The translations under genes and the position numbers were made by a program. Shown one piece after another: positions 1 through 64,000 of a DNA stretch of 64,000 bases (the first letter of the stretch is position 1; each line of letters opens with the position of its first letter). Location: assembly GCA_041691135.1 (NCBI GenBank), contig JBEPVF010000002.1:64001-128000 (forward strand). Reading direction: 5' to 3'. The DNA comes from Candidatus Peribacteria bacterium (GTDB taxonomy: Bacteria > Patescibacteriota > Gracilibacteria > Peribacterales > Peribacteraceae). The notes under the pieces are model-generated. The model was not told the DNA's origin, did not search any database, and saw nothing but the letters and a program-made list of their open reading frames with translations.

Positions 1-1834
1 ACTGACCCGTTCTCGGCATTCCTCGCGACGTAAAAAAAGTGTCGCGTAACAGTAGCATTCTCCGTGGAGAAATATTTAATTCTCCAGTGACCTCTTCAAA
101 GGTCGGTCTGGTTCCCGTTTCTTCTTCCAACTTATGTTCGGCCATTCGAAAGCGATGTGTCAGATCCTGAAGATATTTAGGAAATCGGATCATTTTCGTT
201 TCATTAGCCATGGCAACTCTGATGCATTGTTTAATCCAATAAGCGGCAAATGTGCTAAATCTTTTTTTTCGAAGGGGATCAAAGCTTTCTACGGCCCGCA
301 GAAGACCGTTCTGACCTTCCGCTATAAGATCCGGCAATGGCAGTCCGGATCTTAGAAATTGCCTGGCGATACTGACGACCAGACGAAGGTTCGCACAGAC
401 TAAGTGGTCACGCGCTTGCTTCCCTTGGCCGATAGTTTTGATAAGCCCATCTTCATACGGCGGTAAGTCAGTACATGACATCAAGCAATCAAGGCCCTGC
501 TGAAGTAGCCTTAACTGAAGAGACAACTTTTCTTCTCGTTCCACAGTCGTAGCGGCCGTTGAAATGGCACGAGCCATGCGTAATTTTTTATACCTCCTCA
601 AAAGAGAAGCAAATTCAGTAGGCGGTACTTTACGATCTCCATCGAGTATAATCAGTAATTTTTCAAAATTATCTGGTCGCTCTTCAATAAAGGCTGCTAA
701 ATCCTCCTCCGCTTCATCGCCTCCTTGGATCATATAGGCGAGATCGATTTCTTCTTGGGGCGTCAGCAAATCGACTCCATTGATCTCTGAATAGTACATA
801 GCATTTGCACTCATCATGCCCTTATCAGACGCAGAACGACCTCGGGATGCCGTCACCTGGCCATTTGTTTCGTCTGCTACTTTAGCGGGAAATTTCCCTC
901 CATTTAAATTTTCTGGCTTATGGTTTTTACCGTTGTGGGAAGATCCGTTCCTTGTGCCGTTCACCGCATCGTCGGCAAGAATTTGATACAGCTTGGCCAA
1001 TGTCACTCCGGTTCGATGCGCGATCTTCTCCAATGTTTCTCGGCGTCCATCCAAACATATATTCAGTGAAGTATACAATTTTTTCCGCGCCGTCCTCTGT
1101 ACCTTGGACGATGTGGGATCGGCCAGAAATTCGGACATCTGAGGAAGGGTTTTGTACTGTGCAAATTTGCTCTGGGCTTCATCCAGACGACTGCGAATGA
1201 CTGTCTCCGCATGAGCCGTAAAATACCCGTCCTGATACGTATCCATCGCCAACGACAAAGCATCTTCTATTTCAGTCCGCACAACCGACTGAGGCAGGTC
1301 TGCGCCCGCGTATTCGAGCCGGAGATTTTCGACAAGCTCCGTGCAAAGATTTTGCAGTTGTACTCTTGCACGCAAACCGAAGCTCAACATATGTTCCTTG
1401 GTTACCATCGAGTCCCGCAATGTGGGCGTCGCTATGTTTTTGGCAAGCGGTATCAACGTGTCGGGAGTCATCTGAGCCGCAAACAGCAACGGTAAAATAC
1501 TTGGCATTTCGGCCGTAGTCGCCGTCTGCAATTGCTCGCGTATTTCATGTTCTTTTTCAGACAATTGCAAAACAGTCCGTATCCCCGAGCGAACAGTCGT
1601 TGGACGCGCAGGCGCGATACCCAGTGCTATCAATCTTTCGTCGGAAAGAGCGGTCACGCACGCTGCCAACCCTTCCAATTGCGCTTGTACCTGGGGATTG
1701 TCTGTATTGCCGAGCAGAACAGTTTGCACTGTCGTTAACAGCGAAGCGCGATGATCACGAGACGCGGACAACCACGAAACCAACGTGTGATTGTCCACCG
1801 AGTCTGCCGCGGACTGAGGTTCGTTTATTGGCAT
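1..1834 (-). CDS. Sigma-70 family RNA polymerase sigma factor with ~340-aa N-terminal extension (3' end runs off the window; missing from ORF track)
   Basis: Manual translation from ATG 1834 is open to base 2: MPINEPQ...YYSEINGVDLLTPQEEIDLA (region 1.2)...ARDHLVCANLRLVVSIARQF...DLIAEGQNGLLRAVESFDP..RFSTFAAYWIKQCI (region 2)...RPTFEEV (region 3). Confidence 0.9.
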   Translation of the reverse strand, partial: MPINEPQSAADSVDNHTLVSWLSASRDHRASLLTTVQTVLLGNTDNPQVQAQLEGLAACVTALSDERLIALGIAPARPTTVRSGIRTVLQLSEKEHEIREQLQTATTAEMPSILPLLFAAQMTPDTLIPLAKNIATPTLRDSMVTKEHMLSFGLRARVQLQNLCTELVENLRLEYAGADLPQSVVRTEIEDALSLAMDTYQDGYFTAHAETVIRSRLDEAQSKFAQYKTLPQMSEFLADPTSSKVQRTARKKLYTSLNICLDGRRETLEKIAHRTGVTLAKLYQILADDAVNGTRNGSSHNGKNHKPENLNGGKFPAKVADETNGQVTASRGRSASDKGMMSANAMYYSEINGVDLLTPQEEIDLAYMIQGGDEAEEDLAAFIEERPDNFEKLLIILDGDRKVPPTEFASLLRRYKKLRMARAISTAATTVEREEKLSLQLRLLQQGLDCLMSCTDLPPYEDGLIKTIGQGKQARDHLVCANLRLVVSIARQFLRSGLPLPDLIAEGQNGLLRAVESFDPLRKKRFSTFAAYWIKQCIRVAMANETKMIRFPKYLQDLTHRFRMAEHKLEEETGTRPTFEEVTGELNISPRRMLLLRDTFFTSRGMPRTGQ

Positions 1835-1954
1835 ACATTAAACGGTGCTGCAATGTACATCCTTCAATTTGTTTTGCAATTAAATGCATTTCTGTCCAAG
1901 TTCAGACTTGTATCTCTGCGGAGAAAATCAATCGCTAGCTACTGAATACTAAAC

Positions 1955-1985
1955 GCGGGGTCTGCCAGATGACAGACCCCTGCGT
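1955..1985 (-). terminator. Hairpin downstream of STAS gene, possible terminator
   Basis: GGGGTCTG-N8-CAGACCCC inverted repeat, followed on the minus strand by TTTAGTATT. Confidence 0.5.
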
Positions 1986-2016
1986 GAGATACCTCCTTTC
2001 TTAGGACGGTCTTCCT

Positions 2017-2376
2017 TCAGATGGTCAGGAACAAATCGAGGGCTTGCATTTCGGTGTCGCAGACATTCACGACACCATCGAAGCCACTGATCCGGAGTGC
2101 ATGGCGGAGATCAGAATCAGCTCCGATCACTGGCAGAGTTTGCCCCATCTCAACGAGCCTGTTTCTGAGGCCCAAAAATCGGGGCAGAGCCAACGATGAC
2201 AAGACTGTCACGCCATGCAGGTCGAGGACGATCTTGTCATGGCCCTGATCGACCAGGTCAAACAGCTCGTCACAAACCTGAGTGACAACCCCAGCATCCT
2301 CAATTCTGGCGTCCGCGAAGGTCACAAACGCCACCCCTCGTTCTTTCCTCAGTTTCAATCTGCTTGAGCCGCTCAA
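2017..2376 (-). CDS. STAS-domain protein (anti-sigma factor antagonist)
   Basis: KIVLDLHGVTVLSSLAL and LRISGFDGVV pattern; GGAGGT SD before TTG; TTGACA at 2442-2447. Confidence 0.85.
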   Translation of the reverse strand: MSGSSRLKLRKERGVAFVTFADARIEDAGVVTQVCDELFDLVDQGHDKIVLDLHGVTVLSSLALPRFLGLRNRLVEMGQTLPVIGADSDLRHALRISGFDGVVNVCDTEMQALDLFLTI

Positions 2377-2515
2377 GTTAGTACCTCCCAGTTGAAGACA
2401 AGGATCTCACGCTTTTTATATATTGATTCATATTTTAAAATTGTCAAATTTATGACGCATTCTTTCCCCAACAACCTTCCTATCCAAAGCGGGCAACTGC
2501 TTCTAGTATCTGCCT

Positions 2516-2938
2516 ATGGAAGAATCCGCCACGTATCGTCCTCCGGTGCACCAAAAAGTACGGCGCCGTTTTTATGTTTCCTTGATCCTGGGTCTCATCA
2601 TGCTGATGATTGCGCTCTACGATTCCGGAACGCATGACATGCCGGTGTGGCAGGTCCTCGCCTAGATCCTGGGCGGGACGATTATCGGCGCGCTGTTCGG
2701 CAAGCTGACCAAAGTGCGATGGGATACAGACAAAGAACTGATCATTTTTCAGGAGAGACAGGGCATCATCATGCTTCTGTATGTCGTCATCCGTGTGATC
2801 GGCGAACTGGTGATACATCGGACAATGGGCTCGGCCATTTACTTCATCGATATTATCCTTCTGTTTGCCGCCGGGTCGCAGATCGGTCGTTCGATCGGCA
2901 TCGCACGAAATGTGCGGGAACATATCCGCAATTCCTGA
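2516..2938 (+). pseudogene. Small multi-TM membrane protein interrupted by one in-frame TAG (2663-2665)
   Basis: MEESATYRP...WQVLA*ILGGTIIGALFGKLTKVRWD...; frame continues to TGA at 2938 with hydrophobic segments on both sides of the stop. Confidence 0.7.
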
Positions 2939-2977
2939 AGAAAGCCCTGATTTGAGATATATGCGCGATAAGACTAT

Positions 2978-3006
2978 TTGACATACGAAATGTTAGAGGT
3001 TATCAT
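2978..3006 (+). promoter_or_regulatory. Sigma-70 promoter of the marR-emrAB-like operon
   Basis: TTGACA-17 nt-TATCAT; an imperfect GACAT..ATGTT dyad overlaps the -35/spacer (possible MarR site). Confidence 0.6.
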
Positions 3007-3036
3007 CCTTCTCCTTATTTCGTCTATCGAACAGTC

Positions 3037-3453
3037 ATGACCAATCGCGACTCGGACATTGCCGGCATGATGCTCGAACTGAGCCGTCTGATCCGGCGCA
3101 AACACGCGCAGAGCAAAGGCGTGAATTTCCTGCGATCACATGCATTGTGCTTCATCACCGATCACGGCAGCGTCACGTTGACCGAGTTCTCGAAAGGAAT
3201 GAACATCTCGCCGTCTACGGCAAGCGTCTTTATCGGCCGGCTGGAAAAACTGAAGCTGGTCGTGCGCACCAAGAATCCCGCGAACAAGCGGCAAGTGCAC
3301 ATCAACTTATCAGCCATGGGAAAGAAAGCCGTCAAAGACACCGACCGCCGCAAGCAGAAAATCCTGGCCGATCTTTTTTCGGTCCTGTCGGACAAAGACC
3401 GCAACGATCTCAACAAAATACTCAGCACTATCCTCCTCTCCCACAACTCCTAA
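3037..3453 (+). CDS. MarR family transcriptional regulator
   Basis: wHTH pattern ISPSTASVFIGRLEKLKLVVRTKNPANKRQVHINLS. Confidence 0.9.
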   Translation: MTNRDSDIAGMMLELSRLIRRKHAQSKGVNFLRSHALCFITDHGSVTLTEFSKGMNISPSTASVFIGRLEKLKLVVRTKNPANKRQVHINLSAMGKKAVKDTDRRKQKILADLFSVLSDKDRNDLNKILSTILLSHNS

Positions 3454-3456
3454 CCT

Positions 3457-4110
3457 ATGGAAAAAAATACGACCGCACCGGCTCCCGTCCCCGCTCGGGC
3501 ATCGCGCAACAAGCAAATCATTCTGACTATTCTGGCGGTACTCGGCATCGTCGCCCTCGTCGGCGGAACGATGTACTGGCTGAACGGACGCAAATACGTC
3601 AGCACGGACAAAGCCCAAATCTCGGCTCCGCTGATCCAGCTGGCGCCGCGGACTCCGGGCGTACTCATGCATATTTCGGTAAAAGAGGGCGACGCGCTGT
3701 ATCCGGGCGAGTCGGTGGCCAGAGTGGGCGGCGAGATTCTGTCGTCGCAGATCTCGGGCATCGCCGTGATGGTGAAGAACGATATCGGCGCGCAGTATTC
3801 ACCCAGTTCGCCGGTCGTCACGATGATCGATCCGAATGCACTGCAGGTGGTGGCGCGGATCGAGGAAGACAAAGGACTGAAAGACATCTACGTCGGACAG
3901 CGCGTGATCTTTACCGTCGATGCGTTCGGTTCGCAAAAGTTCGAAGGTACCGTCGCCTCGGTCAGCATGACCAGCCACGAGGGCGATGTGGTCTTCAATA
4001 TTTCTGACAAGCGCGAGCTGCAGCAGTTCGATGTCAAAATCGATTACGATCATGCGAAGTACAAGGAATTGCAGAACGGCATGTCCGCCAAAGTATGGAT
4101 CGTCAAATGA
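3457..4110 (+). CDS. HlyD/EmrA-like efflux membrane fusion protein (short form lacking a long helical hairpin)
   Basis: N-terminal TM, YVSTDKAQI, VKEGD lipoyl-like motif, GQRVIFTVDAF, LQNGMSAKVWI. Confidence 0.85.
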   Translation: MEKNTTAPAPVPARASRNKQIILTILAVLGIVALVGGTMYWLNGRKYVSTDKAQISAPLIQLAPRTPGVLMHISVKEGDALYPGESVARVGGEILSSQISGIAVMVKNDIGAQYSPSSPVVTMIDPNALQVVARIEEDKGLKDIYVGQRVIFTVDAFGSQKFEGTVASVSMTSHEGDVVFNISDKRELQQFDVKIDYDHAKYKELQNGMSAKVWIVK

Positions 4111-5600
4111 ACGCGCCGGCTCCGGCACGGCAGGGGCCGAGCAATTGGATGGTGCTGCTGACAGTGATCATCGGTACCTTTTTGGGACGTCTGGATCAGA
4201 CGATCGTCAACCTGGCTCTGCCAAAGATGATCGATGACTTTCATATAACAGTCACCTCAGCCGGCTGGATCGCGACGGCATACATTCTGGCCAACGCCGT
4301 GTTCGTGCCGGTGTGGGGAAAACTGGGCGACACCATCGGCCGCAAAAAAGTGTACATCGCCGGCTTCGCGCTGTTCATCGTCGGATCGGTGCTGGCAGGT
4401 CTGGCTTGGAATCTTCCATCGATGATCCTATTCCGTGTGATCCAGGCGGTTGCCGGATCGGCCGATTACCCGACGGCGATGGCGATTCTGGCCACCACGT
4501 TCCGCGAAGAAAAACCTCGTGCACAGGCACTCGGCATCTGGTCGGCATCATTCGCCGCGGCAGCCGTGTTCGGCCCGCTCATCGGCGGACCGCTGATCGA
4601 TGGATTCGGCTGGCGCGCCGTGTTCATGGTCAATCTTCCGGTGGGACTGGTGGGACTGCTGATGGCGCTGCACTACATCCAGGAATCGGTCTCCGAAAAA
4701 AGGACGCACAAGTTCGACGTGTTCGGCGCGTTCGCACTGGGCGTCGCGCTGTCGGCGATCGTGCTGGTGCTCGACAAAGGCATCGATTGGGGATGGACAT
4801 CGGGGCAGAGCATGACGGCCTACGCGGTCGCCATCATCGCCGGAGTGCTTTTCTACTGGCAGGAGAAGCGGCATCCCGAACCAGTGGTGGATCTGCGCTT
4901 TTTCCGCAACAACATTCTGGTCCAGACGGTCGCCAACAACTTCATCGTCTTCATGGGCATGATGGGGAGCGTCTTCCTGATTCCCGTCTTCGCGCAGACA
5001 TTTCTCGGCATGGATGCGACGCAGTCCGGACTGCTGTTCGTACCGATGGCTTTCTCGCTCATGCTCGGTGCACCGATCGGCGGACGGCTGACTGGCAAAG
5101 TGCAACCCAGGTATGTCATTTTCGTAAGCACGCTGATTGCCGGTATCGCGTTATACTTTTTCACGCGCGTCGATGCGCGATCAACATCCATCGACATCAT
5201 GCTGCCGCTCTCGTTCATGGCATTCGGCATCGGACTCGGCATGGCGCAACGCACGAACGTGGTTGCGGCGGCCGTCCCGGCCAGCGAAATAGGCATCGCC
5301 TCCTCGATCCTCGCCTTGGCGCGCAACATCGCCGGCGCATTCGGCGTCGCGATCTCGGCGACGTTGCTCAAGAACGTAACCGAGGGCAATGTGCTCCGCA
5401 TCACCAAATTGAGCACCCTGCACAGTACGCTTCCCGCCGACTACGCCAAATTCGTAGCACTCATTGGACTCAAGGCGCAGATCGATGCGTACGGCACAGT
5501 GTTTTTCATTTCATCCGTCCTCATCACCATCGGCGCATTCCTGATTCTGTTCATGCCGAATGTGAAACTGGATCCGAAGGTAACGGTGCACGTGGAATAA
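4107..5600 (+). CDS. DHA2 (EmrB/QacA) MFS efflux transporter
   Basis: LDQTIVNLALP, GKLGDTIGRK, FGPLIGG, WRAVFMVNLPVG; ATGA overlap with the upstream gene. Confidence 0.93.
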   Translation: MNAPAPARQGPSNWMVLLTVIIGTFLGRLDQTIVNLALPKMIDDFHITVTSAGWIATAYILANAVFVPVWGKLGDTIGRKKVYIAGFALFIVGSVLAGLAWNLPSMILFRVIQAVAGSADYPTAMAILATTFREEKPRAQALGIWSASFAAAAVFGPLIGGPLIDGFGWRAVFMVNLPVGLVGLLMALHYIQESVSEKRTHKFDVFGAFALGVALSAIVLVLDKGIDWGWTSGQSMTAYAVAIIAGVLFYWQEKRHPEPVVDLRFFRNNILVQTVANNFIVFMGMMGSVFLIPVFAQTFLGMDATQSGLLFVPMAFSLMLGAPIGGRLTGKVQPRYVIFVSTLIAGIALYFFTRVDARSTSIDIMLPLSFMAFGIGLGMAQRTNVVAAAVPASEIGIASSILALARNIAGAFGVAISATLLKNVTEGNVLRITKLSTLHSTLPADYAKFVALIGLKAQIDAYGTVFFISSVLITIGAFLILFMPNVKLDPKVTVHVE

Positions 5601-5678
5601 AAATGGTTTGGAAAAATATGTATAAATAGAGGCTCTCTTCCTTTATCAATTACGGAATAAAGGTTACACTCTCACCCT

Positions 5679-6575
5679 ATGCAAAAAATCACCCCATTCC
5701 TGTGGTTCGATACCGAAGCCGAAGAGGCCATGAACTTTTACCTGTCCGTGTTCAAGAATGCCAAAGCCAAAGGTTTATCACACTATGGCGAGGGCAGCCC
5801 CGGACCCAAGGGTTCGGTGATGACGGCAACATTTGAGATCGAAGGCGTCGAACTGACCGCACTCAACGGCGGTCCTATACAGGACGGGTTCACACCGTCT
5901 ATTTCGTTCTTCGTGAACTGCGAAACGGCGGAAGAAGTCGATGCCCTGTGGGCACGCTTGTCTGAGGGCGGCACACCGCTGATGGAAGTGGGCGAGTATC
6001 CGTTCAGCAAACGATACGGTTGGATCAAAGATAAATTCGACGTGTCGTGGCAGCTGATGATCGGTACTCAATCGCAACCGGGACGCAAGATCGTTCCGTG
6101 TCTGCTGTTCACCGATGCCAAATACGGCTGGGCCGAATCGGCGATCAATCACTACACCTCTATTTTCCCGGATTCATCCGTCACGTTCGTGCACAAAGCC
6201 GGACCGGGCGGACCGGATAAAGAGGGAGCCGTGCAGTTCTCCACCTTCAAGCTCTTCGGCGAAACATTCTCGGCCATGGACGGCTCGGGCACACATAACT
6301 TCAGCTTCACGATGGCTCTGTCGTTTATGGTCAGCTGCGATTCGCAGGAGGAAGTCGACAAGTATTGGGATGCACTGACTGCTGATGGCGGCAAAGAAGT
6401 ACAATGCGGCTGGCTGACCGACAAGTTCGGCGTGTCGTGGCAGATCGTTCCCAAAGTATTGATGAAATTAATAAACGATCCGGATCCCGCCAAAGCAAAA
6501 CGCGCGATGCAGGCTATGCTGCAGATGAAGAAGATCGATATCGCCGGATTGCAGAAGGCATACGACGCACAATAA
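5679..6575 (+). CDS. VOC/PhnB (3-demethylubiquinone-9 3-methyltransferase-like) two-domain protein
   Basis: MQKITPFLWFD start, two DKFxVSWQ motifs, CGWLTDKFG, MKKIDIAGL end. Confidence 0.92.
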   Translation: MQKITPFLWFDTEAEEAMNFYLSVFKNAKAKGLSHYGEGSPGPKGSVMTATFEIEGVELTALNGGPIQDGFTPSISFFVNCETAEEVDALWARLSEGGTPLMEVGEYPFSKRYGWIKDKFDVSWQLMIGTQSQPGRKIVPCLLFTDAKYGWAESAINHYTSIFPDSSVTFVHKAGPGGPDKEGAVQFSTFKLFGETFSAMDGSGTHNFSFTMALSFMVSCDSQEEVDKYWDALTADGGKEVQCGWLTDKFGVSWQIVPKVLMKLINDPDPAKAKRAMQAMLQMKKIDIAGLQKAYDAQ

Positions 6576-6585
6576 CCGCTTGTCT

Positions 6586-7290
6586 ATGCCAAAACTCTTC
6601 GCGGACAACACCGCAGACATCGATGCCCCCGCTTCGCTCGTGTGGGACGTGCTGACGAAGAACGACTATGGCAACCGCTGGGCGTTCGACTTCGCACAGC
6701 TGCACATCGAATCCGATTGGGAATTCGGCAGCCTGGTTCTGTGGAAGAAAGACGATGGCACTGTGGCCGTGGAAGGAAAAGTAATCGCACTCGAGCCGCA
6801 GAAGCTTCTGCGGTTTACAGTGATCGATACCAGCAATCCTCAGCGTGAACTGGCAAGAAGCAACGATGATGGCATCACCTTCGAACTCTCGGAACAAAAT
6901 GGCATGACGACGCTCCATGTGCTTCATGGTGATTTTTCCGTACTCGAAGACGCCGAGCAAGCGCTGCAGGGAACAATGGAAAGCTGGGGCAAAGTATTGC
7001 CGCAGATCAAGGCACTGACCGAATGGATACTCAAGCTTGAACAGGAAGGATTCACCGACCTGCGCGTGTGTCCGATTCCGCCGAACAAAGATCTGCCGGA
7101 GCACACGCATGATGATCATACGGTTCATGTGGTCCTCGACGGCAAACTGATCATCACCGACCATGGCAATACAGAAACATTCCAGCCGGGTGACCGTGTG
7201 GACTTTCCCGCCGGCACGACGCACAAGGCGCGGGGCAGCATCGACTTCGGCAAGATGATCATCGGCATCAAAGCGACATCGCAGACATAA
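6586..7290 (+). CDS. SRPBCC/AHSA1 domain fused to a cupin domain
   Basis: IDAPASLVWDVLT...W helix of SRPBCC; EHTHDDHTVHVVLDG...PGDRVDFPAGTTH of cupin. Confidence 0.8.
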   Translation: MPKLFADNTADIDAPASLVWDVLTKNDYGNRWAFDFAQLHIESDWEFGSLVLWKKDDGTVAVEGKVIALEPQKLLRFTVIDTSNPQRELARSNDDGITFELSEQNGMTTLHVLHGDFSVLEDAEQALQGTMESWGKVLPQIKALTEWILKLEQEGFTDLRVCPIPPNKDLPEHTHDDHTVHVVLDGKLIITDHGNTETFQPGDRVDFPAGTTHKARGSIDFGKMIIGIKATSQT

Positions 7291-7354
7291 CTTTCAAGAA
7301 GAGTGAGCGTGCGTTCTGGCAAGAAATCACTCCGATCTCTATGCTTTGCTTTAT

Positions 7355-9046
7355 ATGTTGCGCCTGGATGCCTGGAAACAGCGTCGATGGCCTGCGGATT
7401 TTTCCAAAAAAGCCGCAGTAGTCACTTTTTTTGTGCTATTTTTCGTCATTGGGCTGCGATCATTCGGCGACTACGGCATACCGTATGACGAAGGCACGAT
7501 GATGCAGCTCGGCCGGGAATCCTACGCATACGCTTTTGAACATCGACCCTATCCCGAAGATACTCATATTCGATTCCATGGCACGGCGGTGGAACTTCCG
7601 CTCTACGCGCTGACGCAAGTAGTGGGACCGCTTGATAATATACAGATCGCCTATCTGCGCCGGTTCGCCGTCTTCTGTTTCTTCTTTCTCGGTGTCCTCA
7701 GTTTCTTTTTCGTCGCACAACGAATCATTGGTGATTGGAGGATGGCATTGATCGGCTGTGCGTTCTTCGTGCTGAGTCCCCGGGTATTCGCCCATGGCTT
7801 CTACAACTCACGGGACATTCCGACGCTGGCGCTCTTCACATTGGCCATACTCACGCTTTTAAGACTCGTCGAAAAACCCTCCGCGCAGAGGTCGGTGATA
7901 CATGGGATCGTCTGCGGATTGGTAATCGGCATTCGCATGCCCGCACTGTTTCTGATTCCACTGACACTGTTTATTCTCGCGCTGGAAGTTATCAGACAAC
8001 GCCCGTTCTTGCGTTCGCTACAATCCGTCGCTCTGTGCATTGGCATTTTCTTGCTATCGCTCTTCGCCACAACATACGCCATGTGGCCGCTGCTCTGGGA
8101 ACATCCGGTGATGCATTTTTTGGATGCCTATAGATTCATGAGCTCCATCGAATCGCCCGTCATGTTTTTGGGCCGGGTGTATCAGGCTCTTCCCTGGTTC
8201 TACATCCCGCTCTGGATTCTGTTCACCACACCTTGGCTGTATTCGCTGCTCTTCTTGCTGGGATGTTCAGTGTTTATTGTCCGCATCGTCAGGGGACAAC
8301 TGCATCCGTTGAGCATGCGTGTATACCCGATACTATTGCCGTTCCTTTGGTTCTTCATTCCGCCTGTCTTTCTCATACTCAGTCACGCCGGCATCTACCA
8401 GGAATGGCGGCACATTCTTTTCCTGTATCCCGGTTTTCTGCTCATTGCGCTGATGGGATTGGATTTTCTGACGCGCATGATCGGCCAAGTACGTAGCACT
8501 CGGGCAATGCACCGCCTTGTTCTGGCCGGCTGCCTTTTTATATTCGTGCCACTGGCATCGACTGCCGCCTGGATGTTCAGAAATCACCCCTACGAGAATG
8601 TGTACTACGCCGTCCCACGCGAGTGGATTTCGACCAAGCTCGATCTGGATTACTGGGGACTTTCGCTGCGACAAGCCATGCAGTACGTCGTGGAACATGA
8701 TTCGCGACCGTTCATTACATTCTATTCGCCGCACAATCTGACGGCCATGGACGCCTACGTTTTTTTCCAAACAAACCTGTCGATGCGTGTCGTGCATGTG
8801 ACGAGCCCGCAACTAGCCGACTACGTGATAGAGCTGCACCAACCCACCGTCCCATCGGCATTTTCCGGCTACGAAGAAGTTCATTCGATTACGGTGGATG
8901 GTATGAAACTGGTCAGCGTGTACGAAGGCAACAGCAAAGCTCGTGCCTTCATGGACACATTGCGCAGCGCCAAAGCGGAGGATCGGCTGCGGTTGCTTCT
9001 ATCGGCTGGTAAAAAATTAGACTCAGCCGCCTATTCCTCGCTATAA
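7355..9046 (+). CDS. GT-C fold membrane glycosyltransferase (PMT/ArnT-like)
   Basis: DYGIPYDE loop, LSPRVFAHGFYNSRD, many TM helices, DYWGLS. Confidence 0.8.
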   Translation: MLRLDAWKQRRWPADFSKKAAVVTFFVLFFVIGLRSFGDYGIPYDEGTMMQLGRESYAYAFEHRPYPEDTHIRFHGTAVELPLYALTQVVGPLDNIQIAYLRRFAVFCFFFLGVLSFFFVAQRIIGDWRMALIGCAFFVLSPRVFAHGFYNSRDIPTLALFTLAILTLLRLVEKPSAQRSVIHGIVCGLVIGIRMPALFLIPLTLFILALEVIRQRPFLRSLQSVALCIGIFLLSLFATTYAMWPLLWEHPVMHFLDAYRFMSSIESPVMFLGRVYQALPWFYIPLWILFTTPWLYSLLFLLGCSVFIVRIVRGQLHPLSMRVYPILLPFLWFFIPPVFLILSHAGIYQEWRHILFLYPGFLLIALMGLDFLTRMIGQVRSTRAMHRLVLAGCLFIFVPLASTAAWMFRNHPYENVYYAVPREWISTKLDLDYWGLSLRQAMQYVVEHDSRPFITFYSPHNLTAMDAYVFFQTNLSMRVVHVTSPQLADYVIELHQPTVPSAFSGYEEVHSITVDGMKLVSVYEGNSKARAFMDTLRSAKAEDRLRLLLSAGKKLDSAAYSSL

Positions 9047-9130
9047 AAACTCCGCTCGTACCAGACAGATTGTTCACATTATTTGATCAATTATTCTCGC
9101 TTCGATACGGGCTCTGCTACGCTGGCCGGC

Positions 9131-9835
9131 ATGCGCACATTTAAGTACTACGATTTCATGATGGCCGCTTTCGTGACGGTCCTACTCATCAGCAACCTCG
9201 CATCATCCGCGAAGATCGTGGACTGGGGCGTGTCGCTCTACGGTCTGCGCCTGAGCTTCGACGCGGGCACATTGATGTTCCCGCTAAGTTACATCTTCAG
9301 CGATGTGCTTACCGAAGTGTATGGCTACGGACGCGACCGGCGCATCATCTGGACCGGCTTCGCTGCATCCATCGCAATGAGCCTGTGCTTCCTGGCCATC
9401 CAACATTTGCCCGGCGAATCCGAGTGGCAGAAATACGCAGGAGACGGAGCATACGCAGCGATCCTCGGTGGCGTGAGCAGTGGCGGGATCATTATCGCCA
9501 GCATCACGGCCTACTTACTCGGCGAATTCACCAACTCCTATATTCTGGCGAAGATGAAAATCTGGACGGCTGGACGGCACCTGTGGACACGCACCATCGG
9601 TTCCACTCTGATCGGCGAAGGTTTGGACACGCTGACCTTCGTGATCATCGCCTGTGCCTTCGGTGTGTTCCCATGGTCGATTGCAGCCAGCCTCATCGTC
9701 GCCAATTATATTTTCAAAGTGGGAATCGAAGTGCTGTTCACACCGGTGACGTATGCTGTTGTGGGTTTCCTCAAGCGTACCGAAAATGAGGACTACTACG
9801 ACCGCGATACGAACTTCAATCCGTTTCGGGTGTAG
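9131..9835 (+). CDS. yhhQ: Queuosine precursor transporter (VUT/YhhQ family)
   Basis: FPLSYIFSDVLTEVYGY, RTIGSTLIGEGLD, DRDTNFNPF. Confidence 0.9.
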   Translation: MRTFKYYDFMMAAFVTVLLISNLASSAKIVDWGVSLYGLRLSFDAGTLMFPLSYIFSDVLTEVYGYGRDRRIIWTGFAASIAMSLCFLAIQHLPGESEWQKYAGDGAYAAILGGVSSGGIIIASITAYLLGEFTNSYILAKMKIWTAGRHLWTRTIGSTLIGEGLDTLTFVIIACAFGVFPWSIAASLIVANYIFKVGIEVLFTPVTYAVVGFLKRTENEDYYDRDTNFNPFRV

Positions 9836-9939
9836 GGAGTTGATATGTTAGCTGTAGCTGGTGGATGATTTGCGAAGACTTGGATGGATAGAACCTAGCA
9901 ATTCTATTCACCACTGGCAAAGGGATATTCGATGCGTTT

Positions 9940-10482
9940 TTATTGAACGCCTAACTTTTCTAACTCAATTTTTAGCAATCCGGAATAACGTCTCTCTGCT
10001 CTAATCTTTATAGTTTCGGCGTAACTTTGATCACTGGAAACTTGCCCCTCATTATCCAATACTTGAATACTTGGTTCGCCACCCAATGGAATAGTAATTC
10101 TCACCGTAACACTCTGAAAGATAAGAACCGCTACCTTCATATCTCCTTCTTCTTTTTCATCAATCCTGATTAATCCTTTTTCTGCATCAATTATTGCCCT
10201 AGCCATGGCCAGACCTTTTGCTTTGCGTATTTTTTTTGCAGAATCCAGATCAACAATTTTTTCTTGATCCCCGTTAGAACTTTCTGGCTCTACAGGTATA
10301 GAAGACAGTGAACCACTCGCCTCAACTTGGCTGCGTGTGTCGCTTCGAATGTCTCCAATAGATGCAGCTACATTATCAATAAAGGCCTCTAGTGCTTGTA
10401 TGGCTTCCGGGTCCACTCCTGTACGCAGAGTTGCTAGATGCCTGCGCGCCTCTCTTATTTCGGACGAATCAATTGTGCTCAT
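9940..10482 (-). CDS. Hypothetical protein (AT-rich orphan)
   Basis: 180-aa ORF with TTGACA-17-CATAAT-6-ATG promoter. Confidence 0.7.
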   Translation of the reverse strand: MSTIDSSEIREARRHLATLRTGVDPEAIQALEAFIDNVAASIGDIRSDTRSQVEASGSLSSIPVEPESSNGDQEKIVDLDSAKKIRKAKGLAMARAIIDAEKGLIRIDEKEEGDMKVAVLIFQSVTVRITIPLGGEPSIQVLDNEGQVSSDQSYAETIKIRAERRYSGLLKIELEKLGVQ

Positions 10483-10761
10483 ATTGTTATTATGACATTT
10501 AAAATTTTAATTGTCAAATAACTAAGATTGCCTATATTTCGCTTATATAGGGCATTGGTTGGATATTCTAGAACATTTTCTTGAATCAGTTAGTAAGCCA
10601 AACTGAAACAAGTTGGGAAATTCCAAATGGAACCATGATAGTTATGACGAGCGCGTTCGGCCGATCGATTGGAATCGCGCGGAATGTGCGGGAAAAGATT
10701 CGATAGCTCTATTACAAAACGGACCGACCTCTGTGAGATCAGTCCGTCAGAGGAAACTCTC

Positions 10762-11868
10762 TTAGTTACTTGGGACGGTGATCGTGTTGGCCTGGAGTGT
10801 TACTGCTCCAATGCGCGCGAGCAGACGACCGTCGACTTTGGCACCTGTTTGAAGCGAGATGGACTGGTCGGCAAGAATGCTGCCTTTGAATGTAGCATTC
10901 GCCTCGAGGTTGGCAGAGGTACCGACTTGCCAGAAAATGTTGGATGCCTTGGCCCCACCCATGAGGATGATCTGGCGTCCGGTCGTGACATTCAGCGTCG
11001 ATGCCATTTGGAAGATGAAGATGGCGTTGCTGTTACCTCTTGCATCGAGCGTGAGATCGCCGGAGCTGATCTCCAGTCCGGACGTGGATTTGTAGAGACC
11101 AGGAGTGAGCACTGTTCCGCCCAAATTGCCCGCGACACTCACGGGAGCCACCGTGCGACCGGCGAGATCATTGTACGCAATGGTCAGTGCGGTTTGCGCT
11201 GACGCGGTAGCTGTATCGGTCTGATGAATCGTTCCCACCGTCACCACTCCCGGTCCAAACCCCGTGACTGCACTTCCAGGACTGACGCCTACATCACCTG
11301 CAACAGTGGTGAGACCGGTGTTGGTAACAGTGGAACCAGCCAGCACACCAAAGGTGGCTGCTGCGCCGAGTGATACTGACGATTGAGTGCCAGATGCAAC
11401 CGAAGAGGAAGACATCGATGAAGAAGAATTTGAGCTTGAGGAAGAACTCACACTTGTATTAGAGGAAGAAGACGACGAGGAGCTTGAACGAGAAGATGAC
11501 CTCGATGAAGAGGAAAGACTCGAACGAGAGGAAGATGACAACGGGGATGGAACATCAAAGCCGGCATGGAATTGACGGTGGAGCATATTTCTCGTCTGAA
11601 CCATGATGCGACGCGCTCGATTATATGCGGGGGTTCCTTTCTCTGATGCGTGAACGCTGTACCAACGTAAAAGTGCGGTTTCGGCATCACGGTGATACTG
11701 ACGGTGACCAGGAACGTTTGACGCGGAATCAGCATGTGCCGCGGTCCATTCGGGATTCGGGGTCTGTATAAAGCCGTCATTCGGTTCGACGGTTGCGGCT
11801 GCAAATGCCGATGGAATAAAGGCACACAGCGTAAAAAGAGCCAGCCTAATGGAGGGATTTTTTCTCAT
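10762..11868 (-). CDS. Secreted DUF3494 ice-binding-like protein with His-containing N-domain and Ser-rich linker
   Basis: Signal peptide; LGAAATFGVLAGSTVTNTG...LTPGLY...FIFQ...NIFWQVG...GRLLA, typical of DUF3494. Confidence 0.9.
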   Translation of the reverse strand: MRKNPSIRLALFTLCAFIPSAFAAATVEPNDGFIQTPNPEWTAAHADSASNVPGHRQYHRDAETALLRWYSVHASEKGTPAYNRARRIMVQTRNMLHRQFHAGFDVPSPLSSSSRSSLSSSSRSSSRSSSSSSSSSNTSVSSSSSSNSSSSMSSSSVASGTQSSVSLGAAATFGVLAGSTVTNTGLTTVAGDVGVSPGSAVTGFGPGVVTVGTIHQTDTATASAQTALTIAYNDLAGRTVAPVSVAGNLGGTVLTPGLYKSTSGLEISSGDLTLDARGNSNAIFIFQMASTLNVTTGRQIILMGGAKASNIFWQVGTSANLEANATFKGSILADQSISLQTGAKVDGRLLARIGAVTLQANTITVPSN

Positions 11869-11955
11869 GGGATGAATATGGAGGAACAAAACTGAGAGCG
11901 AATGCCCGCAATTGCAATTGAGACGTGCTACGGGTCGAAAACTTACACCACTACC

Positions 11956-12483
11956 TTATATATGTGTTGCAGACGCTGGCGCAACGACATGCGTTTCATG
12001 AAAGGGTGTCCGCGGGTTCTCTCGCATACGCTGGTTAATCCGCTCAGCTAGCCACTGAAAGTACTCACCGAGAAAAGGATCCGACTGGTTCTCGCGTATA
12101 TCCAGGAAAATTATTTTGTATTTCTCCCACGCCACCGTCACGAATGAGCCGAGCGTCTTATCGACCAGATCTATATCGATGAGCTGCTCGGCAACAAGGA
12201 TGCCGAGCGATTCCATCGACTGCGCGAGTTGGATGAACGTGAGCTGCTCATCTTCGGGAAGCGTCTGCAATTCATCGCGGCTGGAGGGCACCGTATGCGA
12301 CGTAACGAAGTGAAGAAGTTCTGCAAATTCACGCGTTTGGAAGTAACGCAGCGTCTCGAGCGTCAGCCGCTCACGGCGATCGCGCTCCGCCGCTCGAACC
12401 TGCGCGATACCAAAGATAAGCGCCACAACGAATGACAGCGTGAGGGCGACGTTGGCGATGAGGGTGATGGTTTCGCTCACCAT
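11956..12483 (-). CDS. Hypothetical protein with N-terminal TM helix
   Basis: 175-aa ORF with hydrophobic N-terminus; divergent from the hydrolase gene. Confidence 0.7.
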   Translation of the reverse strand: MVSETITLIANVALTLSFVVALIFGIAQVRAAERDRRERLTLETLRYFQTREFAELLHFVTSHTVPSSRDELQTLPEDEQLTFIQLAQSMESLGILVAEQLIDIDLVDKTLGSFVTVAWEKYKIIFLDIRENQSDPFLGEYFQWLAERINQRMRENPRTPFHETHVVAPASATHI

Positions 12484-12533
12484 AAAATCTATTCCTTTAT
12501 ATCACAATCATAGTCGAGTTACACTACAGACAA

Positions 12534-13298
12534 ATGGCATCCTCTCAGCTCCTCTCCTTCACCGAATATGGATCGGGTCCGCCACTCCTGCTCGTCCATG
12601 GATTGATGATCACCGGCGAGATGTTCGAGCCCGTCATCAAGCGACTTGCAACCCGACATCGCGTCATTGTCCCCGACCTACGCGGCCATGGACGAAGCCG
12701 AGGACTTCCGCCGCCGTATACGGTTACGCAGCTCGCAGCAGATTTATCGCATCTGCTCGACCATCTGAGCATCGATTCTATCGCAATACTCGGTTACTCA
12801 CAGGGCGGCGCTGTTGCACAGCAATTGGTCCTAGATTATCCGAAACGATGTAACCGACTCATACTCGGTTGTACGTATGCGTACAACATGGCGACCCTTC
12901 GCGAGAAAATCGAAGGCCACGTTGTGCCATTTCTCATAAATCTTCTTGGCATGAGACGATTTGCCACATTCGTCATTTCCCAGGGATTGAAACAGGTGAC
13001 TAAGGAACGTGCTGATTGGGTCGTCGGCCTCATCGCGGACCAGGACCGTAAGTCGATGGTGTCCGCATGGAAAGCGGCGATGATGTTTGACAGTAGAAAT
13101 CGTCTGACCGAGATCAAGTGTCCGACGCTCATTATCCCCGGCTCGAAAGATGAAGCAGTCCCGCTCCACCACGCGAAGATGCTTCACGATGGCATCACCG
13201 ATTCCAAGCTCGTCATTATCGATGGCGCCGACCACGCCCTCATCTGGGCACGAACAAAAGAATTTTTAGAAGTGATCGAAGGATTTCTCGCGACCTGA
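12534..13298 (+). CDS. Alpha/beta hydrolase
   Basis: LVHG, PDLRGHG, GYSQGG nucleophile elbow, D and GADH triad residues. Confidence 0.92.
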   Translation: MASSQLLSFTEYGSGPPLLLVHGLMITGEMFEPVIKRLATRHRVIVPDLRGHGRSRGLPPPYTVTQLAADLSHLLDHLSIDSIAILGYSQGGAVAQQLVLDYPKRCNRLILGCTYAYNMATLREKIEGHVVPFLINLLGMRRFATFVISQGLKQVTKERADWVVGLIADQDRKSMVSAWKAAMMFDSRNRLTEIKCPTLIIPGSKDEAVPLHHAKMLHDGITDSKLVIIDGADHALIWARTKEFLEVIEGFLAT

Positions 13299-13492
13299 TT
13301 GCAAGCAACTGCAGATGAATTTTGTGGCTGGACATCCTAACGCTTATCCGAACTTATTCAGCTACTAGAAGTTTCTATCCATGATGACTTCCCGATATGT
13401 TTCTTTTCGGAGCTACTGACAATCTACCAAGTTCTCCAAAAAAGTATCATTGGCGAAATTTTAAATGGGTCAACACTGTCTTGCTCAGCAAA

Positions 13493-15094
13493 TCATTGAC
13501 ATGACGTGAGCGTGAAAAACATTGCCTTTCCATCAGTGAAGAACTGGTCACCTGTGAAATTCTTTCCCAGAGTTGGCGGCACCAGTTTCAGAAGCTGAGT
13601 TTTTATCACGCTGTTGCCAGCGTGAAGATCGGCAACCAGCAGATCCCGTTCTGTGTCGATGTCTGGCGCAATGGCATGGGTGATACCCCATTTGATTCCC
13701 GTATCGAGACTCACCGTACCAACATAGAGAGAGCCATCGATTGTTTCATAGCCCGTTTTCCAGAAACGTGCATGGTGTCGGGTACGCACTGATTGCTTCG
13801 CCGTTTCCTCTTCAAATCCGAAATCATGTGGGCGCGTATCATAAAACGATGGTGTCATGGGAGCTGTTGGATATGTTGTATTAAACAGTGCAGCACCAAT
13901 TACCTTCCTCATGGATGCGAGGGAGACTCTATCCGCAAGCATCCAATGTGCATTCTGGAAGTCCTGAACGAAACATGTGTCTTTCGCAACGATAATGAGA
14001 TTAATCGGCTCCTGTCTGACACCAGTCAGAGTCTCGGTATAGACGGGAAGTTTTCCTTGCTCAAAGAGAGCGACAATCCCGTCCGGCGCAATTTTTTGAG
14101 AAACTGGACGTTTTGTTTGTACCCAAGGCGATGGAGAGATCATATGGACGCCGATAACAACGCACATTTCGATAATTCCAAGAATACCGAGATGCAAGAG
14201 CGGAAAAGAGAAGGTTTTTATCTTCCCGTGTGAGAGAAACCATTCGGTTATGTTGATCGCGAAGAGTAATCCGAGAAGTCCCACAAGGTCGCCTGCAAGT
14301 ACGTCGCTCAAATAATGTACCCCGAGGTACAAACGGCTGAAATCGATGAGGACAATCGCAACGACGGCAAGAAAGAGGGCGTTGACACGCACGACCCAAC
14401 GCGTATGTGTACGAACAATGAGGTACGCAAGAAAGCCGTAGAAGGCGACTGCAGTCGTTGCATGGCCACTTGGAAAAGAGAACGAATCTTCCGTGATCGC
14501 ACGCAAGAGGATATCGGGTCTCTCGCGGTGGAAGACGATTTTCCCAAAGTAGGTTATCCCCTCGCTGACGGCGAGCGCGAGCCACAGGCTAGCAATGAAG
14601 ACTCGGTTACGCTGAATCCAGAGGAGAAAGCTAAGGAGTATCGCAATGGCGATAATCACGCCTGATGTCCCAAACAGAGTCACGAGGTAAAAAAAGTGAA
14701 GAATTCCCGGTTCGCGGAAAGCATAGAGAAGATTTGCAATGCGTTGGTCTGCCGCGATCAGCGGATTACCAAAGAGAAATGCTCCGATGATGCTCAAGAA
14801 AAGAAATATGATGTATACCAATGCCAGCGTGATGATCGTAAAAGGCAGACCGAAGAAACTCGCTTTCGAGAAACGGTTTCTCAGGAATTGAAGAGGCCTG
14901 TGATTTCGCTGAATCCACTGTAGGACATATGGATTTTTGAAAAAAGCGTCTTTCTGAGAATGCCAGAGAGATCCAGCTATTTTGAAAGCAATTTCACCGC
15001 GAGTTATCATCCACCGCCAGGACCAAATTACGATTGCGAAAACGAGGACGATGACAAGCACCAAGCCAAGAAAGGAAGAGAAGAACGAAGGCAT
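13493..15094 (-). CDS. PAP2 phosphatase fused to LssY-like C-terminal domain
   Basis: KIVFHRERP, SFPSGH, SRLYLGVHYLSDV; C-terminal EPINL...RHHARFW...DIDTERD...FFTDG. Confidence 0.9.
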   Translation of the reverse strand: MPSFFSSFLGLVLVIVLVFAIVIWSWRWMITRGEIAFKIAGSLWHSQKDAFFKNPYVLQWIQRNHRPLQFLRNRFSKASFFGLPFTIITLALVYIIFLFLSIIGAFLFGNPLIAADQRIANLLYAFREPGILHFFYLVTLFGTSGVIIAIAILLSFLLWIQRNRVFIASLWLALAVSEGITYFGKIVFHRERPDILLRAITEDSFSFPSGHATTAVAFYGFLAYLIVRTHTRWVVRVNALFLAVVAIVLIDFSRLYLGVHYLSDVLAGDLVGLLGLLFAINITEWFLSHGKIKTFSFPLLHLGILGIIEMCVVIGVHMISPSPWVQTKRPVSQKIAPDGIVALFEQGKLPVYTETLTGVRQEPINLIIVAKDTCFVQDFQNAHWMLADRVSLASMRKVIGAALFNTTYPTAPMTPSFYDTRPHDFGFEEETAKQSVRTRHHARFWKTGYETIDGSLYVGTVSLDTGIKWGITHAIAPDIDTERDLLVADLHAGNSVIKTQLLKLVPPTLGKNFTGDQFFTDGKAMFFTLTSCQ

Positions 15095-15368
15095 CAGATC
15101 GCAGTATACGCACAGCGGTGCTTCTCGCGATACCTGCCGAGCCCGAAGGCGAGGATGGAACTCTGTAACTCCAGCGAGTTTGAAGAAGGATCAAGTCGCC
15201 ATTTTAGGGAACTATTTGGATCTAGGAGCACGCTCAAAACATTGAAAAAGTAGCGAATACTTTTTGCCTTCCACTTGAGCTGGCTGGGACTGGTGGATGA
15301 TTTGCGAAATATCGACTTACTCCATCTAATGGAGACATCGATTGATTCACTTCTATTAAAAATTAAAC

Positions 15369-18300
15369 TTATGTTTTCGATTTTTTATCCTGACTGAATG
15401 ATGGATGATCGCCAAAAATTGCACGCCCGAGTAATTGACGTGGTTCCCGACAATCTATCGGATCTCCTTCTATTCCAAATAATCTCGCAAGGGCAGTTAA
15501 ACCTGACCCTATTTGAGCAAAATTTAATCCTTTACGTTCTATCTTAGAAAGCTGCGACCAACTCTCAGGTGTGTACCTCTCTTGAATTAATAATCGAACA
15601 CGCTCACGCTCCTTATCTTCAGGATCTCCATAGTTTTCAGGCCAGATAGCCCTGCCTAATTGATGACGAGCGACTGTACTTTTAGCGTGACCTTCTATAT
15701 TAAATAGTGTTGCAATTGCAGCTAATCCAAATTCTGTTCCCGCAAAATTAATACCTTGTCGATCTTCATTATCAATTTTCGCCCAACTCTCAGGTGTGTA
15801 CCTCTCTTGAATTAATAATCGAACGCGCTCACGCTCCTTATCTTCAGGATCTCCATAATTTTCAGGCCAGATAGCTTTACCTAACTGATGATGAACAACT
15901 GCATGTTTAACCGGGTCTCCCTCTAGCTTAAAGAGAGTCGCAATACCTACAATGCCAAATCCTGTTCCCGCAAAATTAGCACCCTCGCGATCTTTTGACT
16001 TCAACTGCGACCAACTCTCAGGTGTGTACCTCTCTTGAATTAATAATCGAACACGCTCACGCTCCTTATCTTCAGGATCTCCATAGTTTTCAGGCCAGAT
16101 AGCCCTGCCTAATTGATGACGAGCGACTGTACTTTTAGCGTGACCTTCTATATTAAATAGTGTTGCAATTGCAGCTAATCCAAATTCTGTTCCCGCAAAA
16201 TTAATACCTTGTCGATCTTCATTATCAATTTTCGCCCAACTCTCAGGTGTGTACCTCTCTTGAATTAATAATCGAACGCGCTCACGCTCCTTATCTTCAG
16301 GATCTCCATAATTTTCAGGCCAGATAGCTTTACCTAACTGATGGTGTGCTGCTGTACTCGCATGTGGATTACCATCTACATTAAAAAGGCTAGCAATAGC
16401 ATATATACCTTTACCTGTATTGCAAAAATTAGCACCCAAACGATCATCTTTAGGAATTTTTGACCAACTCTCAGGCGTGTACTTCTCTCTAATTAATGAG
16501 CGAACGCGCTCCCGCTTCTTACTCTCAGGATTTCCATAATTTTCTCCCCAGATAGCCTCACCCAATTGATGGTGTGCCGCTGTGATCGCACAAGGATTAC
16601 CATCTATATTAAAAAGGCTAGCAATAGAACGTAAACCTATTCCACTTCCTGCAAAGTCTGAGCCAGCACGATCTTTTGCCTTTAAGTTGGCCCAAATATC
16701 AGGCGTGTAAGCCGCCTTAATTAAGGCTATCACTTCTTCTTTTGTCTTTGGCCGATCAACGCATACAGTGCTCCCATCCGCCATCGTACAAATTGCCTCA
16801 GGATCTTCTCCATTAAAATCCAACGCATCCGCAAATCGCATCGGTTTCCGTCCACGTTTCGCATTCTTCTTTAGGGTCCAATTAGTCTCGAACACAAGGC
16901 AGTCCTCTTTCACACGCCCTTCCTCATCCGTGTAGCTTCTCGCTCCTCGTCCAACATACTGAATCGTTTTTGCTGCGCTCGTGATGCGACCAGAAATGAT
17001 GGCATTAATCTCTTCTCTATTGAAGCCAGTCGCCAGCTTCTCAACACTTACAATGAGATCAATGTCTCCACGACTGAGTGCATCCACTGCTTCGTTAATA
17101 ACAGCCTGTCCTGCTCTTCCCTTTGCCTCTTTGCCAGTGACAATACAACATTTCAGCCCATGGGCTTCCGCCTCTGTAACAAACTTTTCGCACTCAGCAT
17201 GGTTCGTGAAGAATCCCATGCCGCGCAGTGGCATTCGATGTTTCATTTTCTTCTGCGTATGGCTATAGGTTTGCAGAACCTCTGCATATTCTCCCGCCAG
17301 TTTCCCATAGATTCCTTCGCGCTCAAGAATTGCTGCTTCTTTTTCTTCACTTAGGTACCCGCTCAGTTCTCCCTCATACACGGAGCCATCGCATTGAATG
17401 ATCTTAAAGGGAACAACAAGACCCGCTTCTACCATTTCTCGGTGATACACTCTTCCGAGGAAGTGCGGAAAGAATTGCCTAACCGCTTTCTTCGATCCGC
17501 GTGGCGTCGCAGTCCAAGCTATTTTCAATGACTTCACTCCCGTTTGCTCAGCCAGATGCGTAAGAGTTTCCCTTTCTGCTTCTATCATTTCCCTCTCCTC
17601 TTCAGCATCACCATTCTGCGGAGCATCGATTTCGGTGATACTCTCCTGCATGCGCTCGCCGAGCGCCTGATGATGCACCTCATCGCAGTTCACCAGCTTG
17701 CATTGTGTTTTGATGAACGTGGCGTACTCACCACCCTTGCGCATGAGCGCTGAATGTCCAGCGTAAGTGGCAATCGTGTGCTTACGTCCAATTTCCTTTG
17801 TGCCTCCACCAACAATGCCAATCTGATTTTCTGGGATACCGCCGATTTTCATCATGTCTTTTTTCGTCTGATCGAGCAGGTTATCAAACGGAACAAGCGT
17901 TAGTGTGGGCACATCCATCAAGGCAATATCAATGGCGAATGCGCCGGTCTTGCCAGCACCTGTGGGCTGCACTTCATAGGTCATCAATGAACGATCTATG
18001 TCATGGAGTGCGGGGCCATCTTCTTCAGTATCGACTGGTTGTCCTCTGCCTGTTTCCAGAAAAGTAATCAAATGTTCCAAATGAGCATCTTGGTTAATGC
18101 GCATCTGCATACCTTTACGTTTCAAGCTACCTTGGAACCCACGCCAGTTCATTTTGATATTCCGAATAAGCTCAAGACGAAGTTGTAGCCTCTCAATATT
18201 TTCTCGCACATTCTTCATCTCGGGTGTTTCTTCTAGCGTCTCTTTCGCTCGTTTGCGCGTCGTTCCTCGATGTGTATCGATAAGTGCCAGTCGGTTTTGT

Positions 18301-18374
18301 TCGGCCTGCTCAATCTCTTGGCTGACAATTTTCTCTGCCTGCGTAATTTTCTTGAAGAGACTGTCTGGCGGCAT
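15369..18374 (-). CDS. SF2 (ResIII/XPB-like) DExH helicase with six C-terminal ~75-aa repeats
   Basis: QPTGAGKT, DEVH, TAT, LATGFN, QYVGRGAR; repeats ERVRxLIxExYTPESW...HQLGxAIWPENYG. Confidence 0.9.
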   Translation of the reverse strand: MPPDSLFKKITQAEKIVSQEIEQAEQNRLALIDTHRGTTRKRAKETLEETPEMKNVRENIERLQLRLELIRNIKMNWRGFQGSLKRKGMQMRINQDAHLEHLITFLETGRGQPVDTEEDGPALHDIDRSLMTYEVQPTGAGKTGAFAIDIALMDVPTLTLVPFDNLLDQTKKDMMKIGGIPENQIGIVGGGTKEIGRKHTIATYAGHSALMRKGGEYATFIKTQCKLVNCDEVHHQALGERMQESITEIDAPQNGDAEEEREMIEAERETLTHLAEQTGVKSLKIAWTATPRGSKKAVRQFFPHFLGRVYHREMVEAGLVVPFKIIQCDGSVYEGELSGYLSEEKEAAILEREGIYGKLAGEYAEVLQTYSHTQKKMKHRMPLRGMGFFTNHAECEKFVTEAEAHGLKCCIVTGKEAKGRAGQAVINEAVDALSRGDIDLIVSVEKLATGFNREEINAIISGRITSAAKTIQYVGRGARSYTDEEGRVKEDCLVFETNWTLKKNAKRGRKPMRFADALDFNGEDPEAICTMADGSTVCVDRPKTKEEVIALIKAAYTPDIWANLKAKDRAGSDFAGSGIGLRSIASLFNIDGNPCAITAAHHQLGEAIWGENYGNPESKKRERVRSLIREKYTPESWSKIPKDDRLGANFCNTGKGIYAIASLFNVDGNPHASTAAHHQLGKAIWPENYGDPEDKERERVRLLIQERYTPESWAKIDNEDRQGINFAGTEFGLAAIATLFNIEGHAKSTVARHQLGRAIWPENYGDPEDKERERVRLLIQERYTPESWSQLKSKDREGANFAGTGFGIVGIATLFKLEGDPVKHAVVHHQLGKAIWPENYGDPEDKERERVRLLIQERYTPESWAKIDNEDRQGINFAGTEFGLAAIATLFNIEGHAKSTVARHQLGRAIWPENYGDPEDKERERVRLLIQERYTPESWSQLSKIERKGLNFAQIGSGLTALARLFGIEGDPIDCREPRQLLGRAIFGDHPSFSQDKKSKT
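15552..16344. repeat. Near-identical ~340-bp direct repeat at 453-bp period inside the helicase repeat array
   Basis: 15552-15891 matches 16005-16344; protein repeats 3 and 5 are identical. Confidence 0.9.
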
Positions 18375-18409
18375 AACGTATATTATTGTTTATTTTGGAT
18401 TATTGTCAA

Positions 18410-18484
18410 TGGCTGGGGAGGAGGGATTCGAACCCCCGAATGCCTGCTCCAGAGGCAGGTGCCTTACCACTTGGCTACTCCCCA
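18410..18484 (-). tRNA. tRNA-Gln(CTG)
   Basis: TGGGGAGTAGCCAAGTGGTAAGGC-ACCTGC CT CTG GA GCAGG...GGTTCGAATCC...CCCCAGCCA. Confidence 0.97.
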
Positions 18485-18656
18485 TTATGACCGAGACTAC
18501 AGTGGAGGAATGACTGAAACCTTTCTACTTGCCGGCCGAAGCTGGAAGCGAAGGCTGGGCTACTCCCCAATGTACGACGATGCTACCACATCAGCTGATG
18601 CGGGAGCAGATTATTGATGATACGAAGCGAAATGCCAAGTCCCAAAATGGCTCTTC

Positions 18657-19016
18657 CTAGTCATCCCCTCTCTGTTCGTCTTCGTATTGCCCTTGCTGCC
18701 CTGCCTGATCTTGTTGCTGGCTCTGTTCTAATACAGCCTCGACCGTCGGCTTGGCATTGGAGGTCAGAATATTCTGTCGCAAGTTCTCTTCGCGCGTTTC
18801 GGTTTTGAAGGCTTCGGACTGCCGTTTCGTCTCTTGATCCTTCTTCCCCTGGTCCTGCACGAGGTTCTTCAAAATCGAGAGCATCAGCTTACTCAGGCTC
18901 TTCTTTTCGACTTTCTTGGCCAACTTCTCCTTCTTTTCCTGCTTACGATGGTCCGCCCGCTCGACCGATCGGGCAGTACTCAGGGATTCCGATAGATTGT
19001 CATCATCCCATGCCAT
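18657..19016 (-). CDS. Hypothetical charged/low-complexity protein between the two tRNAs
   Basis: MAWDDDNLSES... K/E/Q-rich ORF. Confidence 0.65.
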   Translation of the reverse strand: MAWDDDNLSESLSTARSVERADHRKQEKKEKLAKKVEKKSLSKLMLSILKNLVQDQGKKDQETKRQSEAFKTETREENLRQNILTSNAKPTVEAVLEQSQQQDQAGQQGQYEDEQRGDD

Positions 19017-19098
19017 AGCGTCTGATTGTACTCCTGAGGGCAATTATGGGCGAATGCTCTTCTTTATTACTATTGCATACTACATACTTCCCTTATCT

Positions 19099-19175
19099 GC
19101 CTCTGTAGCTCAGTTGGATAGAGCGCCTGGCTTCGAACCAGGAGGTCGTGGGTTCAATTCCTGCCGGAGGCACCA
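19099..19175 (+). tRNA. tRNA-Arg(TCG)
   Basis: GCCTCTGTAGCTCAGTTGGATAGAGC..CCTGG CT TCG AA CCAGG..GGTTCAATTCC..GAGGCACCA. Confidence 0.97.
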
Positions 19176-19675
19176 CGTAAAATCGCGCGCAGCGAAGCGG
19201 GCAGCAGATTTTATGTGCCACGTACAGCGCAGCTGTTTTACGTGGCTGCGCACGATCACGTGGCGCAGCCATAAGATATAAATAGTTTATCTTGAACGTA
19301 ACGAAGTGAAGCCGAAGAATGTCGTTTGAGCGCTTAGCACTTTTACGCGACCTCCAAGATTAACCTGACTCTTACCAGTCAAACGCCAAACAATCCCCTT
19401 TAAGCCGTTATATAGTCTATTGACAATATTTGCTATATTTAACAAATTATTGTATTATATACATATACTTTTCCTGCTTCTCGCATAAAAACACTCGTGG
19501 GAAGTGCCCTCCGCGCGCTGGCAAATCGTTCTATCGTGCCACCAAAAGACTCCAAAGCAGATACTCTTGAAAAAGACCCTGTCGTAATAAAAAACTAAAG
19601 GTAATTCCTTGGGCAATCGAATTTGTTTCGAATTTCGTCCTCGTGTTTATAATTTTTCCTGAAGATATAAATTCC

Positions 19676-19845
19676 TTGCCTCAAGCCTGCACGGATGTTA
19701 CGTTTTGCCCGATGAATACTGCTTACATCCTCAACTGCTCGCCTTGCTCCTCCAGCTCATCTTGTGAGCGGGAACCAAGGTAGTCACACGCAGACGAGAC
19801 GACCTTTGCAACCCTCACAAGCACGCGAGGGTTATTTTTATTTTG
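19676..19845 (+). promoter_or_regulatory. Putative leader-peptide transcription attenuator (promoter, 23-aa leader, terminator/antiterminator)
   Basis: TTGCCT-17-TACGTT; ORF 19712-19783 MNTAYILNCSPCSSSSSCEREPR; AACCCTC..GAGGGTT followed by a T-run; CTTGTGAG complementary to CTCACAAG. Confidence 0.65.
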
Positions 19846-19858
19846 TTACTTCTCTCTC

Positions 19859-20209
19859 ATGATTACTTTTCCACCTCCACAGGACACTCCCCAGGAACAA
19901 ACAGCGCCCGATCCTCCTGCTCCACACGAGAAGGCGATGGTCGGATCATTGCAAGTCGGCTTTAATGAACAATGTTACTGGGCATGGACTATCGGAATGG
20001 CTCTGGCACCCAATGGCGAACGACGGGCCAGTGAATTCATTGTTGTTCCGCGCACGCCGCTGTCGAGATTGAATGCTGCGGATGTTCAATGGCCGCATGA
20101 GAAAGATGTGCGCGCCAGAGTACTTGCACTCATCGCGCAGCAAACGAATCAAAGTGCAACGAATGACGGAACGATCGACGTGCCTCTCGCTGTCCCCGTT
20201 TTTACATGA
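19859..20209 (+). CDS. Hypothetical protein downstream of the attenuator
   Basis: 116-aa ORF with Pro-rich N-terminus. Confidence 0.6.
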   Translation: MITFPPPQDTPQEQTAPDPPAPHEKAMVGSLQVGFNEQCYWAWTIGMALAPNGERRASEFIVVPRTPLSRLNAADVQWPHEKDVRARVLALIAQQTNQSATNDGTIDVPLAVPVFT

Positions 20210-20271
20210 ACGAGAAGGTATTGCGAATTTTTAGTCAGAGAGGAATATACATTGCACTTTCCCCATTCTCC

Positions 20272-20823
20272 ATGAAACTTCGGCTCCCCCTTTTAATCGG
20301 CGCACTCGCCTTCATCGCCACGCCCGCGTTCGCGGCCACACTCATGAGTGGTGATAATGTCTCGCTCAAAAATCCGGTGAACGACGATCTGTATATGGCG
20401 GGCAGTTCACTGTCCATCAATAAAGATATCAACGGCGACGTGGCTGGCCAAGTACGGGCCGAGCCGTGGTGGAATCTCTTCTACGGATTTGTATACCTCG
20501 TCCTCACTCCCTTTATCGGCATGCTCTTGATGGTGACGATCTTCGGCTTGCCGCTGGGAGTACTGACTCTGGTGCTCTACGTCTTCTCGATTATCTTCCT
20601 GGCACCGGTCACGGCACTCGTGCTGACGAAACTGACGCAGGATTACTACAAGACCAAGTGGGGCAAAGGCATGGTGTTCCTGATCAGCATCGGCTTCTAC
20701 ATTGTCCTGAAGCTCCTCAACCTGGTGCCGGTTATCGGCTGGGTTGCCAAACTCCTCCTATACGCCGTCGTATTGGGCGCACTGTGCGTGACGAAGACGA
20801 AGAAGATGCAGAAAATTCTGTAA
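20272..20823 (+). CDS. Membrane protein with truncated bactofilin-like (polymer-forming) N-region, probably internally deleted
   Basis: Signal peptide, DDLYMAGSSLSINKDINGDV, then directly the TM block ending VPVIGW. Confidence 0.65.
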   Translation: MKLRLPLLIGALAFIATPAFAATLMSGDNVSLKNPVNDDLYMAGSSLSINKDINGDVAGQVRAEPWWNLFYGFVYLVLTPFIGMLLMVTIFGLPLGVLTLVLYVFSIIFLAPVTALVLTKLTQDYYKTKWGKGMVFLISIGFYIVLKLLNLVPVIGWVAKLLLYAVVLGALCVTKTKKMQKIL

Positions 20824-20839
20824 TGCTGCATACAACGAC

Positions 20840-20874
20840 CCCTGTAGAGATGTCATCATGGCGTCTCTACAGGG
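20840..20874. repeat. GTAG-type REP-like palindrome, possibly a bidirectional terminator
   Basis: CCCTGTAGAGATGTCATCATGGCGTCTCTACAGGG; overlaps the stop of the M20 gene. Confidence 0.7.
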
Positions 20875-21955
20875 ACGTTAATAATCGTCGATTGATTTCC
20901 ACGTGCTGCAACAAAGATTCGATGGATACCCATTCCTCTGCGCTGTGCAGTCCTCCGCCGCGCGGACCGTAGATGAAGGCGGGTACACCGTACGCATCAA
21001 AGTAACGCGCATCCGTTGTGCCATGCTCCCTGCCGATGTCGACGGTGTGACCCAGCACTTCTTCGGAAATATGTTTGACCCTCTGCACCATCGGATGCTG
21101 CGCTTCCATGAAGAGCGGATCGGCAAGACGTACGACTTGAAGCCGGCAACCTGTCGGCAATACCGCTGCCACACGGTTCAGCGCCTCTTTCGTAGTGGCA
21201 CAGACGGATTTAGGAAAACGAATGTCGAGCGTGCAGCTGGCGACGTCTGCCACCTGATTCGGTGCATCGCTCGCATGGAGCTGCGTGGGCGTGATAGTCA
21301 TCTGCCAGTCGTCAGCCGTACCGGCCGGAAATTCTACATGCAGCTTCTGCAGTGCATCGGCAAGGAGTGGAATGGGATTCTTGCTCTGCCATGGTGACGC
21401 CCCGTGACCGCTGCGTCCTTGTGCCTGGAGCTCGGCCCATACGACGCCTTTATGTTCAGTGATGATGTCGGGCGCACTGCCGGAGTCGGGTGTGTACCCT
21501 ACGGGAATGTTGGCGAACAAACCTTTATCGAACAACATGGGAATAGTCGTGCCGCCGATTTCCTCGTCACTCGTCAGCAGAATGCTCACCGGTGGAAATT
21601 TCCGTGTGGCGCGCACAAATTCGCGATACGCAAGCAACAGCGTCAGTGTTGCGCCCTTCATGTCTTTCACTCCGCGACCCCATGCCGTATCGCCGTCTAC
21701 GCGCAATGCGTACTGCGTCTCGTTGGCCGGAACAACATCGAAGTGTGCAAACCACAACAATGCCGGCGATGGATGCGCCAAAAAAAGATACGGCGCACCC
21801 TGATGTTCGCCCCGATGAACAGGAAGCATGACATCATGGAAAAAATTTTCCTCGATCCATTGCAGACACTGTTTCTTCTGATCGCTCTGAGATGCGACTG
21901 ACTTGAATGCAATGAACTGCTCAAGGTATGACAAAAATTCTTCGTGCATGTGCAT
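20867..21955 (-). CDS. M20 family metallopeptidase/deacylase (ArgE/DapE-like)
   Basis: AHFDVV, GRGVKDMKG, DEEIGG, GHGAS, TDAR, GLHSAEEWV. Confidence 0.9.
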   Translation of the reverse strand: MHMHEEFLSYLEQFIAFKSVASQSDQKKQCLQWIEENFFHDVMLPVHRGEHQGAPYLFLAHPSPALLWFAHFDVVPANETQYALRVDGDTAWGRGVKDMKGATLTLLLAYREFVRATRKFPPVSILLTSDEEIGGTTIPMLFDKGLFANIPVGYTPDSGSAPDIITEHKGVVWAELQAQGRSGHGASPWQSKNPIPLLADALQKLHVEFPAGTADDWQMTITPTQLHASDAPNQVADVASCTLDIRFPKSVCATTKEALNRVAAVLPTGCRLQVVRLADPLFMEAQHPMVQRVKHISEEVLGHTVDIGREHGTTDARYFDAYGVPAFIYGPRGGGLHSAEEWVSIESLLQHVEINRRLLTSL

Positions 21956-22023
21956 AGTGTAGTGACAGCACATCAGACGCGTGAAGGCGGAATTTATGAC
22001 ATCAAGTTTTTGGCTTTCCTTAG

Positions 22024-22062
22024 CAAAAAAATAACGCCGTCACTCCTGAGAGAAACGACGTT
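22024..22062 (-). terminator. Rho-independent terminator of the Lys-rich mini-gene
   Basis: Minus strand AACGTCGT..GACGGCGTT followed by ATTTTTTT. Confidence 0.65.
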
Positions 22063-22080
22063 ACCTTTCAAAAGAAACGA

Positions 22081-22167
22081 CTACCTTTTTTTCTTTTTCG
22101 TCGTTTTCTTCTTTTTAGAAGCAGCCTTTTTCTTAGGAGCTGCCTTCTTCTTTTTCTTAGCGGCCAT
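22081..22167 (-). CDS. 28-aa Lys-rich histone H1-like mini-protein
   Basis: MAAKKKKKAAPKKKAASKKKKTTKKKKR, with its own terminator. Confidence 0.7.
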   Translation of the reverse strand: MAAKKKKKAAPKKKAASKKKKTTKKKKR

Positions 22168-22439
22168 GGTAGAAGAGGGGAAATAAAAATTAAACTTCTG
22201 AAAATGTACGACGTTCGCAAAAAAAATGCGAGCACTTCGTGCAGCACTAAATAGAAATTGTGATGATGTTATTGATCGAGGAATTTTTTTCAAAAAAGTT
22301 TTTCATCACATTGTTGATGATGTGTGAAGTGCAGGACGAGAAAAAGTGACGTGAAATTTTTTTGTAATAAATTTTTTTCCGATCATTTATTGAAAATTTT
22401 ATTTCAACAGAATGAATTTTTTCTCTTCACTTTCCTCTC

Positions 22440-22840
22440 CACTACACCCAGGCGGCCCTACGCCGCCTAACTTCTTCGCACGCTCACAATTCCAGGCAAA
22501 CACCCCTCCGCCTATGTGGTGGGGATGAGTGGGTACGAATGTTGGTGGAGCATGCCGTAGGCGCTCCGCCGATATGAGGTGGGTCATAGGCGGTGCGCTT
22601 CTTTTTGGTTCTTTTTCTTGTCGCGGGGAGTCAAGAAAAAGAACACCAGTGGTGACTGGGAAGGTTGGTGCAGGAAAATATCTCAGACACCGCAGCCGGG
22701 GACGGCTGCTGCTACGGGTGAATGCCCAACATCCGCGGGTAGAAAACCCTCTCCCCTAGAGAAAATTGAGATAAGGAATATTGAGACAAGAAATGATGAA
22801 GGCATAGAACACAACCGCGCCAAGAGATGGCGCTCTCTAG
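22440..22840 (+). repeat. Structured non-coding repeat, copy 1 (putative RNA plus 3 REP-like modules)
   Basis: Homologous to 39361-39698 and 50509-50780; covarying stems. Confidence 0.85.
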
Positions 22841-22861
22841 GAGGAATAGAGAATCATTGAA

Positions 22862-24070
22862 CTACACGTGCCGCAATAAATGACCCATCTTCTCTTTCTT
22901 GGTCTTCATATACTTCCGCTGTCGATCCGACTTCGGTGCCAACTCGATTGGAATCTGCTCGGTCACTTCCAATCCATATCCCTGCAAGGCTACCATTTTC
23001 TTAGGATTATTGGTGAGCAATCGCATACGGCCGACGCCGACGTCTTTTAATATTTGCGCGCCAATACCGTACTCCCGCAGATCCTCCGGCAAACCCAATT
23101 GCTCATTAGCCTCCACTGTATCCAATCCGGTGTCTTGCAAGGCATAGGCTTTGATCTTGTTGGCGAGTCCGATACCACGTCCTTCCTGGCGCAGGTAGAG
23201 CAAGACGCCTCTTCCTTCCTTGGCAATTCGGCTCATTGCCTCGTGGAGTTGTTCGCCGCAATCACAGTAGTGAGACGCAAAGACGTCGCCGGTAAGGCAT
23301 TCGGAATGCACGCGAACCAACACCGGATCCTCGGGATTGAATGTTCCCTTCACCAGGGCAACATGATCTCTTCCCCCTACCGTATCGCCGTACACGCGAA
23401 TCTTCCACGGACCAGTATCGGTGTCGATATTCGATTCGGCCTCCAAACGGATGTATGACTCATGCTTGCGGCGCCAGGCAATAAGATCGGCGATCGAAAT
23501 GATCGGCATGGCATGTTCCTGGGCGAACTCCATGAGCGCGGGTAACCGCATCATCGTTCCATTGTCGTGCATAAGTTCGCTGAGCACACCTGCGGGACGC
23601 AGACCCGCCAACTTGCACAAATCAATCGTCGCCTCGGTATGTCCGGTACGGACGAGAACACCGCCATCCTGTGCTCGCAACGGAAAGACATGTCCCGGAC
23701 GGCGTAAATCTTCGGGGGTTGCTGCCGGATTGATCGCCGCCAAAATCGTTCGTGCGCGATCGTGCGCCGAAATACCAGTCGTTACCCCTTCAGTCGCTTC
23801 GATACTGACAGTGAAGGCGGTACCGAATTTGGAGTTGTTGTGAGACAACATCGGCGGCAGTGCCAGTTGGTCGGCAACCTCGTTGCTTAAGGGCATGCAT
23901 ACCACACCACCCGTGTAGCGGATCATGAATGCCATTTTTTCTTCGGTGATGAACTCAGCAGCCAGAACCAGATCGCCTTCGTTCTCACGATTTTCATCAT
24001 CCACCACGATCACGAATTTTCCTTCTCGCATCGTATCGATGGCCTCGGCTACGGAAGAGAGTTCTGACAT
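22862..24070 (-). CDS. ribBA: Bifunctional DHBP synthase / GTP cyclohydrolase II
   Basis: [58 protein letters not shown]. Confidence 0.97.
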
Positions 24071-24135
24071 AGAGTGTCAGCCTAGCACAGCCAACGGAGA
24101 TTTTGTAGGCAGGGAAACTGTATCTTTTTCAATAC

Positions 24136-25557
24136 TTACTTCTTCAAACTAACCGTATAGAGCTCCTTTTTCACACTCGGTGATAACAGCGAATCACGCG
24201 ACACGGCGACCACGTATGTACCAGACGGATACACATACGACTGATTGCAACTGGGCTCGGTGAAGCCGAACAGATCCACATTGTCGAGCGGGTAAATGGT
24301 ACACCCCAAGGTGTCCGTGCTCACAAGCTGCAGCGTCATCGTTTGTCCAGTCGTGCCGGCGCTCGACACATTGAACTTGTAGTAGTTCTGCAAGTTGCCG
24401 GCTTCCAAGCCTTCGGTGCGCACTTTCACCGTATCAAGACTCACCGCCTGCGAAAAACCATCGTTGCCATCTCCTTTGCCTGTCTTCACGACGACGTTGA
24501 ACTTCGCACCGGCCGTACTCGGCTGCAACTGCAACTGATACTTTCCCGCCGTCAACGTGGTGAGGAAGGCGCAATTGCCCTGATTCATGTAAGCCGAGTA
24601 ATACTCGACGGAAAAACCGGTATCTTCCAAGCGGTACAACCGACACGTGAGCGACACCGCCGTTCCCGGCACGAACGTGACGGCCACATCGAGCGTCGTC
24701 ATTTGCTGCAGATTGAACTGGTACGAAAGGGACTTCTTCGCGTCGAATGTCTGCGCATCAGTGAAGGGAACGGAGACGCTGAGGATCTGCGCCGGCGTCG
24801 ATGAGACACTGCCATTGGTGCCTAACGCACGCGATGAGGATGAATTCGCTGCGGAAGCATTTGCCGCCGCGGAGCTGGCTGCGGCTACAATGGCGGCCGA
24901 ACTCTGGCTTTCCTGTTGCTGCAGTTGCTCTTTCAGACGAACACGCAGGGCGCTGTTGATGTAGGCCGCCGCTTCGCCACGACTGAGCGGCGTATTGGGA
25001 TTGAAGCTCTTCCCGATTTCGCCTCCCGCCGGCAGCACTGTCTTTTGATACGCGGCGTTTACGTAGTTATAAAACCAATCGGTCGCCTTCACGTCATCGA
25101 ACATGGGCGGAAGATAATCTTTGACGCCGGCCAATGTCATATCAAACTCGAAGATTTTCAGGATCATCTTAAGCGCCTGTGCGCGCGTGACCGGCATGTC
25201 GGGCCCGAAATTACCGTCGCCGATACCTTGCACGTAGTTCATGTTGAGCGCGGCACAAATGAATCGCTCGGCCCAGTGTCCGGCTACAACATCCTTGGCA
25301 CACTGACGCTCGGGTTCGGGCGGCTCAAAATTTATCGCCTTGTAGATCATTTTGATCATCGCCGCGCGACTTACCGGATAGCTGGGACGGAACGTGCCAT
25401 CCGGATATCCTACGATCACGCCCTTGTCCGCCAGTGATTCCACCGCATCCCGATAGAGGTAATCCGAGGGAACATCGGAAAAGGTCTTCGCGTGAGCGGT
25501 TGTGACTGATAGCAGCAGGAAGAACGGAACAAATGGAAAGACACGAAAGAGGCGCAT
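24136..25557 (-). CDS. SLH-domain cell-surface protein
   Basis: Signal peptide; three SLH repeats (FSDVP..GYPDGTFRP..SRA; GIGDGNFGP..TRAQ; FNPNTPLSRGE); Ser/Ala linker; beta-rich C-domains. Confidence 0.9.
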   Translation of the reverse strand: MRLFRVFPFVPFFLLLSVTTAHAKTFSDVPSDYLYRDAVESLADKGVIVGYPDGTFRPSYPVSRAAMIKMIYKAINFEPPEPERQCAKDVVAGHWAERFICAALNMNYVQGIGDGNFGPDMPVTRAQALKMILKIFEFDMTLAGVKDYLPPMFDDVKATDWFYNYVNAAYQKTVLPAGGEIGKSFNPNTPLSRGEAAAYINSALRVRLKEQLQQQESQSSAAIVAAASSAAANASAANSSSSRALGTNGSVSSTPAQILSVSVPFTDAQTFDAKKSLSYQFNLQQMTTLDVAVTFVPGTAVSLTCRLYRLEDTGFSVEYYSAYMNQGNCAFLTTLTAGKYQLQLQPSTAGAKFNVVVKTGKGDGNDGFSQAVSLDTVKVRTEGLEAGNLQNYYKFNVSSAGTTGQTMTLQLVSTDTLGCTIYPLDNVDLFGFTEPSCNQSYVYPSGTYVVAVSRDSLLSPSVKKELYTVSLKK

Positions 25558-25604
25558 ACGTACGAGTGGGTGAAGCAGTTTTGATCGTACGTTGAACACT
25601 TTCG

Positions 25605-26090
25605 TTATTCAATTCCCGGCTGCATGATCGCCTTGAGCACTTGCAGCGATTGTAGTACTGCATACGCCGCTTCCACTCCTTTATTATTTTCACCTATGGA
25701 GCGTGTCCGCGCGTCCTTCAAATCATTGACGTACAGGACTTCGAAGGCGAACGGGAGGATATATTTCATCTGCACATCCATCATGGCCGCCGTCACATTT
25801 TCTGCGAGCAATCGGGCGTGCTGCGTCTGTCCTTCCACAATAATCCCCAGTCCGATCAGCCCATCCACCTGCCCGGACTGTGCCAGAGCAGCTCCGATGA
25901 GAGGAATTTCAAAAGAGCCGGGTACCCGGTGAATCATGATGTGTTCATCAGGGATACCTGCCGACGTGAGGGTTTTGATAGCCCCTTCGACCAGCCCATC
26001 GATCTCCTCCTTATAAAAAGAAGACGCGACGATACCAATGCGCCAATCGGGATTCGCTTGGAGTGCCGGTGGAGTGAGGCTGCGTTCCAT
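25605..26090 (-). CDS. ribH: 6,7-dimethyl-8-ribityllumazine synthase
   Basis: RIGIVASSF, VPGSFEIP, LGIIVEGQTQH, NKGVEAA. Confidence 0.93.
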   Translation of the reverse strand: MERSLTPPALQANPDWRIGIVASSFYKEEIDGLVEGAIKTLTSAGIPDEHIMIHRVPGSFEIPLIGAALAQSGQVDGLIGLGIIVEGQTQHARLLAENVTAAMMDVQMKYILPFAFEVLYVNDLKDARTRSIGENNKGVEAAYAVLQSLQVLKAIMQPGIE

Positions 26091-26094
26091 TGAT

Positions 26095-26673
26095 TTACCT
26101 ATGCGCGAGAAGAGCAGCAGTATACCGACCAAGCACGTCAGTCTCAATGTTCACGTGGTCCTGCGGCTTTACGTTGCCGAGCGTCGTGTGCTGCAGCGTA
26201 TGGGGAATCAGAGCAATGGAAAGATGTGCCCCGTTGATGGATGCCACGGTGAGCGACACGCCATCGATGGCGATCGATCCTTTGGGAATGATAGGCGACG
26301 AAAGATCATTCGGCAGCGTCAGATACAGCATGGCTCCGGTTTCTGCTGTGTCCAAACGATCAACGGTTGCCACACCTTCTATATGTCCCTGCACGCTATG
26401 CCCTTCGAAACGGCCGTTCGCGGCCAGCGACCGTTCCAGATTCACCAGGTCACCCACCTGGAGATCGCCAAGCTTCGTCCGAGCCCATGTTTCGGCTACC
26501 ACATCGAATGAAAGCGAATCATGATCAAATTTTGTGATCGATAAACAAGCGCCTGAGACAGAGATACTATTCCCCTCCTTTATATCATCAAAAAATGACG
26601 GACGTTCCACCACCAAACCGCTGGCCGTTTTTTGCCTCACTTTCGCCGTTGCTTCAATGATTCCGGTGAACAT
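26095..26673 (-). CDS. ribE: Riboflavin synthase (alpha chain)
   Basis: MFTGII, GACLS, VNLERSL, KGSIAIDGVSLTV, VNIETD. Confidence 0.97.
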   Translation of the reverse strand: MFTGIIEATAKVRQKTASGLVVERPSFFDDIKEGNSISVSGACLSITKFDHDSLSFDVVAETWARTKLGDLQVGDLVNLERSLAANGRFEGHSVQGHIEGVATVDRLDTAETGAMLYLTLPNDLSSPIIPKGSIAIDGVSLTVASINGAHLSIALIPHTLQHTTLGNVKPQDHVNIETDVLGRYTAALLAHR

Positions 26674-26935
26674 GCTCTGATGCTACAAGTCGGAATTGAA
26701 GAAAGAAAGGATGGAAGCCCTTAAACAAAAATTCCCCGAATCTCCTGATTCCTCTGAATCACTTGAATCTTCCAGTAACTGACATCTCCCTCTTACTTTC
26801 TTCGCCAGAATCAACGAAATATCTGTCCTCTACCCTAGACAAAACTCAATTTTCTCTGTAAACTTCGGCCTCTAGGAGGCCTTCGCGCGAGCGCGGAGCA
26901 TTTTTTGTATGCCTCTTTTTCCTTTCTCCAATCGT

Positions 26936-29866
26936 ATGGACCGTATCATCGTCAAAGGTGCGCGCATGCACAACTTGAAAAACATCGATGTCAGCATTCC
27001 GCGCAATAAACTCACCGTCATAACCGGACTTTCGGGTTCCGGAAAATCGACGCTCGCATTCGATACCATTTTCGCCGAAGGCCAGCGACGCTACGTCGAG
27101 AGCTTATCGGCATACGCACGCCAGTTCATCGCTCAAATGGAGAAGCCCGAAGTGGATTCGATCGAAGGGCTGAGCCCCGCCATTTCGATCGACCAGAAAA
27201 CGGCGCCGCGCAATCCGCGTTCGACCGTGGGAACGGTAACTGAAATCTACGACTATATGCGTCTGCTGTGGGCCAAAGTCGGCAAAGTGCACTGCACCGT
27301 CTGCGGCCGCATCCTCAGTCAGCAATCAGCGAGTCAGATCGTCGACACGATCACCAAAATGACGGACGGGAAGAAAGTTTTTCTCCTGGCACCGGTTGTG
27401 CAGGGCCGCAAGGGCGAGCACGTGAAGATCATCGACTCCATCCGACGCGAAGGTTTCGTACGCATGCGCGTCGACAACCAGATCGTGACGATTGACGAGG
27501 AAGTGAAACTGGATCCCAAAGTGGCGCACACGATCGAGATCGTCGTTGACCGTCTGATCATTCGCGACCTGGAGACGAAAGAGGGCGAGGTAAATCCGAA
27601 CCGCACGCGTCTGGCTGACTCGGTGGAGTTGGCACTGAAGCGCGGCGAAGGATCGCTGATCGTTCTGGATGCTGATACCGACGAGGAGTCGCGCTACTCG
27701 GAATCATTCGTCTGTCCGGACCACCCTAACGAAGACATACCGCAAATCGAACCGCGCAGTTTTTCGTTCAACTCGCCGCATGGCGCATGCGAAAATTGCC
27801 ATGGTATCGGCTCCATTCTGCGCGTGGACGAGACTGCGGTTGTGCCGAATCCGCGACTGTCGCTGGCCGAGGGTGCACTGCATCCATGGGCTACGTCAGC
27901 CAGTCGTATGGGCTATATGACGCAGATGCTGGAAGGACTGGCAGCGGAAATCGGCTTCGATCTGTCGACGCCGTGGAACAAGCTCAAACCTGAACATCAG
28001 CAGACTATCCTGCACGGATACGACAAGCAGATTCACGTCGAAGTGAATACCTACAAATACGGAACGCGCTACGCCACTACGTATGAAGGACTGGTTCCCA
28101 ATTTGGAACGACGACATTCCGAGACGGACAGCAATTACATGCGTCAGCAGATCGAAGAATACATGATGGAGTTGCCCTGCACCGAATGCAACGGCATGCG
28201 CTTGAAGAAAGAAATCCTGGGCGTGACGGTCGGCGACAAGAATATCGTATCGGCAACGGACATGAGCATTGATGAGGCGGAAGAATTTTTTAAGATACTC
28301 ATCCCGGATGTCGGTCCCTCCAACGAAGCCGCCGGCAAAAAAAAGAAGGGCTCCGCAGCCGCGGCGCACGCGTTATCGCTCTCGACGTATGAGTACACGA
28401 TTGTCAAAAAAGTCCTGCAGGAGATCATCGCGCGCCTTACATTTCTGGAGAACGTCGGACTCAAGTATCTAACACTGTCGCGATCGGCCGCCACCTTATC
28501 CGGCGGCGAGGCGCAGCGCATCCGACTGGCGACACAAATCGGTTCGGCCTTGCAGGGCGTGTTATACGTCCTCGACGAACCATCCATCGGCCTGCACCAG
28601 CGCGATAATTCGCGTCTGATTCGCACCATGACCCAGCTGCGCGATTTGGGAAATACGGTAATCGTCGTGGAACACGACGAAGAAACGATCGAAGCAGCGG
28701 ATTATCTGCTCGAAATCGGTCCCGGCGCCGGCAAGTACGGCGGACAGGTGATCGCACAGGGGACGCCCGATGAACTGATCGCAATGGAGAACTCGGTGAC
28801 GGGACAGTATTTGAGCGGCAAGAAGTTCATCGAAGTCCCGACGAAGCGTCGCAAGGGAAACGGGAACTTCATTCGCATTGAGGATGCCCATCATCACAAC
28901 CTGCAACACGTGAACGTCGAATTTCCGCTCGGCACTTTCACCGGTATTTCGGGCGTGTCGGGATCCGGCAAATCGAGTCTGATCCACGGCATTCTGGCAC
29001 CGGAACTCCTGCGTGTACTCAATAAGGCTCACAGCAAGCCGCAGGATGTCGGATCGATCGAAGGACTCCAGCATCTGGATAAAGCGATTGTGATCGACCA
29101 ATCTCCCATCGGCCGCACACCGCGAAGCAATCCGGCCACCTATACCGGCATCTTCACCGATGTGCGCGACATGTACGCCGCGACGCCCGAAGCGAAGTTG
29201 CGCGGTTACAAGCCGGGACGGTTCAGCTTTAACGTGAAGGGCGGCCGCTGCGAAGAGTGTGAAGGCGACGGACTCAAGCGCATCGAAATGCACTTCCTCC
29301 CCGACGTGTTCGTCACGTGCGAAAAATGCCATGGCAAACGGTATAACCGCGAAACACTGGAAATCACCTACAAAGGCAAGAACATCGCCGAAGCGCTGGA
29401 TATGACGATCAGCGAGGGGCTTAATTTCTTCTCGGCCATTCCGTCCATCAGGAGCAAATTGCAGACACTCGAAGACGTCGGTCTCGGCTACATTCACTTG
29501 GGACAGAGTGCCACCACGCTCTCCGGCGGCGAAGCGCAGCGCGTGAAGCTGGCGACCGAACTTACCAAGCGTGCCACCGGCAAAACGTTCTACATTCTGG
29601 ATGAACCGACAACCGGCCTGCACTTCGACGACATCAGCAAACTGCTGGAGGTGCTGCAACGTCTGGTGGACAAGGGCAACACCGTCCTGGTGATCGAGCA
29701 CAACCTCGACGTGCTCAAATGTGTCGACCACGTCATTGACATCGGCCCGGACGGCGGACACGGCGGCGGCCTCGTTGTCGCCACCGGCACGCCGGAAGAA
29801 GTGGCAGAGGTGGAGGCAAGTTACACGGGGCAGTATTTGAAAAAAGTATTAGCCAAAAAAAGGTGA
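26936..29866 (+). CDS. uvrA: Excinuclease ABC subunit A
   Basis: [25 protein letters not shown] twice, GVSGSGKS, Zn fingers. Confidence 0.99.
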
Positions 29867-29990
29867 CCGAAGTGACCGAAGAAACAGAGGTGGCAGAGGA
29901 CGAAAGAGTGTGAGGAGTACTTCTCTGCAATCTTCTACATCTCTATCCTCTGTCACATCGGTAACTCCTGCCACCTCGGTCGCCTCACCT
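29862..29990. repeat. Inverted pair of degenerate 9-mer tandem arrays
   Basis: ggtgaccga-agtgaccga-agaaacaga-ggtggcaga followed by the complementary-type tctgtcaca-tcggtaact-cctgccacc-tcggtcgcc. Confidence 0.7.
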
Positions 29991-30473
29991 ATGATTCGTC
30001 ACTTCACTGCCACCGCCTTCGTCATCGATTCACATAAACGCTGTCTGCTGCTGTGGCATAAGCGGCTGCAGCGCTGGATGCCGCCCGGCGGCCATGTAGA
30101 TGAGAATGAATTGCCGGAAGACTGCGCCAAACGCGAGTGCAAAGAAGAGACCGGGCTCGATGTGGAAATTATCGGCGATGTGCAGGATGATTTATTTGTC
30201 GAGAACAAACACGAGGGACACATGCTCAAGAAACCCATCGCATTACTGCTCGAAAATATTCCAGCCAGCGAAGAACGTGGCGAGCCGGCGCATGAGCATA
30301 TGGATTTTCTGTATCGGGCACGGCTGGTAGACGAAACACAGGCATTGATACTCGACGAAAATGAGGGAAGTGCCTTGCGCTGGTTTACACTTTCGGAGAT
30401 TCAAGTTTTGAAGGAAGACACTGAAATATTCAGCAACGTGAAACGATACATACAAACTCTGCTCTCGGCGTAG
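29991..30473 (+). CDS. NUDIX hydrolase
   Basis: WMPPGGHVDENELPEDCAKRECKEETGL Nudix box. Confidence 0.93.
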   Translation: MIRHFTATAFVIDSHKRCLLLWHKRLQRWMPPGGHVDENELPEDCAKRECKEETGLDVEIIGDVQDDLFVENKHEGHMLKKPIALLLENIPASEERGEPAHEHMDFLYRARLVDETQALILDENEGSALRWFTLSEIQVLKEDTEIFSNVKRYIQTLLSA

Positions 30474-30481
30474 ATTTCTTT

Positions 30482-31714
30482 TTACCTGAATGGATATTGT
30501 TCGATTCTTTCTTTTACATATCTGACAAGATCTTTACCGCGTTTTTCCATGTCATCTCCTTCACGTACAGCCCACCCTATCGCCATCTCGACATCAGTAT
30601 CAGTCATTCCTCCAGCATAGATTAAATTACTGATTTGACGGCTTTCTGCTATAAGTTCTGCATTTCCAGCATACACTTCCGGCGGCTCATGAGGTTTGTT
30701 TCGAAGGCCATTGAGAGGCTCCATTGGATCGCCAGTCACAATAACCGGAATACCCGCGGTCTCCAGTGTGACACACGCTTGCTTGAGATGTTCTAGGTCT
30801 TCATCATTGGTTCGTAAGTTTCCCGCGCCAGGCGCATTTAAAATCAGCGCATTTAACCTGTCGTGCCTTGGTTTATTCAACTCGTAATTCGCGCGTGAAA
30901 CTAAAGCCCTGTATGAAAGGGAAGGACTGGCCTTCAACGTCTCGAGGTTATCCTCTAGTTTAAACTCACGTGACGGGTCGCCAATCGGGAAGTCATAAGG
31001 CTGCTCCTCACGGAATTCAAAATTTGCACTATCTCGCGGTACCTTTGCAATTCGTTTGGCTCTCGAAATGAATGCGTCTTCTCCACTGCGTTCTATTTTT
31101 CTTAGACCCAACGCAGCAAAAAAACTGCTACCACAGACCATTCCAATTCTCTCTCGCGTTTTCTCTCTCATGGAAGCGTATAACAAAGCGAATTCCATTG
31201 ATGTAACAGCATCTGAATCTTCTGCGTCCAAATCCTTGTGTGACGATGTGAGAATATGAGTGGCCGGCGTGCGTGGAATAGCCTGGTGCGCCGACGTAGC
31301 AAGATACGCCATATTGTCTGTCCCAAAGATGCCGATATGGACTTGCCCTTTTCCTGTGGCCTGAAAAGGCGCTAGGGCCGCTTCGGTCCATTCACGTAAA
31401 TATTTGATTTGCTGCATCAACACATGACGTTTCAAGTCGTCACTATCAATGGGAGATTGCACGCTAATTACTCGAACGCGGGCGAGTCGATTTCGTGCCA
31501 CCTCAGGCAAATGTTCCAAGGCACGCTTCACCAGTTCAAGTGTCGTATGCTGCGGTTCAATTACTTGCCTATCGTCACGCTTCTCGCGCCGACCCATCAT
31601 TGTTCCGCCGAATCCAGTCACTGTCACCTCCACGTCACCTATGGGGGACGAGTGTGCTTCTACTTCGGGCGAAAGCATCTTCAGCCGATTGACGGAGCTA
31701 GGCTCTGCAGACAT
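30482..31714 (-). CDS. Divergent asparaginase/glutaminase-fold protein
   Basis: GFGGTM, PIDS, FGTDNMAY, PGAGN, AGGMT echo type I asparaginase motifs. Confidence 0.7.
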   Translation of the reverse strand: MSAEPSSVNRLKMLSPEVEAHSSPIGDVEVTVTGFGGTMMGRREKRDDRQVIEPQHTTLELVKRALEHLPEVARNRLARVRVISVQSPIDSDDLKRHVLMQQIKYLREWTEAALAPFQATGKGQVHIGIFGTDNMAYLATSAHQAIPRTPATHILTSSHKDLDAEDSDAVTSMEFALLYASMREKTRERIGMVCGSSFFAALGLRKIERSGEDAFISRAKRIAKVPRDSANFEFREEQPYDFPIGDPSREFKLEDNLETLKASPSLSYRALVSRANYELNKPRHDRLNALILNAPGAGNLRTNDEDLEHLKQACVTLETAGIPVIVTGDPMEPLNGLRNKPHEPPEVYAGNAELIAESRQISNLIYAGGMTDTDVEMAIGWAVREGDDMEKRGKDLVRYVKERIEQYPFR

Positions 31715-31802
31715 GCATTATGTTGCGCGGAATCGAATAATATTAGATAAGATAGATTATGCAACATATCTTTTTATGAAACAAATGAATATACTTGTGG
31801 AT

Positions 31803-33860
31803 ATGAAAGATCGTGTGCATAAAAAAAAGGGTCTCAGTATGACTGAAAAAGCATTCAAAGTAGCTGAAAACGCCCACAAAGGCCAAATGCGGAGTTCAGG
31901 AGAGGCATACATCGAACATCCCAAAGCGGTTGCGGAAATCCTTACTTATCTCCACGCCGATGAACAAACCCTGGCGGCGGCCATTTTGCATGACACGGTT
32001 GAGGACACGTCCCTTACATTTAACAACCTAAAGAAAGACTTTGGGATTGAAGTGGCAAAGCTGGTGGAGGGCGTGACCAAAGTGGGAAAAGTGGAACAGA
32101 CGCTCGGCAAGCACGAACGGAACATGCAGTCGATTCGTAAAATGTTCCGGGCGATGGGACATGATTTGCGCGTCATCTTCATCAAGCTGGCAGACCGTCT
32201 GCACAACATGATGACCATCGATTATGTGCCGCTGGAAAAACAACAGCGCATTGCGCGCGAAACACAGGAGATATTTTGTCCGCTAGCCGACCTGCTTGGC
32301 ATACGCATCTGGTACCAACAGTTGGATGATCTCGCGTTTCGTACTCTGGAACCGCAGCGCTATCAAACCATCAGACGGAAGCGCGATGTGGCAAATAGGG
32401 AGCAACGAGAGGCACTGGATGCATGGATGAACGAAATGAAAGTCTTCTTTAAGGAACACGGCTTTGCGTCAGTCCGATTCTTACTGCAAAAAAAGCATCT
32501 GCACAGCATTGTTCAGGAGATCCGTGATGAACAGGAAATGCTTAATCAGCTCGAAACGTATTATGTCGTACGCATTGTTGTTCCGGATAGTGATGCCTGT
32601 TTCCTGGCATTGGGAACACTGCACGAATTCGCCACGGCTCTGCCGAATTCCATTCAAGACTTCATCACTCAGCCGAAGGCAAACGGCTATCAGGCGCTTC
32701 ATACCACCGTATTCTCGGGGCCAGGGAATTCAATCCGGGCAGTGATTTTTACCGAGCAGATGGAAAAGATGGCTGAATTTGGAGCGGCACTGCCGTACCA
32801 GCTCAAAGAAGAACACCGCTGGAGCACTCTCCCTTCCTGGATTGAGGCACTGGTGTCGCTGGACCATCAGCAAAAAGATTTGAATGATTTTCTGCAAGCG
32901 GTGCAGCAGGAAATTTTCCGGGTGCGTCATCGTATTTATATCTCCGGCTACAAACAAAAATTTTTGGACCTGCCGGCCCGGGCAAGTCTGCTCGACGCGA
33001 GTCTGTACGCCGGAGAACCGTGGAACACCAAAGCGGAGAAAGCTTTTTTGAACGGCAAGGAAACATCTCTCAGGCAATCGGTCTACGACGGAGACATCGT
33101 GGATTTCATTATGTCGAACAAAGCGGTGGAGCGACGCGCCGAAGATCTCGTCTATGCACATACCACTTTCGGTCAACAGACGTTAATCGAACTGCTCAGC
33201 GCATTGCCGGCCACGAAAGCAGTATCGTACGGCAAGGAATATTTCGATTCGGTTTTCAGCGTGGCGATGGATCCGTTCTTTCCGGTTGCGTGGCAGAAAG
33301 AAGTCAGCGCCCAGGTCAGTCCTTCCCCGCGTCAGCTGGAAGATATAGGACATGGTGTGCTGAATCCATTTTCTTTATTGGAGGAGAAATGTTTGGCATC
33401 CCATTTCTTCCTGCTCAACCCGGCTTGTTTTCTACTTGCCAACCAACCGCAGAATCTTCACATGCGCTTCATCCTCCGGACAAGCCTGGAAAATCTCCGA
33501 AGTAGGCGGATCATCGGCGTGCAAGTACAACCCGATGTAGTGAATATTATGGACAGTGCCGATTACGGCAATAAACGCGAATACCGGGAAGAGCTCGTTT
33601 CCCTCAAGATAGCCAATCCTGAACTCCTGGCTCATCCGTTCGCGTTTGCGCTGATGTGGACATTTATGGCCCAAATTAATCCGCTCGAAACAATTGCAGG
33701 ATTGCAGGAATTGATTGATACTCCTATCAACCTGATTCAAGTCAGTGGCAACTCCATCACACTCGGCTTTCATACCGATAAACTCCATACAATACGCGCT
33801 GTATATGAGCATTTGAGAAGTCTCCCTCACATTCTAAACATTCTCCGCATTTCCCCTTAA
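31803..33860 (+). CDS. Long RelA/SpoT homologue with intact HD hydrolase and degenerate synthetase
   Basis: AHKGQMRSSGEAYIEHP, LHDTVED, IKLADRLHNM, PKANGYQALHTT; start chosen after a TATACT -10. Confidence 0.88.
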   Translation: MKDRVHKKKGLSMTEKAFKVAENAHKGQMRSSGEAYIEHPKAVAEILTYLHADEQTLAAAILHDTVEDTSLTFNNLKKDFGIEVAKLVEGVTKVGKVEQTLGKHERNMQSIRKMFRAMGHDLRVIFIKLADRLHNMMTIDYVPLEKQQRIARETQEIFCPLADLLGIRIWYQQLDDLAFRTLEPQRYQTIRRKRDVANREQREALDAWMNEMKVFFKEHGFASVRFLLQKKHLHSIVQEIRDEQEMLNQLETYYVVRIVVPDSDACFLALGTLHEFATALPNSIQDFITQPKANGYQALHTTVFSGPGNSIRAVIFTEQMEKMAEFGAALPYQLKEEHRWSTLPSWIEALVSLDHQQKDLNDFLQAVQQEIFRVRHRIYISGYKQKFLDLPARASLLDASLYAGEPWNTKAEKAFLNGKETSLRQSVYDGDIVDFIMSNKAVERRAEDLVYAHTTFGQQTLIELLSALPATKAVSYGKEYFDSVFSVAMDPFFPVAWQKEVSAQVSPSPRQLEDIGHGVLNPFSLLEEKCLASHFFLLNPACFLLANQPQNLHMRFILRTSLENLRSRRIIGVQVQPDVVNIMDSADYGNKREYREELVSLKIANPELLAHPFAFALMWTFMAQINPLETIAGLQELIDTPINLIQVSGNSITLGFHTDKLHTIRAVYEHLRSLPHILNILRISP

Positions 33861-33864
33861 CTCC

Positions 33865-34881
33865 GTGGCATCTCGACCTTCCATTCTGCTCCTCTATTCC
33901 GGAGGAACCATCGGTATGCGGCAGAACGCAAAGACATCCGCACTCGAACCATACTTCGATGTAGACGATTTGGTGCGATATACAAAAAGTCTGACGAAAG
34001 TCATCTCCATCGATACCCGAACAATCACGAATATCGACAGCACGAACATGCAGCCGCATCATTGGATGAATATCGCCCAGGTAGTGCAGCAAGAATACGA
34101 CAACTATGACGGATTCGTCGTGGCACATGGAACGGATACCATGGCTTACACGGCTTCGGCTCTCAGTTTTTCCCTGGGGAATCTCGGCAAGCCGATCGTT
34201 CTGACCGGCGCACAGGTCCCGCCCGACATTCTGGGCAGCGATTCGGGTTCGAATCTTATACATGCCTGTCAGGTGGCGACGATGGACTTTGCCGAAGTAG
34301 CCATCGTCTTCGGTACAAAGATTCTCCGCGGCAATCGAAGTCTCAAAGTGAGCGAGAGTGAGCGCAACGCATTCCTTTCGCCTATCTTCCCAGATCTCGG
34401 CTCCATTCGTCTACGTCCGGAACTGAATCCGATGAATGCGAAGCGACGTCACAACAGCCCGTTGGAAATGCACAACAACTTTGTCGGCAATGTCGCAGTG
34501 GTCAAATGCGTCCCCGGCATGTCGCCGAAAATCATCGAGTCCATCGTCGCGTCGGGCATTGACGGCCTCATTTTGGAATCGTTCGGACCAGGCAATGTTC
34601 CAAGCAAGGAAAATTCGCTGCTCCCGCCGATCAAAGCAACGCTCGAGAAAAATATTCCGGTACTCATCGCCACGCAATGCATCTACGGCGCAACGCGCAT
34701 GTACTTGTACGATGTCGGACAAAAAGCCATCAAGCTCGGCGTTATTCCGACCGGTGATATGACGCCCGAAGCGGCGTACGTTAAACTGAAGTGGGCACTG
34801 GCACAGAGCAAAAAAATAACCGATATTAGTGTCATTTTTTCCACGGATATCGCAGGCGAAATCACCATAGCCAATCCGTAA
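33865..34881 (+). CDS. ansA: L-asparaginase type I
   Basis: YSGGTIGM, NIDSTNM, HGTDTMAYTAS, LTGAQVP, RGNR, DMTPEAAYVKL. Confidence 0.93.
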   Translation: MASRPSILLLYSGGTIGMRQNAKTSALEPYFDVDDLVRYTKSLTKVISIDTRTITNIDSTNMQPHHWMNIAQVVQQEYDNYDGFVVAHGTDTMAYTASALSFSLGNLGKPIVLTGAQVPPDILGSDSGSNLIHACQVATMDFAEVAIVFGTKILRGNRSLKVSESERNAFLSPIFPDLGSIRLRPELNPMNAKRRHNSPLEMHNNFVGNVAVVKCVPGMSPKIIESIVASGIDGLILESFGPGNVPSKENSLLPPIKATLEKNIPVLIATQCIYGATRMYLYDVGQKAIKLGVIPTGDMTPEAAYVKLKWALAQSKKITDISVIFSTDIAGEITIANP

Positions 34882-34930
34882 GACGGCAAATTTCCTCTGT
34901 CCGATGCACCCTTTCTGATACTCTTTGCCC

Positions 34931-37900
34931 ATGCCTTTCGACCCCGTCGACCCCAAACAGTCATTGCCCGATATGGAGCGCGGCATTCTGCGCTACTGGC
35001 AGGAGGAAGATACTTTCAAGCGGTCCATCCGCAGCAAGGTCGTCGAGGACGTAAACAAGAAGCGCGAGGACGATCAAAACACGCAGTACAGCTTCTACGA
35101 CGGACCGCCATTCGCCACAGGTTTGCCGCACTACGGACATCTGCTGGCCGGCACTATTAAGGATGTAATCCCGCGTTACCAGACAATGAAGGGCAAACAT
35201 GTGCAGCGCCGGTTCGGCTGGGATTGCCATGGTTTACCGGTCGAGTACGAGATCGAGAAAGCGAATAACCTGACCCGCATAGACATCGAAGAGATGGGTG
35301 TGAAAGCATTCAACGATCTGTGTCGCAGCGTAGTGCAGCGTTACACCAAAGAGTGGCGCGTGACGGTGGAACGCATGGGTCGCTGGGTGGATATGGATTG
35401 GGACTACCGCACGATGGATCCCGAATATATGGAGAGTATCTGGTGGGGGTTCAAGGAGCTGCACAAAAAAGGACTCGTGTACCAAGGCTTCCGTCCGATG
35501 CACATCTGTCCACGTTGCGTGACGCCGCTGAGCAACTTTGAGGTGACGCAGGGATATAAGGAGGTGACGGACTTGTCGGCGGTGGCGAAATTCCTTTTGA
35601 CGGAGGGGACCGATGGAACCGAAGAAACCGAGGAGAAAACATTTTTCTTGGCGTGGACGACGACGCCGTGGACGTTGCCGGGAAATTTATTCTTGGCGGT
35701 GAATCCTGAGGTTGAATACGTTAAATGGAATTGGAATGATGAATTTTTTATTTCTTCAAAAGAATTCTTTAAAGAATGGAAAGAAAAAGGAGCAGGGCAG
35801 TATGCACCAGTCGTAAAACCGGGTCATCATATACCGGAATCGCCTCGCGTCATGCAAGAATACAAAGGAACTGAACTGGTAGGAAAAAATTATGAACCAC
35901 TGTTCCCGTATTTCGCTGATCAATATCCGGATGCGTTCCGCGTAGTAGAAGGTGATTTCGTGACGACGGAGGACGGAACGGGAATCGTGCACATTGCTCC
36001 GGGCTTCGGGGAAGATGACTTCAAGACCGGCCAGCGCGAAAAAGTGAAGATGCTCCAGCATGTGACAATGGACGGAAAGTTCATCAAAGAAGTGACGGAT
36101 TTTTCCGGTATGGAAGTGAAGCCGAAGGACAAGCCGTCAAGCATGGATCAGAAGATCAATGAGTATTTGAAAACGCACGGAACGCTGTTCGAAGAGAAAC
36201 CGTTCCGGCACACGTACCCACACTGCTGGCGCTGCGACTCCCCTCTTCTGAACTACGCGACGTCATCGTGGTTTGTATCGGTCGAAAAGATCAAGGACAA
36301 GATGCTGAAGAACAACGCGAAAACGGAATGGGTGCCGGCGCACATTCGTGACGGGCGGTTCGGGAAGTGGCTCGAGAACGCACACGACTGGTCGGTGTCC
36401 CGCAACCGTTTCTGGGGCACGCCTCTGCCACTGTGGATAAATGACGAGACCGGCGAGATCGAAGCCATCGGCAGCCGCGATGAACTGATTGCCAAAGATC
36501 CGCAGCGCTTTACGAAGCTCACGGTGATCCGTCATGCCGAGAGCGAGGGGAATTTGATACCGATTTATCAGGGTACCGTACCGGGCACATCGCTCTCAAA
36601 AAACGGCATCTCTCAAGCGAAGGAGTTGGCCAAGCTGATGAAGAAAGAACCTGTGCATGTCATCTATACATCGCCGCTCGATCGGGCCAAACAAACGGCT
36701 GACATCGTCGGCAAAGCGGTGAAGACCGAGGTGACCGTCGATGATCGTCTACGCGAAGTATCGTTCGGCGAGTACGAAGGCAAGATGGTCGACTTCAGCG
36801 ACCTGAGTTTTGTAAAAGCCAAGCGTGCCAAGCAGCTGGAAGCCGATGCAGTGGAGAGCATTTACCATTTCCCGGGCATGGAAACGTGGGGCGAAGTGTC
36901 GTCGCGCGTGATGCCGTTCCTGCAGGAAATAATCGAGAAACATAAGGGCGAGCATGTCGTGATCGTGACGCATGCCGATCCCATCCAACACGTGCGACAA
37001 TTCTTCACCGATCAGGAACCTCGCAAACTGGTGAATCAGCCGTATCCGAGCTTTACTGAACCGTACACGTTCTACTGGGATCACCGGACAAACGCGCCGC
37101 TGGATCTGCACAAAGAAATCGTCGATGACATCACGTGGCAGGCCGGCAGCGACGAAAACGCAGTCACACTCACGGTCGTCAGGCACGGCCAGAGTGATTG
37201 GAATATCGACGAACGCATTGCCGGAGCGAGTGACCGACCGTTATCGGATAAAGGTCGCGAGCAGGCAGCCGCATTACGACAAAAATTGAACGCCAACGAC
37301 TACGATGTGATTCTCTCATCTGATTTGGAGCGCACGCTCGAAACGGGGCGCATCGCCACCAGCGGATGGGGCAAGGAAATCGTCGTGGAACCATTGTTCC
37401 GCGAACAGAATCTGGGTGACTGGGAAGGTAAATTGCTGGAAGAAGTACGCAAGGAACATCCGGAGTATTCCGAAAATTTTCTGAAGGACGTGGCAGAAGT
37501 TCCTGGCGGTGAGAATCGCCGCGAGTTCCTCAACCGCGTACGTGAAGCAATCAAGTACCTGCGAGAGAAACACAAAGGCAAGCGCGTGCTGCTCTTCACG
37601 CACCGTCGCTGGATCTCGGGCTTGCGGCACCTGAAACTGGCCGCACCGATCTGGGAACCGCTCGAGAACACGCATCACGAAACTCTCGTCCTGAAGCCAA
37701 CTTTCCGCCGGGTGGGCGATGTGTTCGACTGCTGGGTGGAAAGCGGATCGATGCCGTTCGCACAGAGTCATTATCCATTCGAGAGTGGCCACAAAAAAGA
37801 CGTACCTCCTGGTTTTCCAGCCAACTTCATCGCCGAAGGAATTGATCAGACGCGTGGATGGTTTTATACACTGACGGTATTGGCAACGGCGCTGTTCGAT

Positions 37901-39304
37901 AGTCCGGCATTCCATCATTGTATTGTGAACGGCACGGTGCTGGCGGAGGACGGCAAAAAGATGAGCAAGCGTTTGAAGAATTATCCTGAGCCACTTGTGG
38001 TAGTGGAGAAGCATGGCGCTGATGCGGTACGCTTTGCACTCATGAGTTCACCGGCCGTTCGCGGCGAAGACATGCGCTTTTCCGAAAAAACAGTCGAGGA
38101 GACGGTTCGCAATGTGCTGTTGCCGCTGTGGAATACCTATTCATTCTTCGTCACCTACGCGAACGCAGCCCAGTGGAAACCGAGCATGGAGAGACGTGAA
38201 TCGACGCATCCTTTGGACCGATGGATAAAAGCCGAAGTACAGGACCTGACTAATCGTATGACAGCCCAGCTCGATCGATACGACCTGTCGGCATCATGCG
38301 GCGAACTCGACGAGACGATCGATGCACTCACCAATTGGTATATCCGCCTCTCGCGCCGGCGGTTTGCCGGCAAGTCGGCATTGCAGGAACAGGGGCCTAT
38401 CGAAGGCGCAAAACCCGAGGAGCAAGCTGACGCGCTTGGCACGCTCTACGACGTTCTTGTCACGCTCACTCAGCTGTTAGCACCGTTCTGTCCGTTCATG
38501 ACCGAAGAGATCTACTTGAATTTGGCAGCCGATGACCACGGCTCGGTCCACCTCACGCGCTGGCCCACAACTCGGGCGCTGACGAAAGAAGAGAACGTGA
38601 TCATCGAAAAAAATCGTCTGCTCCGCCGCATCGTCTCACTCGGACTCTCCATTCGTTCGGAAAAGAAAGTGAAAGTACGACAGCCATTGCAACAAGCTCT
38701 CGTTGCCGTTCCGGCGACTCTCCGATCGATCGTGAACATCACATCCGAAGACGTGGCGCTTCTGCGTGACGAGATCAACGTGCGCGAAGTGGAATTCGTG
38801 GACGACCCCGGCAGTTTGGCACAAGCAATTGCGCTGGTGGATGCCAGAAAAGCAGGCCCGCGTTTCGGCGGTGCCGTTCAGGAACTGATTGCCGCCGGTA
38901 AGCGCGGTGAGTTCGAGCAGAAGGGCGACACGATCATCATTGCCGGCAAAGAATTGAGCAAGGAAGAAGCCACCATCGTCTATCGCGGCAAAGACGGGGA
39001 CACAGACAACGTTGCCGCTGATCACGGCGTCGTCGTGAGTCTCGATACGAACATCACTCCCGAACTGCAGCTCGAAGGTAACGCCCGCGATCTGATCCGC
39101 GCGATTCAAAAAGAACGCAAAGAATCGGCACTGCAAATGCAAGATCGAATCAGTCTGAAAATCGAAGGGGCGGATGATGTCGTCCAACTACATAAGAGCC
39201 TGATCGAACGCGAGACCAATGCCACCTTCGGCTCGGCCTCGGGAAGCGAATATGCGGTGGATGTGGAGGGAAAGAAGGTGATGTTTTGGTTTGAGAAGGT
39301 GTGA
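34931..39304 (+). CDS. ileS: Isoleucine--tRNA ligase (type 2) with two inserted histidine phosphatase domains
   Basis: DGPPFATGLPHYGH, GWDCHGLP, WTTTPWTLP, DWSVSRNRFWG, EGIDQTRGWF, KMSKR; inserts begin RHAES and RHGQS. Confidence 0.97.
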   Translation: MPFDPVDPKQSLPDMERGILRYWQEEDTFKRSIRSKVVEDVNKKREDDQNTQYSFYDGPPFATGLPHYGHLLAGTIKDVIPRYQTMKGKHVQRRFGWDCHGLPVEYEIEKANNLTRIDIEEMGVKAFNDLCRSVVQRYTKEWRVTVERMGRWVDMDWDYRTMDPEYMESIWWGFKELHKKGLVYQGFRPMHICPRCVTPLSNFEVTQGYKEVTDLSAVAKFLLTEGTDGTEETEEKTFFLAWTTTPWTLPGNLFLAVNPEVEYVKWNWNDEFFISSKEFFKEWKEKGAGQYAPVVKPGHHIPESPRVMQEYKGTELVGKNYEPLFPYFADQYPDAFRVVEGDFVTTEDGTGIVHIAPGFGEDDFKTGQREKVKMLQHVTMDGKFIKEVTDFSGMEVKPKDKPSSMDQKINEYLKTHGTLFEEKPFRHTYPHCWRCDSPLLNYATSSWFVSVEKIKDKMLKNNAKTEWVPAHIRDGRFGKWLENAHDWSVSRNRFWGTPLPLWINDETGEIEAIGSRDELIAKDPQRFTKLTVIRHAESEGNLIPIYQGTVPGTSLSKNGISQAKELAKLMKKEPVHVIYTSPLDRAKQTADIVGKAVKTEVTVDDRLREVSFGEYEGKMVDFSDLSFVKAKRAKQLEADAVESIYHFPGMETWGEVSSRVMPFLQEIIEKHKGEHVVIVTHADPIQHVRQFFTDQEPRKLVNQPYPSFTEPYTFYWDHRTNAPLDLHKEIVDDITWQAGSDENAVTLTVVRHGQSDWNIDERIAGASDRPLSDKGREQAAALRQKLNANDYDVILSSDLERTLETGRIATSGWGKEIVVEPLFREQNLGDWEGKLLEEVRKEHPEYSENFLKDVAEVPGGENRREFLNRVREAIKYLREKHKGKRVLLFTHRRWISGLRHLKLAAPIWEPLENTHHETLVLKPTFRRVGDVFDCWVESGSMPFAQSHYPFESGHKKDVPPGFPANFIAEGIDQTRGWFYTLTVLATALFDSPAFHHCIVNGTVLAEDGKKMSKRLKNYPEPLVVVEKHGADAVRFALMSSPAVRGEDMRFSEKTVEETVRNVLLPLWNTYSFFVTYANAAQWKPSMERRESTHPLDRWIKAEVQDLTNRMTAQLDRYDLSASCGELDETIDALTNWYIRLSRRRFAGKSALQEQGPIEGAKPEEQADALGTLYDVLVTLTQLLAPFCPFMTEEIYLNLAADDHGSVHLTRWPTTRALTKEENVIIEKNRLLRRIVSLGLSIRSEKKVKVRQPLQQALVAVPATLRSIVNITSEDVALLRDEINVREVEFVDDPGSLAQAIALVDARKAGPRFGGAVQELIAAGKRGEFEQKGDTIIIAGKELSKEEATIVYRGKDGDTDNVAADHGVVVSLDTNITPELQLEGNARDLIRAIQKERKESALQMQDRISLKIEGADDVVQLHKSLIERETNATFGSASGSEYAVDVEGKKVMFWFEKV

Positions 39305-39360
39305 TGTGCGAGGAAACCGACGGAACCGAGGGAACCGAGGATTTTGTTTTTCTGCATTCT

Positions 39361-39698
39361 CACTACTTCCAGGCGGCCCTACGCCGCCCAACCTCTTCGC
39401 CTGCTCGCTATTCCAGGCAAACACTCCTCCGACTATGTGGTGGGGATGAGTGGTTACGAGCCCTGCTGTCGCCAGCCCACAGGCGCGACAGCAGGGCGAG
39501 GTGGGTCATAGGCGGTGCGCTTTCTTTGGTCCTTTCTTTGTCGGGGAGACAAAGAAAGGACACCAGTGGTGATTGGAGAGGTTGGTGCTGGGGAATCATG
39601 AACATCCGCGGGTAGCAAACCCGCTCCCCTAGAGAAAATTGAAGCAAGGAATGATGAAGACATAGAACACAACCGCGCCAAGAGATAGCGCTCTGTAG
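39361..39698 (+). repeat. Structured non-coding repeat, copy 2
   Basis: Homologous to 22440-22840; lacks the first REP-like module. Confidence 0.85.
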
Positions 39699-39751
39699 TA
39701 GCAAAGATACGAGGATTGGAAAATCATCCTCTCTAAGATATCCTACGAACC

Positions 39752-40147
39752 ATGACTGACTCCCGAAACAGGTTATCCGCACCTGCGCGTTTATTCATTC
39801 GTGCGATACTGAATATATTGCTCGTCTGGGCAATGGCGACGTACTTATCTGAATACTTCCTGCTCACTGGCGGCCTTGGCGCTGTCATTATTGTCGGCGC
39901 ACTGCTCACGCTCATGAATGTCATCGTCCGGCCTCTGCTCAAACTTCTGACCCTGCCGCTGCGCCTATTCGCCATGGTCATTGCGCTCATACTGGTGAAC
40001 GGCGTTTTCATTTGGCTCATCTACCAGATTACACAACAAATGGATCCGACAGTCGTGAGACTGCAGATCATAGGCGCTGCCGGGTGGGTAATCGTCAGCG
40101 TCGTGTTCGGCATCGGCAACTGGCTGATAAAGGCTGCTCTCAAATAA
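39752..40147 (+). CDS. 4-TM phage holin-like family (YvlD-type) membrane protein
   Basis: NVIVRPLLKLLTLPL motif. Confidence 0.85.
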   Translation: MTDSRNRLSAPARLFIRAILNILLVWAMATYLSEYFLLTGGLGAVIIVGALLTLMNVIVRPLLKLLTLPLRLFAMVIALILVNGVFIWLIYQITQQMDPTVVRLQIIGAAGWVIVSVVFGIGNWLIKAALK

Positions 40148-40175
40148 CTCGTCCCGGTATCTCTCGGGTTTTACC

Positions 40176-41459
40176 ATGACTCCTCTTCATGCTCCCAAAG
40201 CCCGGCCGCTGATTCCGCTGTTCATCGCCGTGTTGGTAGACATGCTCGGCGTGGGCGTTTCGATTCCGGTACTCACGGTAGTAATACTGAGTTCACAACA
40301 GGGCATTCTGCCGCCGGACATGCCCTTCGCCCAGCGGTCGATTATTTTTGGGTTCCTCCTGGCCAGTTACCCATTGGCCCAGTTTTTTGGGGCCCCCATT
40401 CTAGGCTCATTGTCCGATCGCTATGGTCGCAAGCCGACGCTGCTGCTCACATTGGCGGGAACCGCAATGGGTTATCTTCTCTTCGCGTTGGGTATCGAAG
40501 CACGGGACCTCACACTCCTATTCGCCTCTCGCTTGCTCGATGGAGTGACAGGCGGGAATATTTCGATTGCCGTTTCGGCCACTGCTGATATCAGTTCAGC
40601 CCATACAAAAGCCAAAAACTTCGGTTTAATAGGAATGGCCTACGGCATGGGTCTCATCTTCGGTCCGTATCTGGGAGGCAAGCTAAGCGACCCTTCAATT
40701 CTGCCGTTCTTCCGCCTTTCGACTCCTTTTATCTTTGCTGCACTGCTGACCATCCTGAATATTGTCCTGTTCCTGCTCTTTTTTAGGGAAACACTGCAAA
40801 ATCGCTCAAGCGCTCGTATTCACTTGTTCACAGGATTCCACAATATCAGTCGGGCATTTCAGCTCAAAGATTTACGGACAATCCTCATCGTGGTGTTTCT
40901 GATCAACTTTGGCTTCAACTTCTTCGTACAGTTTTTCCAGGTCTTCTTGTACCAGAAATTCGCCTACACTCCGGGGCAGATCGGTGATCTGTTTGCCTTC
41001 ACAGGACTCTGGATTGCCGGCGTACAAGGATTTTTGGTCCATCCAGCGACCAAACGCTTTGCTCTGTCGCGCATCCTCGCAGTGTGCACGTTCTTTTTTG
41101 CCGGGACGCTTCTGCTCTTGCTTGTCCCCAATCGACCGGCATACCTCTTCGTCATCCTGCCATTCATGGCGGTGTTCTATGGATTGATGGATGCGACCTC
41201 TACAACCATTGTATCTAATTTGAGTGGAGCGCATGTGCAAGGCGAAATCATCGGTATTAAGCAATCGCTCCAATCATTGGCAACAGCCGTACCACCTATC
41301 CTTGCCGGCTTTGTTGCAACGATGGGTTTACACCTGCCCATTCTGGTCGCCAGTGTGTGTACATTTGCCGCAGGGTTGGTTTTCGTGGTTGGCTTCCGTC
41401 ATAAACATGATCTGACTGATATTGTTCCTACGGAACCGCCAGAGCTGCCCCCGCTATAA
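40176..41459 (+). CDS. TetA-like DHA1 MFS transporter
   Basis: VDMLGVG, QFFGAPILGSLSDRYGRKP, RLLDGVTGGNIS, FGPYLGG. Confidence 0.92.
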   Translation: MTPLHAPKARPLIPLFIAVLVDMLGVGVSIPVLTVVILSSQQGILPPDMPFAQRSIIFGFLLASYPLAQFFGAPILGSLSDRYGRKPTLLLTLAGTAMGYLLFALGIEARDLTLLFASRLLDGVTGGNISIAVSATADISSAHTKAKNFGLIGMAYGMGLIFGPYLGGKLSDPSILPFFRLSTPFIFAALLTILNIVLFLLFFRETLQNRSSARIHLFTGFHNISRAFQLKDLRTILIVVFLINFGFNFFVQFFQVFLYQKFAYTPGQIGDLFAFTGLWIAGVQGFLVHPATKRFALSRILAVCTFFFAGTLLLLLVPNRPAYLFVILPFMAVFYGLMDATSTTIVSNLSGAHVQGEIIGIKQSLQSLATAVPPILAGFVATMGLHLPILVASVCTFAAGLVFVVGFRHKHDLTDIVPTEPPELPPL

Positions 41460-42234
41460 GAAAGCAACAGCCTCCAGTCAAAAGGAGCATGGATGCGCCA
41501 TTGGCTAGACCAGGCCGTCTGGCAGCGGATGCCACAATGATGAGAGAAGCTGAAAAACCGATCAAATCAACGGGATCAGCCACAAATAACAGCACCGTGA
41601 CGAGCACCAGAAGCAGAAAGGGTAGGACACGAGTATATGTCTGTACTGCCGATGGCAATATTTTGAACGAAAGCAGTGCACCGAGACCGGCCCCGAAGAA
41701 GAGGCATGCCGGGCTCACCGCCAACATCCAGCCGTGCATTTCTGTGGAAGAATCGGTCATCAATGCTCGTATGTGGCCCGCCAAGAGCAAGCCAACTATG
41801 AGCCCCATCACAGTGAGCGCGGGAAAAGGACGATAGCGAAAGACCAGCGACGAGAGAATGCGAAGCAGGAGGAGCATGGCAATCCATGTTCCCGCTTCCA
41901 TAAAGAGACGTATCGTAAAGTCGGGCACGTCCTCGAGCGGGGTGAGCGTGGAAGGTTTGGCATCATCGCGGCTTACCGTGACGATATAGGGCTGCCCAAT
42001 TTCCAAATTCTGCGACCAGCTGTCCGCATTAGCCGTCACTGTGATCAATTTTTGAAAGTACCCGCGCCATACATGCACCAGACGCAACTGTGCCTCTCCG
42101 GTCGGACTCACTGCCTGCAAGATCGCTACCCCCTCGCGTGACGCTGACGGAACACCCTTGGCAGCAGCCGTCTGCGACAAAAACAAAAGTGTGATAAGAA
42201 ATCCGATAGAGCCAGTGCGCCGCAAGAGTTGCAT
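41428..42234 (-). CDS. Hypothetical membrane protein
   Basis: Signal peptide plus several TM helices; 3' overlap with the MFS gene. Confidence 0.6.
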   Translation of the reverse strand: MQLLRRTGSIGFLITLLFLSQTAAAKGVPSASREGVAILQAVSPTGEAQLRLVHVWRGYFQKLITVTANADSWSQNLEIGQPYIVTVSRDDAKPSTLTPLEDVPDFTIRLFMEAGTWIAMLLLLRILSSLVFRYRPFPALTVMGLIVGLLLAGHIRALMTDSSTEMHGWMLAVSPACLFFGAGLGALLSFKILPSAVQTYTRVLPFLLLVLVTVLLFVADPVDLIGFSASLIIVASAARRPGLANGASMLLLTGGCCFLIAGAALAVP

Positions 42235-42377
42235 TGAAGGCAGTCTAGCTCCGACAGATTGGCTGGCAAATGAAAGATTATTAGCCAAAATGCGTCTTCT
42301 GTTCTATGACACGCCTTGCCCCTGCGTTTACTTTTCCTCCACATTCCGCTATGATGAACTACTTTCATCCACTCATC

Positions 42378-43070
42378 ATGAAATATTTTCTGTCGCTGAT
42401 AGTGGGCATAAGTGCCTTTGCAACACTGAGCGGGCAGGCCGCAGCAGCCGCTCCGCTGACGCGCGCGGAATTTGTCGAAGCTGTCGTGCAGGAAGTATTC
42501 CCCAATGATACGTACGACTGTTTCCGTGATATCACGTCGCCACGATCGGCGTCATACACGCTGCTGTTTGCCGACGTGCGAAAAACCGATCCGCATGCCA
42601 TGGCACTCTGCATCGGCATACATAACGGCATCATAGACGGCGACCGTTCCGCGAACTTTCGTCCGAACGCATTGATCAACACAGCTGAAGCATCGAAGAT
42701 TCTGGCACTTGCATACGGCGTCGCGTTGCCGGACAGCGTTGCCATTCGCGTGCTGCCCTGGCACTGGCGGTACACCGAAGCATTCAAACGACTGGGCGTC
42801 TTGCCTCGCGGCTTCAATGCTTATGGACAACTTGTCACCCGCACAGACCTTAGTGACATGTTTACCAACCTCACGCGGATGAAACCTCGCGTCCTCTTCC
42901 GTCAACCGACCACAGCTCCAACGACAGTCGCGCCGGCTCAGCGCATTCGTATTGTGACACCAACGACTCCCCAAAGAGCCGCCACACGCAGCCGTACCGT
43001 TGGTAATTACCACATGCGTCTGATGAAGAGCTTTAACCAGCCACGAACGTCTCCCCGGCCAAGCACATAA
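42378..43070 (+). CDS. SLH-domain secreted protein
   Basis: Signal peptide, LTRAEF, FADV, GIIDG..FRPNALINTAE. Confidence 0.8.
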   Translation: MKYFLSLIVGISAFATLSGQAAAAAPLTRAEFVEAVVQEVFPNDTYDCFRDITSPRSASYTLLFADVRKTDPHAMALCIGIHNGIIDGDRSANFRPNALINTAEASKILALAYGVALPDSVAIRVLPWHWRYTEAFKRLGVLPRGFNAYGQLVTRTDLSDMFTNLTRMKPRVLFRQPTTAPTTVAPAQRIRIVTPTTPQRAATRSRTVGNYHMRLMKSFNQPRTSPRPST

Positions 43071-43154
43071 AGTGGCTAGGATTGGCCAAAATCGAGCAAA
43101 GAAAGACGTGCCTTATGGCACGTTTTTTGGTATAATAGAAGCAAATCAATTTCA

Positions 43155-44528
43155 ATGGTCAAAAGTCCCCTATCCCCCACTCGGCAACCGAGAACTTGGC
43201 GCACGCTTCGTTTTCGCACGCTCCTCGTCCTGTCGATGATTATTGTGGGCGCGAGTTTCTTTCTACAGGGCAAAATCCTGATCGAAGCACGCAACAAAAA
43301 TTCTCTCAAACGTGAAGTATTACTGTCGGCCCTCACACTGGACCGCAGCATCGTCAGCATCCTCGCCACACAGCAGCGCGACCCGGTGATCGAACAGACG
43401 ATTCAACCCCAACTCGACGCGCTCAACAAGACCACGCAGTCGACCGCAGTGATGATTATTGCCGAGGCTGCCGACAAAAATACGCTCGAGATCCGTTTGT
43501 CATCGGCTCCTCAACGGCGCGACGACACGATTACATTTCCGCCGGATATCATCGGATCACTGCGACAGCAACCGGATATGAGCGTGGTGATCGGATCAGG
43601 CGGCACACTGATGGCATTCATGCCGATCCGCGGCACACAGGGCGATGTCGTCGCCTTCCTCGGTATGGAGCGCGGCGAAAACGCATTCATCATCGCCGCA
43701 GAATCATTTGGTTTATCACTCATTCTGCTCTTCATCACCAGTGTTGTATTGTGGGCACTGATCCGCCGTTACACATCGCAAGGCAACGACGACGCCGTGC
43801 GTCAGTTCGATGCGAACCGCCTGGCGCTGATGGAACTCGCGACGCACCAGCTGGGAGCACCGCTGGCCAGCTTCAAGTGGTGGTTGGAACTGCTGCAGGA
43901 TCCCGACGGCAAAGAGCTGTGGGGTAACAAGGAAGTGACGATGCAGATCCAGGAAGGCGTCACGCGCATGGAGAGCATCATCAAAGCACTTACCGAAGCG
44001 AACGAAGTGGCGGCGCAGGGCGCCAATTACAAACTGGAAACACTCGCCTCACTCAAGGACATTCTCCGCCGCGGACTCAATGACGCAGCGTCCCATCTGC
44101 AACGCCGCAAGCAAGTACTGAAGATCTTCTTGGATCCGCAGCTCGATCCCGTTCAGCTCGATCCCAAACTGCTGTTCGGCGTGTTACAGGAAGTAATCGA
44201 GAATGCCATCGACTACTCGCCGGATAACACGACTCTCGAAATCCACGTGACCAAGGAAGGCCGCTTCGCACAAGTGGCAATCAAGGACCAGGGCTACGGC
44301 ATTCCGCCACAAGACCTGCCGCACATCTTCGAAAAGTTCACACGCGCTTCCAATGCCGCACAGTACAAGCCGGTCGGCAACGGCCTCGGCCTGTTCATCG
44401 CCAAAGGCATCATCCACAACCTGGGCGGTGACATGTGGATCGAAAGCAAGCTCGGTAAAGGAACCACGATTTTCTTTACGCTGCCGTTTGATCATCAGGG
44501 AGCGCAGGTATCGATGGCGAAAAAGTAA
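43155..44528 (+). CDS. Sensor histidine kinase (orphan)
   Basis: Two TMs, THQLGAPL H-box, ENAIDYS, DQGYGI, GNGLGL, GKGTT. Confidence 0.92.
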   Translation: MVKSPLSPTRQPRTWRTLRFRTLLVLSMIIVGASFFLQGKILIEARNKNSLKREVLLSALTLDRSIVSILATQQRDPVIEQTIQPQLDALNKTTQSTAVMIIAEAADKNTLEIRLSSAPQRRDDTITFPPDIIGSLRQQPDMSVVIGSGGTLMAFMPIRGTQGDVVAFLGMERGENAFIIAAESFGLSLILLFITSVVLWALIRRYTSQGNDDAVRQFDANRLALMELATHQLGAPLASFKWWLELLQDPDGKELWGNKEVTMQIQEGVTRMESIIKALTEANEVAAQGANYKLETLASLKDILRRGLNDAASHLQRRKQVLKIFLDPQLDPVQLDPKLLFGVLQEVIENAIDYSPDNTTLEIHVTKEGRFAQVAIKDQGYGIPPQDLPHIFEKFTRASNAAQYKPVGNGLGLFIAKGIIHNLGGDMWIESKLGKGTTIFFTLPFDHQGAQVSMAKK

Positions 44529-44596
44529 GAGAACAGTGCACAGAAGTCAGTGATCAGTAGTAGATACTGCAACTGGCATTTTTGTTTTTGGTTTTT

Positions 44597-45400
44597 TTAT
44601 TTTCTAACCGCCATTCTCTTCCACCAGTAACCCGCGACGACGATGTATCCCACATACACCAACAGCTCAATCAACGATGGCTGATCGCTATAACCGAATA
44701 ACTGACGCAATGAGCCGCCCACAAAGCTTTCCTGCGAGAGGAATTGCGAGATGTTCCACACATGCTCAATCCCCTCGGACAGAAATCCGGCCTCTTGGAA
44801 TTCGTGTGCGCCGTGCATCAACAGACCGGCACTGAACAGAATCAGAAGAACATTCACGACTAGGAAAAAGTGCCGGAGCGAAATGCGCCGGATGCCGGCA
44901 AAAAGCAAAATGCTCAGTACGACCGCGATACCGATGCCGAGTAACGCGCCGACGAAGTGCCATCCCGAACCGGATTGCAGCAGCGCGGCCTGCAGAAAGA
45001 TCACCGTCTCGGTGCCCTCGCGCAAAGTGGTGAACAGGATGAGGAGAAACACGCCAAAGCGGTATTCGCTCTGCACGTGCGACGATACATGTTGCTCGAT
45101 CGAACGACGCATGGCGGAACCGTGCCGCATCATCCAGAAGATCATCCAACTCATCAATACAACGGCAAGAATCATGAGCGATCCTTCGAATATCTGTTCA
45201 CTCCGCCCGGAAAATTCGCCGAACAGACGGCTCAACAAAACACCGAGCAGGATACTGATCAGAACACCGGCCGCAACACCGAGCCACACCGACGAACGAA
45301 AAGATTTGTGTTCGGTACGATCGAGATAGGCCAGAACAATGCCAACCACGAGCGACGTTTCGAGCGTCTCGCGAAGCGTAATAAGAACGGCAGCGGTCAT
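44597..45400 (-). CDS. FTR1/EfeU-family iron permease
   Basis: LRETLE and LREGTE (RExxE) motifs; HEFQEAG. Confidence 0.92.
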   Translation of the reverse strand: MTAAVLITLRETLETSLVVGIVLAYLDRTEHKSFRSSVWLGVAAGVLISILLGVLLSRLFGEFSGRSEQIFEGSLMILAVVLMSWMIFWMMRHGSAMRRSIEQHVSSHVQSEYRFGVFLLILFTTLREGTETVIFLQAALLQSGSGWHFVGALLGIGIAVVLSILLFAGIRRISLRHFFLVVNVLLILFSAGLLMHGAHEFQEAGFLSEGIEHVWNISQFLSQESFVGGSLRQLFGYSDQPSLIELLVYVGYIVVAGYWWKRMAVRK

Positions 45401-45533
45401 AAGAAAAGGCAGAATGAGGAGCAATTGAACGGATGCTCACACCATGGGATGCGCGGACGATACCAAGAGATGATCGCAAAGTACAAATGATTTTTCGGTG
45501 CGAATAGAGCGTCTGATCCGACGATTTCTCCGT

Positions 45534-46238
45534 CTATCGCGGATCACGCACGCCCACCTGACGGCACATATCGCGGACGGGACACGTGGAACATTTCGGT
45601 CGCAGCCCCGTACACACATGTTTGCCGAACGGCACCAGCAAACGATTGATCTCCAGTGAGTATTTGACTGGCAATTTCTTCTGCAATTGTTCCAGTGTTT
45701 TTTCGGGTGTCGCCGCCTGCACATACCCCCATCGATTAGTGACGCGATGCACATGAATATCGACGCCGATGAACGGCTGCCCGCAGGCAATCCCGAGTAC
45801 CAGATTGGCGCATTTGGGACCGACACCCGGGAAGGAAATCAGCACATCATGTTTGCACGGAACTTCTCCTCCGAATTCGCGTACGACCCGCCCGGCGATT
45901 GTCTGGATATTCTGCGCCTTCGCTTGGTGGAATGTGCAGTTGGCAATGAGTCGATCGATGGTCTTGATCGACATCCGGACTACCTGAGCCGGCGAACGAG
46001 CTTGGGCAAATAACTTCTTCGCCGTCGGCACCGTCACTTCGTCGTAGGTTCGGACCGAGATCATGCACGCAATGAGAACCTCGAACGTCGACTTGTAGCC
46101 TTGATCGTACAATTCAAACAGCGCGGCCTTTCGATAGGGCCGTACCGTTTCTTCAATGCGCTGCATCGTTTCATCGATATCAAACGGCCGCTTGGTCTGC
46201 GGGTCGTGAATGACGACATACGGAGGAACGGAAGCCAT
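45534..46238 (-). CDS. nth: Endonuclease III (HhH-GPD, 4Fe-4S)
   Basis: FPGVGPKCAN, VDIHVHR, CxxxxPKCSTCPVRDMC. Confidence 0.93.
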   Translation of the reverse strand: MASVPPYVVIHDPQTKRPFDIDETMQRIEETVRPYRKAALFELYDQGYKSTFEVLIACMISVRTYDEVTVPTAKKLFAQARSPAQVVRMSIKTIDRLIANCTFHQAKAQNIQTIAGRVVREFGGEVPCKHDVLISFPGVGPKCANLVLGIACGQPFIGVDIHVHRVTNRWGYVQAATPEKTLEQLQKKLPVKYSLEINRLLVPFGKHVCTGLRPKCSTCPVRDMCRQVGVRDPR

Positions 46239-46295
46239 GGGGAGCGCAGGGCAATAAGTTTCTGACGCGCAGCGGCCATACTTCTTACGTTAGTA

Positions 46296-46958
46296 TCAGA
46301 GCGACTGCAGCTGATGGGAACAGCTCGTGTCCGTACCTGTTTGCTCCACATCCGAGACCGGCAGGAACTGCTGCGTGCCGGCATCGTACGAAAATACTTC
46401 ACCGGTCTGTAATTTGTACACCCAGGCGTGCAGCTGCAATTTGCCTTCGGCAACACGCGAGGCGATAAACGGCAATTTGAGCAGATGTTCCACCTGCACC
46501 AGTACGTTCTCCTGCACCGCGATATTGCAACGCTGTTCCAGGTCGGCATCCGGATAGTTTTTTTCCACGATTTGCTTCACCTCAGCCGCATGTTTCAACC
46601 AGGCCGTCACGGCCAAAAGCGATGCATCGGCGCCTTCGATCAACGCCTTGATCGCACCGCAGCCCAGATGTCCGCAGATGATGATGTCTTTGATATCCAG
46701 AACTTCGAGCGCGTATTCGATCGCCCCGTGCTCGCTGCTCACTTGGCCGGAAGCGGGAACAATGTTGCCGATGTTGCGGACGATAAACAGATCTCCAGGC
46801 TTGGTGCTGGTGAGCAGAGTCGGAACAATGCGCGAATCGGAACACGTGATGAATAAGGCTTGTGGATGCTGCCCTTTGGCCAGCTCCTGAAACAGATCTT
46901 TGTGTTGCTGGAATGTCTGTTCGTGAAACTGATGAATGCCTGGGATGAGGGATTTCAT
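46296..46958 (-). CDS. Beta-class carbonic anhydrase
   Basis: CSDSR, RNIGN, HLGCGA. Confidence 0.95.
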   Translation of the reverse strand: MKSLIPGIHQFHEQTFQQHKDLFQELAKGQHPQALFITCSDSRIVPTLLTSTKPGDLFIVRNIGNIVPASGQVSSEHGAIEYALEVLDIKDIIICGHLGCGAIKALIEGADASLLAVTAWLKHAAEVKQIVEKNYPDADLEQRCNIAVQENVLVQVEHLLKLPFIASRVAEGKLQLHAWVYKLQTGEVFSYDAGTQQFLPVSDVEQTGTDTSCSHQLQSL

Positions 46959-47008
46959 GGCACATTTATACACCTTCTATCGTGAATGTCACCACGTCGA
47001 ATGGTGGA

Positions 47009-48160
47009 TTACTTACCGATAATCATCACAATCACGCCGATATTGTCTTTCTTCGCTGGCTGCTGCCTCGGCGCTCCTGTCTTCCAGTCTTGCCCCTCAT
47101 CAAAAGTGACAGCGTCCTTGCTGCGTAGAAACGCCTGTTCCGCAAGAAACAGACAAATATTTTCAGCAGTAGGGACCATGCCCTCCTTGGCTATCTCATG
47201 CTCGATCATCTCGGCGATCTCTTTGGAGAGGAAATTATCCGTCACACCATCGGTGAGAAGAATAAGAATATCTCCTTTCTTTATTTTTTGCGGTAGTTCC
47301 TCCTGGATTTTCCCTTCACGTACCTTAATGCAATTGGTGAGGATGTGTTTCACAGCACTAGTCATATACTGTTCTTCTGAGATTTCACCGTAATTCAGCA
47401 ACGCTCGCACAAGACTCTGATCGACTGTTTCTGCAGCGACTTTTCTCGTTTGGCCATCAATGATGATGCGTCTTGTGTCACCTGCGCTTGCCGTACGTTC
47501 GTAGAGAATTCCATCTGTATCTTCTTCCAGAACGGTAACTGTCGCACACGCACCATTTTGAGGATCCAAGCCACTCGCTTGCATGCGCTGCTGCGCGCTT
47601 TTTACGGACATCTTAGGTTCATGCGGCTGCATGAGTAATTCTTCGGTCAGGATCTGTGCCGCAGCTTCTCCTTGATCACCGCCTCCCACTCCATCCGCTA
47701 TTGCAAGCACCACTACATCTCCTTGTGGATCATTCAAATTTTTTGGGAATATTCGCATACCAACTCTGTCTTCGTTCACAAATTTCGTTTTCGTATCATT
47801 GCTTCTCCTGATGCCTCTATCTGTCACCATGGCCACGACGCCGAAGGGCGTCTCTTGCACGAAGGGATGTTCGATCGAGCCTACTATCCCTTGGCCGTCG
47901 AGAACGGCTCTCTGCTCTTGGTCTACTTTGGGGCGGTACGGAATTCTCATTCGCTGCATGAGCTTATGACGCACACCGGCTTTGGTGAACCGGACACCAC
48001 CGCCATGTTCCTCGCGTAGTCTTCTTTTTATAATGCCCCTCACTTCGTCCAACTGAAATACATCCACACTGGACTGAGTCGTAAGACCGCTTACTTCGGA
48101 CGAGAGTACTTGATTGACCTCATCGAGAGACGGCAAGGTCCTTGGTCGTGATACGGACAT
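47009..48160 (-). CDS. PP2C/PPM-type Ser/Thr phosphatase with long N-terminal extension
   Basis: NEDR, IADGVGG, AGDTR, LTDGVTD, DNI. Confidence 0.88.
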   Translation of the reverse strand: MSVSRPRTLPSLDEVNQVLSSEVSGLTTQSSVDVFQLDEVRGIIKRRLREEHGGGVRFTKAGVRHKLMQRMRIPYRPKVDQEQRAVLDGQGIVGSIEHPFVQETPFGVVAMVTDRGIRRSNDTKTKFVNEDRVGMRIFPKNLNDPQGDVVVLAIADGVGGGDQGEAAAQILTEELLMQPHEPKMSVKSAQQRMQASGLDPQNGACATVTVLEEDTDGILYERTASAGDTRRIIIDGQTRKVAAETVDQSLVRALLNYGEISEEQYMTSAVKHILTNCIKVREGKIQEELPQKIKKGDILILLTDGVTDNFLSKEIAEMIEHEIAKEGMVPTAENICLFLAEQAFLRSKDAVTFDEGQDWKTGAPRQQPAKKDNIGVIVMIIGK

Positions 48161-48202
48161 ATTTATATATTACAATTTTATTTAATTTTGTCAAAATACT
48201 CC

Positions 48203-49039
48203 TCAGAGGTCCAAAAACGAGCAGCATTGGACTTTCTTCTCATCCAGCAGCTCGAGAATTGATGGATCAAGCAGCATTCTGAATTCGGTCTGTCGCTGCG
48301 GATCCAAATCGAACGGCATGCCGTACGTCGTCTGACTGCCGGGGTGGACCATGAGTTCCGTCGTTCCTTCTGGGAGACGACCGATGACGTGGCGAAGATT
48401 TTTGAGTGATGCGTTGCCGACGAGCGTGAGCCCGCGGAAGTGATCGGTGGAGACGAGTCCGTTCGCCGCATAGAGTTCACGCGCTGTTCTCGCCTGCTCA
48501 TTGATCTTCTGCGTTCGTTCCAATTGTTCGGGTGACACGTCGTACCCAAACGGCGGCAACGGCTCTTCGCACGGAATGCGGACGAAGCGAATGCCGTAGC
48601 GTTCGCAAGCCGGCAGTAGCGCATTCACGATCATCGGATGAATATGTATGTGATGATGACCGTCGATGTGCGTCGGCGCGCCGTACGTATCGAAACACCA
48701 TTCGATCTGCGCGCGGATCTCGCGTTCCAAATGTTCATGCTGTACTTCGCCGTTATCGAGCGCGGCCCGGAATTTTTCGCGGCTCATGAACGCGCCATTG
48801 CTCTCGGTCACACTGCTCACTTCGGCCTGCTTGCTGAGCGGATACTCCTCGGTGAAGTTCAGGTGCAGACCGGCCGGCACATTCCGCTCGCGCGCATGAC
48901 GCGCGGCATGGTCGCTATCGGATCCAGTGGCGAGGATCGTCGTGCTTGTCGCCACGCCGAACTCCATGCATTGAAAAATACCATGAGAGCGCTGGGCATT
49001 GATGCCCAGATCATCGGCATTGATGATGAGGCGACGCAT
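48203..49039 (-). CDS. ChbG/HpnK (YdjC) family deacetylase
   Basis: IINADDLG, GLHLN, PTHIDGHHH, ELMVHPG. Confidence 0.93.
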   Translation of the reverse strand: MRRLIINADDLGINAQRSHGIFQCMEFGVATSTTILATGSDSDHAARHARERNVPAGLHLNFTEEYPLSKQAEVSSVTESNGAFMSREKFRAALDNGEVQHEHLEREIRAQIEWCFDTYGAPTHIDGHHHIHIHPMIVNALLPACERYGIRFVRIPCEEPLPPFGYDVSPEQLERTQKINEQARTARELYAANGLVSTDHFRGLTLVGNASLKNLRHVIGRLPEGTTELMVHPGSQTTYGMPFDLDPQRQTEFRMLLDPSILELLDEKKVQCCSFLDL

Positions 49040-49065
49040 GCAGCCAGTGTAGAGCAAAAGACAGC

Positions 49066-50151
49066 CTACTTCTTGGTCGATTCGAACGTCTGAACCATCT
49101 GAAAGAGGGTGGAGAGGGCGACATTCAACGACCCCTTCGTCTCATTGTCCGCCTGTGGCACTCTGATCTCGAAACGGAATCTCGTATCGAGTGTGACGTA
49201 GTACGCATGCACCGTCTGACCTGATGGATAGATTTCGTCGCTTCCATATGCCGTATAGGTCTTCCCTTCGACCTGCAACTGGCGCTCGATGGTTGGTACA
49301 AGTTCAAGCGCGCCACCACTCTCGGGTAGAGCAATGATAGTGACTGATCCGTCCTTTGTCTGCATTGTCACAAATGATGAACCCGACGCCGTCACCGTTG
49401 CACTGGATGGGTAACGAATCTGATAACTGAAATCTGCATTCGTGTAGGTCTGCCAATCGGCATGCGCTTGGGCAGATGACGATGATGATGCAGGTGCAGA
49501 CGACACACTGGCTGACTGATCATTCAAATATTTCGCCCGTGCTTCCATCACCATCTTCACCGTCTCGGCGCGATTGACTGAATCGGTGGGACGAAAGCGG
49601 TTGAGGCTTTGGCCACTCATATCCATATCACCGGTGAGAATATCATCGCGACTGAGCGCTTCGACGGCAAAGGCATACGTGGTGGAAGCGGTGACATCGT
49701 CATACCGGTTGCCGACGGGCGTCTCCTGATCCACGCCAAACGCATCGGCAATCAACGACGCGACTTCGGCACGCGTGGCATCGCGCTGAAAATCAAGGCC
49801 CGACTGGCCTTTAGTCATCGCAAAATTATGATCGAACGCGTAATCCATATACGGCAACACCCAATACGCACCGCCCATCGAAGTGGCGGGCTTGTGATCC
49901 GATCCTCGGATCGCGATCTTAAGCGCCTCGGCAACAGTCACATGATCCGCCGGTCCGAATTTTCCGGTCAGGTTGCCGCGCGCATCCGTGTAACCGTTCA
50001 CGATCCCCTCGTTCGCCGCCATGTTCACATAGTCGGCATACCACGCGCCGGTTTCGACATCGGTAAAATTGGTACGAGCTGCCTGCGCATTCGCGATAAA
50101 AGGAAGCAGAAAGGCAATCGAAGCAAAACGTACAGTAAGTTTGGCATTCAT
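49066..50151 (-). CDS. SLH-domain protein with C-terminal PsbP-like domain
   Basis: FTDV..WY, ATRAE, FRPTDSVNRAE; WQTYTNADFSYQIRYP. Confidence 0.85.
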   Translation of the reverse strand: MNAKLTVRFASIAFLLPFIANAQAARTNFTDVETGAWYADYVNMAANEGIVNGYTDARGNLTGKFGPADHVTVAEALKIAIRGSDHKPATSMGGAYWVLPYMDYAFDHNFAMTKGQSGLDFQRDATRAEVASLIADAFGVDQETPVGNRYDDVTASTTYAFAVEALSRDDILTGDMDMSGQSLNRFRPTDSVNRAETVKMVMEARAKYLNDQSASVSSAPASSSSSAQAHADWQTYTNADFSYQIRYPSSATVTASGSSFVTMQTKDGSVTIIALPESGGALELVPTIERQLQVEGKTYTAYGSDEIYPSGQTVHAYYVTLDTRFRFEIRVPQADNETKGSLNVALSTLFQMVQTFESTKK

Positions 50152-50367
50152 AGAAGCATGCGGAAAGTAGGCGTGATTGTACCTCTCTTCCGAAGAGAAG
50201 AAAGGATGATGAGACGATTTTTTGAATAGTGGTCTTACAACGGAGAAAAGGAGTCAAGAGATTCAGTGGAAAAGATCGCTCCATGAGCATTCGGAAAATG
50301 TTCAGCATGGCGCTGCCGCTTTCTTCGCGGTTGGTCGAAGCTGGTTGATTCATCGTGAGCGCATGCA

Positions 50368-50462
50368 CCCTCACCCCGGCCCTCTCCCTCCTTCCCACGC
50401 CGCAAAGGGAGTGGTGATCGTCTGCTCGTCATGGAACATCAGAAACCTGCCGGGAGAGGGAG
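50368..50462. repeat. CCCTCACCCC-type REP-like hairpin with expanded loop
   Basis: CCTCACCCCGGCCCTCTCCC ... GGGAGAGGGAG. Confidence 0.6.
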
Positions 50463-50508
50463 ATGTATGTTGTGTGTGTGTTGTGCCTAACGAAGCTCTC
50501 TCAAATAG

Positions 50509-50780
50509 TTCTAGGCGGCCCTAAGCCGCCTAACTTCTTCGCCTGCTCACAATTCCAGACAATGACCCCTCCGCCTATGTGGTGGGGATGAGTGGGTACG
50601 AACTTCCTTGTCGCCGGCCCATAGGCGCGACAAGGAAGTGAGGTGGGTCATAGGCGGTGCGTTTTTCTTTGGTCCTTTCTTTTGTCGCGGGGAGACAAAA
50701 GAAAGGACACCACTGGTGACTGGAGAAGTTTGTGCTGGGGAATACCTCAGACACCGCAGCCGGGGACGGCTGCTACTGCT
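50509..50780 (+). repeat. Structured non-coding repeat, copy 3
   Basis: Homologous core; carries only the GCAGCCG-GGGA-CGGCTGC module. Confidence 0.85.
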
Positions 50781-50870
50781 GTGTTGAATGTTCGATTTCT
50801 GATTGTTACCTTCTGTCCGCTTGTTCGTAGTAGTGTATGTAGGATTCCTATCCCCTGATCTCTTTCTTTC

Positions 50871-51440
50871 ATGGCTTCATCCGAACACTCGCTCATTGCC
50901 TCGTGTCAGGCAGGGCATCTGGAGGACTTCGATCCGCTGTACACCACGCACGTTGAGGCGATCTACAAGTACTTGTCACGCCGCACGTTGTCGCGGGAGC
51001 TGAGCGAAGACCTGACCAGCATTACGTTTATCAAGGCACTCGAATCGATCCGGTCGTTCGATCCGGCACGCGGAGAATTTCGCGCCTGGCTGTACCGCAT
51101 CGCCCGTAACGCGCTCATCGATCACTACCGGAGCCCGGCGGCCCACACGACGGATATCGAAACGGTGTGGGACCTGGCCAGCGACGATGTGACGAGTTTG
51201 GCCGCCGAACGATCGATGGATGCGAGCAAGCTGCATGCCGCGTTGAAGACGCTCAAACCGCAACAGCGCGAAGTGGTGATGCTGCGCATCTGGGAAGGAC
51301 TGTCGTACCGCGAGATCGCGGCCATCACCGGCAAAACCGAGAACAATTGCAAAGTTCTCTTCTCACGCGCGGTGGCGCAGCTCCGTTCGGACATGCCTTC
51401 CACGCTCCTGCTTCTGCTTCTCTTCTCCATTGCATTATGA
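50871..51440 (+). CDS. ECF sigma factor
   Basis: EDLTSITF, FRAWLYRIARNALIDHYR, EGLSYREIA. Confidence 0.93.
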   Translation: MASSEHSLIASCQAGHLEDFDPLYTTHVEAIYKYLSRRTLSRELSEDLTSITFIKALESIRSFDPARGEFRAWLYRIARNALIDHYRSPAAHTTDIETVWDLASDDVTSLAAERSMDASKLHAALKTLKPQQREVVMLRIWEGLSYREIAAITGKTENNCKVLFSRAVAQLRSDMPSTLLLLLLFSIAL

Positions 51441-52942
51441 CCTCTTCACTCCAGACACTTCTGAGCGAACTCTACGAGATTGATCCAAGCCTCAAGGATC
51501 ACGAGAGCGAACTCATTCCCCTGCTCGAACAACTGCTGAAACATGATCCGGCACAGACGCCGGATGCGACGTTCGTCGCCACGTTGCGCCGACAGCTGCG
51601 GGAACGCGCAGCCGTGCTTTCATCTTCAACCGGAAAATCAACATGGCAGAAATGGGTGTACGCATTCGGCGGTGCCGTCACCGCTGCCGTCATCCTGCCG
51701 ATCGTCTATATTGCATGGCATCAGCCCAGTAATCCTGCAATGCAAATTCAATCGAACAGCAGTGCATCCGGGCTGTTCGCCTACCGCATTCAGCAGACCA
51801 ATGATCATGCGTTTGGATCGCTGAGCGACGTGGCAGGCGGCGGTGGCATAGTGAACGGTAGCCGGACCGGCGGAGGTGGAGGCGGACCGGAAACGACGGC
51901 GCCCATGGCAGCCAATCAGGCGCAGAGCGATGCCAAATTAATGGCACCCGTGCCGCCGTACGAGATGACTCAGTATGATTATATATTCGACGGAACGTTG
52001 CCTGAACTGTCTGGTGCAAAAGTACCGGTGTACAAGCATGACCCCTCAACGACGCGTCTGCCGCTGTCATCCATCGCCGATTCACTCAACCTCGGCACGC
52101 TCAACCTTGGATCGTTCCAAGGAATGAATGTCGACTCGATGACCTTCTCGCAGAACACACCACTGGGTTACCAGATGACAGTGAGTCTGCGTGACGCGTC
52201 GGTCAACATCAACGCACAGTGGGAAACCTGGCGGCAGTCATCCTGCACGACTGACGAATGCTTCCAGCGCGAGCGCACCAAGATCAGCGATATTCCGCCG
52301 GATGATGCACTCATCGGCATCGCCAAAACGTTCGCCGAAGAACATGGCATCGATCTGGCGCACTACGGCACGCCCGAAGTCGACACGCCCTGGAAGGCCG
52401 ACTACCAACGCACGTCTGACCAGGGCCAGGCCTACATTCCGGATTCGCTGCGCGTGATTTTCCCGCTACTGATAGATAATAAACCGGTGTACGACCAATC
52501 GGGCCTCAAGACCGGCATCAGCATGGGTGTGAATGTGAAAGAGAAAAAAGTAATGGATGTGTGGGGCATCGCCGATCGCACCTACGAAAAATCCGACTAC
52601 GACGGCGTGACGGATGCCGCGACGATCAAAGAATACCTATCGAAGATCGACCACTTCGATCCGGCGGCAACAATGCCGGAAGGTACAAAGGTGCACAAAG
52701 TACAAGTGACGCTGGGTACACCTGTCGTCTCGTACGCATTGTACTACCGCAACGACAAAGCACTGACGACTGAACTGCTCGTCCCCTCTCTCATCTTCCC
52801 GGTCCAACAGACACCGGGATCCACCGAACTGTTCTACCGAACGAGTATCGTGGTACCGCTGGCAACCGATATGCTGGAACAACAACAGCCGAGCGGCGTA
52901 ATGCCGTTGGAAAAGCCGGTGATGGAAGTGGCACCGCGATAA
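51437..52942 (+). CDS. Putative anti-sigma / membrane-anchored extracytoplasmic protein
   Basis: ATGA overlap with the ECF gene; short cytoplasmic N-domain (PDATFVATLRRQL), one TM, large outer domain. Confidence 0.7.
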   Translation: MTSSLQTLLSELYEIDPSLKDHESELIPLLEQLLKHDPAQTPDATFVATLRRQLRERAAVLSSSTGKSTWQKWVYAFGGAVTAAVILPIVYIAWHQPSNPAMQIQSNSSASGLFAYRIQQTNDHAFGSLSDVAGGGGIVNGSRTGGGGGGPETTAPMAANQAQSDAKLMAPVPPYEMTQYDYIFDGTLPELSGAKVPVYKHDPSTTRLPLSSIADSLNLGTLNLGSFQGMNVDSMTFSQNTPLGYQMTVSLRDASVNINAQWETWRQSSCTTDECFQRERTKISDIPPDDALIGIAKTFAEEHGIDLAHYGTPEVDTPWKADYQRTSDQGQAYIPDSLRVIFPLLIDNKPVYDQSGLKTGISMGVNVKEKKVMDVWGIADRTYEKSDYDGVTDAATIKEYLSKIDHFDPAATMPEGTKVHKVQVTLGTPVVSYALYYRNDKALTTELLVPSLIFPVQQTPGSTELFYRTSIVVPLATDMLEQQQPSGVMPLEKPVMEVAPR

Positions 52943-52959
52943 TCCAGTACCTACTCTTT

Positions 52960-52992
52960 CACCGCTCTCAGGCACGAGGGCGGTGATTTTAT
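52960..52992. terminator. Hairpin between convergent genes
   Basis: CACCGC..GCGGTG followed by ATTTT. Confidence 0.6.
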
Positions 52993-52997
52993 AATCA

Positions 52998-53903
52998 TTA
53001 GCGTACCTCCGTCGCCTCCACATCCGATGGCTCTTCAATTATAAATCCAATCGTCTTCCGCCGGCTCGCACGCACATCGGCATGCAATTCCAACAATTTT
53101 GTCTGGCCGCTCTGGAGCAAAAAAGGATCGCCGAAGGTGACACGCACCGCGCTACCATCCATGTGTGCGATCGTGCTCGAGACTTTTTCTCCGGCCGATG
53201 TCGCCAGATACAAGTTCTGCACATCAGTGTCAGCCGCTGAGCCGCCGTTCTTGAACGTGATTGCGGTGATCGAATGATCCCGTCGACCATCAGCTGTAAG
53301 AGCGATGCGCGAGACGATGCGATCGGCACCGAAGACAATATCGGTATACAGCGGACGATATCCAATGCTGATTTGTGACGACGCCGAGGCCGATGGCACA
53401 ACCTGTACCGTCTTCTGCTTCGCTATCTGCTGTAGCTTCACCGTCGCTTTCCCCGCATCGAGGTTCACGAGGGTGAATGCATGTTCGCCGCTGGCATCAG
53501 CCGTGCTGGCAATGTCGGCATACAACGTCAGGTCGAGTGATTTGCATGAGGGGACTGAGACTTTTCGGAAGGTGATATCACGATCGTCTTTTGAAATACT
53601 GACGCTGCGCGATACACGTTGCTTCCCGGCCATCACGTAGACGCGGGCGATGTCATCCGTCGATCCCAATCCGCTATGCCGCACCGTGAGCGACGACACA
53701 GGGATATTCGCACCGCATGATGCCTGCAGATGTACATTCAACATCGGCACACGTTGCGCGCCTTGCGGGATGGAGGAGTCAGTGGCGGGAGAAGTGACTT
53801 GAACAGTGAGTGTGGGAGGAGCCGTCTTCGTCGTTGCGGCATAGGCGGTCGTCGAAAAAGCGAGCGACAGCGTGAGCGATAGGAATCCTGTGAGTCGTGG
53901 CAT
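52998..53903 (-). CDS. Secreted hypothetical protein with two beta-sandwich-like repeats
   Basis: Signal peptide; repeated LxLxAD(I/V) segments. Confidence 0.7.
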   Translation of the reverse strand: MPRLTGFLSLTLSLAFSTTAYAATTKTAPPTLTVQVTSPATDSSIPQGAQRVPMLNVHLQASCGANIPVSSLTVRHSGLGSTDDIARVYVMAGKQRVSRSVSISKDDRDITFRKVSVPSCKSLDLTLYADIASTADASGEHAFTLVNLDAGKATVKLQQIAKQKTVQVVPSASASSQISIGYRPLYTDIVFGADRIVSRIALTADGRRDHSITAITFKNGGSAADTDVQNLYLATSAGEKVSSTIAHMDGSAVRVTFGDPFLLQSGQTKLLELHADVRASRRKTIGFIIEEPSDVEATEVR

Positions 53904-54161
53904 GGCTGCATTCTAAAGAAATAGAACCTCCGCGTCTGGAAAATCTCAACCTTTCGCGTATTCCTTTGTTTCTCTTAATTATTTTTAAAACACATTTATT
54001 ATTAACACGCATTAAGAGTAGCGTTTTCATTGTTCTCTTTTTGTATTCATACTGTCAAATTCATCCTTATTTGTTTATGAGTATTGAAAATCCAATCTTT
54101 GTCTTTGGTCTTTTCACCTGCAATTTTTGTGAAATGATATTTATGCTCCACTTGATGGAAA

Positions 54162-54659
54162 TTACAGCAGTCCGAACAACTCCTTCCACAATTGATGATT
54201 CTTTTTCTCATCGGTGATTCTCACCATGTCATTCTCATACACGGTTATTTGTGCAATGGTCATCTTTTTCGTAATCCTCCCCGCCTCCAGCAGAAATGTG
54301 TCGACAGATTGTACAAGGGCAACGATCATCTCAAACAGTATCGGACGACGATCCTCCGGAGTTTTGGTATTCTCAAACATTTGATGGGTAATTTTCAAAA
54401 AATCCACCATCAATGCCTGTTCCGTCCGTGCCGGAAGACGATTCTCTGACTTGATTCTGGCAAATTTCAGGACGACTAATTTTCCTTCCCTGACCATGTC
54501 GACTTGAACTGGTTCATTAAAAATCTTCATGTATGTTCCTGAAAATTCGTCTCGCATCTTTACTATTTCAGCAGGAGTTTCGGTGGAAGAGTCGAGAGTG
54601 ATCGAAACTTCTTTGCCCGCATGCATGGCAAGATACAGAGCTTGTACTTCATCCATCAT
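54162..54659 (-). CDS. Hypothetical protein (orphan)
   Basis: 165-aa ORF with TTGACA-17-TTTAAT-6-ATG promoter. Confidence 0.7.
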   Translation of the reverse strand: MMDEVQALYLAMHAGKEVSITLDSSTETPAEIVKMRDEFSGTYMKIFNEPVQVDMVREGKLVVLKFARIKSENRLPARTEQALMVDFLKITHQMFENTKTPEDRRPILFEMIVALVQSVDTFLLEAGRITKKMTIAQITVYENDMVRITDEKKNHQLWKELFGLL

Positions 54660-54704
54660 ACATACATTAAATAACCAAAAATGTAATTTGTCAAAATATG
54701 CTCA

Positions 54705-55643
54705 TCAAACTTTCCGCGCCACCGTTACGACCGCGGAGGCCTGTTGAATTGGAGAGCGATCAGCGGGAAGCTCCAGATAAATTCCCATCGAATACTGTCG
54801 ATCGTTCTTACTCTCCTTATTTTTTCCCCCTGCCGTGACCCATTGATTCTCGAGCAGTTCCAGACCCGGCGTATTTTGAATGACAGCGCCAAGTCGCTGA
54901 CGAAATAATTCTACAACGTTAATTCTTTCACTCTGTCCTTTGTACGTCAGAACAGTATTAAGTCCGGCAGTCGGACCCTGCAGTTCCTGCGTCGCATACG
55001 GCTCTGGCGCGGCAAGTTCTTTCAATTGCCTGTGTACGACATCCAGACCTGGTCGCACATCCTGCACATGAAACAGGGATCCGCCGTCACGAAGTCCATC
55101 ACGAATTTGTTTAACTGCATGCGCAAGGTGCTGCGTCGCATCGAGCGACGATAAACCGGTGATCACCGGAAACATAGAACGCACGCCCTGCTTCTGAAGA
55201 CGATGATACGATCCTTGCATAACGGGAAGTGATGGATTTTTCTTCTTATTAATTTCCACTGCTTGTGGATTCAATTCCATCTGTAACCATTTCCCCTGCG
55301 CATCGAATGGAAACAATTTCGCAACCATGTACCCACTTGCTCCTGATCCGATATCCAAACCCGAATCCATCGGCAAAGAGTGACGTGCAAACGCATCACG
55401 CACAATGGCGCGCAGACAATCGACCACGCGCTCTCGCGGTCGTTCAAGCATCACCGAACCAATGAGAGGGTCAAGGGAACTGAGAATCGACTCCTCTTCT
55501 TCTATAGGCGCATCGCTGACATACGCCGGACGCGAGCCTGGGCGGAGATTGCCCGTTTTCGTTAAGATGTCCACAATCGACTGTGGATGGTCCTGACTGC
55601 CTTCATTCATCGTATAGTCGCCAAATTGATGCTCTTTGGACAT
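54705..55643 (-). CDS. Class I SAM-dependent methyltransferase-like protein with N-terminal extension
   Basis: GLDIGSGASG, acidic MELN, LRDGG. Confidence 0.75.
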   Translation of the reverse strand: MSKEHQFGDYTMNEGSQDHPQSIVDILTKTGNLRPGSRPAYVSDAPIEEEESILSSLDPLIGSVMLERPRERVVDCLRAIVRDAFARHSLPMDSGLDIGSGASGYMVAKLFPFDAQGKWLQMELNPQAVEINKKKNPSLPVMQGSYHRLQKQGVRSMFPVITGLSSLDATQHLAHAVKQIRDGLRDGGSLFHVQDVRPGLDVVHRQLKELAAPEPYATQELQGPTAGLNTVLTYKGQSERINVVELFRQRLGAVIQNTPGLELLENQWVTAGGKNKESKNDRQYSMGIYLELPADRSPIQQASAVVTVARKV

Positions 55644-55713
55644 ATTCACACTATAAAACTTTTATTTAACTTGTCAATATTTTGAGGTGTCGTTTTTCCG
55701 TGTCACTTTTTGC

Positions 55714-55744
55714 TTGCACCTCACGTTACGTAAGGGTTTACAGT
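55714..55744 (+). promoter_or_regulatory. MerR/TipA-type promoter with 19-bp spacer and dyad operator
   Basis: TTGCAC-ctcacgttacgtaagggtt-TACAGT; dyad CCTCACGT-T-ACGTAAGG. Confidence 0.85.
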
Positions 55745-55750
55745 GCCGGC

Positions 55751-56509
55751 ATGACTATCCCCTCCCCTCACAACAACGGCACTACCACACAGTGGAAAAT
55801 CGGTGAGCTTGCCGACAAGACCGGGCTCTCGGTGCGTACGCTCCATTATTACGAAGAGATCGGATTGCTGACTCCCAGCAGCCGCACCGATGCGGATCAT
55901 CGGCTCTACAACTCCGAAGACATCGCGCGCTTGCAGCAGATCGTGTCGCTGCGACAGATGGGATTCTCGCTCGACGAGATCAAGTCGTGTTTGAGTAAAC
56001 CGGACTTTTCACCAGAGCACGTGCTCGATATGCATCTGGATCGCATGGGCAAGGAATTGGAGAACTACCAGGACTTGCTCCAGAAGATGCGCGGCATGAA
56101 GCGCCTGATGGCCACCGCCAAGCCGGTGACGAGTGACGACTTCCTCCAGCTGATCGCGTTGATGAATAAGGTGGAAAGTTACTTCACACCCGAGCAGATG
56201 GCCGAGATCAAAAAACGCGGCGAGGAAATGGGTGAAGACAAAATCATCCAGGGCGAGAACGATTGGGCGACATTGATCGCGGCCGTGAAGGTCGAGATGG
56301 AAAAAGGAACTGATCCATCGGATCCCGCTGTCCAGAAGCTTGCCAAGAAATGGATGGATCTGGTGAATGCATTCACGGGTGGGAATCCAGAGATCGCCGC
56401 GAACCTGAAGAAGATGTACGAAGAGAATCCGAATGCATCCAAACAATTCGGCGGTCCGGACCCAGCGATGAGCGCGTACATTCAGAAAGCGATGAAGGAC
56501 AAGCATTGA
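55751..56509 (+). CDS. MerR family regulator with TipAS-like C-terminal domain
   Basis: IGELADKTGLSVRTLHYYEEIGLL; DPSDPAVQKLAKKW. Confidence 0.92.
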   Translation: MTIPSPHNNGTTTQWKIGELADKTGLSVRTLHYYEEIGLLTPSSRTDADHRLYNSEDIARLQQIVSLRQMGFSLDEIKSCLSKPDFSPEHVLDMHLDRMGKELENYQDLLQKMRGMKRLMATAKPVTSDDFLQLIALMNKVESYFTPEQMAEIKKRGEEMGEDKIIQGENDWATLIAAVKVEMEKGTDPSDPAVQKLAKKWMDLVNAFTGGNPEIAANLKKMYEENPNASKQFGGPDPAMSAYIQKAMKDKH

Positions 56510-56541
56510 ACTCGTAAATAATTATTTGTAGAATCGACAGC

Positions 56542-56955
56542 GTGAGATACCAAACTGCTCGTTATACTGCTGCCGTTCTTACCCTCATAGCAGGGATCAT
56601 TCACGGACTCTATATCCAAGAACATTTTGAAGAATGGTGGGGATATGGTTGGTTCTTCCTTATCTCCACTATTGCACAGCTAGTGTATGTTCCTTTGATC
56701 CTGATGCCACTCGGCAGATTCACTCGTACTGTGTATTGGATTGGCATCATCGGCAATGCAGCCATCGTTATCATGTATCTGGTCACGAGAACCTTGGGTA
56801 TTCCATTCTTTGGCCCCGGAGCCGGAGAAATCGAAGAAGCCAGTTTACTGGGTATTATTTCCGTCGTTGCGGAAATTCTTTTGATCATTGCCCTTGCGGT
56901 ACTAGATACAAAAAACCGCAAAAATCGCCTAAACCTTGCGGGGTTACATACCTAA
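56542..56955 (+). CDS. Hypothetical 4-TM membrane protein
   Basis: IH...EHFEEWWGYGWFF, TRTLGIPF. Confidence 0.75.
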   Translation: MRYQTARYTAAVLTLIAGIIHGLYIQEHFEEWWGYGWFFLISTIAQLVYVPLILMPLGRFTRTVYWIGIIGNAAIVIMYLVTRTLGIPFFGPGAGEIEEASLLGIISVVAEILLIIALAVLDTKNRKNRLNLAGLHT

Positions 56956-57022
56956 TACGAATCTTTTTGGCTTCACCAAGCGATGTTTTTGATTTATACT
57001 CTCTCTGCTCATTCAAAGCACT

Positions 57023-57434
57023 GGGGATGAAAGGCTTCGACAGCGTGACTCTAATTTGGTCCGCCTCGACTCGGGATGGCGACGGTTCCCGTTACCCACT
57101 TGTCGCAACCAATAGATGCCAAAACATCTGTTTCTGAGCGCCTGAAGACCGTTGGTCGTTTTGCACAATCTGTGCAGAATGCCTTCGCTGTCCCAGCGTT
57201 CGCTTAGTTTCCTCTTTTGGAAACACGTTTCGCCCTCGATTCTCGCTGAAGGGATGAAACGTCATCAGCGGGACGACGCGCTTGTCTGATGTCGCAAGCG
57301 TTCGTATTCCGACATCAACACTCACTCTCCCTCTTTGATTTTTTCTGAGGAGATGTGAGAATTGAAAAGATCATGGTCGTATGGGCAATCAGGTTACACG
57401 TTGGACCCGGGTTCAAGTCCCGGCATCTCCACCA
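57023..57434 (+). ncRNA. ssrA: tmRNA
   Basis: 5' GGGGATGAAAGGCTTCGAC; 3' GACCCGGGTTCAAGTCCCGGCATCTCCACCA; tag ORF 57118-57207 ending in PAFA*. Confidence 0.95.
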
Positions 57435-57508
57435 TGATAAATTATTAGATCAAAAATTATTTAACAGATATATATATTATTCAATTGGATATCTGATATA
57501 TTTTATCG

Positions 57509-57898
57509 ATGGATATCTCAGAAAAGACAATCATAAAGCTGCTCCCATTTGAAAGCGCTGTATTGGATATGATTGTAAAGGACGAGACACTTTCAGCTGA
57601 AGATGGTGTCATTTTAAAACAACAGATGAAAGAGGCGATAATCATAAGCCGCAAAATGACGGGTGTTGGCTTTTTTACTGATTTTCAGATTAATGAGGGA
57701 TCTCCGCATTTCAATAAACAAACATTTACTATCGGCAATAAGGTTAGGGCAACAATACCTGGAATTGAATATGGCGTCGGCTTTGTACTTTTTATTGAAA
57801 AGGGAGTCGTAAAGACCCTTGAAGGTTTTACCAACGCGGATACATGGCCAGATCCGTGGCCTAATAATGAAGAGTACAAAGTGTTTGATGAACAGTAA
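57509..57898 (+). CDS. Hypothetical protein (possibly immunity-protein-like) in tmRNA island
   Basis: AT-rich 129-aa ORF; TGVGFFTDF, GFVLFIEKG..LEGF..W; the family guess is weak. Confidence 0.65.
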   Translation: MDISEKTIIKLLPFESAVLDMIVKDETLSAEDGVILKQQMKEAIIISRKMTGVGFFTDFQINEGSPHFNKQTFTIGNKVRATIPGIEYGVGFVLFIEKGVVKTLEGFTNADTWPDPWPNNEEYKVFDEQ

Positions 57899-57979
57899 TC
57901 GGAAGTAGCAAAGTTTGACCCTCGAAACTTTAGCCATTTCTTCATTTGAAGAAAATATAATAATCTATAAAATACAATT

Positions 57980-58215
57980 ATGCTAACCATCAATACCTAC
58001 ATTAACTTCAACGGAAATGCCGAAGAAGCATTCACATTTTACAAATCAGTCTTTGGTGGAGAGTTCGGAAAGATTATTCGCTTTTAAAGACCTCCCAGGC
58101 CTTGGGTCTCACGTGTCAGAGAATGATGCGAATAAAATAATGCAGATTACGCTGCCTATTGGTCACAATGTTTTGATGGCCAATGACATTCCGGAAAGCA
58201 TGGGACGAGTAGCGG
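57980..58215 (+). pseudogene. Frameshifted, truncated PhnB/VOC gene
   Basis: MLTINTYINFNGNAEEAFTFYKSVFGGEF..RF, extra T at cgcttttaaag, continues KDLPG..KIMQITLPIG..LMAND, then breaks off. Confidence 0.85.
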
Positions 58216-58358
58216 AAGTGGATATATTTGTATCCATAAGAGAATTATAAAAGGCGAAGCAGTTTGTACGACTCGAAAATGAGCTGGGCATCTTGTCCAT
58301 CTTTTACGAACCAATTCCACCATATTGACATTGAAAAATAAGGTTTTAAAATACAATC

Positions 58359-60110
58359 ATGGTAAAGGAAAGAGAGGCAACTGATTGGGAGAAAGAATGG
58401 ATAAGACAAGAGATTGAAAGTGCTGTTGCAAGAGAAGCAACTGCAGAGGAAATTGATGGTGTAAGGAGAGCATTGGTAGAACTCCTAGGCCTGTCGTATC
58501 CTCAAGTGAAGGCGATAGCTGCTTGGAAGATTAGACCAGATCAAGACAAACTTGTTTTAGAGTCAACAAAAGTTGTTAACAAACTTGCCGATGTCAAACA
58601 GGGTCAGCCAACAGAAAAAGATAATGCTAATCCTTCGATTATAAATCAAATTGCGGAGCCATTACCCGTAAATACACCTAGTGAGGATAATGCAATAGTA
58701 AATGATAGCAGAATATCTTTTCACCCTAAAAGTGGAGCTTGGATGGACTTCGAAAATAGCCCAATAAAAGATATTTGGAGGAAAGCAGAAGCACAATTTA
58801 TTGATGAGAATTTACCAAGAGATCCTAAGAAAAGAGCAAAGATGAGGGTTTTATGTACTCCCGGAATTAAATGCTATAAAGAAGTTGATCATTTGATTGG
58901 AATCGGAATTCGACCCGAAAATATTGTGGCAGTAGAAAGAGAAAAGGGCGCATGGAATGAGTTCGTAGCAAATTGTAAAGACAAAGGGATAAAGCCTATT
59001 TATGGAGATCTCAGTGATGTTCTCGAAGAAACAAATGAGCCTTTTGATATTGTTACATTAGATTTTCTAGGACAGCTTTGTGCACCAAGCATTGGTATAA
59101 TTCATAAGTTACCTTTAGCAGATAAGGCAGTATTAGCTGTCAACTTCTTAGCAAAAAGAGAGAGCGCGAAAATCCAAGATGACCTTACAAAGCTAAAAAG
59201 GGCATATGGCCCATTGAGTCGTTTAGTAGCTGAAAAAGTAAATGCCCTTATACAATCTGTTTTAGGCAATAATCCTGATTTGGAAGGAATGGGTCCAAAT
59301 GAAGTGTTAAAGTTAGGAAGAAAAGAGGCAAAAGCCGAAATTAATGACACTGAATACGAAGTGGATGAACTGAGGGAGATTAGTCTTTGGTCATTGATGA
59401 GACATGCAGGAACATCGCGAAAAGAAAACTGGATGTTCCGCGAAATGATTCAAACTTGTAACTTTCCAGAGGAATGGTTAAGAAAAAATAAAGGTAAGGA
59501 TCGTGATCAAATCTTGCTACACTTAATTGCTAATTCATTGGGCAATACGTTCGCAGCGGACGATCAAGAACTTTTAGCACACCTAGTGGGACATGGCATT
59601 TATCGAATGGATGGACATAAATATGGATTAGATGCACTAGCCCTAACAACGAATGCTGGTATAAGGCAGATGAGAAAATTGCAAAAATTTAAGTACAAAA
59701 GTCGAATAGGCAAAACTTCAAGTCCTTTTTATGCAAATATGGCTGTCCTTGAAAAAGGAGATTATAAAGAATTTAAAAATACGGCGAAGTTTGTGATGAA
59801 GCCCGTAGTCAATTGCATAGACGAAGGATCTCGAGGTCTGAATACAGATTTTCAATTCTATTTCTCAAAAAAGAGGAGGGAATCTCATGTGATACGGAGA
59901 GCTGATGATATTATTTGGATAAGGAAAGATCTTAACAGAAAATATGGAATTTTTAATCCACTTAAGGGATATAATGGAGATGAAATAGCTCGAATAAATG
60001 TAGGACGATTAGCAGATGAAGTTACTCAATTTAATAAATATATGACGTCTAATAGATTTAATGATCCTCAGTTTGCTGAAAGTATTCCTAGAGAATTACT
60101 TGAACTTTAG
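58359..60110 (+). CDS. AT-rich hypothetical protein with central Rossmann/methyltransferase-like domain
   Basis: MRVLCTPG..IVAVERE..YGDLSDVL..FDIVTLDFLG. Confidence 0.65.
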   Translation: MVKEREATDWEKEWIRQEIESAVAREATAEEIDGVRRALVELLGLSYPQVKAIAAWKIRPDQDKLVLESTKVVNKLADVKQGQPTEKDNANPSIINQIAEPLPVNTPSEDNAIVNDSRISFHPKSGAWMDFENSPIKDIWRKAEAQFIDENLPRDPKKRAKMRVLCTPGIKCYKEVDHLIGIGIRPENIVAVEREKGAWNEFVANCKDKGIKPIYGDLSDVLEETNEPFDIVTLDFLGQLCAPSIGIIHKLPLADKAVLAVNFLAKRESAKIQDDLTKLKRAYGPLSRLVAEKVNALIQSVLGNNPDLEGMGPNEVLKLGRKEAKAEINDTEYEVDELREISLWSLMRHAGTSRKENWMFREMIQTCNFPEEWLRKNKGKDRDQILLHLIANSLGNTFAADDQELLAHLVGHGIYRMDGHKYGLDALALTTNAGIRQMRKLQKFKYKSRIGKTSSPFYANMAVLEKGDYKEFKNTAKFVMKPVVNCIDEGSRGLNTDFQFYFSKKRRESHVIRRADDIIWIRKDLNRKYGIFNPLKGYNGDEIARINVGRLADEVTQFNKYMTSNRFNDPQFAESIPRELLEL

Positions 60111-60197
60111 ATTCACATTAATTGATAATTAAGCCACAAGATCACTTTATAATTTATTCTTTTGCTAATTAAGCCCATCTATAAAAGACCAAGCAAT

Positions 60198-60728
60198 ATG
60201 AAGCCAATCCGTTTTACAGCGAAGCCCTACACCATCGGCTCATGGACCATTTTGCGGGTGCCAAAGAGTGTGAGTGCAAAACTTCCATCGCGAGGCATGG
60301 CAATGGTGGAAGGGACTGCCAATGGTTTCAAATTTCAAATCCCACTCGAACCAGACGGGACGGGTGGCCATTGGTTCAAGGCGGATAAAACTATGCGCGA
60401 AGCCATGGGAGCAGATGCAGGCGACGATATAACATTCGCAATCGAGCCGCTCAAAGAATGGCCCAATCCTTCCATGCCAGCAGATTTGAAGGACGCTCTC
60501 GCGACTGTTCCGAAAGCCCAGAGCCTATGGAAGGACATCACGCCCATCGCACGTTGGGATTGGATCCGCTGGATCCGCTCAACCGCAGAACCAGAAACAC
60601 GAAAGCGACGAATCGAAGTGGCATGCTCAAAGCTCAAGTCTGGTGAGCGACGGCCATGTTGTTTTAACCGGAACATGTGCACAGAGCCTTCGGTGTGCAA
60701 GGGCGGAGTGCTCTTGGAACCGATGTAA
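60198..60728 (+). CDS. DUF1905 + YdeI/OmpD-associated domain protein
   Basis: LPSRG..VEG, GHWF, PADL, WIRSTAEPETRKRRI, RPCCF. Confidence 0.85.
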   Translation: MKPIRFTAKPYTIGSWTILRVPKSVSAKLPSRGMAMVEGTANGFKFQIPLEPDGTGGHWFKADKTMREAMGADAGDDITFAIEPLKEWPNPSMPADLKDALATVPKAQSLWKDITPIARWDWIRWIRSTAEPETRKRRIEVACSKLKSGERRPCCFNRNMCTEPSVCKGGVLLEPM

Positions 60729-60809
60729 ATGGGGCTTTGGACTATCAACTTCCGGTTTCACCCCCAAATCCTCTACACTGCTTTCACCCTGTCCCTCCCC
60801 CTTTCTCTT

Positions 60810-61196
60810 ATGTCCACTCGCGTCGGTTCTGTTATCGGCTGGATTTGCGCCAGTCTTGTCGCCCTGTTCACGCTCTTCAGTGCCGCTCTGGAATTCATGC
60901 CCGTCACCGATCCGGTCACGGCCGCCTTCGTCGAAAAGCTCGGCATTACCGGCATGGGCCTCCAACTCGGCATCACAAAAATTATTATCACCCTACTCTA
61001 TCTGTTCCCACGCACGTCGACTGTCGGATTTGTCCTGATCATCGGCTACTACGGCGGAGCTCTCGCCACGAACATCACGCATGGTTTTACATTTATGGAC
61101 ACACTGCCGATCTACGTCGTCTTTGCCCTGCTCACAATCAGCGCTTGGTTCCGCAATCCGGAACTGCTGGCAAGATTGAGAGGGAAGACTGTATAG
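60810..61196 (+). CDS. DoxX-like membrane protein
   Basis: LYLFPRTSTVGFVLIIGYYGGALATN. Confidence 0.85.
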   Translation: MSTRVGSVIGWICASLVALFTLFSAALEFMPVTDPVTAAFVEKLGITGMGLQLGITKIIITLLYLFPRTSTVGFVLIIGYYGGALATNITHGFTFMDTLPIYVVFALLTISAWFRNPELLARLRGKTV

Positions 61197-61460
61197 AAGC
61201 AGCATCTTTTCATTGCTTTCATTTACACTATTTTTCATAGCCAAAAGTTTTATAATTTGGCAGTGAGGAAAATTCTCAACGCCATCATGAGCGCCTTTAC
61301 TTTCCTCTTCACAGGAGGTAAATACGGTTCGTATGTGGAAGGCAAACTCTGTCCAAAATGTCATACCAATCGCATTAAATTACACAAGAAGTGCTGCGGT
61401 GCGTGCTACGACAAATACTTCAAATAGAGACACGACTGGGGTCGTCTACTTTCCTTCTGT

Positions 61461-62882
61461 TTACAGCGGCAACGTAAACGTCACCGTCGTCCCTTTGCCC
61501 ACCGTACTCTCGGCCCACATCTCGCCATCCACACGCATGATAATTTCGTGCGCCGTGTACAGACCGAGTCCGTTGCCGACCGGCTTGCTGGAGTACGCGT
61601 TCGACGCGCGCGAGAAACGTTCGAAGATGTGCGGCAGATCGTGCGGAGGAATGCCGCAACCGTGATCGCGGACCTCGACTTGAATCGCATTCTTGGTGCG
61701 GTACGCGCGGACGGCGATGGTGCTTCCTTCGGGCGAGTAGGTCATCGCATTGTCGAGCAGTTCGCGGAGCACGGCACTCAGCAGATTTACGTCCAGCTTC
61801 ACGACCGGCAGGTTCTCGGTGATCTCCATTTCCAAATGCTGCTTGCGCGCGGCGCGGACGGCACCCGTTTCGTTGGCCACGCGTTCGATCACTTCGCGGA
61901 CACGCGACGGTTGTGCAGGCGGCTGAACACGTCCGCTGCTGACATCGAGTGCTTCCTGCAGAGCAGTCATCATGGCTTCCATGCGGGCCACTCCTTCGCT
62001 GATCATCTGGATACTCAGATTGCCTTCGGGGGTTTTGCGCGTTTTTTCGGCTTCGCGAATGAAGTCGAGCGACCATTTAAAACTCGAGAGCGGCGCACCG
62101 AGCTGATGACTGATCAATTGCATCAATGCGGACCGCTGGCGATCGAGTTCGCTGATCAGCTCCACGCGGCGGGAAGCGATAAAGATGACGACATACGTCC
62201 CCATCAGCAAAGCCACGACGAGCATCAGCATCAGCACAATGGGCGAAATAATGCTGCGTGCCTGCTGAAAATATTCATCGGCGCTCATGTCGAGTCCGAT
62301 GATGGCGACGGTCGACCCGTCCTTGGCGCGGATCGGCGCGTATCCCGAAATCAAATTTCCCCACTGGTCACTACTCACCGCGTCATCAACCGACGGATCA
62401 TGAAACGCGGCGTCCATCGCCGGCGCATCGGTGATGTCGTACACGTCGCCCGGATACGACGCCATTTCATCCTTCTCCACGACGCCGTCGTGATTGCGAT
62501 CCAGCTGCTGCTCGGTTTTGAGCGCATCGGCATCAGCGACGAATTCCAAGCGTAGCGGATCAACCGTATGTCTGAGCAAATAGGCGAACCGGATGTGTGG
62601 CATGTTGGCTCGGATTGCATTCAGTTGATCGACGAGCGTGTAAAATGCCGGACTCTGTACGTCTTTGACATCGTGGATCCTTTCGATCAGCTGCGGATCG
62701 AACTGGAGCGCGGCCAATGCGGCATCGTCACGCAGACGATTCTTCAACTGTTCCTCCATCACGCGCTGTGCATTGATAAAGAAGAGCGCTCCCAACGTGG
62801 CGATGAGCAGCAGAACCGACACGCCCACCAGGAACGTGCGTGAACGAAGGAACGCCAACCAAGTTACAGTGGAATGTTTCAT
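61461..62882 (-). CDS. Sensor histidine kinase (orphan; paralogue of 43155-44528)
   Basis: Cache-like DQWGNLISGYAPI; SHQLGAPL; DNAMTYS; KPVGNGLGL. Confidence 0.92.
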   Translation of the reverse strand: MKHSTVTWLAFLRSRTFLVGVSVLLLIATLGALFFINAQRVMEEQLKNRLRDDAALAALQFDPQLIERIHDVKDVQSPAFYTLVDQLNAIRANMPHIRFAYLLRHTVDPLRLEFVADADALKTEQQLDRNHDGVVEKDEMASYPGDVYDITDAPAMDAAFHDPSVDDAVSSDQWGNLISGYAPIRAKDGSTVAIIGLDMSADEYFQQARSIISPIVLMLMLVVALLMGTYVVIFIASRRVELISELDRQRSALMQLISHQLGAPLSSFKWSLDFIREAEKTRKTPEGNLSIQMISEGVARMEAMMTALQEALDVSSGRVQPPAQPSRVREVIERVANETGAVRAARKQHLEMEITENLPVVKLDVNLLSAVLRELLDNAMTYSPEGSTIAVRAYRTKNAIQVEVRDHGCGIPPHDLPHIFERFSRASNAYSSKPVGNGLGLYTAHEIIMRVDGEMWAESTVGKGTTVTFTLPL

Positions 62883-62965
62883 GTGTATTTTCCTTTATAG
62901 TATAGCAGAAAAACGCGCTTTTCACACGCCGATCTGACGGCTTCAAAACCTTCAAATGTCCGTTT

Positions 62966-63613
62966 CTATGGGCGAATAGTCGCTTCATCCGGATCCACCA
63001 CAATCAGAATGAATTGCGTGGACGGAGTCATGAGGTGCTGCGATGCATCGAGCCACGTGATGCCGTGCGTTTGTGCGAAAGCCTGCAGCGACGGGCCGAG
63101 TTCCGAATCGGCAAGTGCCGCGGGTGACGCCAGGAATTCGCCGGTGAACTGCTGATTATACGGAATGCTCTCATCTTTTGTTTCCTGACCATTGTAGATA
63201 TACAGATAAAACTTCTCCGATCCGTCGTCCGATTTTCGGTGAATGGTATTGGTCCAAGGAGCGGATGACTGGGAGCCAGTCGTACTTACGATCACCATCG
63301 TGCTCTGCTGGATATCGGTGCAATGCTGGAGCAATAATGTATAGACCGGTACGACACCTTTGTATCCGATCAGGTTTCCCAGTGTCATCGGTACGCACAG
63401 CTCGGGTGGCTGTGAAAAATTGGTACTGCTGAACCCCCCCTGAGACGAAATACCGGGAACAGTCATCTGCGAAGACATCGCATCCTGCGACGGCATTTGT
63501 GCATCCAATTCGGGCTGCCGCACGACCGATGCGACGGAGACGAGTGCCAGTGCAAACGTTGCCACCAAGGCGGAGTGGACGATTGTGCCGGGGGCAGGAC
63601 GGGAAAACTTCAT
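62966..63613 (-). CDS. Hypothetical exported protein
   Basis: N-terminal hydrophobic segment, Ser/Gln linker. Confidence 0.65.
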   Translation of the reverse strand: MKFSRPAPGTIVHSALVATFALALVSVASVVRQPELDAQMPSQDAMSSQMTVPGISSQGGFSSTNFSQPPELCVPMTLGNLIGYKGVVPVYTLLLQHCTDIQQSTMVIVSTTGSQSSAPWTNTIHRKSDDGSEKFYLYIYNGQETKDESIPYNQQFTGEFLASPAALADSELGPSLQAFAQTHGITWLDASQHLMTPSTQFILIVVDPDEATIRP

Positions 63614-63749
63614 GAAAACCACAAAGGGAAATCTACTTATTTTAGCATACTATTGTGGTTTTTACCATGTCTCTCCGCCTCTCTACGACACGTGAAAAGG
63701 GCAATTCCGGTCGTGACTCGCCGATCTGTATCCGTTACACTCAAACTCC

Positions 63750-64000
63750 ATGAAACCGCTCTCAACCGATCAAATTCGCAGCGCGTACCTCGATTTCTAC
63801 CGGTCCAAAGGACACGCAATCATTCCGAGCGCGCCGCTATTGCCCGAGAATGATCCAACCACTCTGTTTACCGGATCGGGTATGCAGCCGATGCTTCCAT
63901 ACTTGCTCGGCGAAAAACATCCGCTCGGCACGCGCATCGCCGACAGTCAGAAGAGTTTTCGGTCGGTCGATATAGAGGAGGTCGGCGACAATCGACACAC
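63750..64000 (+). CDS. alaS: Alanine--tRNA ligase (5' part, runs off the window)
   Basis: MKPLSTDQIRSAYLDFYRSKGH..PENDPTTLFTGSGMQP..SQKSFRSVDIEEVGDNRH. Confidence 0.95.
   Translation, partial: MKPLSTDQIRSAYLDFYRSKGHAIIPSAPLLPENDPTTLFTGSGMQPMLPYLLGEKHPLGTRIADSQKSFRSVDIEEVGDNRH

Follow-up and report, generated by a model that had tools for sequence, protein, structure and literature searches.

The window analysed here, a stretch of 64,000 nt from a Candidatus Peribacteria genome (hereafter G000), carries three + strand copies of a structured element, all intergenic according to the list of open reading frames. The original prediction had placed copies of about 250 nt at approximately 22440, 39361 and 50509; these positions were confirmed, no ORF is common to the copies, and all the strings that it quoted were located in the window sequence. 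The cores extend over 22432..22686 (copy 1), 39353..39603 (copy 2) and 50495..50750 (copy 3). Each core comprises, on the + strand, an H0 hairpin (22450-22468, 39371-39389 and 50513-50531, respectively), a P1 helix (22508-22516 with 22585-22593, 39429-39437 with 39507-39515, and 50571-50579 with 50649-50657), stem A (22539-22575, 39460-39497 and 50602-50639), a pyrimidine tract (22598-22606, 39520-39527 and 50662-50670) and hairpin B (22608-22644, 39529-39561 and 50672-50708). On the 5' side, copy 2 has a + strand module of short GA-rich repeats that is common to other copies (39290..39352), and the module of copy 3 (50368..50460, +) includes two G/C-rich pyrimidine blocks (50368-50388) and a purine complement (50452-50460). 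On the 3' side follow REP hairpins, also on the + strand: types 1 (22688..22715), 4 (22730..22756) and 3 (22813..22840) in copy 1, types 4 (39603..39629) and 3 (39671..39698) in copy 2, and type 1 (50752..50779) in copy 3. The predicted unit of about 250 nt corresponds to the core; with its mosaic of flanking modules the whole element exceeds 250 nt.

The profile, made from the three window copies and run over the 1.74-Mb genome, gave exactly three matches in the window (contig C2 86440, 103361 and 114506) and 33 in total on 13 contigs, 22 of them full length; three is therefore the correct number for the window, and the genome has about 30 copies. Eight of the 11 partial core matches touch a contig end, and in the only sequencing run that contains the locus the unitigs end at the element. 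Repeats are commonly held to be scarce in this lineage, whose genomes are small and streamlined, and in G000 the assembly is interrupted at some 30 structured copies. No terminal inverted repeats, as expected of a MITE of a DDE transposon, were seen in the alignment of 22 copies with their flanks, and both element ends carry CTAC on the + strand.

Covariation was studied in an alignment of 23 rows (A2), and it supports the original claim that the structure is kept beyond chance. Specifically, stem A has six alleles in this genome, with changes on both sides in 11/13 pairs and 97% of the cells pairing, and hairpin B has both-sided changes in 5/15 pairs with 95.8% paired. The covariation score of the whole structure was 0.247 vs 0.112 for shuffled alignments, none of 500 shuffles reached this value, and with partners slid the score was at most 0.087. 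Some details of the predicted fold have to be revised: AGGCGGCCCTAxGCCGCC, read as a linker, forms hairpin H0; the CCGCCTATG/CATAGGCGG stem is invariant within G000, with a mismatch in the helix of copy 2, and draws its support entirely from relatives; and the closing stem is weak (82% of the cells paired in A2) and lost in several copies. The suggested TTCCAG/CTGG pseudoknot does not covary, and the observed pairing was reached by 326 of 500 shuffles. Three G-T pairs in copy 1 are real; they do not identify the folding strand, as had been proposed, because departures over all good helices balance (six distinct G:T and eight distinct A:C). The sense strand folds better in 7/7 sequences, by 4-9 kcal/mol with RNA parameters and by 1-4 kcal/mol with DNA parameters, and a G-quadruplex was present in 2/14 predicted minimum-energy sense folds. 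Rfam 15 matched only tmRNA and two tRNAs in the window and nothing meaningful on copy 1 (E<=10) or on the loci of nine relatives (E<=1), in agreement with the view that the element belongs to no named family.

A shorter core, consisting of a GC stem, a G-rich loop, the pyrimidine tract and a Y/R hairpin, is present in 70/101 genomes of the family and almost absent outside it; 31/101 lack it at the threshold used. It was detected in 16/16 sampled family genomes, whereas elsewhere in the class, with 33 families sampled, 1/135 genomes had it. In the family copies 22/22 pairs covary and 98.2% of the cells pair, and the core of about 100 nt is conserved almost throughout across genera, including the unpaired G-rich strands. 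A transposase end usually needs less conserved sequence than this; such conservation is typical of functional RNA, which speaks against a mobile element.

In G000 we found 37 REP matches of four types (26-28 nt). Of these, 27 follow a core at a distance of 4-133 nt, all 27 co-oriented with it, and the remaining 10 are RAYT flanks or are positioned at or near contig ends. Three proteins (134-157 aa) match NCBIfam NF047646 with 96.9, 93 and 86.3 bits (cut-off 80 bits), and each of these three RAYT genes is bordered by inverted copies of its own REP; types 1 and 2 lie on both sides of the cognate gene, whereas at the type 3 gene only the downstream copy is unambiguous, the one upstream being partial. 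The type 1 hairpin of copy 1 corresponds to the REPs around the RAYT gene C1:268373, and type 3 has its cognate RAYT at C5:61831; no cognate RAYT of type 4 was found in G000. The CTAC end of type 1 on the + strand is GTAG on the other strand, and the GTAG head of the copy 1 hairpin is accordingly readable on the - strand. With a GTAG-type palindrome in many intergenic copies, and RAYT genes flanked by the same REP, the 3' hairpin modules qualify as REPs; that each RAYT has its own REP family is described in passages of PMC6006769. The core itself was considered as a REP/REPIN and rejected on account of its length (100-250 nt), its conserved unpaired strands and its position away from RAYT genes. 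It is absent at all three RAYT loci of G000, where only REPs are found, and across the family RAYT presence does not track core presence; both observations weigh against RAYT as the agent that spreads the core. In this lineage a ~1.2-Mb genome can have as many as 13 RAYT matches. Y1 genes are present in G000, with a single IS200-type TnpA elsewhere (on C8), and a nuclease such as TnpB was not found in this genome.

On each contig of G000 all core copies lie on one strand, and the strand called + here is the locally C-rich (lagging) strand in 29/33 matches. Moreover, in the complete 1.24-Mb genome of a relative (G092; dnaN at 9-10 kb) 16/17 copies follow the same polarity across two replichores: the region from 48 to 545 kb has 10/10 copies on the - strand, that from 754 to 1179 kb 6/7 on the + strand. 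The GC skew flips to match, being positive in 5/6 sampled pieces from 100 to 680 kb and negative in 7/7 elsewhere, and contig 1 of G049 likewise has two strand blocks of copies. G000 and G092 display the orientation bias of IS200/IS605 elements, which have their active strand on the lagging-strand template; Y1 transposases act on this template according to passages of PMC6006769. The genes flanking the copies in G000 are opposite on both sides in nine cases, same on both sides in eight, convergent in five and divergent in two; the orientation is not set by transcription. The core marks replication direction almost perfectly, family-wide, and its strand can orient contigs of such metagenome-assembled genomes relative to the origin.

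Copy number ranges from 0 to 32 among close genera. The Y1 domain (PF01797) was found in 0/5 core-rich relatives, including the complete G092 (17 copies) and G048 (32 copies), and RVT_1 in 1/5. The core is strand-biased even in genomes where no Y1 transposase was found, an observation that argues against dependence on this enzyme. Filled and empty sites were compared, as had been suggested, and the copy 1 and copy 2 sites do differ in relatives: the site orthologous to copy 2 is about 20-60 nt in G003 and G002 and about 235 nt in G004, where it has REP-like hairpins and no core, and at the copy 1 site G004 has H0 joined straight to a REP. The flank proteins (n=260) gave only nine cross-genome clusters and most sites are not orthologous; a few are kept between genera, namely thyA/folA (G000 and G008) and rplT (G000 and G092). 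Within G092 the copies form near-identical subfamilies.

The pyrimidine tract with its hairpin recurs as a module in many phyla, from Bacteroidota to DPANN archaea, and appears to be without a description in the literature searched; it is worth attention on its own. The loop of the hairpin in this cross-phylum module pairs with the 5' flank, so that the topology is that of an H-type pseudoknot (mean run 4.28 vs 2.75 +/- 0.09 in 500 reshuffles; 44 distinct paired segments); in the family of G000 the loop is short and this pairing weak. A loop-less form is found in Lysobacter (45 copies; 19 forward, 26 reverse) and Ralstonia (48 copies; 21 forward, 27 reverse), with no strand bias in either, and the RAYTs of both carry other REPs. 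Intrastrand triplex motifs of the ITxF classes (PMC4666352) have three consecutive blocks and stems of 6-15 nt, and for 39 alleles we compared the third strand with the purine strand under Hoogsteen rules. The mean parallel run was 6.85 nt vs 6.22 with mismatched partners and 7.31 for the antiparallel (direct-repeat) arrangement, and by allele parallel exceeded antiparallel in 12, equalled it in eight and was lower in 19. The idea of a triple helix thus has mixed support. This outcome, the better folding of the sense strand and the unbiased Lysobacter and Ralstonia modules speak against a fold of the complementary strand tied to replication. The 5' module was also considered as TMECO/BoxC, i.e. 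CCCTCNCCC, 3-6 nt, GGGNGAGGG, 3 nt, GGGNGAGGG, and rejected, the C-block lying about 60 nt off and not 3-6. Its - strand has two G-blocks with a 3-nt spacer in 20 copies, and the copy 3 module is close to the complement of the TMECO/BoxC triplex pattern.

Copy number, conserved structure, replication polarity, linkage to RAYT-cognate REPs and gain or loss at orthologous sites are established for the element. In our judgement there is roughly an even chance that it is a BIME-like repeat, non-autonomous, and that it functions as ssDNA folded on the template of the lagging strand. Of the three options raised originally, a mobile element or ssDNA fold fits best, because of the replication polarity, the fused RAYT-cognate REPs and the filled vs empty sites; a ribozyme and a guide RNA are unsupported. 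The element would be a mosaic intergenic repeat of the REP/BIME kind, built on a family-specific structured core which in G000 probably gained extra hairpins (H0 and the hypervariable stem A) and on its 3' side became joined to REPs cognate to the three resident RAYT (Y1/HUH) genes. The folding strand would be the complement of the + strand, which bears the GTAG heads of the REPs and, in both triplex-type motifs, has its blocks ordered pyrimidine-purine-purine, as in an intrastrand triplex of the purine motif. Class II purine-motif intrastrand triplexes are stable at neutral pH and the C-rich complement needs acid, as stated in parts of PMC4666352. As the lagging-strand template this strand would be transiently single-stranded, and there it may fold, possibly as a triple helix; RAYT may then amplify or move the element and, in relatives without RAYT, some other activity may do so.

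A structured RNA transcribed from the + strand, acting in cis at gene 3' ends (e.g. by stopping 3' exonucleases in the way known from REPs) or else in trans, its copies then forming a family of small RNAs, is possible and on balance unlikely. Such an RNA would have a GC stem, a G-rich internal loop and a U-rich tract in the major groove of a U/A hairpin (U.A-U triples). A canonical RNA triple helix needs two pyrimidine strands and one purine strand, and only the + strand provides these; the covariation and the unpaired strands conserved across genera, the pseudoknot topology of the cross-phylum module and the fold energies of the sense strand point the same way. Also, at 37 family sites the upstream gene is co-oriented in 27 and convergent is the commonest class (16/37). 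Against this, orientation tracks replication and not the flanking genes, and nine G000 copies are antisense to both neighbours. RNA genes are usually not head-on to the fork, and sense transcripts would be so in about 90% of the copies; nor do the lack of an Rfam match and the balanced G:T and A:C departures favour RNA. We are somewhat more doubtful still about a replication-polarised element new in kind and belonging to one candidate-phyla-radiation family, either a folded lagging-strand-template signal or a repeat multiplying without Y1 or RT, around a pyrimidine-pyrimidine-purine triple-helix/pseudoknot module that would be ancient, cross-phylum, of high copy number and as yet undescribed as a family.

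It seems improbable that the element is a chromosomal signal of the host and not primarily mobile. Such a signal would be read on DNA in a direction that depends on replication, e.g. as a polar translocase site or, on the lagging-strand template, as a site of single-strand initiation or of pausing. It would suit the strong two-replichore polarity in G092, which is without Y1 and RT genes, the near-confinement of the core to one family of the class, and the thyA/folA and rplT sites; the varying copy number, the 31 family genomes without the core, the mostly non-orthologous sites, the near-identical subfamilies and the mosaic with REPs in G000 argue against it, and no partner protein is known. 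Very improbable is a polarity that selection produced as a by-product, copies inserting in either direction and those being purged in which the G-rich, structure-prone strand falls on the lagging-strand template, so that neutral relics remain. Bias is indeed confined to the family of G000, where the core has the G-rich loop, and missing for the loop-less module, but G-quadruplexes are few among the sense folds, and a neutral relic would have retained its sequence and pairing far less well.

If the fold is ssDNA, as we prefer, the element offers a natural system for studying both hairpin and triplex recognition at the fork and the growth of REP-type repeats into larger mosaics; if it is RNA, it would represent a new multi-copy structured RNA class.

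Among known systems, the SAM-V fold, as described, shares the order of the cross-phylum module (flank, U-rich loop 1, stem 2, loop complement, purine strand), whereas our element has no Rfam match, tens of copies per genome and no common downstream gene. TMECO/BoxC (Holder et al. 2015, PMC4666352) resembles it in having three blocks (third strand, pyrimidine, purine) as high-copy intergenic repeats, and its block pattern is matched in complement by the 5' module in 20 copies. TMECO, however, has a length of 37 nt, is rich in G/C and shows no strand bias in E. coli, while the main motif here is A/T-rich, placed inside a larger fold and replication-oriented, and our G/C-rich motif has a first loop of about 60 nt vs 3-6; the specific motif is absent from the main text of that paper. 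With IS200/IS605, following passages of PMC6006769, the element shares hairpins at both ends, the lack of terminal inverted repeats and an orientation tied to the lagging-strand template; it differs in that no TnpB was found in G000, that the IS200-type TnpA is located elsewhere (C8) and that the core persists without Y1. Finally, REP/BIME (REPIN) repeats with RAYT, as described in the same passages (PMC6006769), have in common with it an abundance of intergenic copies, most of them at the 3' ends of genes, mosaic hairpin clusters, GTAG-headed palindromes, a RAYT flanked by its own REP and several REP families per genome. Instead of being a 20-40-nt palindrome, however, the core extends over 100-250 nt and its unpaired strands are conserved; it does not flank RAYT and occurs in relatives without Y1, and the REPs joined to it are single and co-oriented instead of inverted doublets.

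Copies of the element in the window, at about positions 22440, 39361 and 50509 (+), are real and alike as predicted, and a profile made from the three has 33 matches, spread over 13 contigs, in the genome from which the window comes (G000), a 1.74-Mb draft of 35 contigs that is 92% complete. Twenty-two matches are full-length and 11 are partial; the repeat breaks the assembly, as eight of the incomplete ones abut the end of a contig, and contigs from the only public run with the locus likewise end at the element. Contigs of a single DNA run (maybe from the source sample) gave no clean empty-site joint; one low-depth contig jumps 61 nt in stem A (window 22524-22586), and this joint probably derives from a paralogous copy. 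Given this jump and a G000 copy without most of stem A at the same place (contig C5, 26820-27031), stem A seems to be dispensable or prone to deletion. Five copies (C1:260789, C7:36839, C11:55269, C12:8120 and C16:6944) carry an insertion of ~35 nt with its own hairpin in the 3' strand of P1, the helix around stem A. Likeness among copies reaches past the 250-nt core, 10-230 nt upstream and 20-170 nt downstream, and both the upstream modules and the downstream hairpins are alternative among copies.

The claim that the stems change in sequence and keep pairing holds in an alignment of 23 rows (22 copies and one more from a genome of the same genus). In stem A 97% of the cells are paired and 11 of 13 pairs are altered on both sides, and the corresponding values for hairpin B are 95.8% and five of 15. 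For the whole structure the covariation score is 0.247 vs 0.112 for shuffled alignments (none of 500 as high), and slid partners give at most 0.087. The helix CCGCCTATG/CATAGGCGG is invariant among the G000 copies. The closing stem stands in part: it is paired in 82% of the cells and absent from some copies. No covariation was found for the proposed TTCCAG/CTGG pseudoknot, and a G-quadruplex in the G-rich loop was rejected, being part of the predicted fold in only two of 14 sense folds.

Could the element be an RNA made from the sense strand, i.e. the + strand of the original prediction? We consider this candidate possible but unlikely. The G-T pairs that were thought to work only on the + strand do not identify the folding strand, because distinct departures to G:T (six) and to A:C (eight) are balanced. 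The element has no relevant match in Rfam at gathering or relaxed thresholds; the sole Rfam matches in the window are a tmRNA (57023-57434 (+), 103.6 bits) and two tRNAs (18413-18484 (-) and 19099-19172 (+)). A riboswitch or leader was rejected, since the genes downstream in relatives, which from their N-termini we take to be ndk, folE, an S1-like gene and an HMG-CoA reductase-like gene, are unrelated, and loci in other phyla have no recurrent neighbour.

Other genera of the family have only a shorter core: a G-rich loop enclosed by a GC-rich stem, then a short linker, the pyrimidine tract and hairpin B. A covariance model made from five short-core copies detected this core in 70 of the 101 genomes of the family, where it gave more than 600 matches in all and at most 32 copies per genome, and in a class-wide sample in 16/16 genomes of the family vs 1/135 genomes of 33 other families. 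In a set of 41 copies that represents about 30 genomes, each of the 22 modelled pairs varies on both sides, and 98.2% of the cells pair vs 76.7% after shuffling (score 0.525 vs 0.134), in an alignment that, being fitted to the model, favours the modelled pairs and in which related genomes are non-independent samples. Sites turn over: two genomes of the same genus have a short, empty site at the position orthologous to copy 2, and a third has REP-like hairpins there with no core; in this third genome the copy 1 site has H0, the first hairpin of the core, fused straight to a REP. The 260 flank proteins (about 87 sites; approximate, from crude ORF calls) form only nine clusters that are common to different genomes, and the core copies of G092, a relative with a complete genome, form near-identical subfamilies.

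All element copies on any one G000 contig lie on the same strand, and for 29 of the 33 matches the sense strand is the one locally rich in C. The flanking genes, approximately classified by longest-ORF calling, are both opposite to the element in nine cases, both in the same direction in eight, convergent in five and divergent in two; gene orientation thus does not explain the polarity. G092 is a single contig of 1,239,242 bp with 17 core copies and dnaN at 9-10 kb. Its copies are on the - strand at 48-545 kb (10/10) and predominantly on the + strand at 754-1179 kb (6/7), and the GC skew of thirteen 20-kb pieces is positive in five of six at 100-680 kb and negative in seven of seven elsewhere. 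The strand blocks match the skew, and in each replichore the sense strand is therefore the lagging strand, in agreement with G000. The two-block pattern recurs on contig 1 of another relative, G049. In G020 (contigs C2 and C32) the cores form adjacent inverted pairs ~100 nt apart; in other family genomes they are single and oriented. It is quite doubtful that this polarity marks the element as a polar DNA signal of the host, and very unlikely that the polarity is a by-product of selection.

G000 has four matches to the Y1 transposase family (Y1_Tnp), and three of these proteins (134-157 aa) pass the NCBIfam model for REP-associated tyrosine transposases (RAYTs). Each of the three genes lies between inverted copies of a short palindrome of its own; together with a fourth type these palindromes (REPs) have 37 matches in the genome. 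Twenty-seven lie 4-133 nt past the 3' end of a core, all on the strand of the core, and the remaining ten either flank RAYT genes or are close to or at the end of a contig. In G000 RAYTs may account for the REP parts and perhaps for how the composite has spread. They leave both the origin and the polarity of the core unexplained, since Y1_Tnp has no match in five core-rich relatives, including G092 and G048 (32 copies), and RAYT presence (above cut-off in 38 of 61 family genomes) does not track that of the core. Several ~1.2-Mb family genomes (G013, G015, G021 and others) have unusually many RAYT genes, up to 13 matches each; in other bacteria they are described as mostly single-copy (PMC5581495). 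A TnpB/guide-RNA system was rejected, PF07282 having no match in the 92% complete G000. On contig C8 (10387-13289; loci L044 and L040) a 350-aa ORF matching reverse transcriptase (RVT_1, 80 bits) lies ~1.9 kb upstream of a typical IS200-type Y1 transposase (148 aa, 120 bits), which could be a retroelement beside an IS; four of the five core-rich relatives have no RVT_1 match.

Hairpin B is preceded on its 5' side by the pyrimidine tract, which is similar to the pyrimidine arm of the hairpin. Nine allele rows, drawn from at least five lineages, have an asymmetric tract that mirrors this arm, which makes the tract parallel-complementary to the purine arm, a requirement for a triple helix. G092-type rows have a direct repeat of the arm, and for the commonest, symmetric allele the flanking bases fit a direct repeat better. 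A triple helix of tract and hairpin B is here a hypothesis with mixed support, because over 39 alleles the parallel run is longer than the antiparallel run in 12, equal in eight and shorter in 19 (mean 6.85 nt vs 6.22 nt with mismatched partners).

A pattern scan found the tract-hairpin module at no fewer than 120 loci across many phyla. One Lysobacter genome has 45 copies and one Ralstonia genome 48 (reversed control pattern, 0), without strand bias in either. At cross-phylum loci the 5' flank pairs with the hairpin loop to an extent well above chance (mean run 4.28 vs 2.75 ± 0.09; 44 distinct paired segments), which is an H-type pseudoknot topology. No neighbour gene recurs among 841 ORFs around 120 loci, and Rfam gave only TwoAYGGAY beside one locus and Bp1_684 (a Burkholderia sRNA candidate), which overlaps a single Caballeronia copy on its 3' side. 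The module was rejected as the cognate REP of RAYTs in other phyla (Lysobacter RAYTs have other palindromes, and eight RAYT loci contain no module) and as a protein, its ORF translations being spurious, without a family match in Pfam or NCBIfam. Upstream of many copies (33 of 149 instances) lies a stem-loop whose loop sequence is conserved. Head-to-head inverted module pairs, 420-500 bp apart with inner halves alike, occur in Caballeronia, Paraburkholderia and Ralstonia (L051, L054, L056, L081 and L105). In a DPANN archaeal record (L077:2790-2989 (-)) Infernal predicts a 200-nt tRNA whose long insert contains the module on the opposite strand, and the context is similar in an Iainarchaeota-like DPANN record (L146).

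With roughly even confidence we favour a BIME-like, non-autonomous ssDNA element, in which the complement of the sense strand would act when single-stranded, as lagging-strand template. Four features argue for that strand: it bears the GTAG heads of the REPs; both triplex-type motifs have on it the pyrimidine-purine-purine order, which is that of a triplex forming at neutral pH (PMC4666352); it is the lagging-strand template; and Y1 enzymes work on this template (PMC6006769). The literature searched gave no description of the element; the supplementary ITxF lists of PMC4666352 might include the motif. One of the upstream modules consists of two G/C-rich pyrimidine blocks with the purine complement ~60 nt farther on, and its 20 copies in G000 lie upstream of cores in the same orientation. 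Its opposite strand resembles the TMECO/BoxC triplex pattern of PMC4666352, but differs from it in having a long first loop.
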